A stretch of DNA of 64,000 nucleotides, taken from assembly GCA_018302125.1 (NCBI GenBank), contig JAGWAC010000003.1, positions 2,206-66,205 of the forward strand, given 5' to 3'. The notes under the pieces were generated by a model. It searched no databases. It was not told the DNA's origin and was given only the letters and a program-made list of their open reading frames with translations. Positions 1 to 64,000 of the stretch are shown in pieces. Both the position numbers and the translations under genes were made by a program. Numbering within the stretch: position 1 is the first letter of the stretch; each line of letters opens with the position of its first letter. Source of the stretch: Candidatus Woesearchaeota archaeon. GTDB taxonomy: Archaea > Nanobdellota > Nanobdellia > SCGC-AAA011-G17 > JACPIM01.

Positions 1-1382
1 ATCCTTGTAGAGCCAGAAGCATATCTTTCTTTAATCTGTCCAAATGTGTTTGAAGCAAATTTAGTATATAATAATAAATTATCTACAAAAACAGGGTCTT
101 CTATCCAAGGAAACATCTTGGATGTTGGTGCAAATACCATCTCTGAATAATTATCAGCCCACCCCTCCAGAGTTTGAGGTTCTTTCCATCCTAAACTAAG
201 TGCATGGTCAAACATCTCCCCCCCAGGATAAGGCCTGTAAGGTTGTGGTCCTATTATAAAAGAAATTGGATCTAATTTCTTTATTTTCTTGATAAGCTTG
301 ATTGTTTTTATCATTTCTTCTTTTGTTTCATTAGGCAATCCTATCATAAAAGAATAATTTCCCCTAATGCCCCAATTATGGCAAATCCTAACCATGTTCA
401 ATACATCTTCAATAGTATTGTCTTTTTTTATCATGTCAAGCATTCTCTGGCTGCCGCTTTCTGCGCCTATTCCTAATTCGCTGCAGCCACTCTCCTTAAT
501 ATATCTCATCATTTCATCATCTATAAGGCCCCTTCTAAAATAATCTGCCTTGCAGTTTGCACGCCAGTCAATTTTAATGTTCCTTTCAATTAATCCGTTT
601 AATATTCTTTTTACTCTCTCCTTGTCAACAAAAAATAACTCATCTCTGAATCTAATTTTAGAAATTCCTAATTTATTGTAAACATAAAATAATTCCCCTA
701 GAACTTTTTCTGGATTTTTTCCTCTCCATCTGTTTTTTGTAACAACATTTATGCAGAAAGTGCATCTGTGTGGACATCCCCTACTTGTAGTCACTGGAAA
801 AAATGTATCTGTGTCATTATGCCTGTATAAGTCTAGCATTTCTTCATCTAATAAACTATAGTCAATCATGGGTAATTTATTGACATCTATAAGTGGTTGG
901 ACTGGACTCAGTATCATTTGTCCATTTTTTTTAAATCCAATTCCATTTATGTGTTCATAAGAAGTATTGTTTTTTATAGCTAAATAAAGATTGTATAATG
1001 GTTCTTCCCCCTCGCCAATAACAATAAAATCAATATCTTTATGCTTGATAGTTTGATGTGGATATAAAGTTGAGTGAGCCCCGCCCCAGACAAATTTGGC
1101 ATTTGGATTTACAGATCTTATGATATTCATGATTTCAAAAGCAGACGTGATTTGGGCATTCATAACACCCATTCCAACTAAAATTGCATCTTTTGCAAAT
1201 TCCTTTACATAATCTTCATATTTTTCTCTGACAGAACAGTCTAATATCTTAACCTTAACTCCTTTTGCCACCAGATATGAACCTAGTTCAAGAAGATCAA
1301 CTGGTATATTTTGATAAAACTGAAAACTCTTCTGATTAAATCCAGGATTTATAAGTAAGACCTCAAATTTCTCTTTTTCCAT
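1..1382 (-). CDS. B12-binding (class B) radical SAM protein, C-terminus cut by window edge; not in ORF track because it is incomplete
   Basis: Minus-strand translation from ATG ~1382: MEKEKFEVLLINPGFNQ... with TSRGCPHRCTFC (CxxxCxxC) and N-terminal B12-binding-like region; continuous ORF to position 1. Confidence 0.7.
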   Translation of the reverse strand, partial: MEKEKFEVLLINPGFNQKSFQFYQNIPVDLLELGSYLVAKGVKVKILDCSVREKYEDYVKEFAKDAILVGMGVMNAQITSAFEIMNIIRSVNPNAKFVWGGAHSTLYPHQTIKHKDIDFIVIGEGEEPLYNLYLAIKNNTSYEHINGIGFKKNGQMILSPVQPLIDVNKLPMIDYSLLDEEMLDLYRHNDTDTFFPVTTSRGCPHRCTFCINVVTKNRWRGKNPEKVLGELFYVYNKLGISKIRFRDELFFVDKERVKRILNGLIERNIKIDWRANCKADYFRRGLIDDEMMRYIKESGCSELGIGAESGSQRMLDMIKKDNTIEDVLNMVRICHNWGIRGNYSFMIGLPNETKEEMIKTIKLIKKIKKLDPISFIIGPQPYRPYPGGEMFDHALSLGWKEPQTLEGWADNYSEMVFAPTSKMFPWIEDPVFVDNLLLYTKFASNTFGQIKERYASGSTR

Positions 1383-1531
1383 GTCAATAATTCCCCATTT
1401 AATTAGTTAGTAACCAAATTCCATATAAATAATAAACTATTGTTAATTTTATTTATAATTTATGTTTATATATTTTTCGAAAGTTTTGGCTTTACACATA
1501 AATGGATGTTATTGCAGTTAATTCAGACTTT

Positions 1532-2380
1532 TTACATTTTCAAGCCATTATCTAATGTCAGCATATCATCCCTGTCCAAAACCCACTTCTCAGCAGCATC
1601 TAAATTTTCTTTTAGATGTTCAAGACTTAAAGTCTTTGGTATTGTAACAACATTATATTTGGAAATAAGCCATTTTATGGCAATTTGAGATTGTGTTTTT
1701 TTGTATTTCTCAGACATTTCATCTAATATTTTAATTCCAGGTCTTGCTAGTTTTCCTTTTGCTAAAGACCTATAAGCTATAATAATTATCTTGTTTTTTT
1801 GACAATAAGGGATTATCCTTGATTCCATATTCTTAGTAAATTTTCCATAATCCCTGACCAATAAATTATACTCTATTTGGTTTGCAGATATTTTATTTTC
1901 GCTGTTGTCTTGTGCTTCTTTTAATTCTTCAACAGAAAAGTTGCTGACTCCTATGAATCTTGCTAAGCCATTAAAAACTAAATAGTCCATTGCTTTCATA
2001 GTCTCATGCATGGGAATTTCTTTATTATATCCATGTATTAAATACAGGTCAATATAATTTGTTCTCAATCTTTGCAAGCTCTTTTTTGCAGAATTTATTA
2101 AGTCTTTATATCCTAGGTTTTGTGGTGAAACCTTGCTTGTTATAAACAGGCTTTCTCTATTAAAAGTTTTTATAGCCTTTCCTATTAATCTTTCACAACA
2201 GCCGTTTCCATAAATCTCTGCTGTATCAATATGTTTTACCCCGAGAGAAATAGCTTGTTTTAAAAAATTAACACTTTTCCTGTTTTTAAAAATAATTGTA
2301 TCTAAAAGTCTTCCTATTCCCCCTGTACCCAAACCTATTGGTGGTATTTTAATGTTGTTGTATAACTTTTTATATTTCAT
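1532..2380 (-). CDS. aldo/keto reductase family oxidoreductase
   Basis: Motifs IGLGT, DTAEIYG, IDLYLIH, GVSNF typical of AKR superfamily. Confidence 0.8.
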   Translation of the reverse strand: MKYKKLYNNIKIPPIGLGTGGIGRLLDTIIFKNRKSVNFLKQAISLGVKHIDTAEIYGNGCCERLIGKAIKTFNRESLFITSKVSPQNLGYKDLINSAKKSLQRLRTNYIDLYLIHGYNKEIPMHETMKAMDYLVFNGLARFIGVSNFSVEELKEAQDNSENKISANQIEYNLLVRDYGKFTKNMESRIIPYCQKNKIIIIAYRSLAKGKLARPGIKILDEMSEKYKKTQSQIAIKWLISKYNVVTIPKTLSLEHLKENLDAAEKWVLDRDDMLTLDNGLKM

Positions 2381-2582
2381 AAAAATAAATCTCTCTTGGG
2401 TAAATTCCTATTTTTAGATTCCAAGTTAGTGGGGCCTTTAAAAACTTCTGTTCTAATTCTTCTGTAGCTAATTTTTAACAGATGCTATAAATCCGAAAAG
2501 CTTTTAGATATAGACTTGCTTAATGACATTTTATCGCTATTAAAGAAAGTGTATCAAGTTCTCAGGCTTAAAAAAATTATAA

Positions 2583-4397
2583 CTAGATTTGAATATTTCG
2601 GAAATAATAACTTTCCTTTCCTGATAGCGAAATACAATTAATTTTTTGTTTTCTGCATGAATCTTCCACTTTCTTTGCAATAATCATGCTCTTAAAATAT
2701 ATTTCTATAAATGGTCCTGGCTTATTTCTAAATATTATATCCGGAGGAAATGGGGCAGTGCCAGATTGTTGGGAAAAAGGAACCTGTTCTTTAGGGGCAA
2801 TAAATGGAGATATTTGAATAACATATAATCCTTCAAAATTTTTATAATCTTTTTTTATGTCATTGGGGAGTCCATAATAGTTTTCATAAGTCATATTTTG
2901 ATTACCAGACCTATGACTATATATCACTCTGTCATGAGAGAAACTATCAAATGCAAAAATATCTGCCTCAGATTCCAGAACATTTGTATTAATACTCTTT
3001 GCCCATAAATTCTTGCCAATTGCAATGTTTGAATTATTATAAAGAACATCACTTAAATATGTTCCATAATAAATATTCAATGTGATATTATTTAATCCAG
3101 CCTCATTAAACACATTTAATAAATCAGTCCTTGTATCAATTTCACGTAAGAGCAGGTCATGCTTAATAGAATCCCTTATATTTGGGTATAAAGAAACAAA
3201 ACTAATCAATACTAAAAATATGATCAGAATAAATTTTAATTTTCTAAAATCTGGAGAAGCGATTTTGTTTATCAATCTCATTAAACTTACATATAGGCCA
3301 TATACTCCTAATCCGGAATATGCACCCAATATAGGAAATAATGGCAGCATATATCTGTATAAAACTGACTTTGATAAACCAATAACAAAATAAAAAAATA
3401 ATGGAAAAGTTATTACTGTAATTTTTATTAGTAAGCTTGTTCTTCGATTTAAGACAAGGTATATTGTTCCTAAAACAGATAATATTAAAGGAAATAATCC
3501 ATACCCAAGATAGAGAGATTTTGTAATATGGTCTATCCAAGAGTAATTTGTTTCACTCTCAGCCCCATACCACCCTATTTTCACAGTATTTCTTTGGATA
3601 GAATTATACGCGTTAAATGTTTTAAAATCAAGAAATATATAAGGATTTAAAATAACAAATACAAGTACAGCAGTAACTCCTATTATTAAAATATGTTTTA
3701 ATAACTGGCGATATTTTTTACGATAAGAAAATAACATGGGAGCAAGAATTGCAACAGAAACTAAGAAGCCATTGAACTTTGTTGATGAAGTAATGCCTAG
3801 AACTATGCCTAGAATAATGATTTGCTTTAAGCTCATTGGCTCGTTTTCTTTTATAAAATTTAAAACTAATAATATTGTTAATGCAACTAAAGCAGCGAAA
3901 GGAATATTTACTGTTAAAAGATGGGAATTTGTAACCCATGATAAAGATGTAGCTACAAATAAAGCTGATAGAAAAGAAATGCTGCGTTTTTTTATTATTT
4001 TGTATGCGATTAAATATGTGCAGATAATTCCCAATACAGAAAATAAAAGTATAATTAAATGTCCTGGAAATTCAAATGAAATATTATGAAAGAGGGTGTT
4101 GGTTTCAAACAGTGTTCGAAATTCAGATGTGTCGCGAATCATGCCTATTAAATAAAGAAAAATAAATAGGAAAATGTAAGTTATCATAAAAATATAGATA
4201 ACAAAGCCAGGAGAAGAAAAATAAACTGGATTTCCAAGTCTTCTGGCAGCATTAAGTGCCGGGACCAAGATTGAATCTTGTATGTTCAGCGGAAGACCCC
4301 CTATGATTCCAAGAAGAGTAGTTATAAGAGTTAATAAAATTAAATCTATTTTAAATGGTTTTAAAGAAATTAAATGTCTCTTTATTGTTTTTATCAT
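2583..4397 (-). CDS. multi-pass membrane glycosyltransferase, GT-C fold (PMT/ArnT-like) candidate
   Basis: 604 aa, >10 predicted TM helices, N-terminal loop with conserved acidic/aromatic residues as in GT39/GT83-type enzymes; sits next to sugar-modifying genes. Confidence 0.45.
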   Translation of the reverse strand: MIKTIKRHLISLKPFKIDLILLTLITTLLGIIGGLPLNIQDSILVPALNAARRLGNPVYFSSPGFVIYIFMITYIFLFIFLYLIGMIRDTSEFRTLFETNTLFHNISFEFPGHLIILLFSVLGIICTYLIAYKIIKKRSISFLSALFVATSLSWVTNSHLLTVNIPFAALVALTILLVLNFIKENEPMSLKQIIILGIVLGITSSTKFNGFLVSVAILAPMLFSYRKKYRQLLKHILIIGVTAVLVFVILNPYIFLDFKTFNAYNSIQRNTVKIGWYGAESETNYSWIDHITKSLYLGYGLFPLILSVLGTIYLVLNRRTSLLIKITVITFPLFFYFVIGLSKSVLYRYMLPLFPILGAYSGLGVYGLYVSLMRLINKIASPDFRKLKFILIIFLVLISFVSLYPNIRDSIKHDLLLREIDTRTDLLNVFNEAGLNNITLNIYYGTYLSDVLYNNSNIAIGKNLWAKSINTNVLESEADIFAFDSFSHDRVIYSHRSGNQNMTYENYYGLPNDIKKDYKNFEGLYVIQISPFIAPKEQVPFSQQSGTAPFPPDIIFRNKPGPFIEIYFKSMIIAKKVEDSCRKQKINCISLSGKESYYFRNIQI

Positions 4398-4401
4398 TTC
4401 T

Positions 4402-5469
4402 TTAGAGTTTAATTAAACTTTTTGCCATATTTCCTGCAATTGTCTGGTACGCTTCACAGGGAGTCCAGCAATTTGGGCATCGAAGAGCTTCTGCATCTTC
4501 CTGCATTCTTACTACATTAGGATCTTGCCAAAATCTTTTAAAATCATAATTAAATTCACGTATGTTTCCCAAAGGTTTTGCCCAAACTAAGCATGGAAAA
4601 ATATTTCCATAAGGATCCATAAAGCAGGATGAATTCAGCGCCTTGCAGGGAAGAGGTGATTTGCCAGTTTCTACAAATTTCTCTACAAATTTTGAATACC
4701 TGCTTTCAAAAAAGCTAACTTTCCAGTCATTTCCTTTCTTGAGTTTTCTATAGTTTCTGATTTCGTTAATAACGCTTTTATTGTATTCAACAGTTTTTTG
4801 TTGGTCAGAATTTTTAAAATAATGATTTGAAGTATGGTATAAATTCATATGTATATATTTTGGGTCTATACCATAATTTTTACCCAGGTTTTGAATAAAT
4901 GATTCTATCTTGCCCATGTTATATGGCGAAGAAGTATAACTGATAAAGACATTAAAGTGTTTATTTTCAAGTTTTTGCAGTTCGCGGAATGTTGTCAGGC
5001 ATTTGTTGAAAGAATCCTTTATTCCTCGAATTTCATTATGAGCTTCTTCATAGCCATCTAAGCTGATAGAAACTGCAAAACGTGGAATTTTTAAAGTTAG
5101 AATTTTTTTTACTTGTTCAACAATATTTTTTGTATCAAACCCATTTGTTGTTGTATGCACAACATAAAGTTCATCATTGTATTCTGTAATTGATTTTAGA
5201 ATTTGATAAACATCTCTAATAAACGGTTCTCCCCCAGTAAGTTGCAGCCAGGAAGATTTGGAATTTTTAAAAATATTTCCGATTTCTTCATAGCTAAGTT
5301 CTCCATCTTTTATCTTTTTGGGGTTTGCTAAATAATTCCTGCCAATGTTACAGGTTTTACATAAAAATGTACATGCATAAGTTATTGCAAAAGTAATCTT
5401 GCACGGGCTAGAAAGTCTTTTATAATTTGACATTAAAAGTTTTTTTGAAATTGAATAAAGAGGTTTCAT
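4402..5469 (-). CDS. radical SAM protein with C-terminal SPASM/twitch Cys-rich domain
   Basis: CTFLCKTC (CxxxCxxC) near N-terminus; C-terminal CKALNSSC...CPNCWTPC cysteine cluster. Confidence 0.8.
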   Translation of the reverse strand: MKPLYSISKKLLMSNYKRLSSPCKITFAITYACTFLCKTCNIGRNYLANPKKIKDGELSYEEIGNIFKNSKSSWLQLTGGEPFIRDVYQILKSITEYNDELYVVHTTTNGFDTKNIVEQVKKILTLKIPRFAVSISLDGYEEAHNEIRGIKDSFNKCLTTFRELQKLENKHFNVFISYTSSPYNMGKIESFIQNLGKNYGIDPKYIHMNLYHTSNHYFKNSDQQKTVEYNKSVINEIRNYRKLKKGNDWKVSFFESRYSKFVEKFVETGKSPLPCKALNSSCFMDPYGNIFPCLVWAKPLGNIREFNYDFKRFWQDPNVVRMQEDAEALRCPNCWTPCEAYQTIAGNMAKSLIKL

Positions 5470-6045
5470 TTTAAATAATAACCTTTCAGTTTTTTAATTT
5501 AAATAATTATCGAAAATTATTTCTTGCAGGCTGGATTTTCTTGTACAAGTTTTTTTAAATTTCTGTTTAAATTCTCTTTAATATAGATATTTCACCTATC
5601 TAAAAAAGTTTAATTAAAAATTTCCTTAATTGAAAAATGTAAAGTAAACCTTTAAAGTATACACTTCTCAAAATCAATTAATTCTGTCAATAAGCTTCCT
5701 AAATTCATTTTTAGAAGATAAAATTGTATACTTGAGAGTGCACATTGTTTTCAAGTCAATTTGTAATATTGTCAGTTACTCATTAAATCTTAAAAGTTCT
5801 GAGAACTTTTCCATAAGACTGTATACTTAACAACTTTACTTAACATAAAAGGGCTCTGTATAATTAACTAATGGTGGAGAAATTCTTTCTCTCAAAAGTG
5901 TGAAATTTTGTCGTTTTAAGCTAATCTCATTTTTTTCAAATGAACTTTTATTTATAAAATTAAAGTCCCTAAATATATAGGCTTATTTTAAGATATATTC
6001 AAAGCTTTAAAAGGCCTTGTAAAAAAATAAATATTTGGGGTTTAT

Positions 6046-7461
6046 ATGGATAAAAAAAAAGTATTATTAATTAATCCATCAATGATGAGTGTATATGAGA
6101 AATCAGTCCTAAAAAACTCATTTCCGCACTATCCACCTCTCAATCTTCTCACAGTTGCCGGAGCGTTAAAACAAAATTCCATACCTGTTTCTCTATTAGA
6201 TCTTGACTTAATTAATAACCGCGAATTAACTGAAGTACTTCAAGAAAAATTACGCGAGGTTAATCCAGAATTAGTGGGTGTCACATTCACCACAACATTA
6301 TACAGTCAATGTGTAAAGATTGCCGAAATAATTAAGAATTACAAAAAGGATATCATTGTTGTTGCTGGTGGTTCTCATGCATCTTCAAAACCAGAAGATC
6401 TCATTACCAAAACACCGTATGATATGGCAGTTGTTGGTGAGGGAGAATTTACTCTTGCTGAAGTCATGACTAAACCAAAAGAACAATGGAACACAATTAA
6501 AGGACTTGTCTATAAAGGAGATAAAGGAGAAATTATCAAAACAGAAAAACGTCCATTTATCAAGAATCTTGACGAAATTCCATTTCCCATGTATGAAATT
6601 ATCAATATCTATAACTATAACATTCCGCCAAGTTTCAGAAGAAAAACACCAACAGCTTGTATGGAAACAAGTAGAGGCTGTCTATGGGGATGCACTTATT
6701 GTAACAAGTCTGTCTTTGGAAGAAATTTCCGTGTAAAAAGTCCTGAGCGAACAGTCAAGGAAATTGAACAATTAGTTTCTCTTGGTTATAAAGAAATCCA
6801 CATCGTTGATGACATGTTCACGACTAACAAAGAACGTGTCAAAGAAATTTGTCGTCTTCTTATTGAAAAAAATATAAATATAATCTGGGCATGTCCTAAT
6901 GGCATACGCGCAGATAGAATTGATCGAGAACTCATAAGCCTAATGAAAAAAGCAGGATGCTATCGTGTGTCCATTGGTGCAGAATCAGGAAATCAAGATG
7001 TCTTGAATGCAATTGAAAAAAATCAGACACCTCAGCAGGTTGAAGTAGCTTTCAAGATTTGCAGAGAATTAGGTATGGTCACACATGGATTCTTTATGTT
7101 CGGTCTACCAGAAGACACTGAAGAAACAATGCAGCAAACAATCGAGTTTGCAAAACGCTGTGAGCCAGATATTGCAAAATTCGGCATCATGATCCCTTTA
7201 CCTTCAACACCGATTTACGAAAAATGGAAAGAAAAACAAGCTATTACAGAAAACTGGGATGATTACGGATTCCATAAAGAAAAACCAGTTTATACTCACC
7301 CAACTCTATCACATGAAACTATAAAAAAATACTATAAAAAATCATATCGCGAGTTTTATCTGCGACCAAGCTTTATTATTCGACGTGTATTTCGTAGTCT
7401 AAAGACTGGACAAATTTTTGATGATATAAGGTTAGTGCTTGCAACAAACTGGTTTTCTTAA
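6046..7461 (+). CDS. B12-binding radical SAM protein (class B)
   Basis: N-terminal Rossmann-like B12-binding region (VLLINPS...); SRGCLWGCTYC CxxxCxxC motif. Confidence 0.85.
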   Translation: MDKKKVLLINPSMMSVYEKSVLKNSFPHYPPLNLLTVAGALKQNSIPVSLLDLDLINNRELTEVLQEKLREVNPELVGVTFTTTLYSQCVKIAEIIKNYKKDIIVVAGGSHASSKPEDLITKTPYDMAVVGEGEFTLAEVMTKPKEQWNTIKGLVYKGDKGEIIKTEKRPFIKNLDEIPFPMYEIINIYNYNIPPSFRRKTPTACMETSRGCLWGCTYCNKSVFGRNFRVKSPERTVKEIEQLVSLGYKEIHIVDDMFTTNKERVKEICRLLIEKNINIIWACPNGIRADRIDRELISLMKKAGCYRVSIGAESGNQDVLNAIEKNQTPQQVEVAFKICRELGMVTHGFFMFGLPEDTEETMQQTIEFAKRCEPDIAKFGIMIPLPSTPIYEKWKEKQAITENWDDYGFHKEKPVYTHPTLSHETIKKYYKKSYREFYLRPSFIIRRVFRSLKTGQIFDDIRLVLATNWFS

Positions 7462-7548
7462 ATGATCAAGATTAAACCAGCAAAGCCAAAAATTTTATAA
7501 AAAGGGGAATCATTTTTTTATTAAAAATAAAAAAAGAAGTTAAAAAAA

Positions 7549-8910
7549 ATGCTGCAAAAAAGAAAAGTACTGATGGTTTATTGTTATGCTAAAGCAACGC
7601 AGGGAAAACTAAGGGATGTTGGTGGAGCACACCCACCTATTGGGTTACTATATGCAGCCGCGTCTATTGAGAAAGCAGAACACAATGTAAAAGTTTCTGA
7701 TGAATTAGTAAATGATGATACTGAAAAAATTATTGAAGAATTTAAACCTGACACTTTATGTTTAAGTGTAAATACTCCTTGTGTGCCTAGAGCAAAAGCT
7801 CTTGTGGAGTTTGGAAAAAAACATGGTGTAATGCTTTTTATAGCTGGTGGTGCTCATGCAGTAAACGAACCCAAAAGTTGTATAGTTGATATTGGAGTAA
7901 ATGTTGCTGTAATGAATGAAGGTGAAGTAATACTTCCTAAACTTCTCAATAAAAATGACTGGAGTAAAATTAAAGGCATTACTTATAAAAATAATAAAGG
8001 AGAAATTATCAATAATGGAAAGAGTGATCTTATTGAAGACCTTGACAAAATACCTTTTCCAGCACGGCACTTGATTGATTTTTCAAAATATGCTGGGACA
8101 GCTGAATTTGGATTTTTACTGCACAAAAATGAAAAATGGACTCCAGTAATAACATCAAGGGGTTGTCCTTACTTATGCACTTTCTGTGCAAATTGGAGAG
8201 TAATGGGAAGAGATACTAGGGATAGAAGTCCAGAAAATGTTTTAGAAGAGCTGAAAGAAATCAAATATACCAATGGCATGAATACTATTTTATTTCTTGA
8301 TGATACATTTACATTAAGACCAAAACGAGTAGAGAAAATATGTGAATTAATGATAAAAGAAAACCTTAACATGAAATGGTCTTGCCAAACAAGAGTTGAT
8401 GTCTCAAAAGAGCTCTTGGAACTCATGAAAAAAGCAGGATGTCAACTTGTAGCATTTGGAGTAGAATCAGGAAGCAATAAAGTTCTGCGAGCAATCAAAA
8501 AAGGAACAAATATAGACATAGTGAAAAATGCTTTTAAAATTTCGCATGAAGTTGGATTAAAAAGAAAAGCCTTTTTTATTGTTGGGCTTCCTGGAGAAGA
8601 AAAAGAAGACTTTGAGATGAGTGTAAAATTCGCAAAAGAAATTAATCCTGAGTACTTATGGGTAAGCAAGTTTGCCCCAGTCCCTGGTTCTGAATATTAT
8701 GAAAAAAATAAAGAAGATCTGAAAGATATGAAGTGGGAAGACTATGGTTATTTTAATGGAAAAACATCAAATGAAGTTGAGCAAAGACATAGGAAATTAG
8801 TAAGGTCATTTTATCTGAGACCAGCTTATCTATTTAACTTCATGAAACGATTTTCATGGCTTGAATTTGCTTATATGTTCAGAATGTTCAAAAGTTTTGT
8901 TAGAAGTTAA
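7549..8910 (+). CDS. B12-binding radical SAM protein (class B), paralog of preceding gene
   Basis: TSRGCPYLCTFC motif; same domain order as 6046..7461. Confidence 0.85.
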   Translation: MLQKRKVLMVYCYAKATQGKLRDVGGAHPPIGLLYAAASIEKAEHNVKVSDELVNDDTEKIIEEFKPDTLCLSVNTPCVPRAKALVEFGKKHGVMLFIAGGAHAVNEPKSCIVDIGVNVAVMNEGEVILPKLLNKNDWSKIKGITYKNNKGEIINNGKSDLIEDLDKIPFPARHLIDFSKYAGTAEFGFLLHKNEKWTPVITSRGCPYLCTFCANWRVMGRDTRDRSPENVLEELKEIKYTNGMNTILFLDDTFTLRPKRVEKICELMIKENLNMKWSCQTRVDVSKELLELMKKAGCQLVAFGVESGSNKVLRAIKKGTNIDIVKNAFKISHEVGLKRKAFFIVGLPGEEKEDFEMSVKFAKEINPEYLWVSKFAPVPGSEYYEKNKEDLKDMKWEDYGYFNGKTSNEVEQRHRKLVRSFYLRPAYLFNFMKRFSWLEFAYMFRMFKSFVRS

Positions 8911-9043
8911 AAAATTATATTGTATTTTTTTCAGGAAGATAAAAAATGAAGAATAAAAAATGGAAAAAAATCAGGACTCTGCAACTAGAACAATCTACCG
9001 ATATATTTAAAAAGAATATTTTCTTAGAAAAAAGTGATTCTTT

Positions 9044-10168
9044 ATGAGAGATCTTTACTTATCTTATTTATTGAAAAAATCTATAGAGGGTGACCCATTA
9101 GTTGGTTTAAAAAAAGGCCTACAATATAGTAGCCTTATTTTATCACGTGCAACAAGAAAATCTTTGGCAGGCCCATTTCATGGAGCTATTGTTGTAACTT
9201 ACAAATGTAATCTTCGATGTCCTATGTGCTTTTTGTGGAAAGGACCTGGAGAATATGATAAGCAGCATAATAAAAAAGAACTTTCTACTGAAGAAATGCA
9301 ACATTTGATTGATGATTTTGCTGCAATTGGCACTGCTGGAATTGGATTTACTGGTGGTGAACCAATTTTAAGGCCAGACATGCTTGAAATTATTAAGTAT
9401 ACAAAGAAAAAAGATATGGTTACTCATATGTCTTCCAATGGTTACATAATTGCTTCTAAAGAAATTGCAAAAAAAGTTGTTGAATCTGGGTTGGATGCTA
9501 TTGGTTTTTCTGTAGATGGAGCTTTACCAGAAACACACGATTCTATTCGTGGTAAAGGTTCTTACAAACGAGTTTTGCAAGCAATTGACAATATTATTGA
9601 ATTAAGGAAAGAATTAAAAAGCAAAATAAAAGTAGTTGTAGTTTGTGTTGTAAGCAATTATAATGTTGATCAGCTCATTAATTTGGTTAATATCCTTAAA
9701 AGAAAAGGAGTTGACCATGTCAGTTTTATGCCTTTTCATGATATAGGTTTATTTAGTTCTGGTACTGAAAATAGTGAAGAGTTTAAAATTAAGCAGGAAA
9801 AAGTAGAACGGCTAAATAAAGCAGTTGATGAACTTATTAATATTAAGAAAAAATCGAAAGCTATTGAGAATTCATTGGCTTACCTTAAACTTTTTAAAGA
9901 TGCTTTTGAACACAAAAAACTTCCCTTTTCTTGTTATGCAGGTTATGCTACCGTATGTATAGGTGCTTATGGGGACATTTATCCTTGTTTTCCTCGAATG
10001 GAAGGAGAAATTGGAAAAGGACCCAATATTCGACAAACCCCGCTCAAAGAATACTGGCATTCAAACCAAATCAGAGAAGATCGAGAAAAAGTTAGAGCAT
10101 GCAGAGAATGTTTCTGGAATAATCAAACCGAGATTAATTTATTGTTCCATCCATTTTATAAAAAATAA
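9044..10168 (+). CDS. radical SAM protein with SPASM domain
   Basis: VTYKCNLRCPMC CxxxCxxC; C-terminal CYAGYATVC...CFP...CRECF cysteine cluster. Confidence 0.8.
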   Translation: MRDLYLSYLLKKSIEGDPLVGLKKGLQYSSLILSRATRKSLAGPFHGAIVVTYKCNLRCPMCFLWKGPGEYDKQHNKKELSTEEMQHLIDDFAAIGTAGIGFTGGEPILRPDMLEIIKYTKKKDMVTHMSSNGYIIASKEIAKKVVESGLDAIGFSVDGALPETHDSIRGKGSYKRVLQAIDNIIELRKELKSKIKVVVVCVVSNYNVDQLINLVNILKRKGVDHVSFMPFHDIGLFSSGTENSEEFKIKQEKVERLNKAVDELINIKKKSKAIENSLAYLKLFKDAFEHKKLPFSCYAGYATVCIGAYGDIYPCFPRMEGEIGKGPNIRQTPLKEYWHSNQIREDREKVRACRECFWNNQTEINLLFHPFYKK

Positions 10169-10185
10169 TCTCTTCTAAAATTACT

Positions 10186-11079
10186 ATGTTGTATAAGAAC
10201 ATTTTAATAACTGGTGCTACTGGATTTATAGGAAGGCATTTGATGCATGAGCTTTCTAAACCCAAATTTAAAAAAAAATATAATTTTATTTGTTTTGTTA
10301 GGCAACCTATAAAAGCACATTTAATTTTAGGTTCTCTTGAAGATAAAAATTCACTCTTAATTGCAACAAAAAATATTGACTGCGTTATTCATCTTGCCGG
10401 TGAAACAAGAAGTTCTAAAAAAGATTTAAACTATATGACAAATATACTTGGAACAAAAAACCTGATTGAAGCTTGCCAAGAAAATAACGTGAAAAGATTA
10501 ATATTTTCCGGAACAGTGAATGCAGACTTAAACAAAAGGGGAGTTTATGGAGAATCAAAAAAACAAGCAGAAGAGTTGATAAAAAATTCCTGCCTAGATT
10601 ATGTCATTCTAAAATTAGGCCTGGTATATGGTCCTGGGGACAACCAGTTATCAAAAACACTTGCACTTGTAAAAAAACTCCCAGTCATACCTATTCCTGG
10701 AAATGGAATTAAAAGAATACAGCCCGTTTATATAGAAGATGTCGTGAAGGTTATAATCACGTGTTTAGAAATAAAGAAATTTAAAAAAAAGATATATAAT
10801 ATTGCTGGTCCATATCCAATTACATTCAATGATTATATCCAAATTGTTTTAGATTCTCTTAAACTAAAGCGTATAAAAATTCACATTCCTATTTTTTTCA
10901 TAAAATTGTTTTTACTCTTAACTGGCAGAGCTTTTGAGAATATTATCACTTCTGAAATTGTAACCTCCATAACACAAGATAAAGATGCTGATATACATGA
11001 TGCTCAATATGATTTAGGTTTTAAACCTAAAGAATTTAATGCTATGATTCCCTTTTTAATTAGTGAAAAGAAAATGTGA
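10186..11079 (+). CDS. NAD(P)-dependent sugar epimerase/dehydratase (SDR family)
   Basis: GATGFIGRHL Rossmann motif; YGESK catalytic YxxxK. Confidence 0.75.
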   Translation: MLYKNILITGATGFIGRHLMHELSKPKFKKKYNFICFVRQPIKAHLILGSLEDKNSLLIATKNIDCVIHLAGETRSSKKDLNYMTNILGTKNLIEACQENNVKRLIFSGTVNADLNKRGVYGESKKQAEELIKNSCLDYVILKLGLVYGPGDNQLSKTLALVKKLPVIPIPGNGIKRIQPVYIEDVVKVIITCLEIKKFKKKIYNIAGPYPITFNDYIQIVLDSLKLKRIKIHIPIFFIKLFLLLTGRAFENIITSEIVTSITQDKDADIHDAQYDLGFKPKEFNAMIPFLISEKKM

Positions 11080-11171
11080 TATTTATTAAATTATATAACA
11101 AATTAATTTAAGGGACTCAACAGAGTTTATTTAACAGAAGATTTAAAAATAACATATAGTTTTTCCAAAAT

Positions 11172-11867
11172 ATGCCAAAAATTAGTCCAAAAGTAAAGAT
11201 AACCGTTGTTATTCCAGCATGTAATGAAGAACAAAATATTGGGAAAACAATAAATGATGTTAAGCCTTTCTGTGATAATATTATTGCAAGTATAGCCAAG
11301 AAAACTAATGATCAAACAGCAGATATTGCAAAACAGCTGGGAGCAAAAGTGATATTCGACCACGGCCTTGGCAAGGGCGATGGTATAAGAAGCACTTTAG
11401 ATTATTTGGAAGATGAAGATATTGTTGTTTTTATTGATAGTGATGGTTCACATATAGCTTCTGATATTCCTTCTATTGTTCAACCAATAATTGATGATAA
11501 GGCAGATATGGTTATAGCTTCACGTTTTCTCGGCGGAAGTGAAGAATTACATGGAGATTTTAACAAGTTTTTAAGGATGTTTTTCTCAATGTGCATTGCA
11601 CAGATTATTAATTGGCGATTCAAAACCGAAATGCAGGATACCCAGAATGGGTACAGGGCATTTAAAGTTAAAGTTCTAAAAGATTTAAATCTTACATCTA
11701 ATCATACTGAAATTGAAACAGAAATGTGCATGAAGTGTATTAAAAAAAATTATAAAATATTAGAAATTCCAAGCAGGGAGCTTAAAAGATCTTCAGGCAA
11801 GTCAAATATATCCATTATTAAACATGGGAGGAGATATGTCTGGACAGTTTTTAAAAATATTTTTTAA
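11172..11867 (+). CDS. family 2 glycosyltransferase (polyprenol-phosphate sugar synthase-like)
   Basis: VVIPACNEE N-terminus; DSDGSH DxD motif; ~230 aa GT2 catalytic domain. Confidence 0.75.
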   Translation: MPKISPKVKITVVIPACNEEQNIGKTINDVKPFCDNIIASIAKKTNDQTADIAKQLGAKVIFDHGLGKGDGIRSTLDYLEDEDIVVFIDSDGSHIASDIPSIVQPIIDDKADMVIASRFLGGSEELHGDFNKFLRMFFSMCIAQIINWRFKTEMQDTQNGYRAFKVKVLKDLNLTSNHTEIETEMCMKCIKKNYKILEIPSRELKRSSGKSNISIIKHGRRYVWTVFKNIF

Positions 11868-11872
11868 GAAAT

Positions 11873-12964
11873 TTATTTGATAGAATGCATTATTTCTGAA
11901 ATGTAATCTAGATCTTCTTTTTTAAGATTTGGGTGTATTGGTAGTGATAAAACTTGGTCTATGATTTTCTCAACCACAGGCAAATTGTCTTTATAGCCTA
12001 GATCAAGATATAATTTCTGTTTATGAATTGGTTTATTATAAAAAATACCAGTTCCAACACCAGCATCATTTAGTTTTTTTATAACTTCTTCCCTGTTTTT
12101 TCCAACTATTCTAATTGTGTATTTATGAAAAGAATGCTTTGAATTTGCCTGAACTTTTGGTGTTATTATCCAATTTAAATCTGAAAAGCTTTTTGTATAA
12201 AATTGCGCTGTTTTGATTTTTTTATCAACAATAATATTTAGTTTCTTTAATTGTTCAATACCTATAGCAGCAGCAATGTCATTCATCTTAAAATTAAATC
12301 CTAAAATATCATGTTGTCCTTTTATTTTTGCACCATGAATTCTTAGCATTTTGGAAATTTCTACAACTTTTTCATCATTTGTAACTACAGCGCCGCCGCC
12401 GCAAGTTGCAAGATTTTTAGTGGGGTCAAAACTAAAAACAGAAGATGTTGTCCAAGCTCCCGTCTTTTTTCCTTTAAATTCAGATCCATGGGATTGTGCA
12501 GCATCCTCAATTAAAATTAAGTTATGTTTGGCAGCAATTTCAGAAAGTCTGTCCATGTTACATGGTTGACCATAAAGGCTTACAGGCAAAATAGCTTTTG
12601 TTTTTTTAGTAATCTTTTTTTCTATTAAATCTGGATCTATATTGTAAGTTTCCTCATTAATATCAGTAAAAACTGGTTTTGCTCCAACATGAAGAATAGA
12701 ATTTGCAGTTGCAATAAAAGATAACGGCGTAGTAATAACTTCATCCCCATTTCCAATACCATTTGATTTTAACACGCAATATAGTGCGCTTGTTCCAGAA
12801 CTAGTGCCTATAACCTGTCTCATTCCTAAATAACTGGCAAAATTCTTTTCAAATTCTTCTACTTTATTACCTAATAATAAATTTCCAGATTTAATTACTT
12901 CTAAAACTCTTTCTTCTTCCTCTTTCCCTAAAAAGGGTTTATTTAATGGAATGTTCATATTCAC
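11873..12964 (-). CDS. DegT/DnrJ/EryC1/StrS-family PLP-dependent sugar aminotransferase
   Basis: EDAAQSHG...SFDPTKNL (PLP lysine region), overall aminotransferase fold signature. Confidence 0.85.
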   Translation of the reverse strand: MNMNIPLNKPFLGKEEEERVLEVIKSGNLLLGNKVEEFEKNFASYLGMRQVIGTSSGTSALYCVLKSNGIGNGDEVITTPLSFIATANSILHVGAKPVFTDINEETYNIDPDLIEKKITKKTKAILPVSLYGQPCNMDRLSEIAAKHNLILIEDAAQSHGSEFKGKKTGAWTTSSVFSFDPTKNLATCGGGAVVTNDEKVVEISKMLRIHGAKIKGQHDILGFNFKMNDIAAAIGIEQLKKLNIIVDKKIKTAQFYTKSFSDLNWIITPKVQANSKHSFHKYTIRIVGKNREEVIKKLNDAGVGTGIFYNKPIHKQKLYLDLGYKDNLPVVEKIIDQVLSLPIHPNLKKEDLDYISEIMHSIK

Positions 12965-13045
12965 TAGTTGAAAAAATAGAATTTATAAAGTTTTTTAACG
13001 AATGAAAGCAAGATATATAAACTTACTCTAAAATTTTGCTATAAA

Positions 13046-14254
13046 ATGCCCACAATAACATTAATCTGTAATGAATTTCCCCCAGTTATTATGGGGGGTA
13101 TAGGAAATACTGCAAGAGTTCTAGCAAATAATTATTTAAAAATCAAAAATCTCAAAGTAAATATAATAACTGCAAAATATAATGAAAATAAAGATTTGCC
13201 AAGAGTTGAGCAAAAAGGAAATTTAACTATTTATAGAATAAAAGCCCCTGATTGGCTAGAATTCATTATTGGAAAAGTTTACAAAAAAAATTTGTGCTTT
13301 CCTTTTTATGTTGGTTTGTTTTCTTTATTTAATAGAAAATTAATAAAGGAATCTGATTTAATTCATTGTTTGCATGTTAGGGATGCCTCATTTTTGTTTA
13401 AATATAAAAAACCCTTAATTCTTAACTTAAGCGATATATATGGTCATCTTGTTCCAAAGAATCCGCTTAAATATCCTTTTAATGAAAAAGGGAAATTCTT
13501 GAAATACTTAAATCATATGTGGTTTAGAATTATAGACTATATTGCAATGAAAAAAACAGATGCTGTTTTAAATTCATGCATTTATTCCAAAGAAATGTGT
13601 GAAAAGATTTATCCATTCACAAAAAGTAAAACAAATGTTGTGCATAAGGGTACTGATTTTCCTTCTTTGAAAAATATGCTTAGTAAAGAAATAGACATAA
13701 TATTTATAGGCTCTAGATTTGAGATTAAGGGGGCAAAAGAAGTTTTATTCGCAGTAAATATTCTAAAGAAAAAATATCCAAATATAAAATGTTTAATGAT
13801 TGGCAGGTATTCAAAATTCGATTATGATTATGAAAAATTCATTAAAGATAATAGCTTACAAAATAATATTATGATATTAGGAAATACCCCACATGACAAA
13901 ATTTTTGAATACTTGAAAAAATCAAAGATTTTTGTAAATCCTACTCATCTTGAAATGATATCTCACACATTGACAGAAGCAATGTCTGTAAAGCTTCCTG
14001 TAATATCTTCAGATGTTGGCGGAAATTCTGAAATAGTGCAGCATGAAGAAAATGGTTTTCTTATAAAATCAACAGATTATGATTCATTGGCAAAATACAT
14101 AGACTTCCTTTTAAAAAATCCAAAAATAGCGAAAAAAATGGGGGAAAAAGGATATAAACAAGTTAAAGAAGAATTTTCTGAAGATCAAATGGTGGAGAAA
14201 TATATTAATTTATACAATAAATTCTTGCCAGATGAAAGAAGAATTCAAAAATAA
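13046..14254 (+). CDS. family 4 (GT-B, group 1) glycosyltransferase
   Basis: C-terminal E-x7-E region (LTEAMSVKLPVISSDVGGNSEIV...ENGFL). Confidence 0.75.
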   Translation: MPTITLICNEFPPVIMGGIGNTARVLANNYLKIKNLKVNIITAKYNENKDLPRVEQKGNLTIYRIKAPDWLEFIIGKVYKKNLCFPFYVGLFSLFNRKLIKESDLIHCLHVRDASFLFKYKKPLILNLSDIYGHLVPKNPLKYPFNEKGKFLKYLNHMWFRIIDYIAMKKTDAVLNSCIYSKEMCEKIYPFTKSKTNVVHKGTDFPSLKNMLSKEIDIIFIGSRFEIKGAKEVLFAVNILKKKYPNIKCLMIGRYSKFDYDYEKFIKDNSLQNNIMILGNTPHDKIFEYLKKSKIFVNPTHLEMISHTLTEAMSVKLPVISSDVGGNSEIVQHEENGFLIKSTDYDSLAKYIDFLLKNPKIAKKMGEKGYKQVKEEFSEDQMVEKYINLYNKFLPDERRIQK

Positions 14255-14260
14255 ATATTA

Positions 14261-14887
14261 TTACTTGATTTTCTTTGCTGGATTTCCGACAACAGTCGAA
14301 TTATCAGCTACATTTTTTAATACAACTGCCCCAGCTCCAATAATAGAGTATTTTCCAATTTTAACCTTGGGAATTATAACTGCCCCAGTATAAACATAAG
14401 CTCCCTGACCAACTTCAACATTCCCACCTGTTTTAACTCCCGGAGCTATGTTTGAAAAATCACCAAGAACATTATCATGTTCAATAACACAACCAGCGTG
14501 TATAATGACATGATTGCCTATGTTAGAATTGGGTTGTATTGTTACATTTTGACAAATGATACATCCTTTTCCAATCTTGGCAAACTTAGAGACATAAGAA
14601 AAGTCGCTTATAATCGTAGAAAAATTATATCCTATTTCTGAGAGTTTCTCAACAATTTTTTCCTTTTTCTTATTGTCTCCAAAAGCAACTATAACATCAG
14701 TATCGCTTTTTACAGGAACATGATCAGCTATATCATCTAAATGACATATAACTTTAACGCCATTTATATTCTTGTCAATGTTTTCTCTATTAATAATATC
14801 AATAAGTCCTCTGATCCTATGAGTTTTGCATATGTCAATTACATATCTTGCCTGAGATCCAGTTCCGATTATGTATAAATCTTTCAT
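14261..14887 (-). CDS. sugar N/O-acetyltransferase, hexapeptide-repeat (PglD/NeuD-like)
   Basis: N-terminal Rossmann-like IIGTGSQ; C-terminal left-handed beta-helix hexapeptide repeats. Confidence 0.75.
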   Translation of the reverse strand: MKDLYIIGTGSQARYVIDICKTHRIRGLIDIINRENIDKNINGVKVICHLDDIADHVPVKSDTDVIVAFGDNKKKEKIVEKLSEIGYNFSTIISDFSYVSKFAKIGKGCIICQNVTIQPNSNIGNHVIIHAGCVIEHDNVLGDFSNIAPGVKTGGNVEVGQGAYVYTGAVIIPKVKIGKYSIIGAGAVVLKNVADNSTVVGNPAKKIK

Positions 14888-14954
14888 TTAGAAAACGAGA
14901 TTCAGATAAATTTATAAAGATTCTTGTAGATTATACCTTTTTGTAAGGTGGTTT

Positions 14955-15971
14955 ATGACTAAAGTTTTAATAACTGGTGGTGCTGGATTAATAGGTTCTT
15001 TTGTTGTTAGGAAACTTATTGAATTAGGTCACCAGCCAATTGTATTTGACTCTTTTACTCAATATGTTTCTCCATTAAAAAGCAATTATCAAAAATATTT
15101 AAAATTAAGATTTAAAGATATAGAAAATTCAGTTATTTTTGAAAGAGGAACAACAGTAGACAGAGAAGATATTGCAAATGTAATGAATAAATACAAGCCA
15201 TCTAAAGTCATCCATTTGGCAGCCCTTCCAATAGCAGATGAAGCTGAAAAGCATATTGAAGAAGCAATAAAAAGTATAGGAATTGGGACAGCAAATTTAT
15301 TGTCTGTAATAAAAGACTGTGGTTTTGTTGACAGGTTTGTTTACATTTCCTCAAGTACAGTTTATGGTGATTTTTTATATGAACCTGCTCCAGAAGATCA
15401 TCCATTAAATCCTATTCAAAGATATAGTTTAGTAAAATTATTTGGGGAGCATCTTACAAAAGTAGCTGGATTAAGGGATAATATAGAATATGTAATTATA
15501 AGGCCGTCTGCAGTTTACGGGCCGACAGATGTTAATAGAAGAGTTATCCAAATTTTTGTTGAAAATGCAATTTCTAATAAACCAATTATATTATTTAATA
15601 AAGGAGAGGAAAGATTAGATTTTACTTATGTCGAAGATGCTGCCGAAGGAATTGTTCTGGCAACATTTGACCCAAAAGCAAAAAATCAGACTTTTAACAT
15701 AACAAATGGTGAAGCAAGAAGTCTTAAAGACATTGCAGATATATTAAAACTATATTTTCCAGATTTAAAAATCGAAGTAACATCAAAAGATGCAGTATAT
15801 CAAAGACCTAAAAGGGGCTCTTTAGATATTACAAAAGCTAGAAATATATTGGGTTTTAATCCAAAATATAATCTTGAAAAAGGGATTAAGAAGTATTTAG
15901 AATTCTCAGCAGAGCATTATGCAGAAGATGAAGCTAAAAAAGAAATTTTAAAATCAAGAATAAAATTATAA
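14955..15971 (+). CDS. NAD-dependent epimerase/dehydratase
   Basis: GGAGLIGS motif; SDR extended family length ~338 aa. Confidence 0.8.
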   Translation: MTKVLITGGAGLIGSFVVRKLIELGHQPIVFDSFTQYVSPLKSNYQKYLKLRFKDIENSVIFERGTTVDREDIANVMNKYKPSKVIHLAALPIADEAEKHIEEAIKSIGIGTANLLSVIKDCGFVDRFVYISSSTVYGDFLYEPAPEDHPLNPIQRYSLVKLFGEHLTKVAGLRDNIEYVIIRPSAVYGPTDVNRRVIQIFVENAISNKPIILFNKGEERLDFTYVEDAAEGIVLATFDPKAKNQTFNITNGEARSLKDIADILKLYFPDLKIEVTSKDAVYQRPKRGSLDITKARNILGFNPKYNLEKGIKKYLEFSAEHYAEDEAKKEILKSRIKL

Positions 15972-17111
15972 AACTTTGTCATATACTTCAAAAATCCTTT
16001 TTCTTACTACATTAAAACTATATTCTTTAATGCATTTCTCTCTCGCTCTTTTTCCATGTAAATTCCTTAATTTTTTATTCTCACTATACTCTAAAATTGC
16101 CTCTTTTAGTTGTTCAATATTGTTTGGCTCTATAACTTTTCCGCAATTTTCAAGAACTATAGGAATATCAGCAACACCAGTAGCTATAATTGGTTTTGCC
16201 ATTGACATCATCTCATAAATTTTATACGGCATTTGAAACATTGCAGAAGGATTATTTTTCAAAGGAGTAGCAATAATATCTGCTGCTGCCACATAATCCG
16301 GAACTTCGCTATGCGGTTTGTAATTTTCAACTATTATTCCTTCTTTTTTTCTCAATTCATTTGCAAATGCATTGTCATTGCTTGCACCAACTATCATTAA
16401 TTTTATTTTCTCATTTTCTTTTCTTGCTTTATTTAAAGCTTCAGCCAAATCCAATATTCCTTTATGCTTTCTAGGAGTTCCAATAAAAGAAACTAAAATT
16501 TCATTCTTTTCAATGCCATATTTTTCTCTTATTTTTCTTCCATCATATTTTTCAGGATCAAATAAGTTAGTATCTGCTCCAGATGGTATATATGTCCCAC
16601 CAAATTTTCTCTGTAAGCACAAAGCATCAACAATAAGTCTATCAGAATAATTTCTTAATTTTTCAAATAATTTTTTCGAAAAATAGCTTTCAGGCATATA
16701 AAAATCAACTAAACAAAACTTTACAATATCAAAAGGATTTAAAGAAAAATAATTATCTAACACATACTGGCTCTCCCAGTCATCTATATCTAAAATTACT
16801 TTTTTATTTTTTAATAACTTTAATAATAGTCCAACCCCAAAACTGTAAAATTTTGGCTTAAAAACATGGACAATATCAGAATCAATTTTTCTATAAATAT
16901 CAAAAAAAGTCTTGAGATAAATTGGAAAAAATCTATGCCCATTTACAGGTTGAATATTCCATTCTTCATTCTTTAAAGGCTCGTAAATTCCATTATTATT
17001 TGCAGGCCCGGTTATTTTAGTTTCATATTTTTCAGATAAAATTCTTCCAAAAGGATAAACTCTAATAAAAGGATTGCTGGATAAAGTACTTGATACTAAA
17101 GTAGTTTTCAT
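15966..17111 (-). CDS. family 4 glycosyltransferase
   Basis: GT-B C-terminal nucleotide-sugar binding motif (...PLKNNPSAMFQMPYKIYEMMSMAKPIIATG...). Confidence 0.7.
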   Translation of the reverse strand: MKTTLVSSTLSSNPFIRVYPFGRILSEKYETKITGPANNNGIYEPLKNEEWNIQPVNGHRFFPIYLKTFFDIYRKIDSDIVHVFKPKFYSFGVGLLLKLLKNKKVILDIDDWESQYVLDNYFSLNPFDIVKFCLVDFYMPESYFSKKLFEKLRNYSDRLIVDALCLQRKFGGTYIPSGADTNLFDPEKYDGRKIREKYGIEKNEILVSFIGTPRKHKGILDLAEALNKARKENEKIKLMIVGASNDNAFANELRKKEGIIVENYKPHSEVPDYVAAADIIATPLKNNPSAMFQMPYKIYEMMSMAKPIIATGVADIPIVLENCGKVIEPNNIEQLKEAILEYSENKKLRNLHGKRAREKCIKEYSFNVVRKRIFEVYDKVL

Positions 17112-17120
17112 GAAAAATAG

Positions 17121-18257
17121 CTATTTTAAAAGGTTTTTAAGTGTATTTGTGTCATATTTCATAGAATTCAATAGATTGCAGGATTGCAAGCAGAAACAAA
17201 CACTAGTTTGCTGTCTTCTTAATTGCGCTTCCTTGGAATTCCAAAGTTTGTTAAAATCAAAATCATAATCTTTTAGTTCAGCAAATGATTTTGTTGGTTC
17301 GCATATTGCAACCTTTCCAGTTGGAAAAACAACCCCATCATTATATCCTGCCAGACATTTTAAAGTTGGTTTCTCATGTTTTATCATGTCAATTGAATGT
17401 CTTAATTTTAAGACCTCAACCCTTCCAGGCAAGTCTTCTGTTTCTTTGCTCATCCATTCATAAACACCTTCTAATTCTTCAGGATTTGGCTGATTTGAGA
17501 TTTCTGGTTCATAATCCATCAAAATATCCTTTGGAACTTGGTAATAATTTTTTCCCGTCCTTAAAACATTAACTTTAAAATTTATTTTTAATTCTTCTTT
17601 TACATATCTCGACAAGAGTTTTACTTCATGAATATTTGTCTTTGTCATTGTCAAATTTACAAATAATGATAAATTTGAATGTTGCTCAGCAATTCTCTTT
17701 AAGTCATTTATTAATTCAATGTCTTTTTTCCATATATTCGGAACTCTCCTTATTTTATTGTGAGTTTCCTCTAAACCATCTAAAGAAACAACAATAGTCA
17801 GTCTTCTTTCGGGATTTTCAGTAACTAATCTTGTTACATTATCTAGAATTTTTGTTCCCAATAATCCATTGGTTACTATGTTAATTCTTTTAGTTTTGTT
17901 AATTTTGTAGAAAGCAGTACATATTTCATAAAGATCTTTCCTGATAAAAGGCTCTCCACCAGTAATTACTAGCATGTTTAATTGTGTCTTCAATGATTTG
18001 ATCATTTTAATAATATGTTCAAAAGACATTTCATCTTGTTTCTTGTTCAGATTTTTCCAGTAAAAACAGTGGGAACATCTTGCATTGCAATAATCAGTAA
18101 CATAAAAAATCAGGTTTTGTGGAGTCTGGAAATTTTTTACTCTCTTTACCCTGAATTTATTTACATTTTCAACCAAAGGATCTCTGATTTTTTTAGGTAT
18201 TTTCCTAATTAACTGATAAGCTACCCTTTCAGCACCAGAAAATTGATTTAAAGTCAT
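17121..18257 (-). CDS. radical SAM protein with SPASM domain
   Basis: VTDYCNARCSHC CxxxCxxC; C-terminal CLAGYNDG...CEP...CFCLQSC cluster. Confidence 0.8.
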   Translation of the reverse strand: MTLNQFSGAERVAYQLIRKIPKKIRDPLVENVNKFRVKRVKNFQTPQNLIFYVTDYCNARCSHCFYWKNLNKKQDEMSFEHIIKMIKSLKTQLNMLVITGGEPFIRKDLYEICTAFYKINKTKRINIVTNGLLGTKILDNVTRLVTENPERRLTIVVSLDGLEETHNKIRRVPNIWKKDIELINDLKRIAEQHSNLSLFVNLTMTKTNIHEVKLLSRYVKEELKINFKVNVLRTGKNYYQVPKDILMDYEPEISNQPNPEELEGVYEWMSKETEDLPGRVEVLKLRHSIDMIKHEKPTLKCLAGYNDGVVFPTGKVAICEPTKSFAELKDYDFDFNKLWNSKEAQLRRQQTSVCFCLQSCNLLNSMKYDTNTLKNLLK

Positions 18258-18364
18258 TTCAAAAACACCTGACTATACTAAATAAATAACTTCCTATATA
18301 AAATTATTTGGTAGCACTGTGGTACACAGAAAGATTTATATACTACTAATTAAGAGCAACATAG

Positions 18365-18757
18365 ATGGAATTGAAAGAAAAAATTAAAGGATTAAGAGCC
18401 TTGATTGTAGAAGATAATGAAGTAACTGGGAGCTTTTTGCATAGAGCTCTCTCTATAATGGGTTTTGAAAAAACAGATTTGGCAGAAGATGAACAAACAG
18501 CTTTATCTCTTTTAAATCAAAAACAATATGACTTTGTTTTATCTGACACAAATTATGGTTGTTCTGGAGCAAGAGATTATTATGGTCCAAGAATAGTTGT
18601 TGCAGCTAGAAAATTAGGTCAAGATCCAAGAGTAATTGCAATGTCAGGTCTGGATAATAATGTAGAAGTATGGACTGGTGAAAGCGAAGCAGATTTATTC
18701 TTAAGAAAGCCTTTTAGTCTTGCAGATCTAAAAGAAGCTTTAGAAAAGATTTACTGA
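18365..18757 (+). CDS. stand-alone response-regulator receiver (REC) domain protein
   Basis: ALIVEDN acidic pocket, phospho-acceptor Asp in FVLSD, conserved Lys in RKPF; no output domain. Confidence 0.7.
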   Translation: MELKEKIKGLRALIVEDNEVTGSFLHRALSIMGFEKTDLAEDEQTALSLLNQKQYDFVLSDTNYGCSGARDYYGPRIVVAARKLGQDPRVIAMSGLDNNVEVWTGESEADLFLRKPFSLADLKEALEKIY

Positions 18758-20632
18758 TTATAATTTTATTTTCTTTGCATTAATTTTATCAATATAAATT
18801 TTGTTCCATAATTCCAGCATCAATAAGCTCCAAATTCTTCTAGAATTGTCTCTCCTGTCAGAATTATGTTCTTCAATTATTTTTTTCACATAATTGCTGT
18901 TAAAGAAATTTCTGTGTTTAATGTCATTAATTAGTTCAGCATTAATTAAGTCTCTTAATTCATCTTTTATCCAGTGCTTGATAGGAACATCAAAACCTTG
19001 TTTTCCCCTTTCCAAAATCTCCTTAGGCAATAAATCTGAAAAAGCCTTCTTTAAAATATATTTGTTCATTCCATTTTTTATTTTCAAATAAGCTGGAATT
19101 CCTGAAGCTAAGTCAATAACATAAGTGTCTAAAAAGGGATTTCTTACTTCAAGCGAATTTAACATGCTCATTCTGTCTACTTTTACTAGTCCATCATCTA
19201 AAAGAAAAGTTTTCATATCAGCATATAGCATTTTGTTCAAAAAATTCTTTGAATTGCAGTTTTTAAAATGATAATTTAAGACATTAAATGAACCTGGAAC
19301 ATTTGGGGTTTCAACATAAAGATCTCTTTTTTCTTCTTCATTAAATAAATTTAATTTTGACATCCATCTTTCTTCTTTATTCATGCTGCTCAAATCATTA
19401 ATTTTTTTGAATTTCCTAAAGAAATTATTCCCAGTTTTATTATAAGTTAAGCCAGATATTTTGCTGAATCCTGTTTTCAAAAAAGAAGGCATAAACTTGT
19501 AAAAATTAACTACCTTGTCCTGGTCCCATGGATTATATCTTGTATATCCTGCAAATATTTCATCTCCGCCATCTCCGCTTAAAGCAACCTTTACATACTC
19601 TCTGGTTAATTTACATAAATAATAAGTAGGCAAGGCAGAAGGATCAACAAAAGGTTCGTCAAATTGATTCATAATAAATGGTATATCTTTAATTAGATTG
19701 ACATTCACATTAAATTCCTTATGTTGAGTATTGAATTTCTCACTTGCAATTTTCGCATACTTTAATTCATCAAAATCTTTTTCATCAAAGCCAATTGAAA
19801 ATGTCTTTACATTATCAGTTAATTTTGACATTAATCCAACAACAATACTTGAATCAATGCCGCCAGATAAAAAAGCACCAATAGGAACATCCGCAATTAA
19901 TCTTATCTTGACGCTGTCCTTCAAAATTTCATGAATTCTGCTTGCAAAATATTCTTCAGAGCTTTTAATTTCATTAAAATTAATATCCCAGTATTTTTCA
20001 ATTGTGATTGTGTTGCCCTTAAAAATTAGATAATGCCCCGGCTCTAATTTTTTTATTCCATTCAGAATTGTTAATGGTGTTGGTACATACCCAAATGTTA
20101 GGTAGTGATGAACAGCCTCTAGATTAATTTCCCTCTTCAATTCTTCATCGCATAACAAGGCCTTTAACTCAGAGGCAAATAAAAATTTCTCATTATTGTC
20201 AACATAATATAGTGGTTTTTTCCCTGTTCTGTCTCTAGCCAAAAATAACTTCTTCTCATTTAAGTCATAAACGCAAAAAGCAAACATTCCCCTGAATAAT
20301 TTTACGCAATCTTCTTTATATTCCTGATAAGCGTGTGCAATTATTTCAGTATCTGTGTTTGTATAAAAATTATGCCCTCTCTTTTCTAGTTCATCCTTAA
20401 TATCCAAAAAGTTGTAAATTTCACCATTAAACACAACCCATATTGTCTTGTCTTCATTATGAATTGGCTGTTTTCCATTTTTTAAGTCAATAATACTCAA
20501 TCTCCTATTGCCGATTGTACAGAATTTGTCAGAATAATAGCCAAAATCATCTGGCCCCCTGTGCCAAATAGAGTCGCACATTTTTTTAACTAAATCTTTG
20601 TCCTCAAAATTAAATCCAGCTATTCCGCACAT
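18758..20632 (-). CDS. asnB: asparagine synthase (glutamine-hydrolysing)-like amidotransferase; start moved to MCGIAG
   Basis: Class-II glutamine amidotransferase requires N-terminal Cys (MCGIAGF); the track ORF begins 38 codons upstream at 20746; C-terminal SGGIDSS PP-loop. Confidence 0.85.
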   Translation of the reverse strand: MCGIAGFNFEDKDLVKKMCDSIWHRGPDDFGYYSDKFCTIGNRRLSIIDLKNGKQPIHNEDKTIWVVFNGEIYNFLDIKDELEKRGHNFYTNTDTEIIAHAYQEYKEDCVKLFRGMFAFCVYDLNEKKLFLARDRTGKKPLYYVDNNEKFLFASELKALLCDEELKREINLEAVHHYLTFGYVPTPLTILNGIKKLEPGHYLIFKGNTITIEKYWDINFNEIKSSEEYFASRIHEILKDSVKIRLIADVPIGAFLSGGIDSSIVVGLMSKLTDNVKTFSIGFDEKDFDELKYAKIASEKFNTQHKEFNVNVNLIKDIPFIMNQFDEPFVDPSALPTYYLCKLTREYVKVALSGDGGDEIFAGYTRYNPWDQDKVVNFYKFMPSFLKTGFSKISGLTYNKTGNNFFRKFKKINDLSSMNKEERWMSKLNLFNEEEKRDLYVETPNVPGSFNVLNYHFKNCNSKNFLNKMLYADMKTFLLDDGLVKVDRMSMLNSLEVRNPFLDTYVIDLASGIPAYLKIKNGMNKYILKKAFSDLLPKEILERGKQGFDVPIKHWIKDELRDLINAELINDIKHRNFFNSNYVKKIIEEHNSDRRDNSRRIWSLLMLELWNKIYIDKINAKKIKL

Positions 20633-20685
20633 TTCTAAAACCAATACCAAAAAGGTTTTTAAATCTAACATTTCTTCCTTAAAAA

Positions 20686-22197
20686 ATGAATTCTCTGCCT
20701 TATATGGAAAAAATAGTGAAGGGAGCTTTCTTAGTATTGTTTTCAATGGTTTTCGGAAAACTATTCTCCTATCTTTATGTTATTTTAGTTGCTGTAAATC
20801 TTGGTTCTCATGATTATGGATTATTAAGCTTGGGTCTTGCAATATTGTCCTTTCTTAGCGCATTTTCATTGCTTGGTTTAGATGAGGGCATATTAAGATT
20901 TATTCCCTTTTACAAGGGCAAAAATGACCAAAATTTAATGAAAACTACTTTGTTAACATCACTAAAAACAGTAATAAATTCAAGTTTATTTCTGGCTGTT
21001 TTTATTATTGTGTTCTCGGATTTTATTTCAGATAAAATTTTTGATGAATATGAATTAACAAAAGTAATTTTTTTTATGGCTATTGTTTTACCATTTAATA
21101 CATTATCTCAATTATTTTTAGTTTCTTTTAGGGCATTTCAAAAACCAGAATTTGAAGTTCTCTTTAAGGAATTAATTGAAAAATCATTAAGATTAATTAT
21201 AACTTTGATCTTAATAGCTGTTGGATTTAAGTTAACTGGTGCTTTGTTAGGGTTTGTTCTTTCAATAATTATTGTTTTCTTTTTGTCATTAATAACATTC
21301 AATAAAAAAATATTCAATATATTTTCTAAAGAAATAGTGGAAAAGGAAAATAAAAGAGAATTGTTGAATTATTCATTGCCGTTAATGTTGAAAAATTTCA
21401 TGTGGTTTATAATTGCTTGGACTGATCTGCTTATGATAGGTTATTTCAGCACAACATCAAATGTAGGGATCTATAATGTTGCTCTGCCAACATCAACATT
21501 GATTATAGTTCCTATTTATGGTATTATGTATTTGTTCATGCCAATAATATCAGAATTATATGGAAAAAATAATATCGAACAAATAAATGATATATATAAA
21601 AAAGTCTCAAAATATTCTTTATTATTAACTATCCCAATTTTTCTTGTAATATTTTTGTTGTCAAAAGATTTAATTTTAACCTTTTTTGGAAATGAATATT
21701 TGGCTGCTGCTTTGCCTTTAACAATCTTAAGTCCGGGTTATTTGTTTTTTTCATTAAGCGACATAAGCATGAATATGCTTTCTGTTCGCAAAAAAACTAA
21801 AACAATTTTCTTTATAATTTCAATTTTTGCCTTGTCAAATGTCATTTTAAATTATTTTTTAATTCCAAAATACAATATAATTGGTGCTGCAATAGCAACT
21901 TCATCTTCATTTTTAATAGGGGCAGTTTTGATGATATTAACTTCTTTTTACTATAGTAAACTTCATCCATTTATGTTTAAATATATAAAAATCTTAATTT
22001 CTCTGCTATTAACATTGATTTTTACAGCCATAATAAAAAATCAAATTCAATTTTTCCCATTAATTAACTTAATTTTCTTTACAATTATGATTATTATTGT
22101 ATATTTATCATTAATTTATTTTTTAAAAATTCTTGAAAAAGATGATTTAGAATTATTTAAAGAAATGAAACAGAAGATATTAAGAAGATTAAAATAA
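20686..22197 (+). CDS. polysaccharide/oligosaccharide flippase (Wzx-like, MOP superfamily)
   Basis: 503 aa, ~12-14 TM helices, typical polysaccharide biosynthesis protein architecture. Confidence 0.7.
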   Translation: MNSLPYMEKIVKGAFLVLFSMVFGKLFSYLYVILVAVNLGSHDYGLLSLGLAILSFLSAFSLLGLDEGILRFIPFYKGKNDQNLMKTTLLTSLKTVINSSLFLAVFIIVFSDFISDKIFDEYELTKVIFFMAIVLPFNTLSQLFLVSFRAFQKPEFEVLFKELIEKSLRLIITLILIAVGFKLTGALLGFVLSIIIVFFLSLITFNKKIFNIFSKEIVEKENKRELLNYSLPLMLKNFMWFIIAWTDLLMIGYFSTTSNVGIYNVALPTSTLIIVPIYGIMYLFMPIISELYGKNNIEQINDIYKKVSKYSLLLTIPIFLVIFLLSKDLILTFFGNEYLAAALPLTILSPGYLFFSLSDISMNMLSVRKKTKTIFFIISIFALSNVILNYFLIPKYNIIGAAIATSSSFLIGAVLMILTSFYYSKLHPFMFKYIKILISLLLTLIFTAIIKNQIQFFPLINLIFFTIMIIIVYLSLIYFLKILEKDDLELFKEMKQKILRRLK

Positions 22198-22217
22198 ACC
22201 AAAATCTCAAAAATTAT

Positions 22218-23309
22218 TTATTTAAATAAATTTTCCAATAAAAAATCAAACCTCGTAAACTGTCTTTTATCTTCAAATCCCAATGCTTTAAATTGGCTGT
22301 ATTTGCTCATTTTCTTGTAAAATTCTTCATTATCAAAACTCTTTATTCCATTAACCCAATCTATAATATTATAAATATCATCAATAATGATTCCAGATCC
22401 CTCTACTTCTTCCCTTAGCCCACCCCTATCGCTTACAATACAAGGAATTCCGTTGCTCATTGCCTCAACAACAACCCTTGGGTGGGGGTCAGGAAAAACA
22501 GAAGGAACTATCAACAATCTCGCTTTGGAAAAGATCTTTTTTCTGTCTTCTTCATAGCCAATAACTTCAACATTCTTTAAATTTAGTTTATAATCTTTTT
22601 TTCCTGCAACTAAAAAATCCTTCTCAGGTAAAGCTCTTGCAATCTTCTCAAAAATTTCAACACCTTTGTGTTTGTCAGGATTTACATACAAAATATAACC
22701 TCCTCTTTTGTTAATTTGGCATTCATTAAAAGAAATAAATGGCCTTACAACCTCGCTCTTTACATTGCAAAATTTCAGAGTAATATCTCTAAGATAATTG
22801 CTGACAGAACAAATTAAATTCGCATTCTTTAAAGCCCACTTAGTTTTTTTTACTACAAATTTAAAAAAAGGATATTGTACTTGATAAATTAAATCTCTGC
22901 TTAAAGAGAATTTTTTTTCTTCCGGCAAATAACTCATAAAATTATCAATGCTTAAATGTAAAAAACTTCTCAAAAAGACAATAGTTTTTATATTGAACCT
23001 TTTTGCAATCTTAACACTTGGCCCGATTAAATAATCTTGTGTTATGATTAGGTCGGGTTTCTCCTTTTTAATTGCTTTTTTTAATATTCTCTCCCACTTT
23101 CTCCTTAAGAAAAATAAATTTATCCATAATCCTTTTTTTTGTTTAATATTTTGAGGATATAATTTTACCTTTGTATTTCCCTTTATTTTCCCAATATAAT
23201 AAGCACTCACATCATATTTTTCTGCTAAATGTTCTAATAAAGTAAAGGCAGAAACATCCCCGCCCCCCTCAAAAGGATACAACGATTTGTTTGAGTATAA
23301 AATTTTCAT
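22218..23309 (-). CDS. family 4 glycosyltransferase
   Basis: GT-B C-terminal motif (RVVVEAMSNGIPCIVSDRGGLREEV). Confidence 0.7.
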   Translation of the reverse strand: MKILYSNKSLYPFEGGGDVSAFTLLEHLAEKYDVSAYYIGKIKGNTKVKLYPQNIKQKKGLWINLFFLRRKWERILKKAIKKEKPDLIITQDYLIGPSVKIAKRFNIKTIVFLRSFLHLSIDNFMSYLPEEKKFSLSRDLIYQVQYPFFKFVVKKTKWALKNANLICSVSNYLRDITLKFCNVKSEVVRPFISFNECQINKRGGYILYVNPDKHKGVEIFEKIARALPEKDFLVAGKKDYKLNLKNVEVIGYEEDRKKIFSKARLLIVPSVFPDPHPRVVVEAMSNGIPCIVSDRGGLREEVEGSGIIIDDIYNIIDWVNGIKSFDNEEFYKKMSKYSQFKALGFEDKRQFTRFDFLLENLFK

Positions 23310-23349
23310 CTCAAAACCTATAAATACTAGATTTTTAAGCCTTTTCTAC

Positions 23350-24501
23350 ATGAAAATAGCTTATATAACTGCTTTCTATTATCCAACAATAGGCGGGGTA
23401 GAACAAGTAGTTAAAGAACTGGCAGAAAGATATGTAAAGCAAGGTCATGAAGTCCATGTATTTACATCCGATTGGGATAAAAAAAGCAGGATAAAAATCA
23501 AGGAAGAAATAATTAATGGAGTTCATATTCATAGGCATTTTCATATTTTAAAAATTGCAAGTTTTGCATCAGTTTTTCCCTTTTTATTGTGGACATTATC
23601 AAGATATAAATTTGATATTATCCATACTCATGTTTCTGGTCATGCACATACTTTTTTCGGATCCTTAATAGCTAAAATAAAAAATACGCCATTAATTCAT
23701 ACAACTCACTGCCCTTGGACAGAAGGATTTAGATCATTGGCAGGAAGAATTTTAGTTTATTTGTCTTATAAGACTATAAACAAGTTAAGCTTCAAATTTT
23801 CTAATAAAATAATTGCAATTACTCCATGGGAAATTCCATTTATAGAAAAATATGGGGGGAAAAAAGAAAAGATAGTGATAATACCAAATGGGGTAGCCAA
23901 AATATTTTTTAATAAAATAAAAAATAATGATTTTAAAAAAGAATTAAAGATTAAAGAGCCAATAGTTTTATTCTTCGGAAGGTTAAATCCAACAAAAGGT
24001 CCTGATAAATTTGTATTGGCAGCAAAAGAAATTCTGAAAGAAAGAAAAAATATAAAATTCTTGATTGTGGGTCCAGATGAAGGTATGTTGAATAAAGTAA
24101 AAGAATTAAGCAAAGATGAAAAAAATATTATTATTCTTGACCCAATAAGAAATAAAGAAAAAATAGCTAAAATGTATCAGTCTTCCAATGTATTTGTATT
24201 ACCAAGTTATCGTGAGGGATTGCCATTATGTTTATTTGAAGCTTTAGCAAGCGGATTGCCAATTGTAGCTTCCCCAGTAAATGGAATACCCTTTGAAATA
24301 TCAGATCCTGAAAATGGATTTTTTGTAGAATATGGGGATATTCAAAAATTAAAAGAAAAAATATTGTTGTTGTTAGATGATAAAAAACTGGCTAGAAAAA
24401 TTTCCAAAAATAATAAAGAAAAAGCAAAAAATTATGATTGGGATATTATAGCAGAAAGAACTTTAAATTTATATAAAAAGATTATAAATAAAAATCTTTA
24501 A
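23350..24501 (+). CDS. family 4 glycosyltransferase (start at MKIAYITAF)
   Basis: MKIAYIT...GGVEQVV N-terminus; EALASGLPIVASPVNG...ENGF motif; TATAAATA ~25 nt upstream of this ATG; track ORF begins earlier at 23287. Confidence 0.75.
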   Translation: MKIAYITAFYYPTIGGVEQVVKELAERYVKQGHEVHVFTSDWDKKSRIKIKEEIINGVHIHRHFHILKIASFASVFPFLLWTLSRYKFDIIHTHVSGHAHTFFGSLIAKIKNTPLIHTTHCPWTEGFRSLAGRILVYLSYKTINKLSFKFSNKIIAITPWEIPFIEKYGGKKEKIVIIPNGVAKIFFNKIKNNDFKKELKIKEPIVLFFGRLNPTKGPDKFVLAAKEILKERKNIKFLIVGPDEGMLNKVKELSKDEKNIIILDPIRNKEKIAKMYQSSNVFVLPSYREGLPLCLFEALASGLPIVASPVNGIPFEISDPENGFFVEYGDIQKLKEKILLLLDDKKLARKISKNNKEKAKNYDWDIIAERTLNLYKKIINKNL

Positions 24502-24809
24502 ATTTCTAATCTAAAATCAAATTCAGAATAGATTTCTTTAATATATTCAAAATCTTTATCTTTAGCTATTAATCTAGCTCCCCTATTTATACACATCGCA
24601 GCTATCATAATATTGACAGCACCAATTGGTGTTCCTTTTTTTCTCAGTTTTTCTGATATTTCTATAGCCTTGATATAATCTACATCTTCAGGAAAAAGTA
24701 TTTCAAACTTATCAATTGATGGTGGATGTTCTATAACAGTAAAAACAGAAATAGTTCCTTCTTTACATTCTATAGCTATGCTTGTGTCAAGTATTTCTTT
24801 CTTTTCCAT
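24498..24809 (-). CDS. PIN-domain toxin (VapC-like) candidate
   Basis: ILDTSIAIE N-terminal acidic motif and C-terminal NIMIAAMCI...DKDF resemble PIN nuclease; overlaps upstream small gene. Confidence 0.45.
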   Translation of the reverse strand: MEKKEILDTSIAIECKEGTISVFTVIEHPPSIDKFEILFPEDVDYIKAIEISEKLRKKGTPIGAVNIMIAAMCINRGARLIAKDKDFEYIKEIYSEFDFRLEI

Positions 24810-25045
24810 TCTTTTTCCTTCATCTTCTTATAAAATCCAATACTCTCTTTTTCATCAGCAGATTTTATGCTATTTTGTACATCTAAGGGTAAAAGCTTCA
24901 AAAGTTCTTTTCCTGATATATGATTTCTAAGAGACAAGGTTTTTTTTATAATGCTCTGTCTAGCAACCTCACTCCACTTTATTTCTGGGTGTTTCTTCAT
25001 CTGTTCGTATACTGCGTCTGGAATACTTAATGTTATATGCGCCAT
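24776..25045 (-). CDS. antitoxin-like small DNA-binding protein paired with the PIN gene
   Basis: 89 aa, MAHITLSIPDAVYEQMKK N-terminus; 34-nt overlap with downstream PIN ORF, typical of type II TA organisation. Confidence 0.4.
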   Translation of the reverse strand: MAHITLSIPDAVYEQMKKHPEIKWSEVARQSIIKKTLSLRNHISGKELLKLLPLDVQNSIKSADEKESIGFYKKMKEKEWKRKKYLTQA

Positions 25046-25147
25046 ACATAAAATACATATCTGACATATTTAAATACTTTTCTAATAAGATTGCAAAGAG
25101 TTAAAAATACTTAATATTTAAAATTTAAAAAAAGGTGTTCTAATAAA

Positions 25148-25732
25148 ATGAAAAAATTAAGAATAGAATTAGATACGGAAAAATGTATTGATAACAGGAG
25201 CTGTATAAATATAGATCCTTTACATTTTAAATCAAAAGATAATAAGGCATTTCTAAAAAAAGGCGCTGGAAAAGGAAATTTACAGGTTTTAAATCTGGAA
25301 GTTTCAGATCAGGAAGCTGAAAAAATAATAAAAGCAGCAAGTTCCTGCCCTACAAATTCAATAAAAGTTATTGATGTACAGGATCAAAAAGAACTAGTCA
25401 CAACAGAATTAAAGCAAGATAATATAAAAGAAATTGAAGCTAAATATGATGACAACAAAGAATTTGTCCTTGACCCAGCAGGTTACTTTTTAATAAGGAT
25501 AAATAAGGAAAAGAAATTAATAGAAGTTGGCTTTTGCAATGAAAGAAACAAGTTAGTTTTGAAGATTGTTGGAAAAAAGCCAATAGAAGTTTACAATGAA
25601 ATAGTCAATAAAGAAAAACTGCCTATAAGAAAAGATCACTGCGCATATTTAGGCAGGGAACTGCAGAAAGCATATATATCTCTTCAAGAAAATCTTGAAT
25701 ACATTCAAGATGAAGAACTTAAATTTCAATAA
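25148..25732 (+). CDS. ferredoxin-like 4Fe-4S domain fused to a domain of unknown function
   Basis: DTEKCIDNRSCINIDP...CP cysteine pattern at N-terminus; remainder unassigned. Confidence 0.4.
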   Translation: MKKLRIELDTEKCIDNRSCINIDPLHFKSKDNKAFLKKGAGKGNLQVLNLEVSDQEAEKIIKAASSCPTNSIKVIDVQDQKELVTTELKQDNIKEIEAKYDDNKEFVLDPAGYFLIRINKEKKLIEVGFCNERNKLVLKIVGKKPIEVYNEIVNKEKLPIRKDHCAYLGRELQKAYISLQENLEYIQDEELKFQ

Positions 25733-25743
25733 GGAGAAAAAAA

Positions 25744-26022
25744 ATGAGCGTAGAAGAAAAAGTGCAAAAACAAATTGATTGGTTTGAAAGAAGATTTCCA
25801 GATTTAAAAAATAGGAATAAAAAAGAAATAAAAGATTACAAAGGCCAGCTTGTTTATATAATTCTAAATATTAGTACAGAAGAATGTGATGCTGAGCAGG
25901 TAAAGAATTATTTAAGAGAAAAAGGTTATGATCCAGAGCTTGCAAAATATTTTGAAGAAGAAGTTAAAAAAACAAATGAAGAGTTAAAAAAAATAAGGAA
26001 GATATTAGATTATTCAATATGA
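25744..26022 (+). CDS. hypothetical protein
   Basis: 92 aa ORF, 12 nt after upstream gene; no recognisable motif. Confidence 0.3.
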   Translation: MSVEEKVQKQIDWFERRFPDLKNRNKKEIKDYKGQLVYIILNISTEECDAEQVKNYLREKGYDPELAKYFEEEVKKTNEELKKIRKILDYSI

Positions 26023-26060
26023 AGGATAAAAAAACATATCTCAATGAATAACAAATCATA

Positions 26061-27908
26061 TTGACAAATGTCCTCGTAATAAAACAAGGTGCATTAGGCG
26101 ATGTCCTAAGATCAGCATGCATACTTACAGGTATAAAAAGAAAATATCCGAATTCTAAAATTTCATGGTTCACAAAAAAAGAAGCCCTAGACCTAGTAAA
26201 AACAAATCTCTACATAAACAGGATTTTTCTTTACAGCAAAGAAGGCATTGAAAATTTAAAGAAAGAGATTTTTGATATAGTAATAAATTTAGATGAAGAT
26301 TATGAAGCTTGTTCTTTGACAACATATTTCTTGAATAAAAAAGCAAAAATTTATGGATACTATGTAAATAAGGCAAACAAAATAGTTCCAACGCCTTCAG
26401 CAGAATATTATTTTAAAATGTCATTAATCGGCCCGAAACCGATGAACGATGTTTTGAAAAAAAAGAACACTAAAACATATCCTGAAATAATCTATGAGTT
26501 AGCAGAATTAAATTACAAAAAAGATCCTCCTATTTTACTGTTGACTAAAAATCAAAAGCAGTTTGCAGAAGATTTTCTAAGAAGGCATAATCTTACAAAA
26601 AATGATTTTATAATTGGTATTAATACTGGTGCTAGTGCAAGGTGGCCATTCAAAAGCCTGCCTATAGAAAAAACAGCAGAATTAATTGAAAAGTTGTACA
26701 AAGAGTTGAATGCAAAAATAATTCTGTTTGGTGGTCTAGATCAAGTTGAAAGAAATGATAAAATAATGGTTATGTCAAGAGTTCCATTAATAAACGCTGG
26801 CTGTGGTAATTATATTTTTGAATTAGCTTCCTTAATCTCAATTTGCGATACTGTTGTTACATCTGATTCATTAGGGCTTCACATTTCTTTGGCATTGAAA
26901 AGAAATACAGTTGTTTTCTTTGGGCAGACAGCTCCTCAGGAAATTGAAATGTACAATCAAGGCTTGAAAGTGTTTACGTCTTCTGAATGTGTAGGTTGTT
27001 ATTCTTCTTATGATGGTAGAATCCCTAGTTGTATTGATGGCGTCCATGTAAAAGATTTATTTAACGCAGTTTTGGAAGTAAGAAAACAGTCCTTGTCAAT
27101 AGTTCTAATGTCTGCTAAATTAGAAGAGACAGAAAAGACATTAAAGTCTATTTTAGACCAGAAAATAAATGTTCCTCATGAGATTATTGTTTCAACTAAA
27201 GATAAAAATGTAAAAGACCTTATAAAAAAATATGACAGCATAAAAATAATTCTTCAAAAAGAAAACTCACAAAATTTAATAAATGCTGGCTTGGAAACAG
27301 CAAAAAATAAAATAATCTTGGTTACAACAGACAAGGCAGTTCTTGCAAATAATTCAATTAATGAAGTGCTAAATTCATTTAAAGACCCAGCAGTAGGTTG
27401 TATAACTGGCAGACCAGTATCATTAAACCCAAAAACTAATGTAATTGGTTATTGGTCTCACTTATTGTTTGATGCTGGTGCTCATAGAATAAGAAAAGAA
27501 CTTTCATTTCAAGAAAAATTCTTTGAGTGCACAAATTATTTGTTTGCTTTTAAAAATGGTTTTGTAAAAGAAATTCCAAAAGGTATTGCAGAAGACCATT
27601 TAATTCCATATATATTCTGGAAAAATCTTTACAAGTTAAAATATTTGGAAAACGCAAAAGTATTAGTAAAAAACCCGGTTACATTAAACGAGTGGCTAGA
27701 ACAAAAAACAACAAATGCCAAAAAGCACGAAATAATCCAAAAAAAATTAAACTTAAAACAAGCCAAAGTAAAATCACTTAAAAACGAAATATTAAAAGGC
27801 ACAATTTCAGCCCTGGCATATCCAAGAACTATAAAGGAATTTTACTGGACAATTTTGTTATTTTTTGCAAGATTATCAATGTGGCTAAACGTAATAATTA
27901 AAAAATAA
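26061..27908 (+). CDS. bifunctional glycosyltransferase: GT9 (heptosyltransferase-like) N-terminal domain fused to GT2-like C-terminal domain; TTG start
   Basis: N-term KQGALGDVL and TSDSLGLHISLAL...VVFFGQT GT9 signatures; C-terminal ~270 aa with GT2-like layout. Confidence 0.6.
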   Translation: MTNVLVIKQGALGDVLRSACILTGIKRKYPNSKISWFTKKEALDLVKTNLYINRIFLYSKEGIENLKKEIFDIVINLDEDYEACSLTTYFLNKKAKIYGYYVNKANKIVPTPSAEYYFKMSLIGPKPMNDVLKKKNTKTYPEIIYELAELNYKKDPPILLLTKNQKQFAEDFLRRHNLTKNDFIIGINTGASARWPFKSLPIEKTAELIEKLYKELNAKIILFGGLDQVERNDKIMVMSRVPLINAGCGNYIFELASLISICDTVVTSDSLGLHISLALKRNTVVFFGQTAPQEIEMYNQGLKVFTSSECVGCYSSYDGRIPSCIDGVHVKDLFNAVLEVRKQSLSIVLMSAKLEETEKTLKSILDQKINVPHEIIVSTKDKNVKDLIKKYDSIKIILQKENSQNLINAGLETAKNKIILVTTDKAVLANNSINEVLNSFKDPAVGCITGRPVSLNPKTNVIGYWSHLLFDAGAHRIRKELSFQEKFFECTNYLFAFKNGFVKEIPKGIAEDHLIPYIFWKNLYKLKYLENAKVLVKNPVTLNEWLEQKTTNAKKHEIIQKKLNLKQAKVKSLKNEILKGTISALAYPRTIKEFYWTILLFFARLSMWLNVIIKK

Positions 27909-28326
27909 AAAAATTCTTGAGTATAAACATCTCCATTTACATGAAGTTTTGTCTTTGGCAATGCCGAGTATTCTAAACCAATACCAACGTTGTCATCATT
28001 TGCACTATTAGTGGACGGCGTAATTTTTAATGTTGTTGGATAATTACCCCCACTTAAACCACTAACACCGCCAATTGTGTAAGCATAATTGATCCTCAAA
28101 ATCCTAAAAGATCATTAGAAGAAGTATTAGAAATTGCTAAAGAAAACCGAACATTTAATGAAAAATTAAGAGAAAAATATGGTAATTTAGATGGTATAGA
28201 TTATATAGCAGAAACAATATTTATGCATGAACAGGGAAAAGATATTTTTGACAGACTAAAAATAGAACCAATCTGATCATCGAAATCTTTATAAAAAAGC
28301 TTAATTAACAATAGTTTAGAGGCACT

Positions 28327-29715
28327 ATGAAATTTCTATTTTTAGCATGGAAGCATCCTGTAGAACCATTAGGTTTGTTATACATAAGTGCAATTCTAAA
28401 AAAAGACAATCATAAAACAAAAATAGCTGTTATAGGACAGGATGATTTAACAAAAGTTGTTCAGGATTTTAAGCCTAATGTTGTTGCAGGTTCTGTAATG
28501 ACTGGTGGCCAGACAGAATTTCTAAGGATAACAAATGAACTAAAGCAGCATCATAATTTCTTGACATTAATGGGTGGTTCTCATCCAACTTTCCATCCGC
28601 AAGTATTGAAAGAAGAAGGAATGGATATTGTAGCTCAGGGTGAATGTGAAGAGGCAATTGTAGAATTTGCAAATAATTACGAACAAGGAAAAGATTATAC
28701 AAAAATACAAAATCTTTGGATAAAAAAAGATGGAAAAATTTACAAAAATGAAATCAGAAATTTAAATGAAAATCTGGATACATTACCTTTTCCAGACAGA
28801 GATGTTGCATATGAACATAAAATCTGGAAAGATGAACCAATTAGACATTTCATTGCTTGCAGAGGTTGCTCGTATAAATGCCAATACTGTTTTAATAGCG
28901 CCATAGATAAAATATATGGTGGAAAAGGAAAATGGGTAAGATGGAGATCTGTAGATAATTTAATTGCTGAAATCAAAGAAGTATTTCAGAAGTATGGTGG
29001 AAAATTTGTTTATTTTCAAGATGATATTTTTGTTATGAATAAGCCATGGTTAAAAGAATTTGCAGAAAAATACAGAAAAGAAATTAATTTGCCATTTCAT
29101 TGCCATGTAAGACCCAATAATATTGATGAAAATACGGCTCGCCTATTAAGTGAAGCAGGGTGTTATTCAGTTCATATGGCATTAGAAGCAGCAGATGATT
29201 ATATTAGAAATGTAATAATTAAAAGAGAAATGGATAAAGAAACAGTTTACAAAGCATCAGACTTGCTGCATAAATATGGGATTAAAATTATGTTGCAGAA
29301 TATTTTGGGTTTGCCAGAATCTAGCTTGGAAACAGATTTGGAAACATTAAAGATGAATATTAAATGTAAGCCATTATATGCTTGGTGTTCAATATTCCAG
29401 CCATATCCTGGTTTGCCGTTGACAGAATATGCTATATCAAGAAACTTATTAGAGGGCGATTTTGATGATATTGGTCCAAAGTTCTTTGAAACAACTGTAG
29501 TTAAGTTAGAAAATAAAAAACAAATCGAATACTTGCAAAAATGGTTTGCAGTTGCATCAGCTTATCCATTTATTTATAAAACTGGATTGTTAAAATTAAT
29601 ATTAAATATGCCTGATAATAAGCATATAAAAAATCTTTACAAATTCATTTACAATAAATTTAGAAATCATAAAGACAATCAATTATATGGTATTAAATTG
29701 TCAAGTGCTGCTTAA
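28327..29715 (+). CDS. B12-binding radical SAM protein (class B)
   Basis: ACRGCSYKCQYC motif; N-terminal B12-binding-like domain. Confidence 0.85.
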   Translation: MKFLFLAWKHPVEPLGLLYISAILKKDNHKTKIAVIGQDDLTKVVQDFKPNVVAGSVMTGGQTEFLRITNELKQHHNFLTLMGGSHPTFHPQVLKEEGMDIVAQGECEEAIVEFANNYEQGKDYTKIQNLWIKKDGKIYKNEIRNLNENLDTLPFPDRDVAYEHKIWKDEPIRHFIACRGCSYKCQYCFNSAIDKIYGGKGKWVRWRSVDNLIAEIKEVFQKYGGKFVYFQDDIFVMNKPWLKEFAEKYRKEINLPFHCHVRPNNIDENTARLLSEAGCYSVHMALEAADDYIRNVIIKREMDKETVYKASDLLHKYGIKIMLQNILGLPESSLETDLETLKMNIKCKPLYAWCSIFQPYPGLPLTEYAISRNLLEGDFDDIGPKFFETTVVKLENKKQIEYLQKWFAVASAYPFIYKTGLLKLILNMPDNKHIKNLYKFIYNKFRNHKDNQLYGIKLSSAA

Positions 29716-29717
29716 AA

Positions 29718-30869
29718 TCAATTTATTACTCTTCCACTTTCATATACAATCATTTTTCTTCTTCTCAATTCTTTGAAAAATGGTTCTGGTGGCACAATAG
29801 CTTCAGGAGCAAAACTTCCCTTTTCTTTTATAATCTCATTTTTTACCATTTGTGCCATAATGCTTGCAGGCATTCCAGTATCAATATTACAACCAGCATC
29901 ATGCCACCCATTTATTGTTGGTACAATGCACTCCATCAAAATAGTTTTCTTTTCCCTGTTTTTTTCCCCACTAATCTTTACCCATAAATTCTCCTCTTCT
30001 TTGTATCCTTTGGGAACTTCAATTCTCTTCAAAACTTCTGTTAAAAAATCAACTGGAGCTATTTTTACACCATTAAAGAAAATTTCTTCTTTGCTTCCAA
30101 ATCCCAGATCTATCATAGCTAATATTTTTTCAAAAGAATGTTGTGGGAATCCAGCATAAAATCTAATGTTCTTTACACCCTTGTCCTTGAAATATTTGTA
30201 AAAAGTATAGGTTTCTGGGTGTCTTACAAAAAACTCTTTTTGCTTTCCTATCTCTCTATGATGATCAACAATTACAGAATCCAAAGGAGTCTTTTTAATA
30301 AATTTTTTATTCTCAACTACTGGGGCTGGATCTGTAAATTCTTCAATAATGCTTTTTATTGAAAATGGGACTACAAACTTTTTAATATTAGAATCCCAGC
30401 TAAATCCTACCTCAATATCAATAACTTTGTCTAATTTATTTGCAGCATGAGTTAACATTACATTTCCAATTCCAGGAACTGATCCGCATCCTGTAATAGA
30501 TATTAATTCTTTTCTTTGCAATAAATCATTTAATTTAAACTGCTCTTTAGTCATCCAAATTTCTGACCCTAAATCTAAACAATTTGCTCCAGCTTTTATA
30601 GATAATTGTAAAGCAGTTAAATTAAAATCTCCCTCCATGCAGTTTACAACTACACTGGATCCAGATTTCTTAAGAACCTTTAATGCATTATGAATATCTC
30701 TTATGTCTACAAATTGAAAAGAAGTTTTGTCATACTTGTTTAAAATTTGTTCTACTCTAGGTTTATCTCTTCCGCACAATAAAACAGAATAACCATTCTC
30801 TAATAAATCTCTAGACACAATTCTGCCCTGCATACCAGTGGCACCCAAAACTACAAAATCGTACTTCAT
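29718..30869 (-). CDS. saccharopine dehydrogenase-like NAD(P)-binding oxidoreductase
   Basis: VLGATGMQG Rossmann N-terminus and overall Sacchrp_dh-like layout. Confidence 0.6.
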   Translation of the reverse strand: MKYDFVVLGATGMQGRIVSRDLLENGYSVLLCGRDKPRVEQILNKYDKTSFQFVDIRDIHNALKVLKKSGSSVVVNCMEGDFNLTALQLSIKAGANCLDLGSEIWMTKEQFKLNDLLQRKELISITGCGSVPGIGNVMLTHAANKLDKVIDIEVGFSWDSNIKKFVVPFSIKSIIEEFTDPAPVVENKKFIKKTPLDSVIVDHHREIGKQKEFFVRHPETYTFYKYFKDKGVKNIRFYAGFPQHSFEKILAMIDLGFGSKEEIFFNGVKIAPVDFLTEVLKRIEVPKGYKEEENLWVKISGEKNREKKTILMECIVPTINGWHDAGCNIDTGMPASIMAQMVKNEIIKEKGSFAPEAIVPPEPFFKELRRRKMIVYESGRVIN

Positions 30870-30939
30870 TTTACATAATATAAAGAAATCCTAATTTAAA
30901 AAGTTTTAGTTATTTTTTTTATGATATAATCAATTTTAT

Positions 30940-31812
30940 CTAAATTAACTTTTCATGCTTTTGTCTTATGCCTTCATATACTCCTATAAAAAAAGCAGAC
31001 ATTAAATCAAAATGACCTCTTTTTATAAAAAGACAAAACTGCATTGGCAGTATAAAAAATAAACTAATTAGCAAAAACAAACAATATCTTAATGAACTTA
31101 CATGTTTTTTCATAAAAATAAACCTGTTTCTTGTCAAGAAATAAACAACTCTTCTGTTCTTTTTTCCACCGCTGCTTCCATATAGTTTATGCCAAACTTT
31201 TGCTCTAGGATTAATGAATATTTTATATCCCTTTTCCATAGCCTTAAATTGAAGATCCTCAGTTTCAAGATATAAAAAATATTTCTCATCATATCCACCA
31301 AGATTTTGAAATATCTCCTTATTAAAAATCATTACACACGCATCAGTATATTCTCCATAGTTTAACTCCCTAATCTCTTTTTCATCTTTTAAAGCATTGC
31401 CTATGCCAGTAAATAAATTTATTCTGCCTCCAAAAGCATTTACTTTCTCCTTATCATTAAAATTATAAATAGCACCTCCGACAAAAGCAATTTTTCTATC
31501 TTTTTCAATTAATTCTAAAAGTTCTTTGACTGCCTCCTTGTCAACCTCAATATCAGGGTTTAACAATAAAACATATTTGCTTTCTATATATTCTAAAGCC
31601 TTGTTAACTCCACCAGCTAACCCAAAATTTTTATTGCTCTTAATTAAAATAACCTCTCCACATTCCTCTAATTTTCTTAAATCTTCATTTGAATTATTAT
31701 CAAAAATTAAAACATCAGAGTTTTTATAAGAAGAATCTTTTAAATTTTGAATTAAATTCAAAGTATCTCTTGTACTGTTGTAATTTACAATTAAAATGCA
31801 GAGTTTTTTCAT
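30940..31812 (-). CDS. family 2 glycosyltransferase (start likely at MKKLCILIVNYN)
   Basis: ILIVNYNS, DxD-like region, GT2 catalytic domain; C-terminal TM helix. Confidence 0.7.
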   Translation of the reverse strand: MKKLCILIVNYNSTRDTLNLIQNLKDSSYKNSDVLIFDNNSNEDLRKLEECGEVILIKSNKNFGLAGGVNKALEYIESKYVLLLNPDIEVDKEAVKELLELIEKDRKIAFVGGAIYNFNDKEKVNAFGGRINLFTGIGNALKDEKEIRELNYGEYTDACVMIFNKEIFQNLGGYDEKYFLYLETEDLQFKAMEKGYKIFINPRAKVWHKLYGSSGGKKNRRVVYFLTRNRFIFMKKHVSSLRYCLFLLISLFFILPMQFCLFIKRGHFDLMSAFFIGVYEGIRQKHEKLI

Positions 31813-31917
31813 GAATAAAAATAAAAAGCACAATATTTATAAACTACCTGTTTCTCTAAAAAATTACCCTTACTGTATCAATAATTAGTCGCTGATTCTA
31901 GAAAGAAATATAAAGCA

Positions 31918-31950
31918 AGTTTAGTCGTTTTTGATTAAACTTTTACAAAA
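31918..31950 (+). promoter_or_regulatory. shared upstream motif, instance 1 (abuts rpl3 ATG): AGTCGTTTTTGATTAAACTTTTACAAAA
   Basis: Shares CGTTTT - N4-7 - AAAC/AGCGC - TTTT - CAAAA/GAAAA arrangement with three other instances; coordinates +/-2. Confidence 0.45.
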
Positions 31951-32913
31951 ATGTCAAAATGGCATCATCCAAGACGGGGAAGTTTACAAGTCTGGCCTAG
32001 AAAGAGGTCTCAAAAACCATATTCAAGAATACATAATTGGGTGAAGAAAGAAGAATTAAAATTATTGGGCTTTATTGGCTATAAAGTGGGCATGTCTCAT
32101 GCAATGGTCAAAGACAATACCCCAAATTCTATAACAAAAAATCAAATTATCTCAATCCCGATTACAATCCTTGAGTGCCCCCCTTTAAAAGCTCTTTCTT
32201 TAAGATTTTACAAACAAAATTTTGATGGCTTAAAAGTTCTCTCAGAAGTTTTTTCAAAAAATATTGATAAAGAATTAAAAAGAAAAACAAAATTTTCTAA
32301 AAAAACAACAGAAATACCAAGTGAATTTGATGATGTAAAGTTGGTAGTTTACACAAAGCCATCCTTGACTTCAGTAGAAAGAAAAAAGCCTGAAGTTTTG
32401 GAAATAGCAGCTGGCGGAAAAACACTAAAAGAAAAATTAGAATTTTTAAAGCAATTCCTAGACAAGGAAATTAAAATATCCGATGTTTTTAAAAATAACC
32501 AGTTAATAGATGTTCATGGCGTAACAAAAGGCAAGGGTTTCCAAGGCACAATTAAAAGATTCGGTGTAAAAAGATTAAGTCATAAATCAAAGAAAAAAGT
32601 AAGGGGTATTGGAACACCTGGCCCATGGAATCCTTCTAAAGTTAGATACTCTGTCCCAAATACAGGTAAAATGGGTTATCATAAAAGAACTGAATATAAC
32701 AAATTAATATTAAAAATAAATAATAATGTCAAAGAAGTAAATCCAGTTTCTGGTTTTCTTAAATATGGTTTAATAAAAAATGATTATATTTTTGTAAAAG
32801 GCTCATTGCCAGGAGTAAGAAAGAGACCAATAGTATTGACAGAAGCAATAAGGCCGAGAAAAAGAACAGAATTATTTGAAATAACAAATGTAAATTTAAA
32901 GGTTAAAGAATGA
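31951..32913 (+). CDS. rpl3: 50S ribosomal protein L3
   Basis: MSKWHHPRRGSLQ... archaeal uL3 signature. Confidence 0.95.
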   Translation: MSKWHHPRRGSLQVWPRKRSQKPYSRIHNWVKKEELKLLGFIGYKVGMSHAMVKDNTPNSITKNQIISIPITILECPPLKALSLRFYKQNFDGLKVLSEVFSKNIDKELKRKTKFSKKTTEIPSEFDDVKLVVYTKPSLTSVERKKPEVLEIAAGGKTLKEKLEFLKQFLDKEIKISDVFKNNQLIDVHGVTKGKGFQGTIKRFGVKRLSHKSKKKVRGIGTPGPWNPSKVRYSVPNTGKMGYHKRTEYNKLILKINNNVKEVNPVSGFLKYGLIKNDYIFVKGSLPGVRKRPIVLTEAIRPRKRTELFEITNVNLKVKE

Positions 32914-33740
32914 AAGCAGATGTATATAATATAGACGGAAATAAGTCAGGATCAGTAGATTTGCCTAATCAGTTTAATGAGCCTTTAAGAAAAGATTTAA
33001 TTCAAAGAGCTTTTTTGGCAATAAGATCAAATAAAAAACAGCCTTATGGTTCTTACCCAAAAGCTGGCCAGAGAGTTTCAGCAAAATTATCAAGAAGAAG
33101 ACGTAAATTCAAAGGCGCTTATGGTAAAGGAATTTCCAGATCAGCAAGAAAAACAATATGGAGAAGAGGTAGTCAATTTGGTTGGGTAGGTGCATTTGCC
33201 CCAGGAACATATAAAGGTAGAAGAGCTCACCCCCCAAAAGCTTACAAAGACTATTCTGAGAAAATAAATAAAAAAGAAAATAAAAAAGCAATAAGATCAG
33301 CATTAGGCGCAGTTGCAAATGAAAATTTGGTAAAAGAAAGGGGCCATTTAATTAAAAATTTGCCTTTGATAATTGATAATAAAATATATGAAATTAAAAA
33401 AACAAAAGATCTTATAAAATTCTTGGAAAAAATTGGTTTAGAAAATGAGCTCCAGAGATTAAAAACAAGAAAAGTAAAAGCAGGACAAGGCTCTAAAAGA
33501 GGAAGAAAATACAAAAATAAAAAAGGCCCATTGTTTGTAATTGGTAAAAAAAATAATGTCTCAAAGATATTATCCTCAATAAGGGGGATTGATTGTGCTT
33601 TAATAAATAATATAAATGTAGAATTATTGGCCCCTGGTGGAGTTCCGGGTCGTTTAACACTTTTCACAAAAGATGCAATTGATGTTTTAAAAGAAAAAAA
33701 ATTATTTGAAAATATAAAACAGGAAAAGAAGATAAAGTAA
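32910..33740 (+). CDS. rpl4: 50S ribosomal protein L4
   Basis: archaeal uL4 motifs (DLIQRAF...QPYG...AHPPK). Confidence 0.9.
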   Translation: MKADVYNIDGNKSGSVDLPNQFNEPLRKDLIQRAFLAIRSNKKQPYGSYPKAGQRVSAKLSRRRRKFKGAYGKGISRSARKTIWRRGSQFGWVGAFAPGTYKGRRAHPPKAYKDYSEKINKKENKKAIRSALGAVANENLVKERGHLIKNLPLIIDNKIYEIKKTKDLIKFLEKIGLENELQRLKTRKVKAGQGSKRGRKYKNKKGPLFVIGKKNNVSKILSSIRGIDCALINNINVELLAPGGVPGRLTLFTKDAIDVLKEKKLFENIKQEKKIK

Positions 33741-33741
33741 A

Positions 33742-33999
33742 ATGGAAAGCTATGAAGTTATCAAATACCCTATAGCAACTGAAAAATGTTTCAAATTAAT
33801 GGAAACAGAAAATAAAGTTGTTTTCATAGTAGATAGAAAAGCAAAAAAGCCAGAAATAAAAAAGGCAGTTGAAGAAATGTTTAATGTAAAAGTTCAAAAA
33901 ATAAACACCTTAATCTGTGTAGAAGGAAAAAAAGCTTTTGTAAAGCTTCATAAAGATAATAATGCCATTGATGTTGCAACAAAATTAGGATTAATGTAA
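33742..33999 (+). CDS. rpl23: 50S ribosomal protein L23
   Basis: uL23 pattern (VIKYPIATEK...EIKKAVEEMFNVKV). Confidence 0.9.
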   Translation: MESYEVIKYPIATEKCFKLMETENKVVFIVDRKAKKPEIKKAVEEMFNVKVQKINTLICVEGKKAFVKLHKDNNAIDVATKLGLM

Positions 34000-34000
34000 A

Positions 34001-34342
34001 ATGATAGAATTTTTTAAAAAAACAGAATTGAAGAAAGGATCTACTTACAATACAGAGTTCTTTCCAGATAAAGTAATTTTAGAATCATTCAAATATTTAG
34101 GTCAATCAAATAGAACTCATGTCTTTGAAGGAAAAATAGAAATTAAAACTGGAGTTCCAATAGCTGAAGGTTTTATTTTACTTGAGGATCATTGGATGAT
34201 GGAAATAGATGGCGTTATAACTTATAAACCAATTTCGTCCTTTGCAATGGAATGGCATAGAAAAGAAGATATTGAAAAGGAAGCGCCAGAAGTAAAATCA
34301 AGATTAATAAAAATATTAGCAGAAGTAGGGACCCAAGTATAA
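34001..34342 (+). CDS. hypothetical protein inserted between rpl23 and rpl2
   Basis: 113 aa ORF, stop/start abutting both flanking r-protein genes; possible cupin-like beta motifs; no known r-protein signature. Confidence 0.5.
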   Translation: MIEFFKKTELKKGSTYNTEFFPDKVILESFKYLGQSNRTHVFEGKIEIKTGVPIAEGFILLEDHWMMEIDGVITYKPISSFAMEWHRKEDIEKEAPEVKSRLIKILAEVGTQV

Positions 34343-34343
34343 A

Positions 34344-35066
34344 ATGGGAAAGAGAATAATTATCAGAAGACGTGGACGCGGAACGCCAGTTTATAGAGCC
34401 CGCTCTAATCATTTCAAGGCAGAAGTAAGATACAGGAAATTTGATCAAGTAGAAAAATCAGGAAAAGTAATTGGCAGAGTAGTTGATTTAGTAAAATGCC
34501 CTGGTCATACAGCCCCATTAGCAAAAATAAAATTTCAAAATAATGAAGATGCATACATGTTGGCTCCTTTAAATTTAAAAGTTAATGATCTAATAGAATC
34601 AGGTTCTTTGTCTTCAGTAAATAATGGAAATATTTTGCCTTTAAAACAAATTCCAGAAGGAACTTTAGTATATAATATAGAAAGTTTTCCAGGTGATGGG
34701 GGAAAATTCTGCAGAGCAGCTGGAAATTTTGCAAAAATAATTTCATCAACAAAAGATTCAATTTTAATAGAGCTTCCTTCAAAAAAACAAAGAAAATTCA
34801 TTCCAGACTGCAGGGCAACAATTGGAATTTTATCAGGGCATGGGCGTAAAGATAAACCATTTGTAAAAGCAGGAAAAAGATGGCATTATATGAGAGCAAG
34901 AGGAAAAGTTTATCCTCAAACTTCAGCAGTAGCTATGAATGCATTAAATCATCCTTATGGTTCTGGTAGAGGCAGAAAACATGCTAAGATTAAAGTAGTC
35001 TCAAGAAATGCTCCACCAGGAAGAAAAGTAGGTAAAGTAGCTGCAAGAAGAACTGGTAGAAAGTAA
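34344..35066 (+). CDS. rpl2: 50S ribosomal protein L2
   Basis: uL2 signatures (RGRGTP, HPYGSGRG). Confidence 0.95.
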   Translation: MGKRIIIRRRGRGTPVYRARSNHFKAEVRYRKFDQVEKSGKVIGRVVDLVKCPGHTAPLAKIKFQNNEDAYMLAPLNLKVNDLIESGSLSSVNNGNILPLKQIPEGTLVYNIESFPGDGGKFCRAAGNFAKIISSTKDSILIELPSKKQRKFIPDCRATIGILSGHGRKDKPFVKAGKRWHYMRARGKVYPQTSAVAMNALNHPYGSGRGRKHAKIKVVSRNAPPGRKVGKVAARRTGRK

Positions 35067-35067
35067 A

Positions 35068-35466
35068 ATGGCAAAAGAAGCATTATACAAAGGTAAAAAT
35101 GAAAAAGAATTGAAAGACATGTCAATGAATGACTTTATACTAATTACAACATCAAGACCAAGAAGAGCATTAAAGAGAGGTCTTCCAGAAGCACATAAAA
35201 GATTAGTTGAAAAAGTAAAAAAATTCAAACAAGGAAAAGTAAAAAAAATTGTGAAAACACATTGTAGGGATATGATAGTTATACCTGAATTTTTGGGAGT
35301 TACAATTCATGTTTATAGTGGAAGGGAATTTGTTCCTGTTCCAATTACAGTTGAAAAATTAGGCCATGCATTAGGCGAATTTGTTTTAACAAGACACAAA
35401 GTACAGCACTCCGCACCAGGAGTTGGAGCAACAAGATCAAGCGCAGGAGCTTCACCTAAGAAATAA
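35068..35466 (+). CDS. rps19: 30S ribosomal protein S19
   Basis: uS19 motifs (THCRDMIV, VYSGREF, GATRSS). Confidence 0.9.
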   Translation: MAKEALYKGKNEKELKDMSMNDFILITTSRPRRALKRGLPEAHKRLVEKVKKFKQGKVKKIVKTHCRDMIVIPEFLGVTIHVYSGREFVPVPITVEKLGHALGEFVLTRHKVQHSAPGVGATRSSAGASPKK

Positions 35467-35472
35467 AGAAAA

Positions 35473-35913
35473 ATGGAAGAAAAAGATTTAGTAAAAGTAT
35501 CTGGATTCAATTTGCCTATTTCAACAAAGCATGCAATTGAACTTTGTTCATATATAAAAGGCAAGGAAGTCTCAAAAATAAAAGATACTTTGAATAAAGT
35601 AATTCAGGAAAAAACAGTAATCAAATTAAGAAGATTTTACCATAAAAGAGGTCATAAAAAAGGACATTTAGGTCCTGGTTTTTACCCAAAGAAAGCATCA
35701 ATGCATTTCCTTCAGTTGCTTCAGACTTTGGAAGGCAATGCAAAAAATAAGGGTCTCAACTCAGAATTATTGAAAATAGAAAAAGCAATTACAAATCAAG
35801 CCTCATTGTCTTGGCATTATAGTAGGCATAGGGGAAGGAGACAAAAAAGAACAAATGTGGAAATTTATGCATCAGAAAAATCAAAAAATAAAACTAAGGA
35901 AATTAAGAAATGA
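35473..35913 (+). CDS. rpl22: 50S ribosomal protein L22
   Basis: uL22 N-terminal pattern (GFNLPISTKHAIELC). Confidence 0.85.
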   Translation: MEEKDLVKVSGFNLPISTKHAIELCSYIKGKEVSKIKDTLNKVIQEKTVIKLRRFYHKRGHKKGHLGPGFYPKKASMHFLQLLQTLEGNAKNKGLNSELLKIEKAITNQASLSWHYSRHRGRRQKRTNVEIYASEKSKNKTKEIKK

Positions 35914-36665
35914 TAGAAAAGCAATTTGTTAATCAGAAAATAAAGGAATTCCAGATCCAGGAATACATTAAAGAAGAATTTAGCGGAACTGGATTCTCTC
36001 ATATAGATATTCAGAGAACTCCCTTGGGTGAAAAAGTAATTATTTACACAACTCGCCCAGGATTGGTTGTTGGTAAAAAAGGGGAAAACATCAGGAAATT
36101 AACAATTGTTCTTAAGAAAAAATTCAATATGGAGAATCCTCAAATTGAAATTGGTGAATTGCAAAATCCAATGCTTGATGCAAATTTTATTGCAGATAGA
36201 ATTAGTTCAACTTTAGTAAGGTTTGGCTCCAAGAGATTTAAGTCAGTGGGATACAAAACATTGCAAGACATAATCAATGCAGGTGCTTTGGGAGCAGAAA
36301 TAGTTATTTCAGGAAAAGTTCCAAGTGCAAGATCAAGAAGATGGAGATTCAAGGCAGGACACTTAAAAAAATCTGGTTATATTGCATCAGACAAAGTAAA
36401 AAAAGCAATAACTCAGGCAAAATTGAAGTCAGGAATAATCGGAATAAAAATAAGTATAATGACTCCAGATATAATATTGCCTGATAAAATTTTGGTTTTA
36501 AATAAAGAAATGGAATTAGTCGAGAAAAAACCCGAAGAAATTCCAAAAGAAACTCCAGAAAAAGAAATAAAAGAAGAGCCTAAGAAAAAAATGGTGAAAA
36601 AAACAAAAGAAAAAACTGAGGAAGAAAAAGTTCCTGAAGAAAAAATAGAAAATGAAAATAAATGA
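35910..36665 (+). CDS. rps3: 30S ribosomal protein S3 with K/E-rich C-terminal tail
   Basis: KH-domain uS3 signature (HIDIQRTPLGEKVIIYT...GKKGENI); ~45 aa lysine/glutamate tail. Confidence 0.9.
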   Translation: MIEKQFVNQKIKEFQIQEYIKEEFSGTGFSHIDIQRTPLGEKVIIYTTRPGLVVGKKGENIRKLTIVLKKKFNMENPQIEIGELQNPMLDANFIADRISSTLVRFGSKRFKSVGYKTLQDIINAGALGAEIVISGKVPSARSRRWRFKAGHLKKSGYIASDKVKKAITQAKLKSGIIGIKISIMTPDIILPDKILVLNKEMELVEKKPEEIPKETPEKEIKEEPKKKMVKKTKEKTEEEKVPEEKIENENK

Positions 36666-36873
36666 ATTAAGAGAAATTGGCAAGGAAAATTTAAAATCCA
36701 AATTAGTTGAACTTAAAAAAGAATTAATTGTTTTAAATGCAAAAAGGGCGCGTGGAACAACATTGGAAAAGCCAGCCCTAATAAGAAATACAAGAAGAAC
36801 AATTGCAAGGATATTAACATTAATGAATTCAAAAAATCAGACCCAGTCTGTGGAGGTTGTTAAAAAGAAATGA
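36652..36873 (+). CDS. rpl29: 50S ribosomal protein L29
   Basis: uL29 pattern ([13 protein letters not shown]...LNAKRARG). Confidence 0.85.
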
Positions 36874-37178
36874 ACGAAATTTGTTCAAAATGTGGTTTAC
36901 CAAAGGACCTTTGTGTCTGTCAAACAATAGCTAAAGAAGGTCAGAGAATAAAAATCAAAACAGAAAAAAGAAAATTCGGAAAATTAATTACAGTTGTTTA
37001 CGGAATCAACAAAAAGGAAATTGACCTTAAAGAATTGGCTAAAAAATTAAAATCAAAATTCGCATGTGGGGGAACAGTTAAAGGAGATACAATTGAATTA
37101 CAAGGAGAACACGCAGAAAAGACAAAGGAAGAACTCGTTCGTTTGGGTTTTTCACCAGAGTCTATAGAAACAAATTAA
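36870..37178 (+). CDS. sui1: translation initiation factor SUI1/eIF1 homolog
   Basis: [13 protein letters not shown]...ACGGTVK...IELQGEH SUI1 signature. Confidence 0.85.
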
Positions 37179-37179
37179 C

Positions 37180-37437
37180 ATGAACTTAAAAGATTTTTTA
37201 AGGCATGAGCTGATAGGTTTGAAAATGGAAGTAATAGAATCAAAAAACAAGAACTTGATAGGAATTCAGGGAACAATAATAGATGAAACAAAAAACACTT
37301 TGATAGTTAAAACTCCTGAAAAAAATGTAACTCTATTAAAAGACCAGGTAACATTAAGAATTTTCAAGGATAATCACGAAATAAAGGTAAATGGAGAGCT
37401 TTTGGTTGGAAGACCAGAAGACAGGTTGAAAAAATGA
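37180..37437 (+). CDS. rnp1: RNase P protein component 1 (Rpp29/Pop4)
   Basis: ELIGLKMEV...GTIIDETKNTL...GRPEDRL Rpp29 pattern; canonical position between rpl29/sui1 and rps17. Confidence 0.75.
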   Translation: MNLKDFLRHELIGLKMEVIESKNKNLIGIQGTIIDETKNTLIVKTPEKNVTLLKDQVTLRIFKDNHEIKVNGELLVGRPEDRLKK

Positions 37438-37772
37438 AGAAGCAGGATATATCAAACACAGGAATTAATTTGAAATTACCTAGCAAAAGCTGTGATGACA
37501 ATCATTGTCCTTTCCATAAAGGCCTAAAAATAAGAGGAAATTTTTTCACAGGAAAAGTTACAAAAATTAGTTCACAAAAAACAGCTCATGTTGAATTCCC
37601 TAGGTTATTTTACTTGCAGAAATATGAAAGATTTGAAAAAAGAAAATCAAGAATTCACGTTCACTCTACCCCATGCATTGACATCAAAGTTGGTGATGTG
37701 GTAAAAATCATGGAATGTAGACCAATATCAAAAATGAAAAATTTTGTAATTATAGAAAATGAAAGCACTTAA
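37434..37772 (+). CDS. rps17: 30S ribosomal protein S17
   Basis: uS17 OB-fold pattern (VGDVVKIMECRPISKMKNF). Confidence 0.9.
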   Translation: MKKQDISNTGINLKLPSKSCDDNHCPFHKGLKIRGNFFTGKVTKISSQKTAHVEFPRLFYLQKYERFEKRKSRIHVHSTPCIDIKVGDVVKIMECRPISKMKNFVIIENEST

Positions 37773-38160
37773 AGCAAGAATAACAAAAGGCCTTAATCAT
37801 GGCTCAGTAGTGGAAACCTGTGATAATTCAGGCGCTAAAATAGTTAGAGTAGTATCAATTAAAGGATCAAAAACAGTAAGGAGAAGAAAACCTTCCTGTG
37901 GAATTTCAGATTTAATTTTAGTTTCAGTATTAAAAGGCCAGACAGAAATGAGAAAACAGGTTGTCCCAGCAATTGTTGTTAGGCAAAAAAAAGAATACAG
38001 AAGAAAAGATGGCACAAGAATAAAATTTGCAGATAATGCAGTCATTATATTAAAAGATGAAAAGGGAAATCCAAAAGGAACAATGTTCAAAGGACCTATT
38101 GCTAAGGAGGTAGCTGAAAGATGGCCTGCTGTTGCCAAAGTTGCCAGCATAGTTGTATAA
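37759..38160 (+). CDS. rpl14: 50S ribosomal protein L14
   Basis: uL14 signature (VETCDNSGAK...GPIAKE). Confidence 0.9.
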   Translation: MKALKARITKGLNHGSVVETCDNSGAKIVRVVSIKGSKTVRRRKPSCGISDLILVSVLKGQTEMRKQVVPAIVVRQKKEYRRKDGTRIKFADNAVIILKDEKGNPKGTMFKGPIAKEVAERWPAVAKVASIVV

Positions 38161-38551
38161 AATGAGAAAAGCATTTTCAAAAAAATGGATTTCAAGTAAG
38201 CAGCCTAGAAAGCAGAGAAAATACAATGCTAATTCCCCATTTAATATAAGGCAGAAATTAATGTCAGCACATTTGTCTGAAGAATTGATTAAAAAATACA
38301 AGAGAAGAAATATCTCAGTAAAAAAAGGAGATAAAATAATTATAATGCGCGGTCAGTTTAAGGGAAAATTAGGATTAATCAATAAAGTAAACCTAAGAAA
38401 ATTAAGAATCTATGTTGACGGAGCTGAAATAGCTAAGAAAGATGGAACTAAATCATTTTACCCAATTCATCCTTCAAATGTACTTATTAAAGAATTAAAT
38501 TTAGAAGATAAAGAAAGGAAAAAATCAGTTGAAAGGTTAATAACAAAATGA
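38153..38551 (+). CDS. rpl24: 50S ribosomal protein L24
   Basis: KOW motif (VKKGDKIIIMRGQFKGKLG), PIHPSNV. Confidence 0.9.
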   Translation: MYKMRKAFSKKWISSKQPRKQRKYNANSPFNIRQKLMSAHLSEELIKKYKRRNISVKKGDKIIIMRGQFKGKLGLINKVNLRKLRIYVDGAEIAKKDGTKSFYPIHPSNVLIKELNLEDKERKKSVERLITK

Positions 38552-39219
38552 CACATCTAAAAAGAATTAATGTACCAAGTACATGGCCTGTTGAAAGGAA
38601 ATCAACAAAATTTATTACAAAACCTTCACCAGGGCCTCATAGATTAGAAGAAAGTATGCCTTTGGGTGTAATACTTAGGGAAATATTAAAATTAGGTAAA
38701 GAAAAAAGAGAAATAAAAATAATTTTAAACGACAATAAAGTTCTTGTAAATAATAAAATAAGAAAAAAATTCGATTTTCCAGTTGGAATTCTTGATACAT
38801 TGTCTATCCCAGATATAAGTAAGTTCTACAAATTAGTTTATTCAACAAAAGGAAGATTAATATTAAAAGAAATAAATAAAGAAGAAAGCAATTACAAAAT
38901 ATGCAAAATAATTGGAAAAACAATTCTAAAGAAGAAAAAAATACAGCTAAATTTCTATAATGGTGAAAATCTGGTTATAGATAAAGACATCTATAAAGTT
39001 CGTGATTCAGTTATTCTTAAGGATAATAAAATTGTAAAGCATTTGCAATTTGAAAAAAATGCCTTAATTTATTTAACAGGCGGCAAACATATTGGAAATA
39101 AAGGAATTTTAGTTGATATTAAAAAAGCTCCAGGATTTTCAAAGGATATTGTTGTATTTAAAATTGATAATAAACTGCATGAAACTTTAGCAGATTATTC
39201 ATTCATATTGGAAAAATGA
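38548..39219 (+). CDS. rps4e: 30S ribosomal protein S4e
   Basis: HLKRINVPSTWPVERK...PSPGPH eS4 N-terminal signature. Confidence 0.9.
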   Translation: MTHLKRINVPSTWPVERKSTKFITKPSPGPHRLEESMPLGVILREILKLGKEKREIKIILNDNKVLVNNKIRKKFDFPVGILDTLSIPDISKFYKLVYSTKGRLILKEINKEESNYKICKIIGKTILKKKKIQLNFYNGENLVIDKDIYKVRDSVILKDNKIVKHLQFEKNALIYLTGGKHIGNKGILVDIKKAPGFSKDIVVFKIDNKLHETLADYSFILEK

Positions 39220-39722
39220 ACAAGATGAAAGAAATTAGGATAGCGAAAGTAACCTTGAATATAGGTACTGGTGGACCAGGTGAAAGATTAGAAAAAGGTC
39301 TTAAATTATTAAATAAAATTTCAGATATGAAACCAGTTCCAACAACTACCCAAAAAAGAATTCCTACTTGGGATATACGTCCCGGATTGCAGATAGGTTG
39401 TAAAGTTACTATAAGAGGGAAAAAAGCTGAAGAATTATTAGGTAGACTATTAGCAGCAAATGAAGAAAAAATGTCTTCAGTAAAATTTGACAATCAAGGC
39501 AATTTCTCATTTGGAATTGAAGAATATATTGATATTCAAGGATTGCAATATGATGCTTCAATCGGAATTATTGGTTTTGATGTTTCAGTAACCCTGGAAA
39601 GACCAGGTTTCAGAATTAAAAAAAGGGCAATAATGAAAAGAAAAATCCCAATAAAGCATAGAATAACAAAGCAGGAAGCTATTGAATTCATAAATAAAAA
39701 ATATTCATTAAAGGTTTCATAA
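39216..39722 (+). CDS. rpl5: 50S ribosomal protein L5
   Basis: uL5 pattern (IAKVTLNIG...[12 protein letters not shown]). Confidence 0.9.
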
Positions 39723-39952
39723 TGACAACAAGCAATTACAAAAAAGTATTTAAGCAATTGAAGAACAAGCCAGCAAAATTAAACAAGTTCATAAAGCACA
39801 ATGCTCCTAAAAAAAGAACAGTTGGAGAAATGTTGCATAAATGTAGAAGATGTGGAAGAACTGGAGCTCATATCAGCAAATATGGATTGAATTTGTGCAG
39901 ACAATGTTTCAGGGAAATAGCCCGGGATATAGGATTTAAAAAATACAGCTAA
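39722..39952 (+). CDS. rps14: 30S ribosomal protein S14 (zinc-binding type)
   Basis: [22 protein letters not shown] zinc ribbon. Confidence 0.85.
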
Positions 39953-39953
39953 A

Positions 39954-40346
39954 ATGTCAATGAACGATACATTATCAACTGCGCTGTCAAATATTTTAAA
40001 CGCAGGAAAAGTTGGAAAACAATCTTGTATAGTTAAACCTATTTCAAAAATAATCAAAGTAGTTTTTGAAATTATGAAAAATAGTAATTTCTTGGGTAAT
40101 ATAGAATATACTGAAAACATTAAGGGCGGTTCTGCAAAAGTTCATCTTTTGGGTAATATTAATAAATGTGGTTCTATAAAGCCAAGGTATAATATCAAGA
40201 AAACAGATTATGAAAAATTCGAGAAAAGATATCTTCCTGCAAAGGATTTTGGTTTTTTAATAGTTTCAACTTCAAAAGGAGTAATGACTCATTTGGAAGC
40301 AAAGGAGAAGAAATTGGGCGGAAGATTATTGGCTTATTTTTATTAA
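39954..40346 (+). CDS. rps8: 30S ribosomal protein S8
   Basis: uS8 N-terminal DTLSTALSNILNA pattern. Confidence 0.9.
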   Translation: MSMNDTLSTALSNILNAGKVGKQSCIVKPISKIIKVVFEIMKNSNFLGNIEYTENIKGGSAKVHLLGNINKCGSIKPRYNIKKTDYEKFEKRYLPAKDFGFLIVSTSKGVMTHLEAKEKKLGGRLLAYFY

Positions 40347-40347
40347 A

Positions 40348-40896
40348 ATGAAAGGAAAAAAACTTTTTGAAGAAATTGAAATTCCGCAGGGAATAGAAGT
40401 TTCAATAGATGATAATAATTTAAAATTAAAAGGTCCGAAAGGAGAAATTCAGAAAAACTTCACACCATTAAAAGTTGAATTAAAAAAAACAGAGAATAAA
40501 TTAAATTTCTCAGTTCATGGAGTTTCAAGAAAATCTAAGGATTACCTAAATTCTGCAGTTTCTCACTTTGATAATATGATTAAAGGTGTAAAAGAAGGTT
40601 ACACTTACAGATTAAAGATTTGTTCCGGCCATTTTCCTATGAATGTTGCTGTAGATAAAAATAAAATAATAATTAAAAATTTCTTGGGTGAAAAAGTTCC
40701 AAGAGTTGCAGATATAATTGAAAACGTAAATGTAAAAATCAATGGCGACATAATTGTTGTTGAAAGTCTTGATAAAGACAAAGCAGGGCAAGTTAGTGCA
40801 AATATAGAAATCGCAACAAAAATCTCAAATAAAGACAGACGCGTATTCCAGGACGGGATATTTATTACAGAAAAAGCAGGAGAGCCAATTAAATGA
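40348..40896 (+). CDS. rpl6: 50S ribosomal protein L6
   Basis: two uL6 repeats (IPQGIEVSIDDNNLKLKGPKGE...). Confidence 0.9.
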   Translation: MKGKKLFEEIEIPQGIEVSIDDNNLKLKGPKGEIQKNFTPLKVELKKTENKLNFSVHGVSRKSKDYLNSAVSHFDNMIKGVKEGYTYRLKICSGHFPMNVAVDKNKIIIKNFLGEKVPRVADIIENVNVKINGDIIVVESLDKDKAGQVSANIEIATKISNKDRRVFQDGIFITEKAGEPIK

Positions 40897-41459
40897 AATC
40901 AATGCAACAATTATTAGAATTAAGAAAAAAAATTAAGGAGAATAAACCGGAATTCATTAGGCAAGAATATCCTGCTAGAAAAAAATTGGAGAAAATTTGG
41001 AGAAAGCCTAAAGGCATCCATTCCAAGATGAGGGAAAAGAAATTAGGTAAAAGAAAACAGCCTAGTGTCGGTTATAAATCTCCAAGAATGGTTCGTGGTT
41101 TAAGCAGAGAAGGTCTAATCCCGATTTTAGTTTATACATTAAATGACTTGGTAAAAGTAACTAAAAATAATATTGTAATTATAGGAAAAAATGTCGGAAA
41201 CAAAAAAAGAATTGAATTATTGAAAAAAATAAAGGAAAAAGGTTTCAAAATTCAGAACATAAAAAACATAGATGAAAAAATTAGATCATTAACTCAAGAA
41301 TTTGAAAAGAGAATAAAAGAAAAGAAGGAAAGATTAAATGCAAAAGAAAAGAAGCCAGAGAAAAAACCAGAAGTAAAAGAAGAAAAAACAGAAACAGAAG
41401 AGGAAAAGAAGAAAAGAGAACAAGAAGAAAAAAGAAAAGTCTTGGAAGGTAAGAAATGA
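40893..41459 (+). CDS. rpl32e: 50S ribosomal protein L32e with K/E-rich C-terminal extension
   Basis: WRKPKGIHSKMR...VGYKSPRMVRGL eL32 signature; ~50 aa KE-rich tail. Confidence 0.85.
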   Translation: MKSMQQLLELRKKIKENKPEFIRQEYPARKKLEKIWRKPKGIHSKMREKKLGKRKQPSVGYKSPRMVRGLSREGLIPILVYTLNDLVKVTKNNIVIIGKNVGNKKRIELLKKIKEKGFKIQNIKNIDEKIRSLTQEFEKRIKEKKERLNAKEKKPEKKPEVKEEKTETEEEKKKREQEEKRKVLEGKK

Positions 41460-41911
41460 AATTAAATGTCCAGAAAAGGATTGCAGCAAGCTTGTTAAAA
41501 GCTGGTCAAAATAGGGTAGTTTTTGATAATACAAGATTAAATGATATTAAAGAAGCAATCACAAAAGCAGATATTAGAAGATTAATTAATGATGGAGCAA
41601 TAAAAGCAAAACAGAAAAAAGGAATATCATCTTTCAGGACAAACAAATTAAGATTGCAGAAAAGAAAAGGCAAAAGAAAGGGTATTGGTTCAAGAAAAGG
41701 GACAAAAACAGCAAGAACACCAAGAAAGAGAGCATGGATTACAAAAGTAAGGGTTCAAAGAAGATTCATTAAATTATTAAAAATTAAAAAACTAGTTGCT
41801 CCAGAAACTTACACTAAAGTTTACAAGATGATAAAAGGAAACCAATTCAGAAGTAAAAGACACTTAAAATTATATTTAGATGAAAATAATTTGTTTGTAA
41901 AGAAAAAGTAA
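41456..41911 (+). CDS. rpl19e: 50S ribosomal protein L19e
   Basis: MKLNVQKRIAASLLKAG...DIRRLINDG eL19 pattern. Confidence 0.9.
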   Translation: MKLNVQKRIAASLLKAGQNRVVFDNTRLNDIKEAITKADIRRLINDGAIKAKQKKGISSFRTNKLRLQKRKGKRKGIGSRKGTKTARTPRKRAWITKVRVQRRFIKLLKIKKLVAPETYTKVYKMIKGNQFRSKRHLKLYLDENNLFVKKK

Positions 41912-41912
41912 A

Positions 41913-42425
41913 ATGCAATTCAACAGAAAAATTCACGGAAGAACAGATTACAGGAAAAGGTTAAGCTTAGTTAAATCTAGATTGCCTAGATTAGTAGTTA
42001 GAAAATCCTTAAAAAATACTTTGGCTCAGATAATTGAATTTCATGAAAACGGTGATAAAATTATTTTATCAGCTTCAACAAAAGAATTGGAGAAAAAATA
42101 TGGTTTAAAAGCATCTAAAAAAAACATCCCTTCAGCATATTTGCTTGGAATTTTAGTTGGAAAAAAAGCATTGGCAAAAGGAATAAAAAAAGTTATTCTT
42201 GATATAGGTCTTTACAGAAACATAAAAGGCTCAAGATTATATGCAGTTTTAAAAGGATCAATAGATGCTGGTTTGGATATTCCTCATAGTAAAGAAGTGC
42301 TTCCTTCTCAAGACAGGTTAGAAGGAAAACATATCTTGGATCATTATCAAAAAGCAAAAAAAGAATACAATATTCCAGATTTAGGAAAGCATATAAACGA
42401 AATTAAGGCAAAAATAATAAAATAA
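41913..42425 (+). CDS. rpl18: 50S ribosomal protein L18
   Basis: uL18 pattern (RLVVRKSLKNTLAQIIE...GLYRN). Confidence 0.85.
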   Translation: MQFNRKIHGRTDYRKRLSLVKSRLPRLVVRKSLKNTLAQIIEFHENGDKIILSASTKELEKKYGLKASKKNIPSAYLLGILVGKKALAKGIKKVILDIGLYRNIKGSRLYAVLKGSIDAGLDIPHSKEVLPSQDRLEGKHILDHYQKAKKEYNIPDLGKHINEIKAKIIK

Positions 42426-42439
42426 AAAGCAGCCATTTT

Positions 42440-43270
42440 TTGGTGAAGCTTTTTCATAAAAAGATTCCAATGGAAAAGAAAAAACTTCCAGAACAAGAAG
42501 AAAGCAAGCTTGAAAGCACAGAAGTTGCTCTAGTTCTAGAATCAACTCCTGAAGCTTCAGAACTACCTGCAGGAGTAGTTATAAAAGAAGAAATATCTAA
42601 TTGGACACCTAAAACAAGAATAGGAAATCTTGTTAAAGAAGGCAAAATAAATAATATTGATGAAATTTTGGGAAAAGGATTAAGAATTCTTGAATCCCAA
42701 ATTGTTGATATTTTATTGCCTAATTTGGAAACAGATTTTATCATGGTAGGTCAAAGCAAAGGCAAATTTGGTGGTGGAAAAAGATCTATTTGGAGACAGA
42801 CACAGAAAAAAACAGCAGAAGGTAACAAGCCTAAATTTTCAGCTTTGGCAATTATAGGAAATAAAGAAGGTTATATTGGCTTTGGCTATGGTAAAGCAAA
42901 AGAGACTGTGCCAGCCAAAGAAAAAGCAATAAGAAAAGGAAAACTAAATTTAATTAAAATTAGGAATGGATGTGGTTCATGGGAATGCAGCTGTTCAGGT
43001 TCTCATTCTATCCCATTCACAGTTAATGCAAAATGTGGTTCAGTTGAAATTGAACTTTTGCCAGCCCCAAAAGGCACTGGTTTATGTGTCGAAAAAGAAT
43101 GTGCAAAATTATTGAATTTTGCAGGTATAAGGGATGTTTATTCTAGAACTTTTGGTCAGACAAGAACAAAATTTAATTTAATTTCAGCTTGCTTTGATGC
43201 TTTAAAAAAATTAAGCACAACGAAATCTCAGCATAAGGTAAGAGGGCAAATTCCAGAGGGTATATCATAA
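42440..43270 (+). CDS. rps5: 30S ribosomal protein S5 with extended N-terminus
   Basis: uS5 core (GKFGGGKRSIWRQ...RNGCGSWECSCSGSHS...APKGTGL); ~45 aa acidic N-terminal extension. Confidence 0.9.
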   Translation: MVKLFHKKIPMEKKKLPEQEESKLESTEVALVLESTPEASELPAGVVIKEEISNWTPKTRIGNLVKEGKINNIDEILGKGLRILESQIVDILLPNLETDFIMVGQSKGKFGGGKRSIWRQTQKKTAEGNKPKFSALAIIGNKEGYIGFGYGKAKETVPAKEKAIRKGKLNLIKIRNGCGSWECSCSGSHSIPFTVNAKCGSVEIELLPAPKGTGLCVEKECAKLLNFAGIRDVYSRTFGQTRTKFNLISACFDALKKLSTTKSQHKVRGQIPEGIS

Positions 43271-43272
43271 AA

Positions 43273-43749
43273 ATGGAAAATAAAAAATTGGCAATTGTTA
43301 GGTTATCCGGGCAAGTTGGAGTAAAAAAAGAAATTAAAGATACATTCAAGTTATTAAGATTATATAATAAATATACTTGCACAATAATTCCTTCCTCTCA
43401 AAATTATGTTGGTATGATCCGGAAAATAAATGATTTTGTCACATGGGGTGAAATCAACAAAGAAACATTAAAATTATTATTGGCTAAAAGGGGAAAAATA
43501 ACAAAAAAAGAAAAATTCTCAGAAAATTATATTAAGGAAAAAGCAAAATTATCTTTGGATGAATTTTCAGAGCAGTTCATAAATTCAAAAAAAGATTTTA
43601 AGGATGTTCCTGGATTAAAAAATTTTTTTAAATTATGTCCACCTAGGGGCGGTTTTGAAAAAAATGGAACTAAAAAACCATATTCTTTAGGTGGGGCATT
43701 AGGTTATAGAAAAGATAAAATAAATGATTTAATCCAAAAGATGTTATAA
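43273..43749 (+). CDS. rpl30: 50S ribosomal protein L30
   Basis: LAIVRLSGQVGVKKEIKDTFKLLRL uL30 pattern. Confidence 0.85.
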   Translation: MENKKLAIVRLSGQVGVKKEIKDTFKLLRLYNKYTCTIIPSSQNYVGMIRKINDFVTWGEINKETLKLLLAKRGKITKKEKFSENYIKEKAKLSLDEFSEQFINSKKDFKDVPGLKNFFKLCPPRGGFEKNGTKKPYSLGGALGYRKDKINDLIQKML

Positions 43750-43750
43750 A

Positions 43751-44161
43751 ATGCCGGTAAATAAAAGAAAGAAAAATTCAAGATTAAAAGGAAGCCATAC
43801 ATATGGTTGGGGTAGTAAAAAAAAGCACAGAAAAGCCGGTAATAGGGGCGGTCATGGGATGTCAGGCACTGGAAAAAGATCTGACCACAAAAAAACTATG
43901 ATTTTGAAAAAATATGGTCATGATTATTTTGGTAAAACTGGATTTAAAAGACCCCAACAAGTACTATTAAAAATAAAAACAATCAATATCGAAGATCTAA
44001 ACAAATTTAAAGAAGATAAAATAGATTTATTAAAACTAGGTTACAATAAATTATTGGGTAAAGGAAACATAAATAAAAAGGTAACTATAATAGTTCCTAA
44101 ATTTAGCGAAAGTGCAAAAGAAAAAATTGAAAAAGCAGGTGGACAAATCTTAGAACAATGA
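43751..44161 (+). CDS. rpl15: 50S ribosomal protein L15
   Basis: glycine/basic-rich uL15 N-terminus (GSHTYGWGSKKKHRKAGNRGGHG). Confidence 0.85.
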   Translation: MPVNKRKKNSRLKGSHTYGWGSKKKHRKAGNRGGHGMSGTGKRSDHKKTMILKKYGHDYFGKTGFKRPQQVLLKIKTINIEDLNKFKEDKIDLLKLGYNKLLGKGNINKKVTIIVPKFSESAKEKIEKAGGQILEQ

Positions 44162-45558
44162 GTATTCTAGACAATTTAACAAAAAAGCTTCCAGAAGTAA
44201 AAGGTCCAGAAGAAAAATACCTTTCTTTTAATACTAAATTAAAATGGACTTTAATAATCTTATCAGCATTTTACATATTAAGTGTTGTTCCTTTGTATGG
44301 TCTTGGCCAAAATGCCTTGTCGCAATTTGAATCCTTATCTATATTATTGGGAGCTAGTTTTGGCAGTATTTTATCTTTGGGTATTGGTCCAATAGTTACT
44401 GCATCCATAGTTTTGCAGTTATTAGTTGGTTCAGAAATATTAAAATTTGATACAACAACAAAAGAAGGAAGGGCAAAATTTCAGGGCGTTCAAAAAATAG
44501 CGGCAATTTTCTTTATTATTTTTGAGGCTGTTATTTATGTAATTTTAGGTGGTTTAGCTCCAGCATCAGATTTGTCTCAGTCAACATTTTTCACTATTCA
44601 ATTAGTCTTGATTTTTCAGTTATTAGTCGGAGGAATGATAGTTTTATTTATGGATGAAGTTTTGAATAAATGGGGATTTGGTTCTGGTATTTCATTGTTC
44701 ATAGCTGCAGGAGTTTCTTCACAAATTTTTGTAAGAATATTGTCGCCATTAACAAGAGCAGGAACTTTTGCATTTAGTTCAGGCGAAAGTCCAGTTGGGC
44801 AATTATGGGTATTTTTACTTTCATTAATAGGAAGAAATCCAAGAGAAGCATTCTTGGCTGCTCTGTTAATAATATTCACAATATTAATTTTCATAGTAGC
44901 AACATATGTCCAGTCTATGAAAGTTGAAATTCCTTTAAGTTTTGGAAGAATAAGGGGTCATGGAATAAGGTGGCCTTTGAAATTTATTTATACATCAAAT
45001 ATCCCTGTTATTTTAATAGCTGCTTTGTTTGCAAATATTCAGCTATGGGCAAGATTATTGGAAAGTCGGGGTTACCCTATTTTAGGAACTTTTGCAGGCA
45101 ATGTGCCAGTTTCAGGAATTGTTGCTTGGTTATTTGCTCCTAATTTGCCAGCAGAAATTTTGGGTGGTAGTTTCAGGCCAATTTTAATACTTCAATCATT
45201 AGTTTATATATCTACATTTGTAATTGGTTCTATAATATTCTCTATTTTCTGGGTTCAGACATCTGGAATGAATGCTTCTTCCCAGGCAAAGCAGATAATT
45301 AATTCAGGCTTGCAAGTACCAGGATTTAGGCGAGATCCAAGAGTTGTTGAAAGATTACTAGAAAGATATATATCTCCTCTAACTGTAATGGGGGCTATAG
45401 TAGTTGGTTTTTTGGCATCAACAGCAGACTTGTTAGGGGCTTTGTCTAGCGGTACTGGAATTCTTCTTACAGTAATGATTATATATAGATTATATGAAGA
45501 TATTAGTAAACAGCATATGGCTGACATTAATCCAGTATTCAGAAAAATGATAGAATAA
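44158..45558 (+). CDS. secY: preprotein translocase subunit SecY
   Basis: 10 TM layout, conserved TM2/plug region (GIGPIVTASIVLQLL), canonical position after rpl15. Confidence 0.9.
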   Translation: MSILDNLTKKLPEVKGPEEKYLSFNTKLKWTLIILSAFYILSVVPLYGLGQNALSQFESLSILLGASFGSILSLGIGPIVTASIVLQLLVGSEILKFDTTTKEGRAKFQGVQKIAAIFFIIFEAVIYVILGGLAPASDLSQSTFFTIQLVLIFQLLVGGMIVLFMDEVLNKWGFGSGISLFIAAGVSSQIFVRILSPLTRAGTFAFSSGESPVGQLWVFLLSLIGRNPREAFLAALLIIFTILIFIVATYVQSMKVEIPLSFGRIRGHGIRWPLKFIYTSNIPVILIAALFANIQLWARLLESRGYPILGTFAGNVPVSGIVAWLFAPNLPAEILGGSFRPILILQSLVYISTFVIGSIIFSIFWVQTSGMNASSQAKQIINSGLQVPGFRRDPRVVERLLERYISPLTVMGAIVVGFLASTADLLGALSSGTGILLTVMIIYRLYEDISKQHMADINPVFRKMIE

Positions 45559-45559
45559 A

Positions 45560-46012
45560 ATGGCATTAGAAACTTTTTTTGATATAATATTTGGTCCTGT
45601 AATAGCTTTAGGTAATCCTTGGAATATTATTATAATTTCTTTTTTCTTGACATTAATAGTTAATTTAGCTATGAAATTCTTTACTAATCAAAAAATCATG
45701 AAATCTTTAAAAGAAGACACTGAATATTTTAAAAAAGAAATGCAAAAGTTTAAAAATGACCCGCAAAAACTAATAGAAATACAAAAGAAATCAATGGAAA
45801 CAAGCTTAAAATATTTGAAGCATTCGCTTCCAGCAACATTAGTAACCTTGCTTCCCTTGTTGTTAATTTTTGGATGGTTAAGACAAACCTTCCCATCTGA
45901 ACAGATATTATTAATCCTGCCTTTTGGCATTAATTTAGGATGGCTTGGTTCCTACATATTGTTTTCAATTATATTTAGTATAATTTTAAGAAAAATATTA
46001 AAGATACACTAA
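45560..46012 (+). CDS. DUF106/EMC3-TMCO1-like membrane protein (archaeal YidC/Oxa1-superfamily insertase candidate)
   Basis: 3-TM protein with coiled-coil loop rich in K/E/Q; canonical position downstream of secY in archaea. Confidence 0.55.
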   Translation: MALETFFDIIFGPVIALGNPWNIIIISFFLTLIVNLAMKFFTNQKIMKSLKEDTEYFKKEMQKFKNDPQKLIEIQKKSMETSLKYLKHSLPATLVTLLPLLLIFGWLRQTFPSEQILLILPFGINLGWLGSYILFSIIFSIILRKILKIH

Positions 46013-46013
46013 A

Positions 46014-46688
46014 ATGCCAATACAACCACAAGCAACAAGAAGTTTAAGAAGAATTCAAGTAAGAACTCCTGGCAACAGGTTAGTTACTCATTTTGAAAAG
46101 AAAAAACCAACAATAGCTAAATGTGGAAATTGTGGTCAAGAATTAAAAGGTATTCCTAGAGAAAGACCGACAGCTTTCAGAAATTTGCCTTATTCTCAAA
46201 AAACAGTTTCTAGGCCTTTTGGCGGAAATCTATGTTCAAAATGTTCAAGAGAAAAAATAATTGAAAAATTCAAGGATATTAAAGAATTCCCCTTGGAAAT
46301 TGGCCAGGTTTGTGTAAAAACAGCAGGAAAAGAAGCAGGTTCTGTATGTGTAATAGTGGAGAAATTAGATGAGAATTTTGTTTTAATTGATGGCCAGGTA
46401 AAAAGAAGAAAATGTAATGTCTTGCACTTAAAAACATTGGATAAAAAACTGGAAATTAAAAAAAATGAGTCTTCTGAAACTATAAAAAGGGAATTAAAAG
46501 CATTAGGTTTTGAAATAAAAGAAGGAAGAAAGAAAGAAAAGAAAGCTCTTCCTGAGAAAAAAGAAATTAAAAAGGAAGAAAAAGTCGCTGAGAAAAAAGA
46601 GGCTAAAAAAGAGCCTAAGAAAACTGAAAAATCTGAAATTAAAAAAAAGAAAGCTGAAAAACCAAAATCTAAAGGAGTCAAGAAATAG
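46014..46688 (+). CDS. fused ribosomal proteins L34e (N-terminal) and L14e (KOW, middle) with K/E-rich tail
   Basis: N-term RRIQVRTPGNRLVTHFEKKKP...CGNCGQEL...GGNLCSKC (eL34); residues ~95-150 GQVCVKTAGKEAGSVCVIVEKLDENFVLIDG (eL14 KOW); single continuous ORF. Confidence 0.7.
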   Translation: MPIQPQATRSLRRIQVRTPGNRLVTHFEKKKPTIAKCGNCGQELKGIPRERPTAFRNLPYSQKTVSRPFGGNLCSKCSREKIIEKFKDIKEFPLEIGQVCVKTAGKEAGSVCVIVEKLDENFVLIDGQVKRRKCNVLHLKTLDKKLEIKKNESSETIKRELKALGFEIKEGRKKEKKALPEKKEIKKEEKVAEKKEAKKEPKKTEKSEIKKKKAEKPKSKGVKK

Positions 46689-46727
46689 TCGTTTTTTCCG
46701 TAAACGCTTTTTCTCAAAAGGGTTTAA
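46689..46727 (+). promoter_or_regulatory. shared upstream motif, instance 2 (between L34e-L14e stop and pfdA ATG): GTCGTTTTTTCCGTAAACGCTTTTTCTCAAAAGGGTTT
   Basis: Near-identical to instance 3 over ~30 nt (TTTTCCGTAAACGCTTTT.C.CAAAAGGGTTT); contains 5-bp inverted repeat CGTTT/AAACG. Confidence 0.5.
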
Positions 46728-47141
46728 ATGAAACAAGAGATTCAGCAAAAATATATTGAACTTCAATTTCTTAATCAGCAGATTAAAAAAGTTCAGGAGC
46801 AGTTCATGTTTTTTCAGCAGCAATTGGCTGAATTGATAAATTTAGAAACTTCATTATTAGATATGAAAAATATTAAAGAAGATTCTGAGCTATTTTCTTC
46901 ATTAGGTTCTGGCATATTTGTTAATAGCAAACTTGTAGATCCTAAAAATGTTCTTGTAAATGTTGGTGCTAGTGTCTTGGTGACAAAAACTGTTGAAGAA
47001 GCTATTAAATTAATTAAGATTCAAATTGAAAATGTAAATAAATCTCAGGAAACTATTAAAGAAGAGCTGACAAAAGCAGCAACGTATTCAGGGCAATTAA
47101 CTCAAGAATTAAATGAACTGGCTTCACAAGAACAAAAATAA
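46728..47141 (+). CDS. pfdA: prefoldin subunit alpha
   Basis: coiled coil - beta hairpin (LGSGIFVNSKL...VNVGASVLV) - coiled coil layout, 137 aa. Confidence 0.6.
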   Translation: MKQEIQQKYIELQFLNQQIKKVQEQFMFFQQQLAELINLETSLLDMKNIKEDSELFSSLGSGIFVNSKLVDPKNVLVNVGASVLVTKTVEEAIKLIKIQIENVNKSQETIKEELTKAATYSGQLTQELNELASQEQK

Positions 47142-47699
47142 TTAAAATTCCTTTCTTCTTTTCAAATACTCAACTAATTCTTTTGAAATCAAAGGTTTAT
47201 TTTTTATTAGTAAATATCTATAAGGTAAAATAACAGAGTCATATTTTCCTAATTGAATCTCTATTTTTTCCTTGAATTTTAAATCTTTTAACTTCTTTCC
47301 TTTTAAAATTTCTTTTACAACAGCAACCGCATTATCAGTGCTAAATTGTTTTTTTCCAATGTTTCTAGCTGTGAAGTTTAGTTTTTTAGTTAATTCTTTT
47401 TTCGTTCTTTTTTTCGGAGGATAATCCCCCAAAATCCCGCCAAAAATAAAATATTTAAATTTTTTAGCCTCTTCCGGACTTAAAGTTTTCTTTGCATCTG
47501 GATCTAATATACAGGCATTTTTTAAATTTAATTCAGAAATAGATTTGCTATTTCTTTTGCCGTATTTCCCTAATTGCTTGTTTTTAATATTAGTAAATAA
47601 CAGTTTCCCTTTTCCAACAATTTTAGAAATATGTTTATATTCAATTAAGCACCATTTCCATAATTTACAATCTAAATGTTCTATAATAAAAGTAGCCAT
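47142..47699 (-). CDS. SPOUT-class methyltransferase of the SFM1/DUF431 family
   Basis: Clear similarity to yeast Sfm1 blocks: IIEH...W.LIEY.HI, LDP.A...L.PEEAKKF.YF.FGGILGD.PP, RN.G.KQ.STD.A. Confidence 0.65.
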   Translation of the reverse strand: MATFIIEHLDCKLWKWCLIEYKHISKIVGKGKLLFTNIKNKQLGKYGKRNSKSISELNLKNACILDPDAKKTLSPEEAKKFKYFIFGGILGDYPPKKRTKKELTKKLNFTARNIGKKQFSTDNAVAVVKEILKGKKLKDLKFKEKIEIQLGKYDSVILPYRYLLIKNKPLISKELVEYLKRRKEF

Positions 47700-47734
47700 A
47701 AGATTTATTAAGAATTTTTATTTTATAAAATAGT

Positions 47735-48430
47735 ATGTTAAAAGTATTAGTCTCAGGAAAAAACCCAAAAAGTGTTTCTTTGGTCAATAAAAAAATCCAG
47801 AATTATAAAACTTTAAAACTAAGCAAAAAGCCGGAAGTTGTAATTAGTCTGGGTGGAGACGGTACTTATCTGTATAATGAAAGAAAATATCCCAAAATAC
47901 CAAAAATTTTAGTAAGAGACAGCAGCATTTGTAAGTTGTGCTCAATTTACGATTTAAATAATATTAATCTAGTTCTTAAAAAATTAAATCAGAAAAAATT
48001 CACATTAAAAGAATGTATTAAATTAGAAGGCAGATATAAAAATAAAAAATTATTGGCAGTAAACGATATAGTAATTAGGAATAAAAATCAATATGAAGCA
48101 ATAAGATTTAATGTAAAAATAAATAACAAAGACTTAAATTCCAAGTTTATAGGTGACGGTATTATCGTAAGCACCGTTTTCGGAAGCACTGGTTATTTTA
48201 ATTCAATAACAAAGACAACTTTCACAAAGGGAATTGGCCTTGCTTTCAATAATATTCTTGCAAGAACTTACGAAATTTTAAAAGAAGATGATGTTATTGA
48301 TCTTATTTTATTAAAAGGTCAAGCTTTAGTTTCAGCAGACAATAACAAAAAGCTAATTTCTTTAAAAGAAAATTCTAAAATAAGAATAAAAAAATCCAAG
48401 GAAAAAGCATTTATAGTTCTTCTTTGGTAA
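47735..48430 (+). CDS. nadK: NAD+ kinase
   Basis: GGDGT motif, NDIVI, DGIIVSTVFGSTGY motif. Confidence 0.75.
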   Translation: MLKVLVSGKNPKSVSLVNKKIQNYKTLKLSKKPEVVISLGGDGTYLYNERKYPKIPKILVRDSSICKLCSIYDLNNINLVLKKLNQKKFTLKECIKLEGRYKNKKLLAVNDIVIRNKNQYEAIRFNVKINNKDLNSKFIGDGIIVSTVFGSTGYFNSITKTTFTKGIGLAFNNILARTYEILKEDDVIDLILLKGQALVSADNNKKLISLKENSKIRIKKSKEKAFIVLLW

Positions 48431-48437
48431 AAAAATC

Positions 48438-48947
48438 ATGTTATACGAGCCAGCTGAAGATTCTTTTTTGCTCCAAAAACAAGTAAGAAAATATGCTAAA
48501 GGTAAAGTTCTTGATTTGGGTGCAGGAACTGGTATTCAGGCCTTAGCAGCATTAAAAAATACAAAAGATGTTCTTGCAGCAGATATAAATCCCAAAGCAG
48601 TAAAACATTGCAAAAAATTGGGCATTAACGTCATTAAATCTAATCTGTTTAGCAATATAAAAAGCAAATTTGATTTAATCATATTTAATCCCCCATATCT
48701 TCCAGATGACAATTTAAATCTAGAAGACGATAGAAACTATATTGGCGGAGAACAAGGAAATGAAATTTTGGAAAGATTCTTTTCTCAAGCGAAAAAACAT
48801 CTTAATAAAAATGGAAAAATATTAATTGTCTTCAGTTCATTAACTTCAGATATAAATAAAATAATAAAAAAACACAAATTCAAATTTAAGAAATTAAGTG
48901 AACAAAAATTCTTTTTTGAGAAATTATTTGTTTATTTAATATATTAA
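48438..48947 (+). CDS. HemK/Mtq2-like N5-glutamine methyltransferase
   Basis: VLDLGAGTG motif I and NPPY motif IV. Confidence 0.7.
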   Translation: MLYEPAEDSFLLQKQVRKYAKGKVLDLGAGTGIQALAALKNTKDVLAADINPKAVKHCKKLGINVIKSNLFSNIKSKFDLIIFNPPYLPDDNLNLEDDRNYIGGEQGNEILERFFSQAKKHLNKNGKILIVFSSLTSDINKIIKKHKFKFKKLSEQKFFFEKLFVYLIY

Positions 48948-49018
48948 GCTTGTTTTTTTCAGAGCCCTTGAACTACTTTTTGAGTGTCTTCTTTTTGCTC
49001 GTTTATTTGGTTTTCAAT

Positions 49019-49453
49019 TTATTTTAATTTTTTCTTTTCCTTTTTTGCCAGTTCTTTCTCAACATCCTTTCTAACCACGTCATCTAGTTTCTCTGTAACA
49101 GGTATATTGTTTGGATCTAAAACCCTTGCTCCAATAGCTCTTCCGCTTACTTTCTTTTCAAAAAGCTCAAGCCTTCCTCTTATATCTTCTTGTTCTCTTC
49201 TTATAATCTCTCCCTCAGCTCTTGAAGCTAATAAAGTACCAGTATATTCTGCTACGCTAAATCCCCCATAAACAGCCCCGCCTAAAAGAACCCTCTTAAT
49301 ATCTGGATTTTCCTGAATTATATGATAAACACCATACATAAGAGAAATATATTGTCCTAATTTACCAAGTAAATGTAACCCTAATCCAGTCATCCTTAAA
49401 TCAGCAGGTTCAATTGGTTTTTTCTTTCTCAGATATTTGTCCAGCTCAACCAT
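49019..49453 (-). CDS. hypothetical protein
   Basis: 144 aa ORF with coding-like composition, Gly-rich hydrophobic segment (LLGGAVYGGFSVAEY) and KE-rich tail. Confidence 0.35.
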   Translation of the reverse strand: MVELDKYLRKKKPIEPADLRMTGLGLHLLGKLGQYISLMYGVYHIIQENPDIKRVLLGGAVYGGFSVAEYTGTLLASRAEGEIIRREQEDIRGRLELFEKKVSGRAIGARVLDPNNIPVTEKLDDVVRKDVEKELAKKEKKKLK

Positions 49454-49591
49454 TTTATCTTAGCTAATATTTAATTCCAATACTTAAATTTATATATCTT
49501 TCTTACCAAGTCCTTTCGTAAAGCTTATAAATATTTAATTTAATGAAAGTCTAACCCATTTGAACTACAAGGTTTATCATAGCTTTTTGGT

Positions 49592-49630
49592 GAGCGTTTT
49601 CCGTAAACGCTTTTCGCAAAAGGGTTTCGT
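49592..49630 (+). promoter_or_regulatory. shared upstream motif, instance 3 (upstream of rpl1): GAGCGTTTTCCGTAAACGCTTTTCGCAAAAGGGTTT
   Basis: 7-bp inverted repeat AGCGTTT/AAACGCT with TCCGT loop, then T-run and CAAAAGGGTTT; followed by the GGAGGG Shine-Dalgarno of rpl1. Confidence 0.5.
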
Positions 49631-49644
49631 AGGAGGGTCATAAA

Positions 49645-50376
49645 TTGGACAAGAAAGAAGTTTTAGAAGCTATAAAATTAGCAAAGGAAGTTTCTAAGAA
49701 AAGAAATTTTAAACAAGGTTTTGATATAGTCATAAATCTAAAAAACATTAATCTAAAAAAACCTGAACAAAATGTTGATTTATTCTTGCAATTACCTCAC
49801 TTTACAGGAAAAAAAGTTAAAATTTGTGCTTTAATTGATTATGATTTAGAAAAACAGGCAAAAGAAATAGCAGACAATATTATATTAAAAGAAAATTTCC
49901 CAAAATATGAAGGCAAGAAAAAAGAATTGAAGAAAATAGGAAGACAATATGATCTATTTATAGCCCAGGCAGATATAATGCCAAAAATAGCTACATTATT
50001 TGGTAGAATTTTAGGTCCTTTGGGAAAAATGCCAAATCCAAAAATAGGAGCAGTAGTTCCAAGCAATGTGCCTTCTTTAAAAGATTTGGCAGATAAACTA
50101 AGGAATTCAATAAGAATTCAAACAAAAAACGAGCTAACAGCCAAAGCATCAATAGGTTCTGAATTAATGAAAGATGAAGAAGTAGCAGATAATTTTTTGC
50201 ATGTTTACAATTCAGTATTGCATTCTTTGCCCCAGGAAAAAGATAATATTAAAAGTGTTATAATTAAAATGTCGATGGGATCTCCAGTTCAATTAAACAA
50301 GGAATACAAGCAAGAAGAAATATCGCTATTAGTGCAAAAACCAAAAGTTAAGAAATCCAAAGAGGAGGAACAATAG
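49645..50376 (+). CDS. rpl1: 50S ribosomal protein L1 (TTG start, GGAGGG Shine-Dalgarno 8 nt upstream)
   Basis: uL1 two-domain pattern (GKKVKICAL...GRILGPLGKMPNPK). Confidence 0.9.
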   Translation: MDKKEVLEAIKLAKEVSKKRNFKQGFDIVINLKNINLKKPEQNVDLFLQLPHFTGKKVKICALIDYDLEKQAKEIADNIILKENFPKYEGKKKELKKIGRQYDLFIAQADIMPKIATLFGRILGPLGKMPNPKIGAVVPSNVPSLKDLADKLRNSIRIQTKNELTAKASIGSELMKDEEVADNFLHVYNSVLHSLPQEKDNIKSVIIKMSMGSPVQLNKEYKQEEISLLVQKPKVKKSKEEEQ

Positions 50377-50400
50377 CGTTTTCAGTTAGCGCTTTTTGAA
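50374..50400 (+). promoter_or_regulatory. shared upstream motif, instance 4 (rpl1-rpl10 junction): TAGCGTTTTCAGTTAGCGCTTTTTGAAAAA
   Basis: Same GCGTTTTC ... GCGCTTTTT . AAAA layout immediately before the rpl10 start. Confidence 0.4.
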
Positions 50401-51475
50401 AAATGTTATGCAGCAAGTCCAGGTAGCTCACGTAAGTGAAAAGAAAAAACAGGAAGTAGAAAAAATAAAAGATTTAGTTAAAAAGTTTAATGTTCTTGGA
50501 ATCCTTAATTTGGAAAATCTTCCTGCTGATCAATACATAAAAATTAAGCACAAATTACAAGGAAAAGTTCTTATAAAAACTACCAAAAAAAGATTATTAA
50601 AAATAGCCTTTTCACAATTAGAAAAAGAAAAAACAGGAATCTCAAAATTAAATGAAATGATTAAGGGTTCTCCAGCATTATTATTGACAAATGAAGATGA
50701 ATTCAAATTGCAAAAAACATTAAATAAAAACAAATCAAGCGCATTTGCAAAGCCAGGCCAGTTGGCAAATAAAGATATAGAAATATCTGCCGGCCCAACA
50801 CAATTTACACCAGGGCCAATGATTGGTGAATTTGGACAATTAGGAATTAAAACCCATGTTCTTGAAGGCAAAATACATATAAAAGAAGATAAATTATTAA
50901 TAAAAGAAGGAGAGGAAATAAATACAAAAATTGCCAGTATTCTAAGTAAATTAGGAATAGAACCAATGGAGATTGGTTTAAATCTCATATTCACTTTCAA
51001 GAATGGAGAAATTTTAACAAAAGATGTTTTGAATATAGACGAAAAAGAATTCCTTGACAGTTTAATGCTTGCACATCAAGAAGCATTTAATCTTGCAGTA
51101 AATATTTCATATCCAACTAAAGAAACTATAAATATCTTATTGAAAAAGGCACAGATTGAGGCTATGGCTTTAGAATCAAAAGTTCCAGATTTAGATTCTG
51201 TCTCACCTAAAGAATCAGAAGCTAAACCTTTTGAAGAAAGGAAAGAAATTGAAGCAAAACCAGAACCAATTCCAGAATCTAAAGAAACTCAAATAGAAAC
51301 TAAAGAGCAAGAAGAAATTATTGAAAAAAATGAACATAAAGAACCATTAAAAGAAGAACTAAAACATCATGATAAAATTGAAGTGGAAAAAGTAGATGCC
51401 AGTAATGATGAAATGCGAAAAGCAGCAGACTTACTAAGACAACTTACTGATAAAAAAATAAGGGGAGAAATATAA
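50396..51475 (+). CDS. rpl10: acidic ribosomal protein P0 (L10) with long charged C-terminal extension
   Basis: uL10/P0 N-terminal domain; ~120 aa E/K-rich tail; TTG start (ATG alternative 12 nt downstream). Confidence 0.85.
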   Translation: MKNVMQQVQVAHVSEKKKQEVEKIKDLVKKFNVLGILNLENLPADQYIKIKHKLQGKVLIKTTKKRLLKIAFSQLEKEKTGISKLNEMIKGSPALLLTNEDEFKLQKTLNKNKSSAFAKPGQLANKDIEISAGPTQFTPGPMIGEFGQLGIKTHVLEGKIHIKEDKLLIKEGEEINTKIASILSKLGIEPMEIGLNLIFTFKNGEILTKDVLNIDEKEFLDSLMLAHQEAFNLAVNISYPTKETINILLKKAQIEAMALESKVPDLDSVSPKESEAKPFEERKEIEAKPEPIPESKETQIETKEQEEIIEKNEHKEPLKEELKHHDKIEVEKVDASNDEMRKAADLLRQLTDKKIRGEI

Positions 51476-51490
51476 TCTCGGAGGTTAAAT

Positions 51491-51790
51491 ATGGAATATA
51501 TATATTCAGCTTTGCTGATTCACAAACTAGGAGCAGAATTGACTACAGACAGAGTTAAAAAAGTTGTAGACGCAGCAGGTGGCCATGCAGATGATATGAA
51601 AGCTAGGGCTTTGTTGGCAGCTTTAGATGGTGTGAACATCGATGAAGTTGTTAAGCAGGCAGCAATACCAGTTGCAGCACCAACAGTAGAAGCAAAAACA
51701 GAAGCTAAGAAAGAAGAAAAGAAATCAGCAGAAGACGAAAAGAAATCTGAAGAAGCAGCAGCCGCTGGGCTCGGTGCACTCTTCGGATAA
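51491..51790 (+). CDS. rpl12: 50S ribosomal protein L12 (P1)
   Basis: MEYIYSALLIH N-terminus, Ala-rich hinge, C-terminal GLGALFG. Confidence 0.9.
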   Translation: MEYIYSALLIHKLGAELTTDRVKKVVDAAGGHADDMKARALLAALDGVNIDEVVKQAAIPVAAPTVEAKTEAKKEEKKSAEDEKKSEEAAAAGLGALFG

Positions 51791-51795
51791 ACCTT

Positions 51796-51826
51796 AAACT
51801 GATGAATTCAGTTTATTTATTTTTAA
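51796..51826 (+). terminator. hairpin (7-bp stem AAACTGA/TCAGTTT, 5-nt loop) followed by T-rich tract after rpl12
   Basis: Perfect inverted repeat seen directly 6 nt after rpl12 stop, followed by ATTTATTTTTAAT. Confidence 0.5.
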
Positions 51827-51827
51827 T

Positions 51828-52691
51828 ATGGAGAAAGCTGACATAATTAGATTAAAGAAGGACATTAATCTACTTAGAAGTAATCTCAACAATATAAACA
51901 CAACAAAAAGAAAAAAGCTAAAAGAAATCCATGAAATAAAATCAGAAATTAGAAGCAATTTAAACAAAGTTAAAGAATTTAAAAATAAAAAATCTTTATT
52001 TCTAAATGAATTAGAAGAATTAAAAAAACAAAGAGACTTCCATAATAAAAATGTCCACGAGCATATTTCTTCCTTAAAAAATTTAAATGAAGGGAAAAAA
52101 GAGATAGAAAAAAAATTCAAAATTAAGTACAATCCTCTGGCTATTAAAGAAAAAATAGACCAGCTAGAAACCAAGATACAGACAGATGTAATTTCCTTTG
52201 ACAAAGAAAAGAAAATAATGGGGGAAATAAAAAAATTAAAAGCTGATTTTAAAAACTCTGGCTCCCTGTTTGCTATTAAAGAAAAAGAAGAAAAAATATC
52301 TAAAAATATAAAAGAAGAAAGAGAGAAGGCAGATTTATTCCATAATAACATAAGGGAAATTCTAAATTCAAATAGGGAAGAAAATAAGGAATTTAAGGAC
52401 TTGTTCAGGCAGTTGGATAAATTAAGGAAAGTTCAGGAAGAAAAACAAAAAGAACTGGATGAAATAAATAAAAATTTCGAGTTAATTGCTAATGATTTAA
52501 ATCTAAAATTAATTGAAATAGGAAAAATAAATCCTTCTTTAATTGAAAATAATAAAAAAGAGGAAAGAAAAAGAAGAGATGAAAAAATCCTTGAAGAAAA
52601 ATCCAGATTAGTTGAAGAAAAATTAAAAAATAAAGGCAAATTAACAACAGAAGACTTGATAATAATGCAGGGAAAATTAAAAGATGAATAA
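51828..52691 (+). CDS. coiled-coil protein of unknown function
   Basis: 287 aa, heptad-rich K/E/L composition throughout. Confidence 0.4.
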   Translation: MEKADIIRLKKDINLLRSNLNNINTTKRKKLKEIHEIKSEIRSNLNKVKEFKNKKSLFLNELEELKKQRDFHNKNVHEHISSLKNLNEGKKEIEKKFKIKYNPLAIKEKIDQLETKIQTDVISFDKEKKIMGEIKKLKADFKNSGSLFAIKEKEEKISKNIKEEREKADLFHNNIREILNSNREENKEFKDLFRQLDKLRKVQEEKQKELDEINKNFELIANDLNLKLIEIGKINPSLIENNKKEERKRRDEKILEEKSRLVEEKLKNKGKLTTEDLIIMQGKLKDE

Positions 52692-53136
52692 ATTATTGAT
52701 AGCAATTCTTCTTAGCTTAATGCCGATATCAGAAGTACGTGGTTCAATTCCATTTGCTTTAAAATACGGATTTAGCCCTGTTAAGGTATTTTTTATAATG
52801 AGTTTTTTTAATATTCTTGTGATTCCAATTGTTTTTTTCTTCCTAGATAATATTCATCATCATTGCTTAAAGATTTCACATTATGAGAGGTTCTTTAATT
52901 ATTATATAGAAAAAATAAGAAAAAAAGCAGAAGAAAAAATAAAGTTAAGTGGTTATTTGGCATTATTTTTTTTCGTAGCTATTCCTATCCCAACAACAGG
53001 TGCATATACTGGGACATTATTAGCTTGGTTCTTTAAATTAAATAGAAAACATTCCTTCATAACAATATCTCTCGGTGTTTTATTCAGCAGTTTAATTGTT
53101 ACCTTATTATCCCTAGGAATAATAAATTTACTTTAA
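52684..53136 (+). CDS. small membrane protein, COG2426-like (putative small multidrug export family)
   Basis: 4 TM segments; IPIPTTGAYTGTLLAWFF resembles the P-x-P-G-T-G-A-W-T-G signature of that family. Confidence 0.4.
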   Translation: MNKLLIAILLSLMPISEVRGSIPFALKYGFSPVKVFFIMSFFNILVIPIVFFFLDNIHHHCLKISHYERFFNYYIEKIRKKAEEKIKLSGYLALFFFVAIPIPTTGAYTGTLLAWFFKLNRKHSFITISLGVLFSSLIVTLLSLGIINLL

Positions 53137-53191
53137 AATAAATTATTCAAAGGGCTTTTAATCTTCTTTAAGTCAAGATTGTTTTGTAGTG

Positions 53192-53515
53192 TCAGGAGAT
53201 TATTTCGCCTAAATTAGTTACATCAAATTTTCTTGCCCAGATATCAAGATATTTGAAACACTTAATCAATTCTTTTCCTTTATTAGTTAATGAATATTCA
53301 ACTCTTGGTGGAATCTCGTTAAATCTTTTCCTTGAAACCAATTCTAATTTTTCCAATTCTTTTAATCGTTTTGATAAAGTTCTCGAACTGATATTTTTCA
53401 TCTCTCTGATTAAATCATTAAATCTTTTTGTCCCATTGTTGTGTAATTCTCTCAATATCAATAAAGTCCATTTTTTGCTAAGATATATAAAAAGATTACT
53501 ATTTGGAGGTGTAAA
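53192..53515 (-). CDS. HxlR-family winged-helix transcriptional regulator; true start uncertain (no canonical in-frame start near domain boundary)
   Basis: LSKKWTLLILRELHNNGTKRFNDLIREM...PPRVEYSLT matches HxlR/MarR-like wHTH; the upstream 50 codons of the track ORF (to 53674) are Ser/Pro/Leu-rich antisense of the CDGSH gene and look non-coding. Confidence 0.55.
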   Translation of the reverse strand, partial: FTPPNSNLFIYLSKKWTLLILRELHNNGTKRFNDLIREMKNISSRTLSKRLKELEKLELVSRKRFNEIPPRVEYSLTNKGKELIKCFKYLDIWARKFDVTNLGEIIS

Positions 53516-53516
53516 A

Positions 53517-53714
53517 ATGGCAAGACTTGTAAAACATGAAGAAAAAATGCCGATAGAAGTAAAAGTTGGTGGAGAAAGTAAATGGATTTGTATGTGTGGA
53601 TTAAGCAAAAACAAACCATTCTGTGATGGCGCGCATAAACAATGCAATGGCGAAGAAGAGAGAAAGCTGTACAAATATGAAAGTGGAAAAAGAATTGAAG
53701 TAAAACATTTTTAA
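53517..53714 (+). CDS. CDGSH-type iron-sulfur domain protein
   Basis: CMCGLSKNKPFCDGAHK exact CDGSH motif; GGAGGTG Shine-Dalgarno 6 nt upstream of ATG; TATATAAAAA box further upstream. Confidence 0.7.
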   Translation: MARLVKHEEKMPIEVKVGGESKWICMCGLSKNKPFCDGAHKQCNGEEERKLYKYESGKRIEVKHF

Positions 53715-53982
53715 TTTTTGTGGTGCCCTCTGTTAGTGACTTCTCCGAATTGTTTCGCAATTCTCGATTTTTTCTTTCAGAAAAAGAAAATTAACAGCGA
53801 CTATACTAAAAAATGCTCGGCTCGCATTTTTCCCAAATTTTACTCCGCTACGCTCCACAAAACTTAGCATAGCCTAATGTTATGCAATAGGTTCTGGAGC
53901 GCTTATAAAAACATTTATATAAACTGTTCAATTTATAACATATAAAATATCAAACAATCCAAGCAATAAAAAATTAGAAAAC

Positions 53983-54615
53983 GTGAAAAAAATTTATTCT
54001 TTTTGGGGAAGATTCCCCTCCCTTTATAGTGTACAGGATATAATCACATTTTTAGGAAGAGCAAAAACAATCAGAAGCCGAGCTGTTAGAAAGATTGGAT
54101 TAAGAAAAGGAGATAAAGTCTTAGAAGTTGCTTGTGGTTCTGGCAGAAATTTTCCTCACTTAGTTAAAGCAGTAAGCAAAGATGGTTTTATACTCGGTTT
54201 TGATTACAGCCAAGAAATGCTTAATGCTGCAAAACAATTATCCAAACAAAATAACTGGAATAATATAAAATTAGTTCAGGGCGATGCAGCACAACTTAAA
54301 ATAACAGAAAATAATTTTAATGGCGTTTTAAGTATACTCGGTATTAGTGCTATTCCTGGCTGGGAAAAAGCACTTCATAGAAGCTATAGTGTTCTTCGCC
54401 AAAGAGGGAAACTGGTTGTTTGTGATGCCCGCCTTTTTACTGGATTCCTAAAGCTTCTTAATCCTTTAGTCAAAGTAATCTATTCAAAATTTGCAGCATG
54501 GGATCCTTCCAAAAACATTCCAGAAAAAATGAAAGAGATCTTTGGGAATGTTGAAGTAGAAAATCTCAATTTGGGCACTTTTTTTATTGCTGTATCTGTT
54601 AAAAAAAGGAAGTAA
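53983..54615 (+). CDS. class I SAM-dependent methyltransferase (GTG start)
   Basis: VLEVACGSGRN motif I; acidic motif II (GFDYS). Confidence 0.75.
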   Translation: MKKIYSFWGRFPSLYSVQDIITFLGRAKTIRSRAVRKIGLRKGDKVLEVACGSGRNFPHLVKAVSKDGFILGFDYSQEMLNAAKQLSKQNNWNNIKLVQGDAAQLKITENNFNGVLSILGISAIPGWEKALHRSYSVLRQRGKLVVCDARLFTGFLKLLNPLVKVIYSKFAAWDPSKNIPEKMKEIFGNVEVENLNLGTFFIAVSVKKRK

Positions 54616-54617
54616 AT

Positions 54618-55055
54618 ATGGGGATATTAATCAAAAAAATTGTTTTAGGCAATGAAATAAGGAACATTTGGAGATTTATAACTGAACCTGAAAATTTTCC
54701 TAAATATATTTATAGTTACAACAATGGAAAAATTACCAGCCCCAATAAGACAGGGATTGGTGCAAGCTATGAATGGTATGGTAAATTAGGCCCATTTAAG
54801 CTTAAATCAACAGAAGAGACTGTTGAATGGCAGGAAAGAAAACATGTCGCTTACACTGGAAAATTATTTGGAATCAAATTTAACTCTTCAATGAGTGTCA
54901 AAGAAATAAAAAAACAAACACAGCTGACTGTTTATATTAGATATGAAGTTCCTTTATATCTCGGTGGTGTAATTACAGATCTGCTCATAATCAGAGGGAT
55001 TATAAAAGAGTATATTAAAAAATCGCTTGATAATTTAAAAGAAATATATAATTAA
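54618..55055 (+). CDS. SRPBCC (START/polyketide cyclase-like) ligand-binding domain protein
   Basis: 145 aa, beta-grip layout with NIWRFITEPENFPKY N-terminal pattern. Confidence 0.5.
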   Translation: MGILIKKIVLGNEIRNIWRFITEPENFPKYIYSYNNGKITSPNKTGIGASYEWYGKLGPFKLKSTEETVEWQERKHVAYTGKLFGIKFNSSMSVKEIKKQTQLTVYIRYEVPLYLGGVITDLLIIRGIIKEYIKKSLDNLKEIYN

Positions 55056-55120
55056 CAATTGATCATAGCTTTTCCTTTCAATTCAGTCTTCAATCACATT
55101 ATACTCCCGCTTATTTTAAA

Positions 55121-55639
55121 TTATTTTAGTTTAATAATTTTCTTCAAATACATAAAATCAGAATAAATAGGAATAGTATGAACTTTAAACTTCTTAGTCA
55201 GATAAATCCAAGTTATCACTACAAAAATTGTTGAAAAAATTTGCCAGAAAAACAGATGCAGAGTATCAAACCATCTTTTATTAAATTCAATCAAGGCAAT
55301 AGCTAGAATAAATATCCTTAAAATATTAACAGTAAATAAAATCAAGCCCCCAACTAAAAACATTTTAATTCCTTTTCTTAATTTAATATCCTTAGTCAAT
55401 AATATCAAAATAGCAAATAAAACATAAGCAGAGGCAGCTATGCATGCAGGAATAAACTCAAATTTTATATTATTTATAATAAGAAAATTTCCCAAAATTA
55501 ATGGATTATAAAAAAATAGGATCAGATAAGAAGCAAGAAAAGTAGGCAAGGTCAATAAAAAATAAACAGCATAAGTTCCAAAAATTGCAATCAATAAAGC
55601 ACTTAATAATCTTAATCCCAGATTATGCAGGTATTTCAT
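55121..55639 (-). CDS. short exosortase/archaeosortase-family-like membrane protein (candidate)
   Basis: 172 aa, 5-6 TM; PACIAASAY Cys in TM and downstream conserved Arg (LRIFILA) resemble the Cys/Arg catalytic layout of archaeosortases. Confidence 0.3.
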   Translation of the reverse strand: MKYLHNLGLRLLSALLIAIFGTYAVYFLLTLPTFLASYLILFFYNPLILGNFLIINNIKFEFIPACIAASAYVLFAILILLTKDIKLRKGIKMFLVGGLILFTVNILRIFILAIALIEFNKRWFDTLHLFFWQIFSTIFVVITWIYLTKKFKVHTIPIYSDFMYLKKIIKLK

Positions 55640-55668
55640 TAAAAAGGTTAAATTTATATAAATTTATA

Positions 55669-56229
55669 ATGGTTTCTAGAAAGATGAAAAAACCAGTTAA
55701 ATTAATGTTGATTTTATTAGTAATTTTAATAATAAGTTTCTACATAGATAAATTTATTTTGGATTTAATAAAAATATTAAGAATTGATGTTTTAAATTCT
55801 TTTTTCATTTTTTTTGCAAAATATTTTGATTATTATATTTTGGCATTGGTGATTACAATAATATCAATGTTCAAAAATAATAAAATTAAAAATTTTTTAA
55901 AGCTGTGGTCATCCTTTTTGTCAGCTGGTTTATTAGTCTATATATTAAAAATATTAGTCCAGAGGCCAAGACCTCTAATAAATTTAATAGAAGCATCAAA
56001 TTCATCCTTTCCATCAGGCCATACAACCATTATGTTTGCCTTATTTCCGATAATTTGCAAAAATTTTAAAGAAATCAGATATTTCTGGTTATTTATTTCA
56101 ATCTTAGTTGCTTTTTCAAGAATTTATTTGGGTGTCCATCACTTGTCAGATATTATGGGGGGAATTATACTTGGTTTGTTGGTGGGAATAAACATTATAA
56201 ATCTCTTTAATCACAAATTAATAAAATGA
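55669..56229 (+). CDS. PAP2-family (type 2 phosphatidic acid/polyprenyl-diphosphate) phosphatase
   Basis: KILVQRPRP, PSGH and SRIYLGVHHLSD tripartite PAP2 signature; start chosen at internal Met to avoid overlap with the minus-strand gene. Confidence 0.75.
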   Translation: MVSRKMKKPVKLMLILLVILIISFYIDKFILDLIKILRIDVLNSFFIFFAKYFDYYILALVITIISMFKNNKIKNFLKLWSSFLSAGLLVYILKILVQRPRPLINLIEASNSSFPSGHTTIMFALFPIICKNFKEIRYFWLFISILVAFSRIYLGVHHLSDIMGGIILGLLVGINIINLFNHKLIK

Positions 56230-56831
56230 TAGACAATTTGGAAGTCAAAAGAAAAATAGCTCATTTATGTACTGGCCTATTTATTGTAACCTCATACTAT
56301 TACGGAATTTTAACTCAAAAATATATTTTCTTTTTGATAATATTCTTTGGAATATTATCAATAATAAGCATGAAATTTAAATTGCCAATAGCTAATTTCT
56401 TGTTGGAAAACTTTGAAAGAAAAAAATACATAAAAAAATTCCCATTTAAGGGGATGATTTTCTTTTTAGGAGGTTCTTTATTGGCAATAAAGTTATTTCC
56501 AGAAGATATAGCTCTTGCATCCATAATAATCTTAACTTTAGGTGATTCAGTCTCATTCTTAGTTGGGCAATTTTTAGGAAAAACAAAATTAGCCTTTAAT
56601 GGCCTAAAAAAATTAGAAGGGATATTAGCTGGAATGCTTTGTGCTTTTTTAGGCTCAATTATCTTTGTAAATTTAACAGAGGGTTTTTTCGGAAGCTTGT
56701 TTGCAATGATTGTAGAAGGGGCTGGTTTAAAAATAGGAGTTTCAGATATAGACGATAATTTCATAGTTCCTTTAGTTGCAGGCACAGTTATCTATTTATT
56801 CAGGACAGGTTTTAAAGTTTTTTTGATATAA
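56226..56831 (+). CDS. CdsA/dolichol-kinase-family CTP-dependent transferase (polyprenol kinase or CDP-alcohol synthase-like)
   Basis: TLGDSVSFLVGQFLGKTKL...KLEG resembles the cytidylyltransferase-family motif GD..A...G...GK.K....SP.KT.EG; 4-ATG overlap with PAP2 gene. Confidence 0.5.
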   Translation: MIDNLEVKRKIAHLCTGLFIVTSYYYGILTQKYIFFLIIFFGILSIISMKFKLPIANFLLENFERKKYIKKFPFKGMIFFLGGSLLAIKLFPEDIALASIIILTLGDSVSFLVGQFLGKTKLAFNGLKKLEGILAGMLCAFLGSIIFVNLTEGFFGSLFAMIVEGAGLKIGVSDIDDNFIVPLVAGTVIYLFRTGFKVFLI

Positions 56832-56863
56832 ATATTTATAAATTATAAAAATTTAACAAAAAT

Positions 56864-57286
56864 ATGCTGAATGCAGAAGAAGAGGGAGAATTATTGGTTA
56901 ATATTCTTGATAAGCCTATTAAAAAAATAAACAAAGCAGCTAATGAACTGATTGCCAGATATAGGGAATGCAAAAAAGAGAATAAAAAAGAACTTGCAAT
57001 TTATGATGAAATATTTCTAAAAAATTTGCAGCAAGCTATATCTGAAAGTCTAAAAATAATTACAAGGTTGACAGGTATCAACAGAAAGAAATTAGGAGAG
57101 CCAGGGGCTAAAGGGCTGGGAATATTAGATTTACAACAATTACTTAACTCATGTAATGCTTATTTTGATGAATTAAAAAAAAGCAAAGATTTTGGAGATT
57201 CCTTAAATCTCTCAAAAGTGTTATACAAAACATTATTGCAGATGGAATTTATTTATACTGCATTAGCCATTAGAAAAAAATGGTAA
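56864..57286 (+). CDS. hypothetical protein
   Basis: 140 aa, helical, no recognised motif. Confidence 0.3.
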   Translation: MLNAEEEGELLVNILDKPIKKINKAANELIARYRECKKENKKELAIYDEIFLKNLQQAISESLKIITRLTGINRKKLGEPGAKGLGILDLQQLLNSCNAYFDELKKSKDFGDSLNLSKVLYKTLLQMEFIYTALAIRKKW

Positions 57287-57289
57287 TTT

Positions 57290-57886
57290 CTAAGATCTCT
57301 TAAAAAACCCATTTTTCAAAAACACAAGGTAAGGAACAATTATCACTAGTAAAAGTCCGCCCAAAACAAGATACTTCATAATTAGAACATCCCTTATTAT
57401 TAAATCTGAAACATTGTTGAAATAATAGCCCAAGAAAATATAAAAAGGCACAAACACCAGTACAGCTAAAAAATTAAAAAAAGCAAAAGTTCTCCATCTA
57501 ACTTTAAGCGTTCCAGCCATTAAAGGCCCTAAAAATCTTAAACCTAAAATAAATCTTAATAAAAAAATGCTTTTTCCAGTATGTTCTTTCATTGGTTTTT
57601 TCCATTTTTTTAGTCTTGTAGAAACTACTCTAGTATACATCCCGTGGAGATAATGCTTTTTTCTTATAAGGTAGTATAAAATATTGTCCCCTGTCAAAAT
57701 ACCCAAATAAGCAGCCAGAATAACTTTATCCAACTCAGCAAAACCTTTTCCAGAAAAATAACCAGCCAATAACAAAAACAATTCCTCAGGTAATGGTATT
57801 AAAGCAATAAAAGCAGTCAATAAAAATACCCCTATATATGAAAACTCATTAATATAGTTTAAAATAAATGATTGTATGTCTATCAT
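57290..57886 (-). CDS. DedA/SNARE-associated (VTT domain) membrane protein
   Basis: LIPLPEELFLLLAGYFSGKG matches DedA signature. Confidence 0.7.
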   Translation of the reverse strand: MIDIQSFILNYINEFSYIGVFLLTAFIALIPLPEELFLLLAGYFSGKGFAELDKVILAAYLGILTGDNILYYLIRKKHYLHGMYTRVVSTRLKKWKKPMKEHTGKSIFLLRFILGLRFLGPLMAGTLKVRWRTFAFFNFLAVLVFVPFYIFLGYYFNNVSDLIIRDVLIMKYLVLGGLLLVIIVPYLVFLKNGFFKRS

Positions 57887-59532
57887 CTGTGTAGAAAATA
57901 AAATATTAATTTATTTTTTTCTTTTTTATCTAATTTAGCAAAAAATTTCCTTTGAAATTGTACTATTTCATTTATTTTTACCTTGTTTAAGTCTTTCTCC
58001 CCTAATCCCTTTATAACAGAAGCATCATCCATTATAATTTCAATATTAACTAAATCTTTAGAAACAGGCAGCCAGTGAATTAATTTTGCATTCAGTGCTT
58101 TATTCAATTCAACAGAATGAAATTCATTGTCCTTGAAATTAAACAAGTGCATAATCCTGTAATATTTTCCTTTTTCAAAATTCTCTTCAATATAAAATTC
58201 ATCTTTAGTTTCAAAATTCCTAAATCCTTTCTTTGGAAAATCAGGATGTAATTCAATTTTTGTCTTTAAAGTTGGGGCTTTTTTTATATTGATTTTTTTG
58301 GGATTTTCAACAAAAAAATACCTATTGCTATCTTTGTCTATAATCTCTCTGTTAAAAGCACCTAATGTATCTAAAGAAACATGAATATCGCTCTTTCCTA
58401 ATCCAATCTCCCTGTGAAATCTCAAAATAGCTTCTGCTTTAAATCCTCTTTTTCTTAATGATTGAATTGTTCCTAATCTTGGATCATCCCATCCCAATAA
58501 TTTTCCTTCTTTTATTAATTTTTTAGTTTGTGACGTGCTTTTAATTCCTTTAACTAATAATTTTCCATGATACATTGTCTTTGGATAAATCCAGTTAAAA
58601 TATTTGTAAATATATCCTTGCCTGTCGTCAGAAACTCTTAAATCAATCCCTCTCAATATATGGGTAACTTCTAATTCATGATCATCAATAGCAGAAGCAA
58701 AATTCAATAAAGGCCACACTTTTGATTTCTTGTCTAATGGATGTTTTGATTTATCAACAATCCTGAAAGCAGGCCAGTCTCTTAATGCAGGATTTGGAGC
58801 ATCAATATCAGTCTTAATTCTTAAAACAGCTTCTCCTTCTTTGTATTTTGTAAACATCCCCCTCCATCTTTCTAATTGCTCTTGTGCAGGTAAAGATCGG
58901 CATTTACAGGAAATAGACTTCCATATTAATTTTCTCCATTCTTCAACATCGCAAGTGCAAACATAAGCCTTGTCATCCTTAACTAATTTCTCAGCATATT
59001 TATAATAAATCTTCAGTCTTTTTGATTGTATAATTACTTTATCTGGTTTTATTCCTAAAAAATTTAAATCTTCTTGAATCCATTTGTAAGCCTCCTTCAT
59101 CGGAACTTTTATTTTTGGATCAGTATCATCTGCTCGAAGCAAGAATTTACCTTTATATTTTTGAACAAGAGCATAGTTCCAATAAGCTGGCCTCGTTCTT
59201 CCAAGAGATAAAGGTCCATTCGGGTTTGGAGCAAAACGCATTACAACATTACCTATTTTTGCCTCTTCTAATTCAGGTAATTTATCTTCTTTTTTCTTTG
59301 GTTTTTCTATTTCAAAATCAAATTTATTCAATTCTTTTTTTTGCTCTTCTAAAGGCAAAGAATTAATTTCCTTAATTAATGAAGAAATCTTGAATGATAA
59401 CTCCTTTATGTCTTTTTTCAAATCTGGGTCTTCTTGTAAAACTTTTCCTAAAATAGCACCTAAATTGGCTTTTCCTTGATATTTTACTGCGTTAGATAAT
59501 ATATAAAATCTTATTTTTTCATTAGTAATCAT
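57883..59532 (-). CDS. gltX: glutamyl-tRNA synthetase, archaeal/eukaryotic type, with atypical HIGH region
   Basis: N-terminal helical domain, RFAPNPNGPL, RADDTDP, anticodon-binding C-terminal beta-barrels; the HIGH position reads SLGR. Confidence 0.8.
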   Translation of the reverse strand: MITNEKIRFYILSNAVKYQGKANLGAILGKVLQEDPDLKKDIKELSFKISSLIKEINSLPLEEQKKELNKFDFEIEKPKKKEDKLPELEEAKIGNVVMRFAPNPNGPLSLGRTRPAYWNYALVQKYKGKFLLRADDTDPKIKVPMKEAYKWIQEDLNFLGIKPDKVIIQSKRLKIYYKYAEKLVKDDKAYVCTCDVEEWRKLIWKSISCKCRSLPAQEQLERWRGMFTKYKEGEAVLRIKTDIDAPNPALRDWPAFRIVDKSKHPLDKKSKVWPLLNFASAIDDHELEVTHILRGIDLRVSDDRQGYIYKYFNWIYPKTMYHGKLLVKGIKSTSQTKKLIKEGKLLGWDDPRLGTIQSLRKRGFKAEAILRFHREIGLGKSDIHVSLDTLGAFNREIIDKDSNRYFFVENPKKINIKKAPTLKTKIELHPDFPKKGFRNFETKDEFYIEENFEKGKYYRIMHLFNFKDNEFHSVELNKALNAKLIHWLPVSKDLVNIEIIMDDASVIKGLGEKDLNKVKINEIVQFQRKFFAKLDKKEKNKLIFYFLHR

Positions 59533-60287
59533 ACATATCCCTTCAATATTTCACTTAATAAATATTTATCAAATTGATCCTTTATTTCTAATTTTCCTTT
59601 TCTTCCAATTTGGATTTGAATTATGTTTTCTTTTATAGCATTAAAAATCTTTTTATTTCCCAGAAATATATCTAAAAACAGTTTTAAAGGAATTTTGTTT
59701 TTTCCATATTTCCATGAAGAAACAGTCTCATAATTCAAATTTGTATTTTTACAAAATTCCTTTAAGTTATTTAAAATAGAGTATCTAAGCCGCTCATCTA
59801 AAACAATATATAATAAATTAAAATTTTTATGCACTCTTTCTAATATTTTATTAAAAGGTATTTTTATTATCTCTAAATTTGCAGATATTTTTAATATATC
59901 AAGAATATTATATGCTCTCAACATAAAACAATTTTCTGAATTTGTTTTTTGCTTACTTAAATTGATATTATAATGTTTTAAAATGAGAGAATTATCTCTT
60001 TCAGCAAGATTATTTTCATTAATGTCATATGAAATCGAGAAAACGGGGTATTTTAATTTTGAAAAATAAAAATGTCCATCACCCAAAAATTTGCCTTTTA
60101 AATAATAATTAAACATTTCTCTTGAAGAAGAAATTTCTATATTTTTTGTATTTTCTTTAATTATTAATTTAGCTTCTTTATTATTAGTTCCTTTAATAAT
60201 ATTATTTTTAAAAACTCTTATAAAATCTACTTCCATTAAGACAAATAAAGTATAATTTTCTTTATAAGCGCCGCGGGGGTCCAGCAT
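59529..60287 (-). CDS. hypothetical protein with single LAGLIDADG-like motif
   Basis: YYLKGKFLGDGHFYF resembles L-x-G-F-x-D-G-D-G-s-F; 4-nt overlap (ATGA) with gltX start. Confidence 0.3.
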   Translation of the reverse strand: MLDPRGAYKENYTLFVLMEVDFIRVFKNNIIKGTNNKEAKLIIKENTKNIEISSSREMFNYYLKGKFLGDGHFYFSKLKYPVFSISYDINENNLAERDNSLILKHYNINLSKQKTNSENCFMLRAYNILDILKISANLEIIKIPFNKILERVHKNFNLLYIVLDERLRYSILNNLKEFCKNTNLNYETVSSWKYGKNKIPLKLFLDIFLGNKKIFNAIKENIIQIQIGRKGKLEIKDQFDKYLLSEILKGYV

Positions 60288-60312
60288 TTGTCCAGTGGAT
60301 TTGTCCAGTGGT
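60287..60312. repeat. perfect tandem direct repeat 2 x 13 nt (TTTGTCCAGTGGA / TTTGTCCAGTGGT) abutting the start of the minus-strand gene 59529..60287
   Basis: Seen directly in sequence; lies in the divergent promoter region between 60287 and 60408. Confidence 0.6.
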
Positions 60313-60407
60313 ATTTATAAAGGAATGGAAAGTTTTCGAGAAATTCAAAAAAGTTTCAGTAAAAATATACAGTTTAATTTTTAAAGTTACTCTTTTTCAA
60401 TATTATC

Positions 60408-60830
60408 ATGAAACCCATAAACAGCAAAGAAATAAAAGAAATCCATAATAAGTTGGAAGAGCAATTTGGATATAAGCAAAAACTAGATTATTTATTTTAT
60501 ATAAACAAGGATAATAAAATATTCCTAATGACAAAAGACTTTCAAAAGCTAGATTTATCTAAATTAAGAGTAAATTCCTTTGGCTTGTATTTTGGGGAAT
60601 TGGAAAAAACAGGATTAAGATTAAGCATTTCAGGCTCTCAATTAATAGGAAAAAATGCTGATAAAAATATTCTTGAGATTAATAAAATAGAAGAATGGTT
60701 AAATGGTCAAAATTTGGAATGCAATAAAGAACTAAAAGGGTGGTTTATTGTAAAATATAAAGAAGATTTTCTTGGTTGTGGATATTGTAAAAATGGCGTT
60801 CTTATGAATTTTATTTCTAAAAGAAGATAA
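60408..60830 (+). CDS. small RNA-binding-like protein, possible NIP7/PUA-like fold
   Basis: C-terminal GWFIVKYKEDFLGCGYCKNGVL resembles PUA-domain end of Nip7-like proteins; weak. Confidence 0.3.
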   Translation: MKPINSKEIKEIHNKLEEQFGYKQKLDYLFYINKDNKIFLMTKDFQKLDLSKLRVNSFGLYFGELEKTGLRLSISGSQLIGKNADKNILEINKIEEWLNGQNLECNKELKGWFIVKYKEDFLGCGYCKNGVLMNFISKRR

Positions 60831-60866
60831 AACAAAAATTTATAAATTCTGAATAATCATATTAAT

Positions 60867-61145
60867 ATGATTAAAATGAATAAAAAAATACGAACTGTTA
60901 AAGTTAATGAAAGAGGCCAAATAGTGATTCCTGAAGAGATAAGAAAAGATTTAGGTATTAAGGAATCCTCTGTATTAGTTATGATTGAAGAAAATAATGA
61001 AATTATTTTAAAAAAAGAATCTGAGATTTTAAAAGAAATGGATGGGGAAGAACAGTTTTGGAAATCCTTGACTAGAGAAAGCATGAAAAGGGCTTGGAAT
61101 AAGGAAGATGAAATCTGGGATAAACTCTACAAAGAACAAAAATGA
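60867..61145 (+). CDS. mazE: AbrB/MazE-family antitoxin
   Basis: VKVNERGQIVIPEEIRKDLGIKE swapped-hairpin SpoVT/AbrB motif. Confidence 0.6.
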   Translation: MIKMNKKIRTVKVNERGQIVIPEEIRKDLGIKESSVLVMIEENNEIILKKESEILKEMDGEEQFWKSLTRESMKRAWNKEDEIWDKLYKEQK

Positions 61146-61483
61146 ATCAACAAAATTTAGTTTTAATGAAATTTCCTTTTTCTAATCAGGAAGAAAGTAA
61201 AATTAGACCAGGAATTATAATTTCTAATAACGAATATAATGACAAAAAGCAAGATGTTTTAGTATGTGCAATAACATCTAATCTAACTGATGAAGAATAC
61301 AGTATTCTAATTGAAAATAAAGATTTATTAAACGGGTCTATTTTGATAAAAAGCAAGATAAGGGCTGATAAAATTCTATTAATAGAAAAAAAATTAATTA
61401 TTAAAGTTTTGGCGAAATTAAATGACGAAGTTTTTGATTCTCTAGTAGAAAAAATAGCTACCATTATAAAAAGGATTAATTAA
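61142..61483 (+). CDS. mazF: MazF/PemK-family toxin endoribonuclease
   Basis: FPFSNQEESKIRPGIIISNNEYN...VLVCAITSN matches MazF/PemK core; 4-nt overlap with antitoxin. Confidence 0.7.
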   Translation: MNQQNLVLMKFPFSNQEESKIRPGIIISNNEYNDKKQDVLVCAITSNLTDEEYSILIENKDLLNGSILIKSKIRADKILLIEKKLIIKVLAKLNDEVFDSLVEKIATIIKRIN

Positions 61484-62126
61484 ATTTAAATTCACAAATT
61501 TTATTCAAAGGACAATTTTGGCACAAAGGTTTTTTTTTGCAGTAATCTTTTCCTAACTTTACAAGTAAAGCATGATACTCATTAAATATTTTAAAATCTT
61601 TATCCAAATTCTTCATGAATAATTCCTGTAATTCATAATAGCTTTTTTCTTTAAAACCAAGTCTATTAAATATTCTTTTAGTGTAAGCATCAATTACAAA
61701 TATTGGTTTTTTGTAAGCATAAAGTAAAATAGAATCTGCTGTTTCAGGACCAACCCCCCAAATATTAAGTAAATTTTCTCTAGTAATTTCTTTTCCAGAA
61801 TCTAGAAATTTAACAAATTCTTTTATTTTCCTAGCTTTTTGATTATTATATCCGGAAATTTTAATTATTTCAGCTAATTTTTTAATATCAATTTTTCTCA
61901 AATTACTTAAATCAATTAAATTATTTTTCCTTAATTCATCCAAAGCTTTTTCAACATTCTTCCATGAAGTATTCTGAGTTAAAATAGCTCCTAAACAAAT
62001 TTCCAAAACTTCTTTCTTAATTTCAGGTTTTAAATACCCAGAATGATATTTGTCATTAACAGGCCACCATCCCTGCTCTTTAAATTCTTTTAATAAAATT
62101 CTATAAATTTCAAGAACATTATCCAT
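61476..62126 (-). CDS. nth: endonuclease III-like HhH-GPD DNA glycosylase with [4Fe-4S] cluster loop
   Basis: HhH motif (LLNIWGVGPETADSIL), catalytic D in VIDAY, CxxxxxxCxxCxxxxxC at C-terminus. Confidence 0.85.
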   Translation of the reverse strand: MDNVLEIYRILLKEFKEQGWWPVNDKYHSGYLKPEIKKEVLEICLGAILTQNTSWKNVEKALDELRKNNLIDLSNLRKIDIKKLAEIIKISGYNNQKARKIKEFVKFLDSGKEITRENLLNIWGVGPETADSILLYAYKKPIFVIDAYTKRIFNRLGFKEKSYYELQELFMKNLDKDFKIFNEYHALLVKLGKDYCKKKPLCQNCPLNKICEFKFN

Positions 62127-62565
62127 ATCTTCTCTTTATGTCTCTTTTCAAAACCCTATGCTCTTCCTCTTTTCCCTTAGGCTCCCTGAAAAATGAAAAA
62201 AACAATATAACAACACCAGTAACATTTGCTATATCCCCTAAATTAGAAGTAAAAAAATCTGAAAAAGATATATAATCAACAACATATCCAAATAAAACTC
62301 TGTCCAACAAATTGCTTAAAGTTCCGCCAATTAAAAAGCTCAGTCCAAGCCTATATTCTTCATATTTGTAAAATAAAAATAAAAATAAGACAAAAGCCAG
62401 AACAGAAATAAAAATCAATGCAAATGTATATCCTTCTAAAATATCAAAAGCAGCCCCATAATTCCTTACCTTGTCTTCTGATATAAACTTCAGTACATAA
62501 TCAGCCAAAATTATAGCCAAAATTAAGCTTAGGTAGTTTCTCATTTTCTTTTTTTCCGTGAACAC
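62119..62565 (-). CDS. lspA: lipoprotein signal peptidase II
   Basis: NYGAAF, IGGTLSNLLDR and DY.SF.DFF.SNLGD blocks match SPase II conserved regions; 4 TM. Confidence 0.7.
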   Translation of the reverse strand: MFTEKKKMRNYLSLILAIILADYVLKFISEDKVRNYGAAFDILEGYTFALIFISVLAFVLFLFLFYKYEEYRLGLSFLIGGTLSNLLDRVLFGYVVDYISFSDFFTSNLGDIANVTGVVILFFSFFREPKGKEEEHRVLKRDIKRRYG

Positions 62566-62642
62566 TTTTTTAAAAAATATTCTAATAACAAACTTTAAAA
62601 GTATAGTAATATATAAAATTATTTATTAAAAAAGGTGAATTA

Positions 62643-64000
62643 ATGACTCAAGAAGCTCAACAAAAAAAAGAAGAAACTTCTTCATTTCGGGAAAAATTAT
62701 TAGAAGGCTTATTTGGAGCTAAGGCAAAAGAAGAAAAAGATAATCCTGAAATTCCTTCTTTGGGCGAAGAAGTAAAGCCAAAATACTGCCCAAAAGAAGG
62801 GTGCAGATTAATAATTGATGAGTTAAAAGGCGGTGTTGAAGCAAATTATTACTGGATACTTAGGTTTATGGAAACCAAGGAAGATTTTGGTTTAAAATTA
62901 TCAGGCAAAACAGGCGAAGTTATTAAATTAAAAGATTTATTTGCAGCAGGCGAAGCCTCTAGTATGTGGGGTTCAATAGAGCAAAGAAAAGCAATCCAGC
63001 AGGAAAAAATCTCTTCTTATCTGGCAACTATAGGAAAAATGACTAAAGACATGTTCCAGATAATTAGGGAATTAAGAATTCTTGATGAAAGATTAGCTTA
63101 CTATAAAGGTTACAATGAAGGAAGTCATTCAGCCAGTGTAGCCCTAAAATCAGTCTGGGTTGACTTGGTTGAAGGCGGTGCAAAAAACCCTGGCTCTGTA
63201 ACTGGTTTAGCATCCCAAGTTGGTTTTGTAATATTGCCTGATTTATTTTATAGAATTCATCCTAAAGATATAAAAGAAGTTGATAAGCTGATTAATACTT
63301 TAAGTAAAGATGGTATTAATATAAAAGTGCGTGAAGTATTAGCAAGAAAACTATTCCAGTTTTTGGATTGGAAGGAAAAAACAGAAAAAGAAATTAACGA
63401 TAGAAGAAAATTTGTTCTTGCATATTTAAGGCAGCATTTTAACACAATAAGAATGTACATAAATTGGGTAAAGCCATACTTAAGAAATATAAGGCAATTG
63501 GAAATGTCTCGTGATATTAATGATCCGCATTTGTTAAGCACATTTGAAACAAATAAAATAGAGGTTGAATTATTAGGTATAAAAAAAACTTATACAGAAA
63601 TAACGCCAAATGGTTTTGAAATTGACAGAGAATATAGAAAATATTTTCCATGTATTCATGTAAGAATAAGATTTGTTGCTTTGCCTGAAATGGCTTATCA
63701 AAAAGAATATCAAAGGGGCGCAGTTCACATGGGAAGAACAGAAATTTACATTAAAGGCTATGTTTCAACTATGCAGCAGATTGAAGCATATAAAAAAAAG
63801 CTGGAAGAAGAAGACATAGAAATAATAACTTCTCTGCAAGAATCTTTAATGTCAATGAAAGACGAAATTACAAAATATTTAAATGAAGCTCAGGAAAAAA
63901 ATATTCCAGTTCTAAAAGAAGAAGTAATTGAAGTTATGGAAAAAACAGGTGCAAAAAAAGAAAAAGCAATAGAAGCCCTAAAAAAAGCAGGAACAGTTCA
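62643..64000 (+). CDS. hypothetical protein, >450 aa, C-terminus beyond window; AGGTGA Shine-Dalgarno upstream
   Basis: Uninterrupted plus-strand reading frame from ATG 62643 to window end with coding-like composition; absent from ORF track because it is incomplete. Confidence 0.5.
   Translation, partial: MTQEAQQKKEETSSFREKLLEGLFGAKAKEEKDNPEIPSLGEEVKPKYCPKEGCRLIIDELKGGVEANYYWILRFMETKEDFGLKLSGKTGEVIKLKDLFAAGEASSMWGSIEQRKAIQQEKISSYLATIGKMTKDMFQIIRELRILDERLAYYKGYNEGSHSASVALKSVWVDLVEGGAKNPGSVTGLASQVGFVILPDLFYRIHPKDIKEVDKLINTLSKDGINIKVREVLARKLFQFLDWKEKTEKEINDRRKFVLAYLRQHFNTIRMYINWVKPYLRNIRQLEMSRDINDPHLLSTFETNKIEVELLGIKKTYTEITPNGFEIDREYRKYFPCIHVRIRFVALPEMAYQKEYQRGAVHMGRTEIYIKGYVSTMQQIEAYKKKLEEEDIEIITSLQESLMSMKDEITKYLNEAQEKNIPVLKEEVIEVMEKTGAKKEKAIEALKKAGTV

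What the first reader, a model, noticed from the sequence alone, without database searches (positions are those of the whole stretch)
1..31833. Glycan biosynthesis island unusually dense in radical SAM enzymes (4 B12-binding class B plus 3 SPASM-domain)
Seven radical SAM genes sit among GT2/GT4/GT9/GT-C transferases, a DegT aminotransferase, epimerases, an acetyltransferase, AsnB and a Wzx flippase. The seven are at 1-1382, 4402-5469, 6046-7461, 7549-8910, 9044-10168, 17121-18257 and 28327-29715. Class B enzymes typically do C-, P- or O-methylation or other radical alkylations. SPASM enzymes typically install crosslinks or epimerise or oxidise peptide or sugar substrates. Neither class is a normal part of N- or O-glycan pathways. 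The arrangement (rSAM-SPASM facing divergently onto B12-rSAM, B12-rSAM, rSAM-SPASM, with a partial B12-rSAM at the window edge) points to an undescribed radical modification route for a cell-surface glycan, a lipid-linked carrier, or a glycosylated peptide. No obvious precursor-peptide ORF was found. That weakly favours a sugar or lipid substrate.
Basis: partly seen in the sequence, partly recalled or inferred. Interest (0 to 1): 0.75.

Follow-up and report, generated by a model that had tools for sequence, protein, structure and literature searches.

The report
Radical-enzyme cassette in archaeal surface-sugar locus
A groundwater Woesearchaeota (DPANN) archaeon carries a surface-glycan gene island with seven radical SAM enzymes (an eighth lies just outside the window), and its core turns out to be an uncharacterised cassette shared with many uncultured archaea and anaerobic bacteria that most likely remodels a sugar before it is attached to the cell surface.

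Summary
All seven ORFs at the stated coordinates are radical SAM (rSAM) proteins with a CX3CX2C motif. Four carry a B12-binding domain. Two pass Pfam's SPASM cut-off, and the third shows the same Cys pattern without a Pfam hit. A same-strain contig adds an eighth rSAM just left of the window. None reaches the curated cut-off of any named NCBIfam family.

The island is chromosomal, next to the ribosomal protein operon of a Candidatus Woesearchaeota archaeon.

Comparative genomics sharpens the finding. The two SPASM-type genes (4402-5469 and 9044-10168) form a conserved adjacent pair, from Nanoarchaeota to Geobacter. They typically sit with a polyprenyl-phosphate-sugar-synthase-like GT2, an SDR reductase, a PMT_2 GT-C transferase and often B12-domain rSAMs. 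The 6046-7461 family has 421 relatives among GTDB species genomes, again beside GT2, GT-C, methyltransferase and further rSAM genes.

Best reading, at confidence 0.6: radical tailoring of a nucleotide- or lipid-linked sugar that a GT-C then delivers to a surface acceptor. The exact chemistry is unknown. I found no description of such a cassette in the searchable literature.

The parts
1..1382 (-). B12-domain radical SAM protein 'B12a', cut by the window edge (460 of 522 aa)
   Evidence: Pfam B12-binding 58 bits and Radical_SAM 75 bits. Full length seen on same-strain contig L001. CX3CX2C present.
1532..2380 (-). Aldo/keto reductase; a possible keto-sugar reductase. It is an accessory gene, absent in relative L090.
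   Evidence: Pfam Aldo_ket_red 195 bits. Absent between B12a and the GT-C in L090.
2583..4397 (-). GT-C glycosyltransferase (PMT_2/ArnT-like), about 8 hydrophobic segments. Proposed to transfer the polyprenyl-P-linked sugar outside the membrane.
   Evidence: Pfam PMT_2 48.9 bits and PMT 35 bits. Hydropathy. PMT_2 is the commonest family among unlabelled neighbours of SPASMb homologues.
4402..5469 (-). Radical SAM with short SPASM domain, 'SPASMa'; one half of the conserved pair
   Evidence: Pfam Radical_SAM and SPASM 23.6 bits. Conserved C275, C293, C331, C334, C338 in 39 homologues. Found close to SPASMb homologues (usually the adjacent gene) in 25 of 44 loci.
5470..6045 (.). 576-bp divergent intergenic region between the two rSAM operons (presumed promoters)
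   Evidence: Sequence read. Only short unconserved ORFs. No Rfam match.
6046..7461 (+). B12-domain radical SAM 'B12b'
7549..8910 (+). B12-domain radical SAM 'B12c'; the B12 paralogue most often inside the GT2-SDR-SPASM module
   Evidence: Pfam. 34% identical to B12b. B12c-like gene inside the module in L090, L095, L099-L103 and L108.
8946..9047 (+). 33-aa ORF overlapping the SPASMb start; probably not a precursor peptide
   Evidence: Called as a gene in L003/L004. No Cys. Conserved only in near-identical strains and L104 (74%), absent in L090/L094.
9044..10168 (+). Radical SAM with one-cluster twitch/short-SPASM domain, 'SPASMb'
10186..11079 (+). Extended SDR (NmrA/NAD_binding_10-like) 'SDR297'; proposed keto-reductase partner of the rSAMs
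   Evidence: Pfam Epimerase 101 bits. Y121/K125 effectively invariant in 23 homologues (Y in 23, K in 22). Found with SPASMb homologues in 15 of 44 loci.
11172..11867 (+). Small soluble GT2, polyprenyl/dolichyl-phosphate sugar synthase type
   Evidence: NCBIfam best hits AglJ 139 bits, PpgS 77 bits and Dol-P-hexose transferase 67 bits, all below cut-offs. PDB best hit P. furiosus Dol-P-Man synthase 5mlz. Found with SPASMb homologues in 22 of 44 loci and with B12b homologues in 39 of 71.
11873..12964 (-). DegT/PseC-like sugar aminotransferase
   Evidence: Pfam DegT 413 bits. NCBIfam PseC 310 bits, below cut-off 423.
13046..14254 (+). GT4 glycosyltransferase
   Evidence: Pfam Glycos_transf_1 129 bits.
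14261..14887 (-). NeuD/PglB/VioB-family sugar N-acetyltransferase
   Evidence: NCBIfam TIGR03570 204 bits, above cut-off 160.8. Pfam PglD_N and Hexapep.
14955..15971 (+). NDP-sugar 4,6-dehydratase/epimerase-type SDR
   Evidence: Pfam Epimerase 157 bits and GDP_Man_Dehyd 145 bits. NCBIfam dTDP-glucose 4,6-dehydratase 125 bits, below cut-off.
15966..17111 (-). GT4 glycosyltransferase
   Evidence: Pfam. 83% identical and next to the rSAM378 homologue in L090.
17121..18257 (-). Third twitch/short-SPASM-like radical SAM, 'rSAM378'
   Evidence: Pfam Radical_SAM 62.9 bits and Fer4_12, no SPASM hit. C301, C319, C356, C360 invariant and C354 kept in 9 of 10 homologues. rSAM378-like genes lie near SPASM pairs in L095, L138, L142 and L144.
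18365..18757 (+). Stand-alone response-regulator receiver domain
   Evidence: Pfam Response_reg 42.6 bits.
18758..20746 (-). AsnB-type glutamine amidotransferase (likely glycan amidation)
   Evidence: Pfam Asn_synthase 339 bits. NCBIfam TIGR01536 511 bits above cut-off; XrtA/PEP-CTERM amidotransferase 608 bits below cut-off.
20686..22197 (+). Wzx/MOP-family flippase
   Evidence: Pfam Polysacc_synt and MatE. 13 hydrophobic segments.
22218..24501 (.). Two GT4 glycosyltransferases: 22218-23309(-) and 23287-24501(+)
   Evidence: Pfam.
25148..25732 (+). Ferredoxin-like domain fused to DUF4346; candidate electron or cofactor partner of the B12-domain rSAMs
   Evidence: Pfam Fer4_13/15 and PterinBD-DUF4346 69 bits. 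A homologue lies directly after the closest B12b orthologues in L007, L010 and L011, and close by in L016.
26061..27908 (+). GT9 (heptosyltransferase-like) fused to GT2
   Evidence: Pfam Glyco_transf_9 60 bits plus GT2. GT9 genes flank SPASM pairs in the more distant loci.
28327..29715 (+). B12-domain radical SAM 'B12d'
   Evidence: Pfam B12-binding 57 bits and Radical_SAM 74 bits. 22-28% identical to the other B12 paralogues.
29718..30869 (-). Saccharopine-dehydrogenase-like oxidoreductase
   Evidence: Pfam Sacchrp_dh_C 72 bits and Sacchrp_dh_NADP 40 bits.
30940..31833 (-). GT2 glycosyltransferase; right-hand end of the island, with ribosomal protein L3 starting at 31951
   Evidence: Pfam Glycos_transf_2 67 bits; L3 and L4 follow.

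Best explanation
The island is a chromosomal cell-surface glycan locus of a Woesearchaeota archaeon. A conserved radical-SAM sugar-tailoring cassette is embedded in it.

Conventional part (inferred from family membership):
- A dehydratase-type SDR, a PseC/PglE-like aminotransferase and a NeuD/PglD acetyltransferase make an acetamido-deoxy sugar nucleotide.
- GT4, GT2 and GT9 enzymes build an oligosaccharide on a lipid carrier.
- AsnB amidates it and Wzx flips it.

Unusual part (2583-11867, plus satellites at 1-1382, 17121-18257, 25148-25732 and 28327-29715):
- A small AglJ/PpgS/Dol-P-Man-synthase-like GT2 loads a monosaccharide onto polyprenyl/dolichyl phosphate.
- The paired twitch-type rSAMs (SPASMa, SPASMb) abstract a sugar hydrogen atom to oxidise, epimerise, decarboxylate or deoxygenate it.
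- The SDR, with its conserved Tyr-x3-Lys, reduces the resulting keto intermediate.
- The B12-domain rSAMs either C-methylate unactivated sugar carbons (GenK/GenD1-like) or act as AprD4-like dehydratases or HpnJ-like ring contractors.
- The Fer4-DUF4346 protein may supply electrons.
- The PMT_2 GT-C transfers the finished sugar to a surface glycan or protein on the outer face of the membrane.

What is shown: the domain content, the conserved gene linkage, the absence of a conserved precursor peptide, and the structural resemblance to sugar-acting rSAMs.

What is inferred: the substrate, whether it is nucleotide- or lipid-linked, the order of steps, and the exact chemistry.
For: 1. Domain calls.
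2. SPASMa and SPASMb homologues lie close together in 25 of 44 loci with at least 6 genes, and are neighbouring genes in nearly all of them. Also nearby are a GT2_231-like gene in 22, an SDR297-like gene in 15, B12c-like or B12b-like rSAMs in 12 and 10, and a GT-C in at least 10. PMT_2 is the top Pfam family among 96 otherwise unlabelled neighbours, with 13 hits.
3. The same module, PMT_2-GT2-rSAM/SPASM-SDR-rSAM/SPASM, occurs in an 8-Mb bacterial genome. A GT9-SPASMa-SPASMb-TPR-B12 rSAM version occurs in Geobacter sp. AOG1.
4. The B12b family has 421 relatives in GTDB species genomes across DPANN archaea, Methanoperedens, Elusimicrobia, Omnitrophota, Saccharibacteria, Planctomycetes and others. 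Of 148 immediate neighbours, 27 are GT2, 17 class I methyltransferases, 17 rSAMs, 10 PMT_2 and 9 SDRs.
5. GT2_231 is most similar to AglJ, PpgS, Dol-P-hexose transferase and P. furiosus Dol-P-Man synthase.
7. No conserved small ORF lies near the SPASM pairs.
8. Precedents for rSAMs acting on lipid-linked sugars are HpnJ and calditol synthase Cds (review PMC13459092).
Against: - There are no biochemical data for any member.
- All similarities to characterised enzymes are far below family cut-offs.
- SPASM/twitch enzymes are most often peptide maturases.
- GT-C detection is incomplete, so the five-gene module is seen in full in only a minority of loci.
- In the more distant loci GT9 and TPR proteins replace the GT2 and SDR, so the substrate may differ between subgroups.
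- Whether this DPANN organism can obtain cobalamin is unknown.
- No oligosaccharyltransferase (AglB) was seen in the scanned ORFs of the window, so the acceptor is unknown.
Confidence: 0.6

Rival explanations
1. The SPASM-type rSAMs, and perhaps the B12-domain ones, are peptide or protein maturases. They would modify a ribosomal peptide (a glycosylated RiPP) or the surface protein that the GT-C then glycosylates.
For: - Most characterised SPASM enzymes act on peptides.
- NCBIfam best hits for SPASMb are WgkB, StsB and the mycofactocin maturase, all well below their cut-offs.
- A 33-aa ORF overlaps the SPASMb start.
- TPR-containing proteins neighbour the pair in Geobacter-type loci.
Against: - The 33-aa ORF has no Cys and is absent from relatives at 85% SPASMb identity.
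- None of 153 small intergenic ORFs near SPASM pairs forms a conserved family.
- No PqqD/RRE domain, protease or ABC exporter appears in the Pfam scans of the island.
- The conserved partners are GT2, SDR, GT-C and GT9.
Confidence: 0.13
2. The rSAMs modify the lipid rather than the sugar: the polyprenol/dolichol carrier or membrane-lipid tails. Examples would be methylation or C-C coupling, as done by Tes/GDGT-MAS, GrsA/B and the GDGT/GMGT methylases.
For: - GDGT-MAS is among the PDB sequence hits of SPASMb and rSAM378, and Tes scores 54 bits for rSAM378.
- The ladderane-lipid B12 rSAM family scores 89-148 bits for the B12 paralogues.
- B12-domain rSAMs are established archaeal lipid modifiers (PMC13459092).
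Against: - These similarities are confined to the common rSAM core and are no better than those to MoaA.
- The same cassette occurs in bacteria with ester lipids (Geobacter, Gemmatimonadota/Latescibacterota relatives).
- No lipid biosynthesis gene is linked to it, whereas sugar enzymes are.
Confidence: 0.1
3. There is no common pathway. Unrelated housekeeping rSAM genes merely accumulated in a variable region.
For: - The B12 paralogues are old (22-34% identity).
- The island is mosaic: relative L090 lacks B12b and the aldo/keto reductase.
Against: - None of the seven matches a housekeeping rSAM family at its cut-off.
- Adjacency of the same families recurs across archaeal and bacterial phyla.
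- All seven lie in the glycan half of the window and none in the housekeeping half.
Confidence: 0.03

Closest known systems
Polyprenyl-phosphate-sugar GT2 plus GT-C two-step surface glycosylation (ArnC/ArnT, AglD/AglS in Haloferax, PpgS/Rv3779 in mycobacteria)
   Same: A small GT2 most similar to AglJ, PpgS and Dol-P-Man synthase is linked to a multi-span PMT_2 GT-C. A DegT aminotransferase and SDRs lie nearby, as in the Arn pathway.
   Different: Those systems, from my own knowledge, contain no radical SAM enzymes. Here two to five rSAMs and an SDR sit between or around the GT2 and the GT-C. The GT2 is below every equivalog cut-off.
HpnI/HpnK/HpnJ (hopanoid cyclitol ether) and calditol synthase Cds
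   Same: A glycosyltransferase puts a hexose or hexosamine on a lipid, and a radical SAM enzyme is proposed to remodel the lipid-linked sugar by ring contraction (PMC13459092). HpnJ is the best NCBIfam hit for three of the four B12 paralogues in the window, the exception being the truncated B12a (121-223 bits).
   Different: The scores are far below the HpnJ cut-off of 578. There are no hopanoid or GDGT genes. Here a GT-C suggests that the sugar is passed on to another acceptor rather than remaining a lipid head group.
AprD4/AprD3 (apramycin C3' deoxygenation) and DesI/DesII (desosamine C4 deoxygenation)
   Different: Identity is only about 21%. Those enzymes work on soluble antibiotic intermediates in actinomycetes, not in surface-glycan loci. 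Pairing with a second twitch rSAM and a GT-C is not part of those pathways.
BlsE (cytosylglucuronate decarboxylase) and BtrN (twitch rSAM dehydrogenase)
   Different: Identity to BlsE is 18%. There are no nucleoside-antibiotic or aminoglycoside genes nearby. SPASMb has a conserved N-terminal extension of about 40 residues with an invariant Arg2.
Class B cobalamin-dependent rSAM sugar C-methyltransferases (GenK, GenD1; also Fom3, TokK, CysS, MgmA)
   Different: No equivalog cut-off is met. Cobalamin binding is untested. The nearest structure (AprD4) is not a methylase.

Membership tests
Radical SAM superfamily | CX3CX2C cluster motif within a PF04055 core | tested here: met
   All seven ORFs score 44-115 bits against PF04055 (cut-off 29.5) and carry CX3CX2C.
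Class B (B12-binding domain) radical SAM enzymes | N-terminal Rossmann-like B12-binding domain (PF02310) fused to the rSAM core | tested here: met
   52-65 bits against cut-off 32.1 for the four ORFs. The AF2 model of B12b superposes on AprD4, MgmA, CysS and TsrM.
Class B (B12-binding domain) radical SAM enzymes | Bound cobalamin and methyl transfer | not testable with these tools
   The nearest structure, AprD4, is, as I recall, cobalamin-independent. Sequence alone cannot decide.
Named B12-rSAM equivalogs (HpnJ, BchE, PhpK, HpnR, BzaD, MCR Gln methylase, AprD4 family, ladderane lipid rSAM) | Score at or above the curated NCBIfam cut-off | tested here: not met
   The best is HpnJ at 223 bits against 578. 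All others are further below their cut-offs.
SPASM-domain radical SAM enzymes | C-terminal seven-Cys motif for two auxiliary [4Fe-4S] clusters | tested here: not met
   SPASMb keeps 4 conserved Cys. SPASMa and rSAM378 keep 5 each. Pfam SPASM passes for two ORFs (23.6 and 29.9 bits against 21.5) and gives no hit for 17121-18257. They are better described as short-SPASM or twitch-like.
Twitch-domain radical SAM enzymes (BtrN, MoaA type) | One auxiliary cluster bound by a shortened C-terminal Cys motif | tested here: inconclusive
   The shared C-x17-C...CxxC pattern is compatible. The number of clusters needs spectroscopy.
RiPP maturation system | A precursor peptide gene next to the maturase, conserved among homologous loci | tested here: not met
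   The 33-aa ORF is conserved only in near-identical strains. No conserved family was found among 153 small ORFs.
RiPP maturation system | RRE/PqqD recognition domain, leader peptidase or exporter | tested here: not met
   No such Pfam hits in any island ORF of at least 100 aa. The only transporter is a Wzx-type flippase.
Polyprenyl-P-sugar GT2 plus GT-C glycosylation (Arn, AglD/AglS, PpgS/Rv3779 type) | A GT2 of the Dol-P/Und-P sugar synthase type | tested here: inconclusive
   The best matches are AglJ (139 bits against 325), PpgS, Dol-P-hexose transferase and DPMS 5mlz. The family is right but no equivalog cut-off is met.
Polyprenyl-P-sugar GT2 plus GT-C glycosylation (Arn, AglD/AglS, PpgS/Rv3779 type) | A multi-span GT-C (PMT_2) encoded with the GT2 | tested here: met
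   PMT_2 48.9 bits against 26.1 and about 8 hydrophobic segments. The linkage is repeated in L008, L009, L090, L092, L105, L113 and L114.
Archaeal N-glycosylation (Agl) locus | AglB/STT3 oligosaccharyltransferase in or beside the cluster | tested here: not met
   No STT3 hit among the island ORFs or the larger ORFs of the rest of the window. AglB may lie elsewhere in the genome.

The most novel reading that the evidence does not exclude
The paired twitch-type rSAMs and the SDR may act on a polyprenyl-phosphate-linked sugar at the membrane. This would be an oxygen-independent counterpart of DprE1/DprE2-type epimerisation, or a BlsE-like decarboxylation of a lipid-linked uronate to a pentose. 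B12-domain rSAMs would then add C-methyl branches. The product would be a previously unknown class of lipid-linked sugar donors that GT-C enzymes use to decorate the surfaces of DPANN archaea, CPR bacteria and many other anaerobes.
Probability: 0.3. Interest if true: 0.8.

Novelty: new variant of a known kind. Interest (0 to 1): 0.66.

Why it matters
DPANN archaea and CPR bacteria live attached to host cells. Their surfaces are presumably central to that lifestyle, yet the chemistry of those surfaces is almost unknown.

This work defines a conserved, widely distributed and entirely uncharacterised enzyme cassette:
- 421 relatives of one member among GTDB species genomes;
- 208 metagenomic relatives of another;
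- present in cultivable Geobacter.

That turns a vague 'many radical SAM genes' remark into a testable unit: GT2, SDR, two paired rSAMs, a GT-C, and often B12-domain rSAMs.

If the prediction holds, it would add radical sugar tailoring, so far known mainly from antibiotic pathways and from two lipid head groups, to primary cell-envelope glycobiology. It would probably also reveal new sugars, such as C-methyl, deoxy, epimerised or ring-contracted forms.

Close relatives have swapped individual cassette genes. SDR297 and B12c are 39-45% identical where the flanking genes are 80-92% identical. That pattern hints at diversifying selection on the surface structure.

Tried and rejected
1. Assigning the rSAMs to named families. 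NCBIfam gave 29-88 hits per protein at E<=0.01 but none at its cut-off. PDB sequence searches gave only distant hits.
2. The 33-aa ORF at 8946-9047 as a RiPP precursor. Rejected because it is not conserved beyond near-identical strains.
3. A conserved membrane-anchoring helix in SDR297 (residues 232-250) as evidence for a lipid-linked substrate. The hydrophobicity is not conserved in the 22 other homologues aligned, so I dropped it.
4. An RNA element such as a riboswitch in the 576-bp divergent spacer or elsewhere. No Rfam hit anywhere in the window.
5. Literature. Eight full-text searches on rSAM with archaeal glycosylation, DPANN/CPR, polyprenyl/GT-C, heptosyltransferase or polysaccharide C-methylation found nothing on this kind of locus. 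The Cds paper PMC6305003 is not held.
6. Iterative HMM detection of GT-C proteins in the related loci. It found them in 54 loci but clearly missed divergent ones, such as the 500-670-aa neighbours in L099, L100 and L108. The GT-C counts are therefore lower bounds.
7. Mobile-element or viral origin. Not supported: G+C is uniform at about 28-34%, the ribosomal operon is directly adjacent, and no integrase was seen.

Full report
**What is in the sequence.** The window has about 30% G+C throughout. From 31951 onward it encodes the archaeal ribosomal protein operon (L3, L4, L2 and so on) and other housekeeping genes such as L1, L10 and GluRS. The protein at 6046-7461 is identical to an NCBI entry named 'radical SAM protein [Candidatus Woesearchaeota archaeon]'. 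It occurs on contigs from groundwater metagenomes; one record is labelled PRJNA268031 groundwater metagenome. The island is therefore a chromosomal locus of a DPANN archaeon and not a mobile element.

**Check of the observation.** ORFs exist at all seven stated coordinates.
- Pfam finds B12-binding plus Radical_SAM in 1-1382(-), 6046-7461(+), 7549-8910(+) and 28327-29715(+).
- It finds Radical_SAM plus SPASM, above the gathering score, in 4402-5469(-) and 9044-10168(+).
- It finds Radical_SAM plus Fer4_12, without SPASM, in 17121-18257(-).
- All seven carry CX3CX2C. No rSAM lies in the 32-64 kb half.
- The edge gene lacks its last 62 residues.
- The same-strain contig L001 shows an eighth rSAM (B12-domain, 478 aa) and a class I methyltransferase immediately to the left.
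- The surrounding GT2, GT4, GT9-GT2, PMT_2 GT-C, DegT, NeuD/PglD acetyltransferase, SDR, AsnB and Wzx calls are all confirmed.
- The paralogues are old. The B12 proteins share 22-34% identity and the SPASM-type proteins about 25%.

**Not members of any named family.** Against NCBIfam, none of the seven reaches a curated cut-off.
- The B12 proteins score best against HpnJ or BchE: 121-223 bits against cut-offs of 481-578.
- The SPASM-type proteins score best against WgkB, AhbD, PTO1314 and similar families, also far below cut-off.
- PDB sequence searches give only distant hits: AprD4, OxsB and TsrM for B12b, and MoaA, GDGT-MAS, CteB, SkfB, BlsE and DesII for SPASMb.
These are not well-characterised single-function enzymes scattered by chance.

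**Comparative genomics of the B12b family.** There are 2184 homologues at E<=1e-10 among the scored candidates and 421 relatives in GTDB species representatives. They span Woese-, Pace- and Nanoarchaeota, Methanoperedens/Methanosarcinales, Elusimicrobia, Omnitrophota, Saccharibacteria, Planctomycetes, Nitrospirae, Dehalococcoidia and others.
- Individual neighbourhoods in a Woesearchaeote, a Methanoperedens and a Falkowbacteria (CPR) genome all show GT2, PMT_2, SDR, DegT, methyltransferase and further rSAM genes.
- Of 148 immediate neighbours in 80 loci, 27 are GT2, 17 class I methyltransferases, 17 rSAMs, 10 PMT_2 and 9 SDR epimerases.
- 47 of 80 loci contain at least two rSAMs within 10 kb, and 12 contain at least four.
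- L032 (Woesearchaeota), L054 (Nanoarchaeota) and L068 (a PVC bacterium) carry six or seven.
- rSAM-rich glycan loci are thus a recurrent trait of these lineages and not a peculiarity of this window.

**The conserved core.** The SPASMb family is small: about 90 full-length homologues at 30% identity or more in the word-indexed search of 5.8 billion proteins, and 208 relatives in JGI metagenomes. In 25 of 44 related loci with at least six genes, a SPASMa homologue lies within five genes of the SPASMb homologue, and in nearly all of these it is the neighbouring gene. Two contexts appear.
- **Above about 39% identity.** The pair sits with a GT2_231-like gene, an SDR297-like gene and a PMT_2 GT-C, often with a B12c- or B12b-like rSAM. 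Examples are L090/L094, L095, L099-L103, L105, L108 and L113-L116, plus the 8-Mb bacterial genome L092, whose order is PMT_2-GT2-rSAM/SPASM-SDR-rSAM/SPASM.
- **At 32-38% identity.** A GT9-like gene precedes the pair, and TPR or large membrane proteins and a B12 rSAM follow, as in Geobacter sp. AOG1.
- Among 96 otherwise unlabelled neighbours, PMT_2 is the commonest Pfam family (13), followed by methyltransferases (8), GT9 (6) and TPR (5).

In the window this core is 2583-11867: GT-C and SPASMa on the minus strand, facing B12b, B12c, SPASMb, SDR297 and GT2_231 on the plus strand.

**Nature of the parts.**
- GT2_231 is most similar to AglJ, the mycobacterial polyprenyl-P-GalNAc synthase PpgS, haloarchaeal Dol-P-hexose transferase and the P. 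furiosus Dol-P-Man synthase structure. It is therefore of the lipid-phosphate sugar synthase type.
- PMT_2 GT-C enzymes use such donors. This rests on established knowledge of ArnT, PMT and AglS.
- SDR297 keeps its catalytic Tyr-x3-Lys across its 23 homologues: Tyr in all 23 and Lys in 22.
- The three SPASM-type families share a C-x17-C...CxxC pattern with only 4-5 conserved Cys. This is a short-SPASM or twitch arrangement rather than the full seven-Cys domain.
- AF2 models are confident: pLDDT 91.6 for SPASMb and 87.5 for B12b.
- Both top matches act on sugars, but the margins are modest.
- A Fer4-DUF4346 protein (25148-25732) lies directly after the closest B12b orthologues in L007, L010 and L011, and close by in L016. 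It is a candidate redox partner, which is an inference.

**The peptide rival.** A 33-aa ORF (8946-9047) overlaps the SPASMb start and was called as a gene in two assemblies.
- It has no Cys.
- It is found only in near-identical strains and in L104 (74% identity).
- It is missing from L090/L094, where SPASMb is 85% identical.
- None of 153 small intergenic ORFs near SPASM pairs forms a conserved family.
- No RRE/PqqD domain, protease or exporter is present.

**Most likely mechanism (confidence about 0.6).** The right-hand part of the island is a conventional Wzx-type glycan assembly line. It has an acetamido-deoxy-sugar branch (dehydratase-type SDR, PseC-like aminotransferase, NeuD/PglD acetyltransferase) and an AsnB amidotransferase.

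The cassette adds a side branch, and each step below is inferred.
1. The GT2 charges polyprenyl/dolichyl phosphate with a sugar.
2. The paired twitch rSAMs and the SDR carry out a radical oxidation and reduction sequence: epimerisation, decarboxylation or deoxygenation. The analogies are BtrN, BlsE, DesI/DesII, AprD4/AprD3 and, for lipid-linked substrates, DprE1/DprE2, HpnJ and Cds.
3. The B12-domain rSAMs either C-methylate unactivated carbons or act as AprD4- or HpnJ-like rearrangement enzymes.
4. The GT-C transfers the product to a surface acceptor.

The review PMC13459092 documents HpnJ and Cds as rSAMs proposed to remodel lipid-linked sugars. Whether tailoring happens at the nucleotide- or the lipid-linked stage cannot be decided from sequence.

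**Mosaic structure.** The Nanoarchaeota relative L090 keeps the same frame: B12e 92%, B12a 89%, SPASMa 83%, SPASMb 85%, GT2 80% and rSAM378 90% identical. It lacks B12b and the aldo/keto reductase, and it carries very different alleles of the SDR (39%) and B12c (45%). The closest B12b orthologues (65-70% identity) sit in other contexts. This is the pattern expected of a surface-antigen locus undergoing cassette exchange.

**Comparison with what is known, and novelty.** The GT2 plus GT-C logic is that of Arn, AglD/AglS and PpgS/Rv3779. Radical sugar tailoring is known from aminoglycoside, macrolide-sugar and nucleoside antibiotic pathways, and from hopanoid and calditol head groups. The combination is what I could not find described: a conserved cassette inside primary surface-glycan loci, widely spread among DPANN, CPR and other anaerobes. 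Eight full-text searches found nothing, although subscription literature is not covered. I rate it a new variant of a known kind, with interest 0.66. It is a well-delimited, testable and widespread unknown, with a cultivable entry point in Geobacter sp. AOG1. It is not a mechanism without precedent.

Noticed in passing
window 24498-25045 (-): A PIN-domain gene (24498-24809) overlaps an upstream 89-aa ORF (24776-25045). This looks like a VapBC-type toxin-antitoxin pair, sitting in the middle of the glycan island between the GT4 genes and the Fer4-DUF4346 gene.
   Followed up: partly
window 25148-25732 (+); L007 11425-12027, L010 11398-12006, L011 1553-2146: A ferredoxin-like domain is fused to PterinBD-DUF4346, a domain also found at the C-terminus of MtrA-like and dihydropteroate-synthase-like proteins. 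The gene directly follows the closest orthologues of the 6046-7461 B12-domain rSAM in other genomes. Its function is unknown; it may be a redox or cofactor partner.
   Followed up: partly
window 18365-18757 (+): A stand-alone response-regulator receiver domain with no output domain and no kinase nearby, wedged between an rSAM gene and AsnB.
   Followed up: no
alignment A4 (SPASMb family); window 9044-9170: The extreme N-terminus of the SPASMb family is unusually conserved: Arg2 is invariant and Tyr5 nearly so, down to 31% overall identity. It forms two predicted helices of about 40 residues ahead of the rSAM core. The role is unknown; membrane or partner docking is possible.
   Followed up: no
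L090 versus window 9044-11867: In a relative whose flanking genes are 80-92% identical, the SDR and the B12c-like rSAM are only 39% and 45% identical and their order differs. This suggests allele or cassette replacement inside a conserved frame.
   Followed up: partly
window 62119-62565 (-), 55121-55639 (-), 55585-56831 (+): This archaeal genome carries a signal peptidase II (Peptidase_A8) homologue and a weak exosortase/archaeosortase-like hit. A PAP2 phosphatase lies next to a CTP_transf_1 (CDP-alcohol/CarS-like) gene. All are envelope-related genes outside the island.
   Followed up: no
L091 (Geobacter sp. AOG1, BLIZ01000001.1 about 353-374 kb): In this cultivated bacterium the GT9-SPASMa-SPASMb-TPR-B12 rSAM-TPR block lies between very large multihaem cytochrome genes. 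It may serve as an experimental entry point.
   Followed up: partly
window 53192-53714: The mechanical ORFs 53253-53714(+) and 53192-53674(-) overlap almost completely, yet both have Pfam hits: zf-CDGSH and HxlR. The matched domains occupy different halves. These are probably two short divergent genes with over-extended ORF calls.
   Followed up: partly

What the first reader, a model, noticed from the sequence alone, without database searches (positions are those of the whole stretch)
34001..34342. Unknown 113-aa gene embedded between rpl23 and rpl2 in the conserved r-protein operon
The L3-L4-L23-L2-S19 gene order is among the most conserved in all cellular life. Here an ORF (MIEFFKKTELKKGSTYNTEFFPDKVILESFKYLGQSNRTHVFEGKIEIKTGVPIAEGFILLEDHWMMEIDG...) sits 1 nt after the rpl23 stop and ends 1 nt before the rpl2 start. 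It is therefore co-translated with the operon. It has no r-protein signature. It may form a small beta-rich (cupin-like) fold.
Basis: seen in the sequence. Interest (0 to 1): 0.65.

Follow-up and report, generated by a model that had tools for sequence, protein, structure and literature searches.

The report
Unknown small gene beside rpl2
A real but uncharacterised 113-residue protein gene sits between the ribosomal protein genes L23 and L2 of a Woesearchaeota-like archaeon; it belongs to a new, fast-evolving family usually found right next to the L2 gene, so it is a candidate lineage-specific ribosome partner, but it could equally be a passenger using a highly expressed operon.

Summary
A 113-aa ORF (34001-34342, +) lies 1 nt after the rpl23 stop and 1 nt before the rpl2 start.

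It is a genuine gene:
- Its codon usage matches its neighbours.
- It has orthologues at 39-98% identity.
- AlphaFold2 gives a confident model (pLDDT 87).
- It belongs to a family of about 30 clusters of 88-131-aa proteins.

Nine of the twelve family lineages I located flank rpl2 (seven L23|L2, two L2|S19); three lie elsewhere. In the window's own clade (L2 ≥75% identical) all six loci carry it. The next relatives (62-64%) do not.

The protein is not basic (pI 5.6). Its amino-acid sequence changes 2-17 times faster than those of its neighbours, and its tree disagrees with theirs. Related archaea often hold other, unrelated small ORFs at the same junctions.

Best guess, at low confidence: a non-enzymatic binding protein made alongside large-subunit proteins and acting with uL2 or the ribosome. 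The nearly equal rival is a passenger gene in an insertion-tolerant operon.

The parts
33742..33999 (+). rpl23 (uL23), 85 aa, the upstream neighbour
   Evidence: Pfam Ribosomal_L23, E 8.8e-19. Its stop codon TAA is at 33997-33999.
33997..34003 (+). Junction TAA-A-ATG between rpl23 and X. One spacer base, with no room for a promoter or terminator.
   Evidence: Raw sequence. The same TAAAATG junction is used at X|L2 and L2|S19.
34001..34342 (+). Gene X: a 113-aa protein of a new family. The model has seven β-strands plus two C-terminal helices. pI is 5.6.
   Evidence: - ORF.
- Family of about 30 small-protein clusters.
- AF2 pLDDT 87.3.
- No significant known family.
- pI.
- Native codon usage.
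34340..34346 (+). Junction TAA-A-ATG between X and rpl2
   Evidence: Raw sequence.
34344..35066 (+). rpl2 (uL2), 240 aa, the gene that family members flank in 9 of 12 located lineages
   Evidence: Pfam Ribosomal_L2_C, E 4.9e-40. It is collinear and equal in length (240 aa) with L2 of relatives that lack X.
31951..39722 (+). The surrounding archaeal r-protein cluster: L3-L4-L23-X-L2-S19-L22-S3-L29-SUI1-Rpp29-S17-L14-L24-S4e-L5. X is the only unidentified gene in it.
   Evidence: ORF list. The identical gene order, with Pfam labels, is seen in the relatives L009, L012 and L099.

Best explanation
X is a functional protein-coding gene of a previously undescribed family confined, as far as sampled, to Woesearchaeota-like DPANN archaea. 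It has been built into the rpl23-rpl2 junction with the operon's own stop-A-start punctuation. It is therefore transcribed with, and probably translationally coupled to, the large-subunit protein genes, and made in comparable amounts (inferred). The protein is small, non-basic and β-rich, with two C-terminal helices. Its conserved positions are mainly aromatic, Gly and Pro residues with no recognisable catalytic motif. I therefore read it as a binding or adaptor module rather than an enzyme or an rRNA-binding core protein (inferred). Family members in two distant clades sit immediately beside rpl2, on either side. The most likely role is thus a lineage-specific ribosome-associated factor that works with uL2 or the large subunit, for example an escort or assembly helper for the very basic uL2, or a peripheral accessory protein. 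Shown: gene reality, family, fold class, position, conservation pattern and evolutionary rate. Inferred: co-expression, binding role and the uL2 or ribosome partner.
For: - Location: of 12 family lineages located, 7 lie at L23|L2 (window, P0002, P0003, P0004, P0005, P0007, L014) and 2 at L2|S19 (P0035, P0036).
- Fixation: X is present in all 6 non-redundant loci of the window's clade, where L2 is ≥75% identical.
- Paralogue: in L094 a weak second X-like ORF (E 4.8e-4) lies on the other side of L2.
- Integration: the spacers are the same 1-nt spacers used between r-protein genes, and codon usage and GC3 are native.
- Selection: dN/dS is below 1 in all six pairs, 0.3-0.8.
- No link to viruses or mobile elements, and no consistent link to defence systems.
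Against: - The protein is not basic: pI is 5.6 and the family median is 6.1.
- It evolves far faster than its neighbours: dN is 2-17 times that of L23, L2 or S19, and dN/dS is 0.3-0.8 against 0.05-0.32.
- Its tree disagrees with the r-protein tree. Window and L012 share 91-94% identical L23, L2 and S19 but only 39-41% identical X, whereas window and L001 share 80-85% and 65-68%.
- It is absent from most relatives: L23 abuts L2 in most of 72 sampled loci, including the nearest outgroups L015 and L016.
- Three family lineages lie outside r-protein operons.
- The same junctions hold unrelated genes elsewhere, including a pentapeptide-repeat protein, a membrane peptide and other ORFans. The site is therefore simply permissive.
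- All structural similarities are below significance.
- There is no expression or interaction data.
Confidence: 0.4

Rival explanations
1. Passenger gene. The junctions flanking rpl2 (and L4|L23) in these reduced genomes tolerate insertions. Small genes that land there gain strong expression without needing a promoter, and are then trapped because the operon cannot be rearranged. Under this reading X does something unrelated to the ribosome. Its fast evolution would fit a role in conflict or in host-symbiont interaction. Its place next to rpl2 would reflect descent and local shuffling, not function.
For: - In an X-independent sample of 80 L2-anchored loci, inserts of ≥190 nt occur at L23|L2 in 9/72, at L2|S19 in 6/70 and at L4|L23 in 6/60. 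They occur at L3|L4 in 0/43.
- The inserted genes are heterogeneous: a pentapeptide-repeat protein, a 69-aa membrane peptide, a roughly 217-aa RNase_T-like exonuclease and several unrelated ORFans.
- X has a high dN, a tree discordant with the r-proteins, a patchy distribution and non-ribosomal copies.
- X is neutral to acidic.
Against: - X is fixed in every sampled member of the window's clade.
- It is retained beside rpl2 in a second clade whose L2 is only 44-48% identical.
- There is no consistent match to defence systems, phage families or viral contigs.
- A passenger with an unrelated role would be expected to relocate or be lost more often than 9 of 12 lineages beside one gene suggests. 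This last point is an inference from a small sample.
Confidence: 0.4
2. X is a bona fide new structural ribosomal protein of this lineage, bound stoichiometrically to the mature 50S subunit. This would parallel the lineage-specific r-proteins reported for Sulfolobales and Desulfurococcales.
For: - The operon position and the coupling to r-protein genes.
- Small size and a β-barrel-like model faintly resembling bL19.
- Precedent for clade-restricted archaeal r-proteins, mentioned in PMC3353972.
Against: - pI is 5.6, with no basic patches evident in the sequence.
- X is absent from most relatives whose ribosomal proteins are otherwise collinear.
- Sequence turnover is very fast for a protein held in a fixed rRNA or protein pocket.
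- Some copies lie outside r-protein operons.
Confidence: 0.1
3. X is a spurious or decaying ORF with no function, kept open by chance in an AT-rich genome.
For: There is no known family. dN/dS is relatively high, up to 0.8 in one saturated pair.
Against: - The frame is intact in all orthologues down to 34% identity.
- The family has conserved motifs (Y16, P22, Y32, G34, F42, W65, S79, L106).
- The AF2 model is confident.
- There is an in-frame codon signal.
- AT-rich sequence is rich in stop codons, so a 342-nt open frame that exactly fills the gap is not expected by chance.
Confidence: 0.02

Closest known systems
Non-ribosomal genes embedded in the archaeal r-protein cluster (aIF1/SUI1, RNase P protein Rpp29, SecY, adenylate kinase)
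   Same: These are non-r-protein genes packed inside the same conserved cluster and co-expressed with r-proteins. SUI1 and Rpp29 are present in this very window downstream of L29.
   Different: Those genes are ancient, slowly evolving, near-universal in archaea and of known function. X is restricted to a few Woesearchaeota-like lineages, evolves 2-17 times faster than its neighbours at the amino-acid level, and has no known family.
RimM (bacterial 30S maturation factor with a PRC-barrel C-domain that binds uS19, encoded in the rpsP-rimM-trmD-rplS operon)
   Different: The scores are far below significance. No RimM or PRC Pfam hit was found in any of 32 family members. RimM is bacterial and has two domains.
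Dedicated r-protein escort chaperones of eukaryotes (for example Bcp1 for uL2, Acl4 for uL4, Yar1 for uS3)
   Same: These are non-basic proteins that bind one very basic r-protein before assembly. This is only an analogy for how an X-uL2 partnership could work, drawn from my own knowledge and not tested here.
   Different: There is no sequence or fold relationship, and those chaperones are not operon-encoded. No evidence here shows that X binds uL2.
DUF402-type β-barrel proteins (nucleoside diphosphatases SC4828, SA1684 and FomD; archaeal RNase FAU-1)
Clade-specific archaeal ribosomal proteins (the three Sulfolobales/Desulfurococcales-specific proteins noted in PMC3353972)
   Same: They show that archaeal ribosomes can carry small proteins restricted to one clade.
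   Different: Those proteins were found by ribosome proteomics, whereas X has no biochemical evidence. X is non-basic, and no homology was detected.

Membership tests
Known ribosomal protein families (universal, archaeal or eukaryotic-type) | Sequence match to a curated r-protein model | tested here: not met
   No Pfam or NCBIfam family matched X at E ≤ 1-10. No r-protein family matched any of the 32 family members. The PDB sequence search, which includes ribosome chains, gave nothing at E < 1.
Known ribosomal protein families (universal, archaeal or eukaryotic-type) | Strongly basic composition typical of rRNA-binding r-proteins | tested here: not met
   pI is 5.6 with net charge -3.2. The family median pI is 6.1.
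Known ribosomal protein families (universal, archaeal or eukaryotic-type) | Physical presence in purified ribosomes | not testable with these tools
   This needs ribosome proteomics or cryo-EM of a Woesearchaeota enrichment.
SH3-like / Tudor / PRC small β-barrels (bL19, RimM C-domain, Tudor domains) | Significant structural superposition on a five-stranded SH3-like barrel | tested here: inconclusive
DUF402 (FAU-1 / nucleoside diphosphatase) domain | Pfam DUF402 profile match and a conserved metal-binding acidic/His set | tested here: not met
Anti-phage defence proteins (PADLOC) and phage protein families (PHROGs, BFVD, IMG/VR) | Profile, structural or genomic match to a defence or viral family | tested here: not met
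   PADLOC gave no hit for X and only isolated single-member hits among the 32. PHROGs gave none. The best BFVD Foldseek match has E 0.08. No relatives were found in viral contigs with two queries.
Split or fused domain of uL23 or uL2 | X replaces a segment missing from the neighbouring r-protein, or is in frame with it | tested here: not met
   L2 is 240 aa and collinear in loci with and without X. L23 is 85 aa in both. The three genes are in three different frames with intact stops.

The most novel reading that the evidence does not exclude
X could be the best-sampled branch of a larger superfamily that also includes the more divergent small ORFs at L23|L2, L2|S19 and L22|S3 in other DPANN lineages. 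Under this reading these are rapidly evolving, lineage-specific proteins that dock on uL2 or the large subunit. DPANN archaea would then decorate an otherwise reduced ribosome with fast-changing accessory subunits encoded inside the r-protein operon itself.
Probability: 0.15. Interest if true: 0.8.

Novelty: new variant of a known kind. Interest (0 to 1): 0.5.

Why it matters
The L3-L4-L23-L2-S19 block is among the most rigid gene arrays known. It is therefore notable that it can carry a clade-fixed extra gene and, more broadly, that the two flanks of rpl2 are recurrent insertion points in DPANN archaea.

If X binds uL2 or the ribosome, it would be a lineage-specific ribosome component or assembly helper in organisms with minimal genomes and no cultured model. 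That claim could be tested directly by proteomics or cryo-EM of enrichments.

If X is a passenger, it shows how reduced genomes recruit new, fast-evolving genes by placing them inside essential, highly expressed operons. It also warns against reading function from operon position alone.

In either case the family of about 30 clusters, with a confident model and no significant fold match, deserves a family definition.

Tried and rejected
- **Cupin fold:** rejected.
- **Known r-protein, Pfam, NCBIfam, PHROG or PADLOC family:** no significant hits, only isolated single-member PADLOC matches.
- **PDB sequence and profile search:** only noise, E ≥ 1.6.
- **Giant-protein hits from the representative search (P0006, P0019, P0028):** these are LRR, Ig or CshA repeat proteins, so I treated the matches as repeat-driven artefacts.
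- **Viral origin:** no BFVD match below E 0.08, and no relatives in IMG/VR with two queries.
- **RNA element instead of a gene:** no Rfam match, folding z-score 0.16.
- **Split or compensating piece of L2:** rejected, because L2 is collinear at 240 aa with or without X.
- **Superfamily link between X and the other inserted ORFs ('Y' group, alignment A6):**
  - The Y members are linked to each other by phmmer at 3e-6 to 1e-2 in a database of about 70 sequences.
  - They are linked to X only by hhalign at 51-56% probability, P 1e-4 to 2e-5.
  - L018 versus the X HMM gives E 0.004.
  - The AF2 model of a Y member failed (pLDDT 40, four-sequence alignment).
  - The link therefore stays tentative.
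- **Profile scan of GTDB genomes:** The narrow alignment found one genome.
- **AFDB50 fold library:** not available.
- **Literature:** four searches found nothing on inserts in DPANN r-protein operons.

Full report
**1. The observation.**

The window carries a standard archaeal r-protein cluster on the + strand: L3, L4, L23, L2, S19, L22, S3, L29, SUI1, Rpp29, S17, L14, L24, S4e, L5 and onward. L23 (33742-33999) and L2 (34344-35066) are identified by Pfam. Both junctions read TAA-A-ATG, and L2|S19 has the same punctuation.

X's GC (0.295), GC3 (0.184) and in-frame codon likelihood (-3.63 per codon, against -4.45 and -4.28 out of frame) cannot be told apart from those of the flanking r-protein genes. 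There is no Rfam match in 31000-37000 and no unusual RNA structure.

**2. X is a real gene of a new family.**

The word-indexed search found only two relatives, at 98% and 65% identity. The exhaustive phmmer search of 1.8 billion representatives found 34 hits at E ≤ 1e-3. Thirty-one of these are small proteins of 88-131 aa aligned end to end. The other three are giant LRR, Ig or CshA repeat proteins, which I treat as repeat artefacts.

The 32-sequence alignment (A2) has:
- invariant Y32, G34 and F42;
- near-invariant Y16, P22, W65, S79 and L106;
- a consensus of KP.L..G..Y.VELYP......YLG.....HVF ... L.DDHW..E..G.ITY.P.SS ... S.L.KIL...G.

None of the 32 members matches a Pfam family convincingly. 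X matches nothing in NCBIfam, PHROGs or PADLOC. Neither X nor the profile matches a PDB sequence.

**3. Structure.**

AlphaFold2 on A2 gives mean pLDDT 87.3 and pTM 0.78. The model has strands at 15-20, 25-36, 39-48, 52-62, 66-69, 72-75 and 84-87, followed by helices at 88-93 and 96-108.

Fold searches found nothing significant:
- Foldseek against PDB has a best E of 0.5.
- Foldseek against viral models has a best E of 0.08.

The protein is β-rich and may be a divergent small barrel. It is not a cupin and has no significant structural relative in the libraries available. AFDB50 was not available.

**4. Where family members live.**

I located 12 lineages.

| Position | Lineages |
|---|---|
| L23-X-L2 | window/L002; L001 (P0002); L009 (P0003, a MAG labelled Candidatus Woesearchaeota); L012 (P0004); L099 (P0005); L094 (P0007); L014 |
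| L2-X-S19 | L005 (P0035); L006 (P0036) |
| Outside r-protein operons | P0031/P0037, in a run of ORFans with a TrmB regulator; P0016, next to a protein with an HExxH-like motif; P0025, on a short contig not next to L2 |

In L001 a pentapeptide-repeat gene sits between X and L2. In L094 a 93-aa ORF on the other side of L2 gives a weak X-HMM hit (E 4.8e-4).

**5. How general is the insertion?**

I sampled 80 metagenome loci anchored on L2 relatives at 40-78% identity, chosen independently of X. In these, L23 normally abuts L2, with a median gap of 10 nt. Only L014, the closest at 78%, carries X.

On an L2 neighbour-joining tree, all six non-redundant loci with L2 ≥75% identical to the window carry X at L23|L2. 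The nearest outgroups L015 and L016 (63-64%) have nothing there. L018 (62%) has a 112-aa ORF that is only faintly X-like (E 0.004 in a 43-sequence database). The other X-bearing loci (L094, L005, L006) sit in a distant clade with L2 44-48% identical.

The same junctions are recurrent insertion points. Inserts of ≥190 nt occur as follows:

| Junction | Loci with insert |
|---|---|
| L23\|L2 | 9/72 |
| L2\|S19 | 6/70 |
| L4\|L23 | 6/60 |
| L22\|S3 | 2/55 |
| L3\|L4 | 0/43 |

The contents are heterogeneous. L4|L23 usually holds an RNase_T-like exonuclease of about 217 aa. The L2 flanks hold ORFans of 65-169 aa.

**6. A possible superfamily.**

Several of those ORFans (in L030, L040, L059, L069, L072, L075 and L081) resemble X in three ways. 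They have a similar length, an N-terminal L..G..v.v motif and a C-terminal ..LLK.L.E.Gl helix. They are linked to one another by phmmer at 3e-6 to 1e-2 in a database of about 70 sequences.

Profile-profile comparison with X gives only 51-56% probability, P 1e-4 to 2e-5. A structure prediction for one of them failed for lack of homologues (pLDDT 40). I regard this link as a lead and not a result.

**7. Evolutionary behaviour.**

X changes much faster than its neighbours. Percent identity to the window:

| Locus | L23 | L2 | S19 | X |
|---|---|---|---|---|
| L012 | 91 | 91 | 94 | 39-41 |
| L001 | 84 | 85 | 80-81 | 65-68 |
| L009 | 87 | 85 | 76 | 46-50 |

The r-proteins pair the window with L012, whereas X pairs the window with L001 and L009 with L014. 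The X tree is therefore discordant. This points to strong lineage-specific acceleration or to replacement of the allele in place.

Nei-Gojobori estimates give X a dN of 0.21-0.52, against 0.03-0.24 for the neighbours. dN/dS is 0.3-0.8 for X and 0.05-0.32 for the neighbours. Synonymous sites are close to saturation in this AT-rich genome, so the ratios are rough. X is under purifying selection, but much weaker selection than its neighbours. Against the near-identical L002 contig, X has 1 synonymous and 2 non-synonymous differences, which is too few to interpret.

**8. What X is not.**

- It is not a fragment of L23 or L2. The frames differ, and L2 is collinear at 240 aa with or without X.
- It is not basic. 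pI is 5.6 and the family median is 6.1.
- It is not viral, and it has no consistent match to defence systems.

**9. Interpretation.**

Two readings remain nearly balanced.

*(a) A ribosome-linked factor.* In its favour: the family is concentrated on the two flanks of rpl2 in two distant clades; X is fixed in the window's clade; and it is fully adopted into the operon's coupling punctuation. The non-basic composition and the structural-type conserved residues suggest a protein-binding module rather than an enzyme or rRNA binder. Examples would be an escort or assembly helper for the very basic uL2, or a peripheral accessory protein.

*(b) A passenger.* In its favour: the junctions are demonstrably permissive and hold unrelated genes elsewhere; X evolves fast and discordantly; it is absent from most relatives; and it also occurs outside r-protein operons.

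I put (a) at about 0.4 and (b) at about 0.4. A true structural r-protein gets about 0.1 and a non-functional ORF about 0.02.

**10. Comparison with the known.**

The kind of thing, a non-r-protein gene embedded in the r-protein cluster, is familiar. SUI1, Rpp29, SecY and Adk are examples. What is new is the protein family itself, its restriction to the flanks of rpl2, and its rapid turnover inside one of the most conserved gene arrays.

Four literature searches found no description of this. PMC3353972 only notes clade-specific archaeal r-proteins as a precedent.

Verdict: a real and modestly interesting feature of unresolved function. I score interest at 0.5.

Noticed in passing
L005:840-1493; L059:2737-3387; L075:2724-3389; L077:2980-3639; L081:3104-3760; L085:3151-3762: A conserved protein of about 203-221 aa lies between rpl4 and rpl23 in one DPANN clade. 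It carries a faint precomputed RNase_T Pfam hit and its N-terminus reads like a DEDD-type exonuclease. The copies match each other at 1e-47 to 1e-96. This is a second, different gene built into the same operon.
   Followed up: partly
L001:1686-2279: A 197-aa pentapeptide-repeat protein is inserted between X and rpl2 in the 65%-identical relative, again with 1-nt spacers.
   Followed up: no
L018:1114-1452; L030:2134-2472; L040:3586-3999; L059:3622-3999 and 4708-5217; L069:3063-3425; L072:4699-5034; L075:4722-5117; L081:5645-6028: ORFans of 111-169 aa sit at L23|L2, L2|S19 or L22|S3. They share X's length, an N-terminal L..G..v.v motif and a C-terminal LLK.L.E.Gl helix. They are weakly linked to each other and, tentatively, to X (hhalign probability about 55%). 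They may form a wider superfamily.
   Followed up: partly
L009:7049-7327; L005:1737-2051; L006:2736-3065; L031:2386-2745; L043:986-1195; L063:964-1203; L069:4129-4368; L082:799-1080: Further small ORFs at the rpl2 flanks have no detectable similarity to X or to anything in Pfam. One is a 69-aa predicted membrane peptide (L043).
   Followed up: partly
L061, L064, L072, L076, L077, L081, L086, L092, L093 (the S19|L22 'gaps'): The apparent gaps before rpl22 are Lys/Glu-rich N-terminal extensions of L22 that start MTEKNYNPEQK... They are conserved across several lineages.
   Followed up: no
window 47142-47699 (-): An SFM1-like protein arginine N-methyltransferase (Pfam E 1.6e-52) lies just downstream of the r-protein cluster. 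The yeast enzyme methylates ribosomal protein uS3 (from my own knowledge).
   Followed up: no
window 42440-43270; 40893-41459; 46014-46688: Three r-proteins carry long extra segments. S5 has an N-terminal extension of about 115 aa (276 aa in total). L32e has a C-terminal extension of about 65 aa (188 aa). The L34e domain occupies only residues 7-86 of a 224-aa protein.
   Followed up: no
window 45560-46012: A 150-aa EMC3/TMCO1-like membrane protein is encoded directly after SecY (44158-45558).
   Followed up: no
L003:945-3757; L007:1501-4686: The non-ribosomal copy of the family (P0031/P0037) sits in a tight run of seven or eight same-strand ORFans around a TrmB-family regulator. In L007 a nucleotidyltransferase and a DDE transposase follow. 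This may be a mobile or accessory island.
   Followed up: partly
L062:534-2586 versus 4001-6045: In one relative the L3-L23-L4 genes are on the opposite strand and detached from L2-S19-L22-S3, so the cluster is broken exactly at the L23|L2 junction.
   Followed up: no
L099:1-1889: A radical-SAM / B12-binding protein containing an intein lies upstream of the r-protein cluster in the P0005 relative.
   Followed up: no

What the first reader, a model, noticed from the sequence alone, without database searches (positions are those of the whole stretch)
46014..46688. Gene fusion of ribosomal proteins L34e and L14e; adk and cmk missing from the secY-distal operon
Archaea normally encode secY-adk-DUF106-rpl34e-cmk-rpl14e. 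Here adk and cmk are missing. rpl34e and rpl14e are fused into one 224-aa ORF with a ~60-aa K/E-rich tail. The L34e zinc ribbon and the L14e KOW domain are both intact. This is a clear case of genome streamlining producing a fused r-protein.
Basis: partly seen in the sequence, partly recalled or inferred. Interest (0 to 1): 0.55.

Follow-up and report, generated by a model that had tools for sequence, protein, structure and literature searches.

The report
Fused ribosomal protein L34e–L14e gene
In this small-genome (Woesearchaeota-like) archaeon, two large-subunit ribosomal proteins that are normally separate, L34e and L14e, are made as one protein; the fusion is real and shared by dozens of relatives, and may tether L14e at its second ribosomal site beside L34e.

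Summary
ORF 46014..46688 (+), 224 aa, has three parts: a complete L34e (res 1-86, four zinc-ribbon Cys), a 7-residue linker, a complete L14e (res 94-170), and a disordered K/E-rich tail (171-224). It directly follows secY and a DUF106/EMC3-like gene, with no adk or cmk.

It is not an assembly artefact. At least 50 distinct full-length fused homologues, 99% to about 35% identical and from independent assemblies, keep the frame open.

Unfused relatives show how it arose. cmk is lost first, then L34e and L14e sit adjacent (spacers 475, 75, 49, 9, -4 and -8 nt), and the stop codon, Shine-Dalgarno and ATG are finally erased. Two fused groups have different linkers and downstream synteny, and each has a matching unfused relative, which suggests two independent fusions. 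This is not resolved.

The K/E tail and the loss of adk/cmk predate the fusion and are common in DPANN archaea.

Inferred mechanism: solved archaeal ribosomes carry one L34e and two L14e. The second L14e sits at H58/ES20L, the eukaryotic eL27 position, and eL27 clusters with eL34. The short linker fits tethering there and not at the canonical L14e site. What fills the canonical site is unknown.

No paper found describes the fusion. Verdict: new variant of a known kind, moderate interest.

The parts
46014..46688 (+). Complete fused ORF L34e::L14e, 224 aa plus stop
   Evidence: conserved in frame in at least 50 homologues
46014..46271 (+). eL34 (L34e) domain, res 1-86, with zinc-ribbon Cys at 37, 40, 74 and 77
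   Evidence: Pfam PF01199 E 6e-28; NCBIfam NF003143 95.2 bits; PDB eL34 chains E 2.5e-19; Foldseek hits to archaeal eL34
46272..46292 (+). Junction/linker, res 87-93 (KDIKEFP); no stop, no ATG, no correctly spaced Shine-Dalgarno
   Evidence: unfused relatives have stop + SD + ATG at this point
46293..46523 (+). eL14 (L14e) domain, res 94-170: SH3-like/KOW barrel plus a C-terminal helix
   Evidence: NCBIfam NF003320 98.3 bits, above its cut-off of 87; PDB L14e 2JOY/2KDS E ~3e-18; Foldseek TM 0.76-0.82, rmsd 1.6-1.8 A to archaeal eL14 chains
46524..46685 (+). K/E-rich C-terminal tail, res 171-224, predicted disordered; inherited from the DPANN-type L14e
   Evidence: pLDDT below 50 for res 177-224; tails also occur on stand-alone L14e
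44158..45558 (+). secY, upstream in the operon
   Evidence: synteny with L003-L005, L015, L016, where the gene is Pfam SecY; ORF
45560..46012 (+). DUF106/EMC3-TMCO1-like membrane protein, immediately upstream (1-nt spacers on both sides)
   Evidence: Pfam PF01956 E 3.6e-6
46728..47141 (+). Prefoldin subunit, the conserved downstream neighbour in group A fused loci and in unfused L005
   Evidence: Pfam PF02996 E 4e-20; synteny

Best explanation
The ORF is a real, long-fixed gene fusion that makes large-subunit ribosomal proteins eL34 and eL14 as one polypeptide. Evolutionary route: the ancestral order was ...secY-(adk)-DUF106-L34e-cmk-L14e. In this DPANN lineage adk and cmk left the locus, which brought L34e and L14e together. 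Loss of the L34e stop codon and erasure of the L14e Shine-Dalgarno and ATG then joined them through a linker of about 7 residues. The K/E-rich tail came with the L14e gene. Function (inferred): archaeal 50S subunits bind one eL34 and two eL14. The second eL14 copy sits on H58/ES20L, the place taken by the eL14-related protein eL27 in eukaryotes, and eL27 belongs to the same spatial protein cluster as eL34. A 7-residue linker cannot span from eL34 to the canonical eL14 site behind the central protuberance. The fused L14e domain is therefore most likely tethered at the second, eL27-like site beside eL34. This guarantees 1:1 co-delivery and co-assembly in domain III. Shown: the ORF, its domains, its conservation, the intermediate gene arrangements and the loss of translation signals. 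Inferred: the ribosomal placement and any assembly benefit.
For: Domains. Reality of the fusion: a 99%-identical protein on 3 other contigs, and 46 + 8 fused homologues from JGI, ENA, NCBI and Logan assemblies down to about 35% identity, all in frame. Intermediates: L008 secY-EMC3-cmk-L14e; unfused adjacent pairs with spacers of 475 nt (L010), 75 nt (L009), 49 nt (L007), 9 nt in the same frame (L005), -4 nt (L002) and -8 nt (L013). All five unfused pairs examined have GGAGG/GGTGA 4-8 nt before the L14e ATG, and the window junction has neither. The column where stand-alone L14e has its Met is P/K/other in all fused proteins. Stoichiometry: archaeal eL14 has 2 chains per PDB entry and eL34 has 1 (8hku 18/9, 9sra 12/6, 6skf 6/3, the 4v6u group 8/4). 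L14e(2) lies at H58/ES20L, the eL27 position (PMC3553981). L27 and L34 are among the proteins that clamp H58 (PMC7145529). Proximity-network regions group eL34, eL27, eL30, uL2 and eL43 together, and put eL14 with eL20, eL21, uL16 and uL18 (PMC8686616). Canonical archaeal eL14 contacts only uL6 and eL20 (PMC9932298). Every stand-alone L14e examined except L008 lies just after its own L34e, so these are orthologues from unfused lineages and not second copies.
Against: No coordinates could be read here, so the distance from the eL34 C-terminus to the N-terminus of L14e(2) was not measured. Adjacency is inferred from eukaryotic eL27/eL34 clustering and shared H58 binding. With one fused gene the L34e:L14e ratio is 1:1, not 1:2, so the canonical L14e site is left unexplained. 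Only 64 kb of this genome was seen, and a second L14e gene elsewhere cannot be excluded. Group B fusions have 12-18-residue linkers, so a tight tether is not universal. The AF2 model has modest confidence (pLDDT 67.9, pTM 0.50) and gives no reliable interdomain geometry. It rests on general knowledge plus L008.
Confidence: 0.7

Rival explanations
1. The fusion is a neutral by-product of intergenic shrinkage and has no structural logic. Each fused molecule uses only one of its domains at a given site. For example, the L14e domain binds the canonical site with the L34e domain dangling, or several fusion molecules bind per ribosome.
For: Relatives that lost cmk show shrinking or overlapping spacers, so accidental read-through is easy. 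In L005 a single stop-codon change would fuse the two in frame. Two L14e sites but only one fused gene imply that at least one site cannot be served by a doubly bound molecule.
Against: The fusion has persisted to about 35% identity in at least 50 sequences, possibly after two independent origins, with both domains under constraint. A dangling, highly basic, mostly buried protein such as L34e (described as 'mostly buried' in the bioRxiv paper) would probably be deleterious. The short linker is conserved in length (6-10 aa) across group A.
Confidence: 0.2
2. The fusion is translated as a precursor and then cleaved into separate L34e and L14e proteins, as happens with eukaryotic ubiquitin-eL40 and ubiquitin-eS31.
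For: Processed ribosomal-protein fusions exist in eukaryotes (general knowledge). Cleavage would restore free L14e for both sites.
Against: There is no ubiquitin-like or protease-recognition element. The linker sequence varies between subgroups (KDIKEFP, PNLKKEK, long A/E/G-rich linkers), which argues against a conserved cleavage site. Cleavage would still give a 1:1 ratio.
Confidence: 0.05
3. The fusion is an assembly or sequencing artefact, or a pseudogene. A lost stop or frameshift in this contig falsely joins two genes.
For: The contig is a low-GC (29%) metagenome-type sequence with homopolymer runs near the region.
Against: The same architecture occurs in dozens of independent assemblies from four data sources at all divergence levels. 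The junction Met/SD is systematically absent and both domains score at full length.
Confidence: 0.02

Closest known systems
Separate archaeal eL34 and eL14 (e.g. P. furiosus 4V6U/9QF4, T. kodakarensis 6SKF, S. acidocaldarius 8HKU; S. solfataricus L14e 2JOY/2KDS)
   Same: Both domains are full-length orthologues by profile and by fold. The zinc ribbon is retained, and the gene sits in the same place after secY-DUF106.
   Different: Here the two are one polypeptide. The L14e start codon and SD are gone. There is a 54-aa K/E tail that the archaeal L14e in solved structures lacks. The stoichiometry is forced to 1:1 instead of 1:2.
Eukaryotic eL27 (SH3-like paralogue-like relative of eL14 occupying the archaeal L14e(2) site)
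   Same: Under the proposed placement, an SH3/KOW barrel sits on H58/ES20L next to eL34. Both would be ways of dedicating a protein to that site.
   Different: The domain here is eL14 by sequence, not eL27, and there is no Pfam L27e hit. Dedication would be achieved by covalent tethering and not by gene duplication. The placement is inferred, not shown.
DPANN operon secY-HP-L34e-L14e-S13-S4-S11 (archaeon GW2011_AR10, PMC10833476) and Asgard L34e-L14e-Cbf5
   Same: L34e and L14e are directly adjacent downstream of secY and a hypothetical membrane protein, with no adk or cmk listed. L002 has the same order.
   Different: In those genomes the two genes are separate.
Ubiquitin-ribosomal protein fusions (Ub-eL40, Ub-eS31)
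   Same: A ribosomal protein is encoded as part of a fusion.
   Different: Those fuse a non-ribosomal chaperone-like domain that is cleaved off. Here two bona fide ribosomal proteins are joined and no cleavage signal is evident.

Membership tests
eL34 (Ribosomal_L34e, PF01199 / NF003143) | Profile match over the full family model above the curated threshold | tested here: met
   Pfam 97.4 bits against a cut-off of 27, profile positions 14-93 of 94
eL34 (Ribosomal_L34e, PF01199 / NF003143) | NCBIfam equivalog cut-off | tested here: inconclusive
   95.2 bits against a cut-off of 97, positions 1-86 of 89; 1.8 bits short
eL34 (Ribosomal_L34e, PF01199 / NF003143) | Four-cysteine zinc ribbon | tested here: met
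   C37, C40, C74 and C77 are present and at least 90% conserved in alignment A1; lost in some relatives
eL34 (Ribosomal_L34e, PF01199 / NF003143) | Fold resembles solved eL34 | tested here: met
   Foldseek hits to 9qf4_Bb and 6skf_Be, E ~1e-6, 45-50% identity, TMt ~0.5 (an extended protein)
eL34 (Ribosomal_L34e, PF01199 / NF003143) | Incorporated in the 50S subunit at the eL34 site | not testable with these tools
   needs a ribosome structure or proteomics
eL14 (L14e, NF003320; KOW/SH3-like) | Equivalog profile above the curated cut-off | tested here: met
   98.3 bits against a cut-off of 87, positions 4-83 of 88, res 94-170
eL14 (L14e, NF003320; KOW/SH3-like) | SH3-like barrel fold matching solved eL14 | tested here: met
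   8hku_L141 TMt 0.76, rmsd 1.6; 9qf4_BL and 9qf4_BK TMt 0.81-0.82
eL14 (L14e, NF003320; KOW/SH3-like) | Independently translated small protein (own start codon) | tested here: not met
   no ATG or SD at the junction; fused in all clade members
eL14 (L14e, NF003320; KOW/SH3-like) | [quoted passage not shown] | not testable with these tools
   known for solved archaeal ribosomes; unknown for this organism
eL27 (functional analogue only) | Sequence membership in Ribosomal_L27e | tested here: not met
   no L27e family hit at E <= 0.1
eL27 (functional analogue only) | Occupies the H58/ES20L site beside eL34 | not testable with these tools
   inferred; needs coordinates or cryo-EM
Cleaved ubiquitin-type ribosomal-protein fusions | Ubiquitin-like domain and a processing site | tested here: not met
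   no such domain in Pfam or NCBIfam scans; the linker is not conserved

The most novel reading that the evidence does not exclude
The fusion acts as a natural covalent cross-link that dedicates one L14e domain to the secondary (eL27-like) site beside eL34. On this reading, Woesearchaeota-type archaea solved the 'promiscuous L14e' problem by tethering, where eukaryotes solved it by evolving eL27, and they may have done so twice independently. If the fused gene is the only L14e source, the canonical L14e site of these ribosomes is either empty or filled by a half-bound fusion. Either case would mean a remodelled large subunit in a major uncultivated archaeal group.
Probability: 0.4. Interest if true: 0.6.

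Novelty: new variant of a known kind. Interest (0 to 1): 0.45.

Why it matters
Fusions of two bona fide ribosomal proteins are rare. This one would give genetic, evolution-tested support that the second L14e site seen in cryo-EM maps of thermophilic archaea is physiologically relevant and lies beside eL34. It links to the proposed origin of eukaryotic eL27 from promiscuous L14e. It predicts an altered protein stoichiometry for DPANN ribosomes, for which no structure exists.

Practically, the fused gene is a clean synapomorphy-type marker for subclades of Woesearchaeota. It is also an annotation trap: NCBI calls one member 'hypothetical', and most pipelines label the protein only 'L34e', so L14e is scored as missing in completeness or gene-loss surveys.

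Tried and rejected
- **L14e-domain tree.** An NJ tree of the 77-aa L14e domain (251 sequences) scattered the fused sequences into about 15 groups (12 Fitch changes). I rejected it as uninformative because the domain is too short.
- **Concatenated tree.** The 163-column tree is better, but its deep nodes have under 60% bootstrap, so I make no firm claim about the number of origins.
- **Literature on the fusion.** Searches found no paper describing it.
- **Literature on L34e–L14e(2) contact.** The searches found only indirect evidence (shared H58 binding; the eL27/eL34 cluster).
- **Canonical gene order.** I tried to verify secY-adk-DUF106-L34e-cmk-L14e on a non-DPANN locus. Every short L14e or L34e I looked up was again an adjacent pair without cmk. 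Only L008 retains cmk.
- **Internal initiation of the L14e domain.** Considered and rejected: there is no ATG or SD at the junction.
- **Misassigned KOW domain.** I considered whether it is L24, L27e, L6e or Spt5 instead of L14e. Rejected on the L14e equivalog score and the fold hits.
- **Eukaryote-type eL14 C-terminal extension.** No Pfam support for homology of the tail.
- **RNA genes.** Rfam and tRNA scans of the window found nothing.
- **Interdomain geometry.** The AF2 model cannot be used for it (pTM 0.50).
- **Genome scan.** The genome-contig scan with the single protein returned only 2 loci, which limited the taxonomic naming.

Full report
**Observation.** The window (29.4% GC) has an ATG-initiated ORF at 46014..46688 (+) of 224 aa with no internal stop.
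- Pfam places Ribosomal_L34e on residues 7-86 (E 6e-28).
- NCBIfam places the L34e equivalog on residues 1-86 (95.2 bits, cut-off 97).
- NCBIfam places the L14e equivalog on residues 94-170 (98.3 bits, cut-off 87).
- Against PDB sequences, the N-terminal half hits archaeal and eukaryotic eL34 (best E 2.5e-19), and residues 94-166 hit Sulfolobus L14e 2JOY/2KDS (E ~3e-18).
- An AlphaFold2 model built on 26 homologues has mean pLDDT 67.9. It shows the L34e strands and C-terminal helix (res 11-85), a five-stranded barrel (98-145) plus a helix (154-164), and a disordered tail from residue 177.
- Foldseek matches the barrel to both eL14 chains of solved archaeal ribosomes (TM 0.76-0.82, rmsd 1.6-1.8 A) and the N-terminal part to archaeal eL34.
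- The four zinc-ribbon cysteines (C37, C40, C74, C77) are present.

The linker is only residues 87-93.

**Context.** The gene is the last ribosomal-protein gene of a long S10/spc-type operon...L18 (41913), S5 (42440), L30 (43273), L15 (43751), secY (44158-45558), DUF106/EMC3-like (45560-46012), the fusion, then prefoldin (46728-47141). The spacers around the fusion are 1 nt. There is no room for adk or cmk. A screen of the whole 64 kb found no second L14e or L34e and no kinase-type Walker-A ORF. The rest of the window looks like an ordinary small archaeal genome (glycosyltransferases, B12-radical-SAM enzymes, Glu/Gln-tRNA synthetase, L1-L10). The nearest named relative of the protein (83% identity) is a 'Candidatus Woesearchaeota archaeon' MAG.

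**Is the fusion real?** Yes.
- A 99%-identical protein occurs on three other contigs. The word-indexed search returned about 32 fused clusters at 90% identity, from 99% down to 34% identity.
- The exhaustive search of 1.84 billion representatives found about 15 fused representatives among 1741 hits, and the rest were stand-alone L14e or L34e.
- A further search seeded with a divergent member added eight more.
- Domain parsing gives 46 fused sequences in the first set, and 50 full-length fused sequences entered the tree.
- They come from JGI, ENA, NCBI and Logan assemblies. All keep the frame open, and the alignment column where stand-alone L14e has its initiator Met is Pro, Lys or another residue.

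An assembly artefact or pseudogene is excluded.

**How it arose.** Relatives preserve the intermediate states.

| Locus | Arrangement |
|---|---|
| L008 | secY-EMC3-cmk-L14e-Cbf5; cmk confirmed by Pfam, E 1e-21 |
| L010 | L34e and L14e adjacent, no cmk; 475-nt non-coding gap |
| L009 | adjacent; 75-nt spacer, same frame |
| L007 | adjacent; 49-nt spacer, L34e not called by the gene caller |
| L005 | adjacent; 9-nt spacer, same frame, '...taa ggt gaa cat ATG' |
| L002 | adjacent; 4-nt overlap |
| L013 | adjacent; 8-nt overlap |

A published complete DPANN genome (AR10) has secY-HP-L34e-L14e-S13-S4-S11 (PMC10833476), the same order as L002. In all five unfused pairs examined, a GGAGG/GGTGA-type Shine-Dalgarno lies 4-8 nt before the L14e ATG. 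The window junction (aaattcaaggatattaaagaattcccc TTG GAA ATT GGC) has neither an ATG nor a correctly spaced SD. The route is therefore: adk and cmk leave the locus, L34e and L14e become adjacent, the spacer shrinks, and the stop, SD and ATG are lost. In L005 a single change of the stop codon would produce an in-frame fusion.

**One origin or two?** A concatenated L34e+L14e NJ tree (54 sequences, 163 columns, 100 bootstraps) separates two fused groups.
- Group A contains the window. It has 6-10-aa linkers (two members have 12-14), mostly retains the four Cys, and has K/E tails.
- Group B has mostly 12-18-aa linkers (P0122 and P0032 have 6-7), has mostly lost the Cys, and has A/P/K-rich or acidic tails.

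The unfused pairs fall between the two groups, but the deep nodes have under 60% support.

Synteny splits the same way. Group A loci (window, L003, L004) continue with prefoldin-primase, as does unfused L005. The group B locus L015 continues with PheRS on the opposite strand, as do unfused L007, L009 and L010. L007 also shares the 'MVEGK...' N-terminus and A/P/K tail style of group B. Two independent fusions are the more parsimonious reading. A single old fusion followed by fission is not excluded.

**The tail.** Stand-alone L14e proteins of these lineages are 120-180 aa long and already carry K-rich C-terminal tails (for example L005 at 123 aa, L010 at 165 aa and L007 at 159 aa). The fused-family profile aligns to them over positions 94-215. 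The tail therefore predates the fusion. Reviews state that archaeal eL14 lacks a C-terminal extension (PMC9932298 and PMC5961077). That statement does not hold for DPANN-type L14e. I found no detectable homology between this tail and the eukaryotic extension.

**How it most likely works (inferred).**
- In every solved archaeal ribosome in the PDB list, eL14 has two chains per entry and eL34 has one (8hku 18/9, 9sra 12/6, 6skf 6/3, 4v6u/9qf4-6 8/4, 9e6q 6/3).
- This agrees with Armache et al. (PMC3553981). L14e(1) sits behind the central protuberance on H41 and the tip of H25, next to LX. L14e(2) sits on H58 and the tip of ES20L, where eukaryotes have the related SH3-like protein eL27. Those authors saw L14e(2) density in all their archaeal maps.
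- Canonical archaeal eL14 contacts only uL6 and eL20 (PMC9932298).
- In yeast, L27 and L34 are among the proteins that clamp H58 (PMC7145529).
- Proximity-network analysis groups eL34, eL27, eL30, uL2 and eL43 in one region, and places eL14 with eL20, eL21, uL16 and uL18 in another (PMC8686616).

A 7-residue linker cannot bridge those two regions. If both domains of one molecule are bound, the L14e domain must be at the eL27-like site beside eL34. The fusion would then guarantee co-delivery of the two neighbours during assembly of domain III.

The open problem is stoichiometry. One fused gene gives L34e:L14e = 1:1, so the canonical site must be empty, or served by a half-bound second molecule, or served by an undetected paralogue. 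All stand-alone L14e genes I examined except L008 lie directly after their own L34e gene. They are therefore orthologues from unfused lineages and not such paralogues. However, only 64 kb of this genome was available.

**Comparison with what is known.** Both halves are ordinary members of eL34 and eL14. The novelty lies in the architecture. No paper in the searchable library describes an L34e-L14e fusion. Phylogenomic surveys of archaeal ribosomal proteins mention both proteins only as frequently co-lost. The databases do contain the proteins. NCBI labels one 'hypothetical protein [Candidatus Woesearchaeota archaeon]' (MBR9692393.1). JGI labels most 'L34e', and one 'ribosomal protein L34E/ribosomal protein L14E/L6E/L27E'. 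An automatic pipeline has therefore seen both domains, but no paper found discusses the fusion.

**Verdict.** This is a real, conserved ribosomal-protein gene fusion, and a new variant of a known kind. It is moderately interesting because it bears on L14e promiscuity, the origin of eL27 and the composition of DPANN ribosomes. The loss of adk and cmk from the operon is real but is an ordinary, already documented DPANN feature.

Noticed in passing
Relatives only: P0133, P0130 (fused L34e-L14e), P0278 (uL22), P0279 and P0280 (uS4); locus L016 for P0130: A conserved acidic C-terminal module of about 45 aa ('EIPARSTxxNKTKDEIKxYAxEEWGVELSTNDLKDEMIDQLFEEI', HeH/Rho_N-like by eye, no Pfam hit) is attached to at least three different ribosomal proteins. 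These appear to come from one acidic-proteome (probably halophilic) DPANN lineage, with 64-86% identity over the module. A shared appendage on several ribosomal proteins is unusual.
   Followed up: partly
L005 5001-5372, L010 4001-4498, L007 5001-5480, L009 4001-4417; window 46524-46685: Stand-alone L14e proteins of DPANN archaea carry long K-rich (or A/P/K-rich) C-terminal tails and total 120-180 aa. Reviews state that archaeal eL14 lacks a C-terminal extension.
   Followed up: partly
L005 4743-4991; L007 about 4685-4951: The short L34e genes were not called by the gene finders used for these public contigs. Missed genes of this kind, or the fusion being labelled only as L34e, could be misread as ribosomal-protein loss in DPANN surveys.
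   Followed up: partly
L010 3526-4000: A 475-nt AT-rich stretch with no ORF lies between L34e and L14e, exactly where cmk sits in the ancestral order. It may be a decayed remnant of cmk.
   Followed up: no
Relatives P0027, P0031, P0121, P0123-P0130, P0133, P0136: Many fused members have lost some or all four zinc-ribbon cysteines of L34e, while the window protein keeps them.
   Followed up: partly
window 47142-47699 (-): An SFM1-like SPOUT protein arginine methyltransferase (Pfam E 1.6e-52) lies two genes downstream of the ribosomal-protein operon. The yeast family member methylates a ribosomal protein (from general knowledge).
   Followed up: no
window 6046-7461, 7549-8910, 28327-29715: Three paralogous B12-binding radical-SAM proteins sit among glycosyltransferase and polysaccharide-synthesis genes.
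   Followed up: no
window 1-64000: There is no tRNA gene and no Rfam family hit at gathering threshold anywhere in the 64 kb.
   Followed up: no
window 42440-43270: The S5 ORF, as listed from a TTG start, is 276 aa with an N-terminal extension of about 60 aa rich in E, K and S. The true start was not checked.
   Followed up: no
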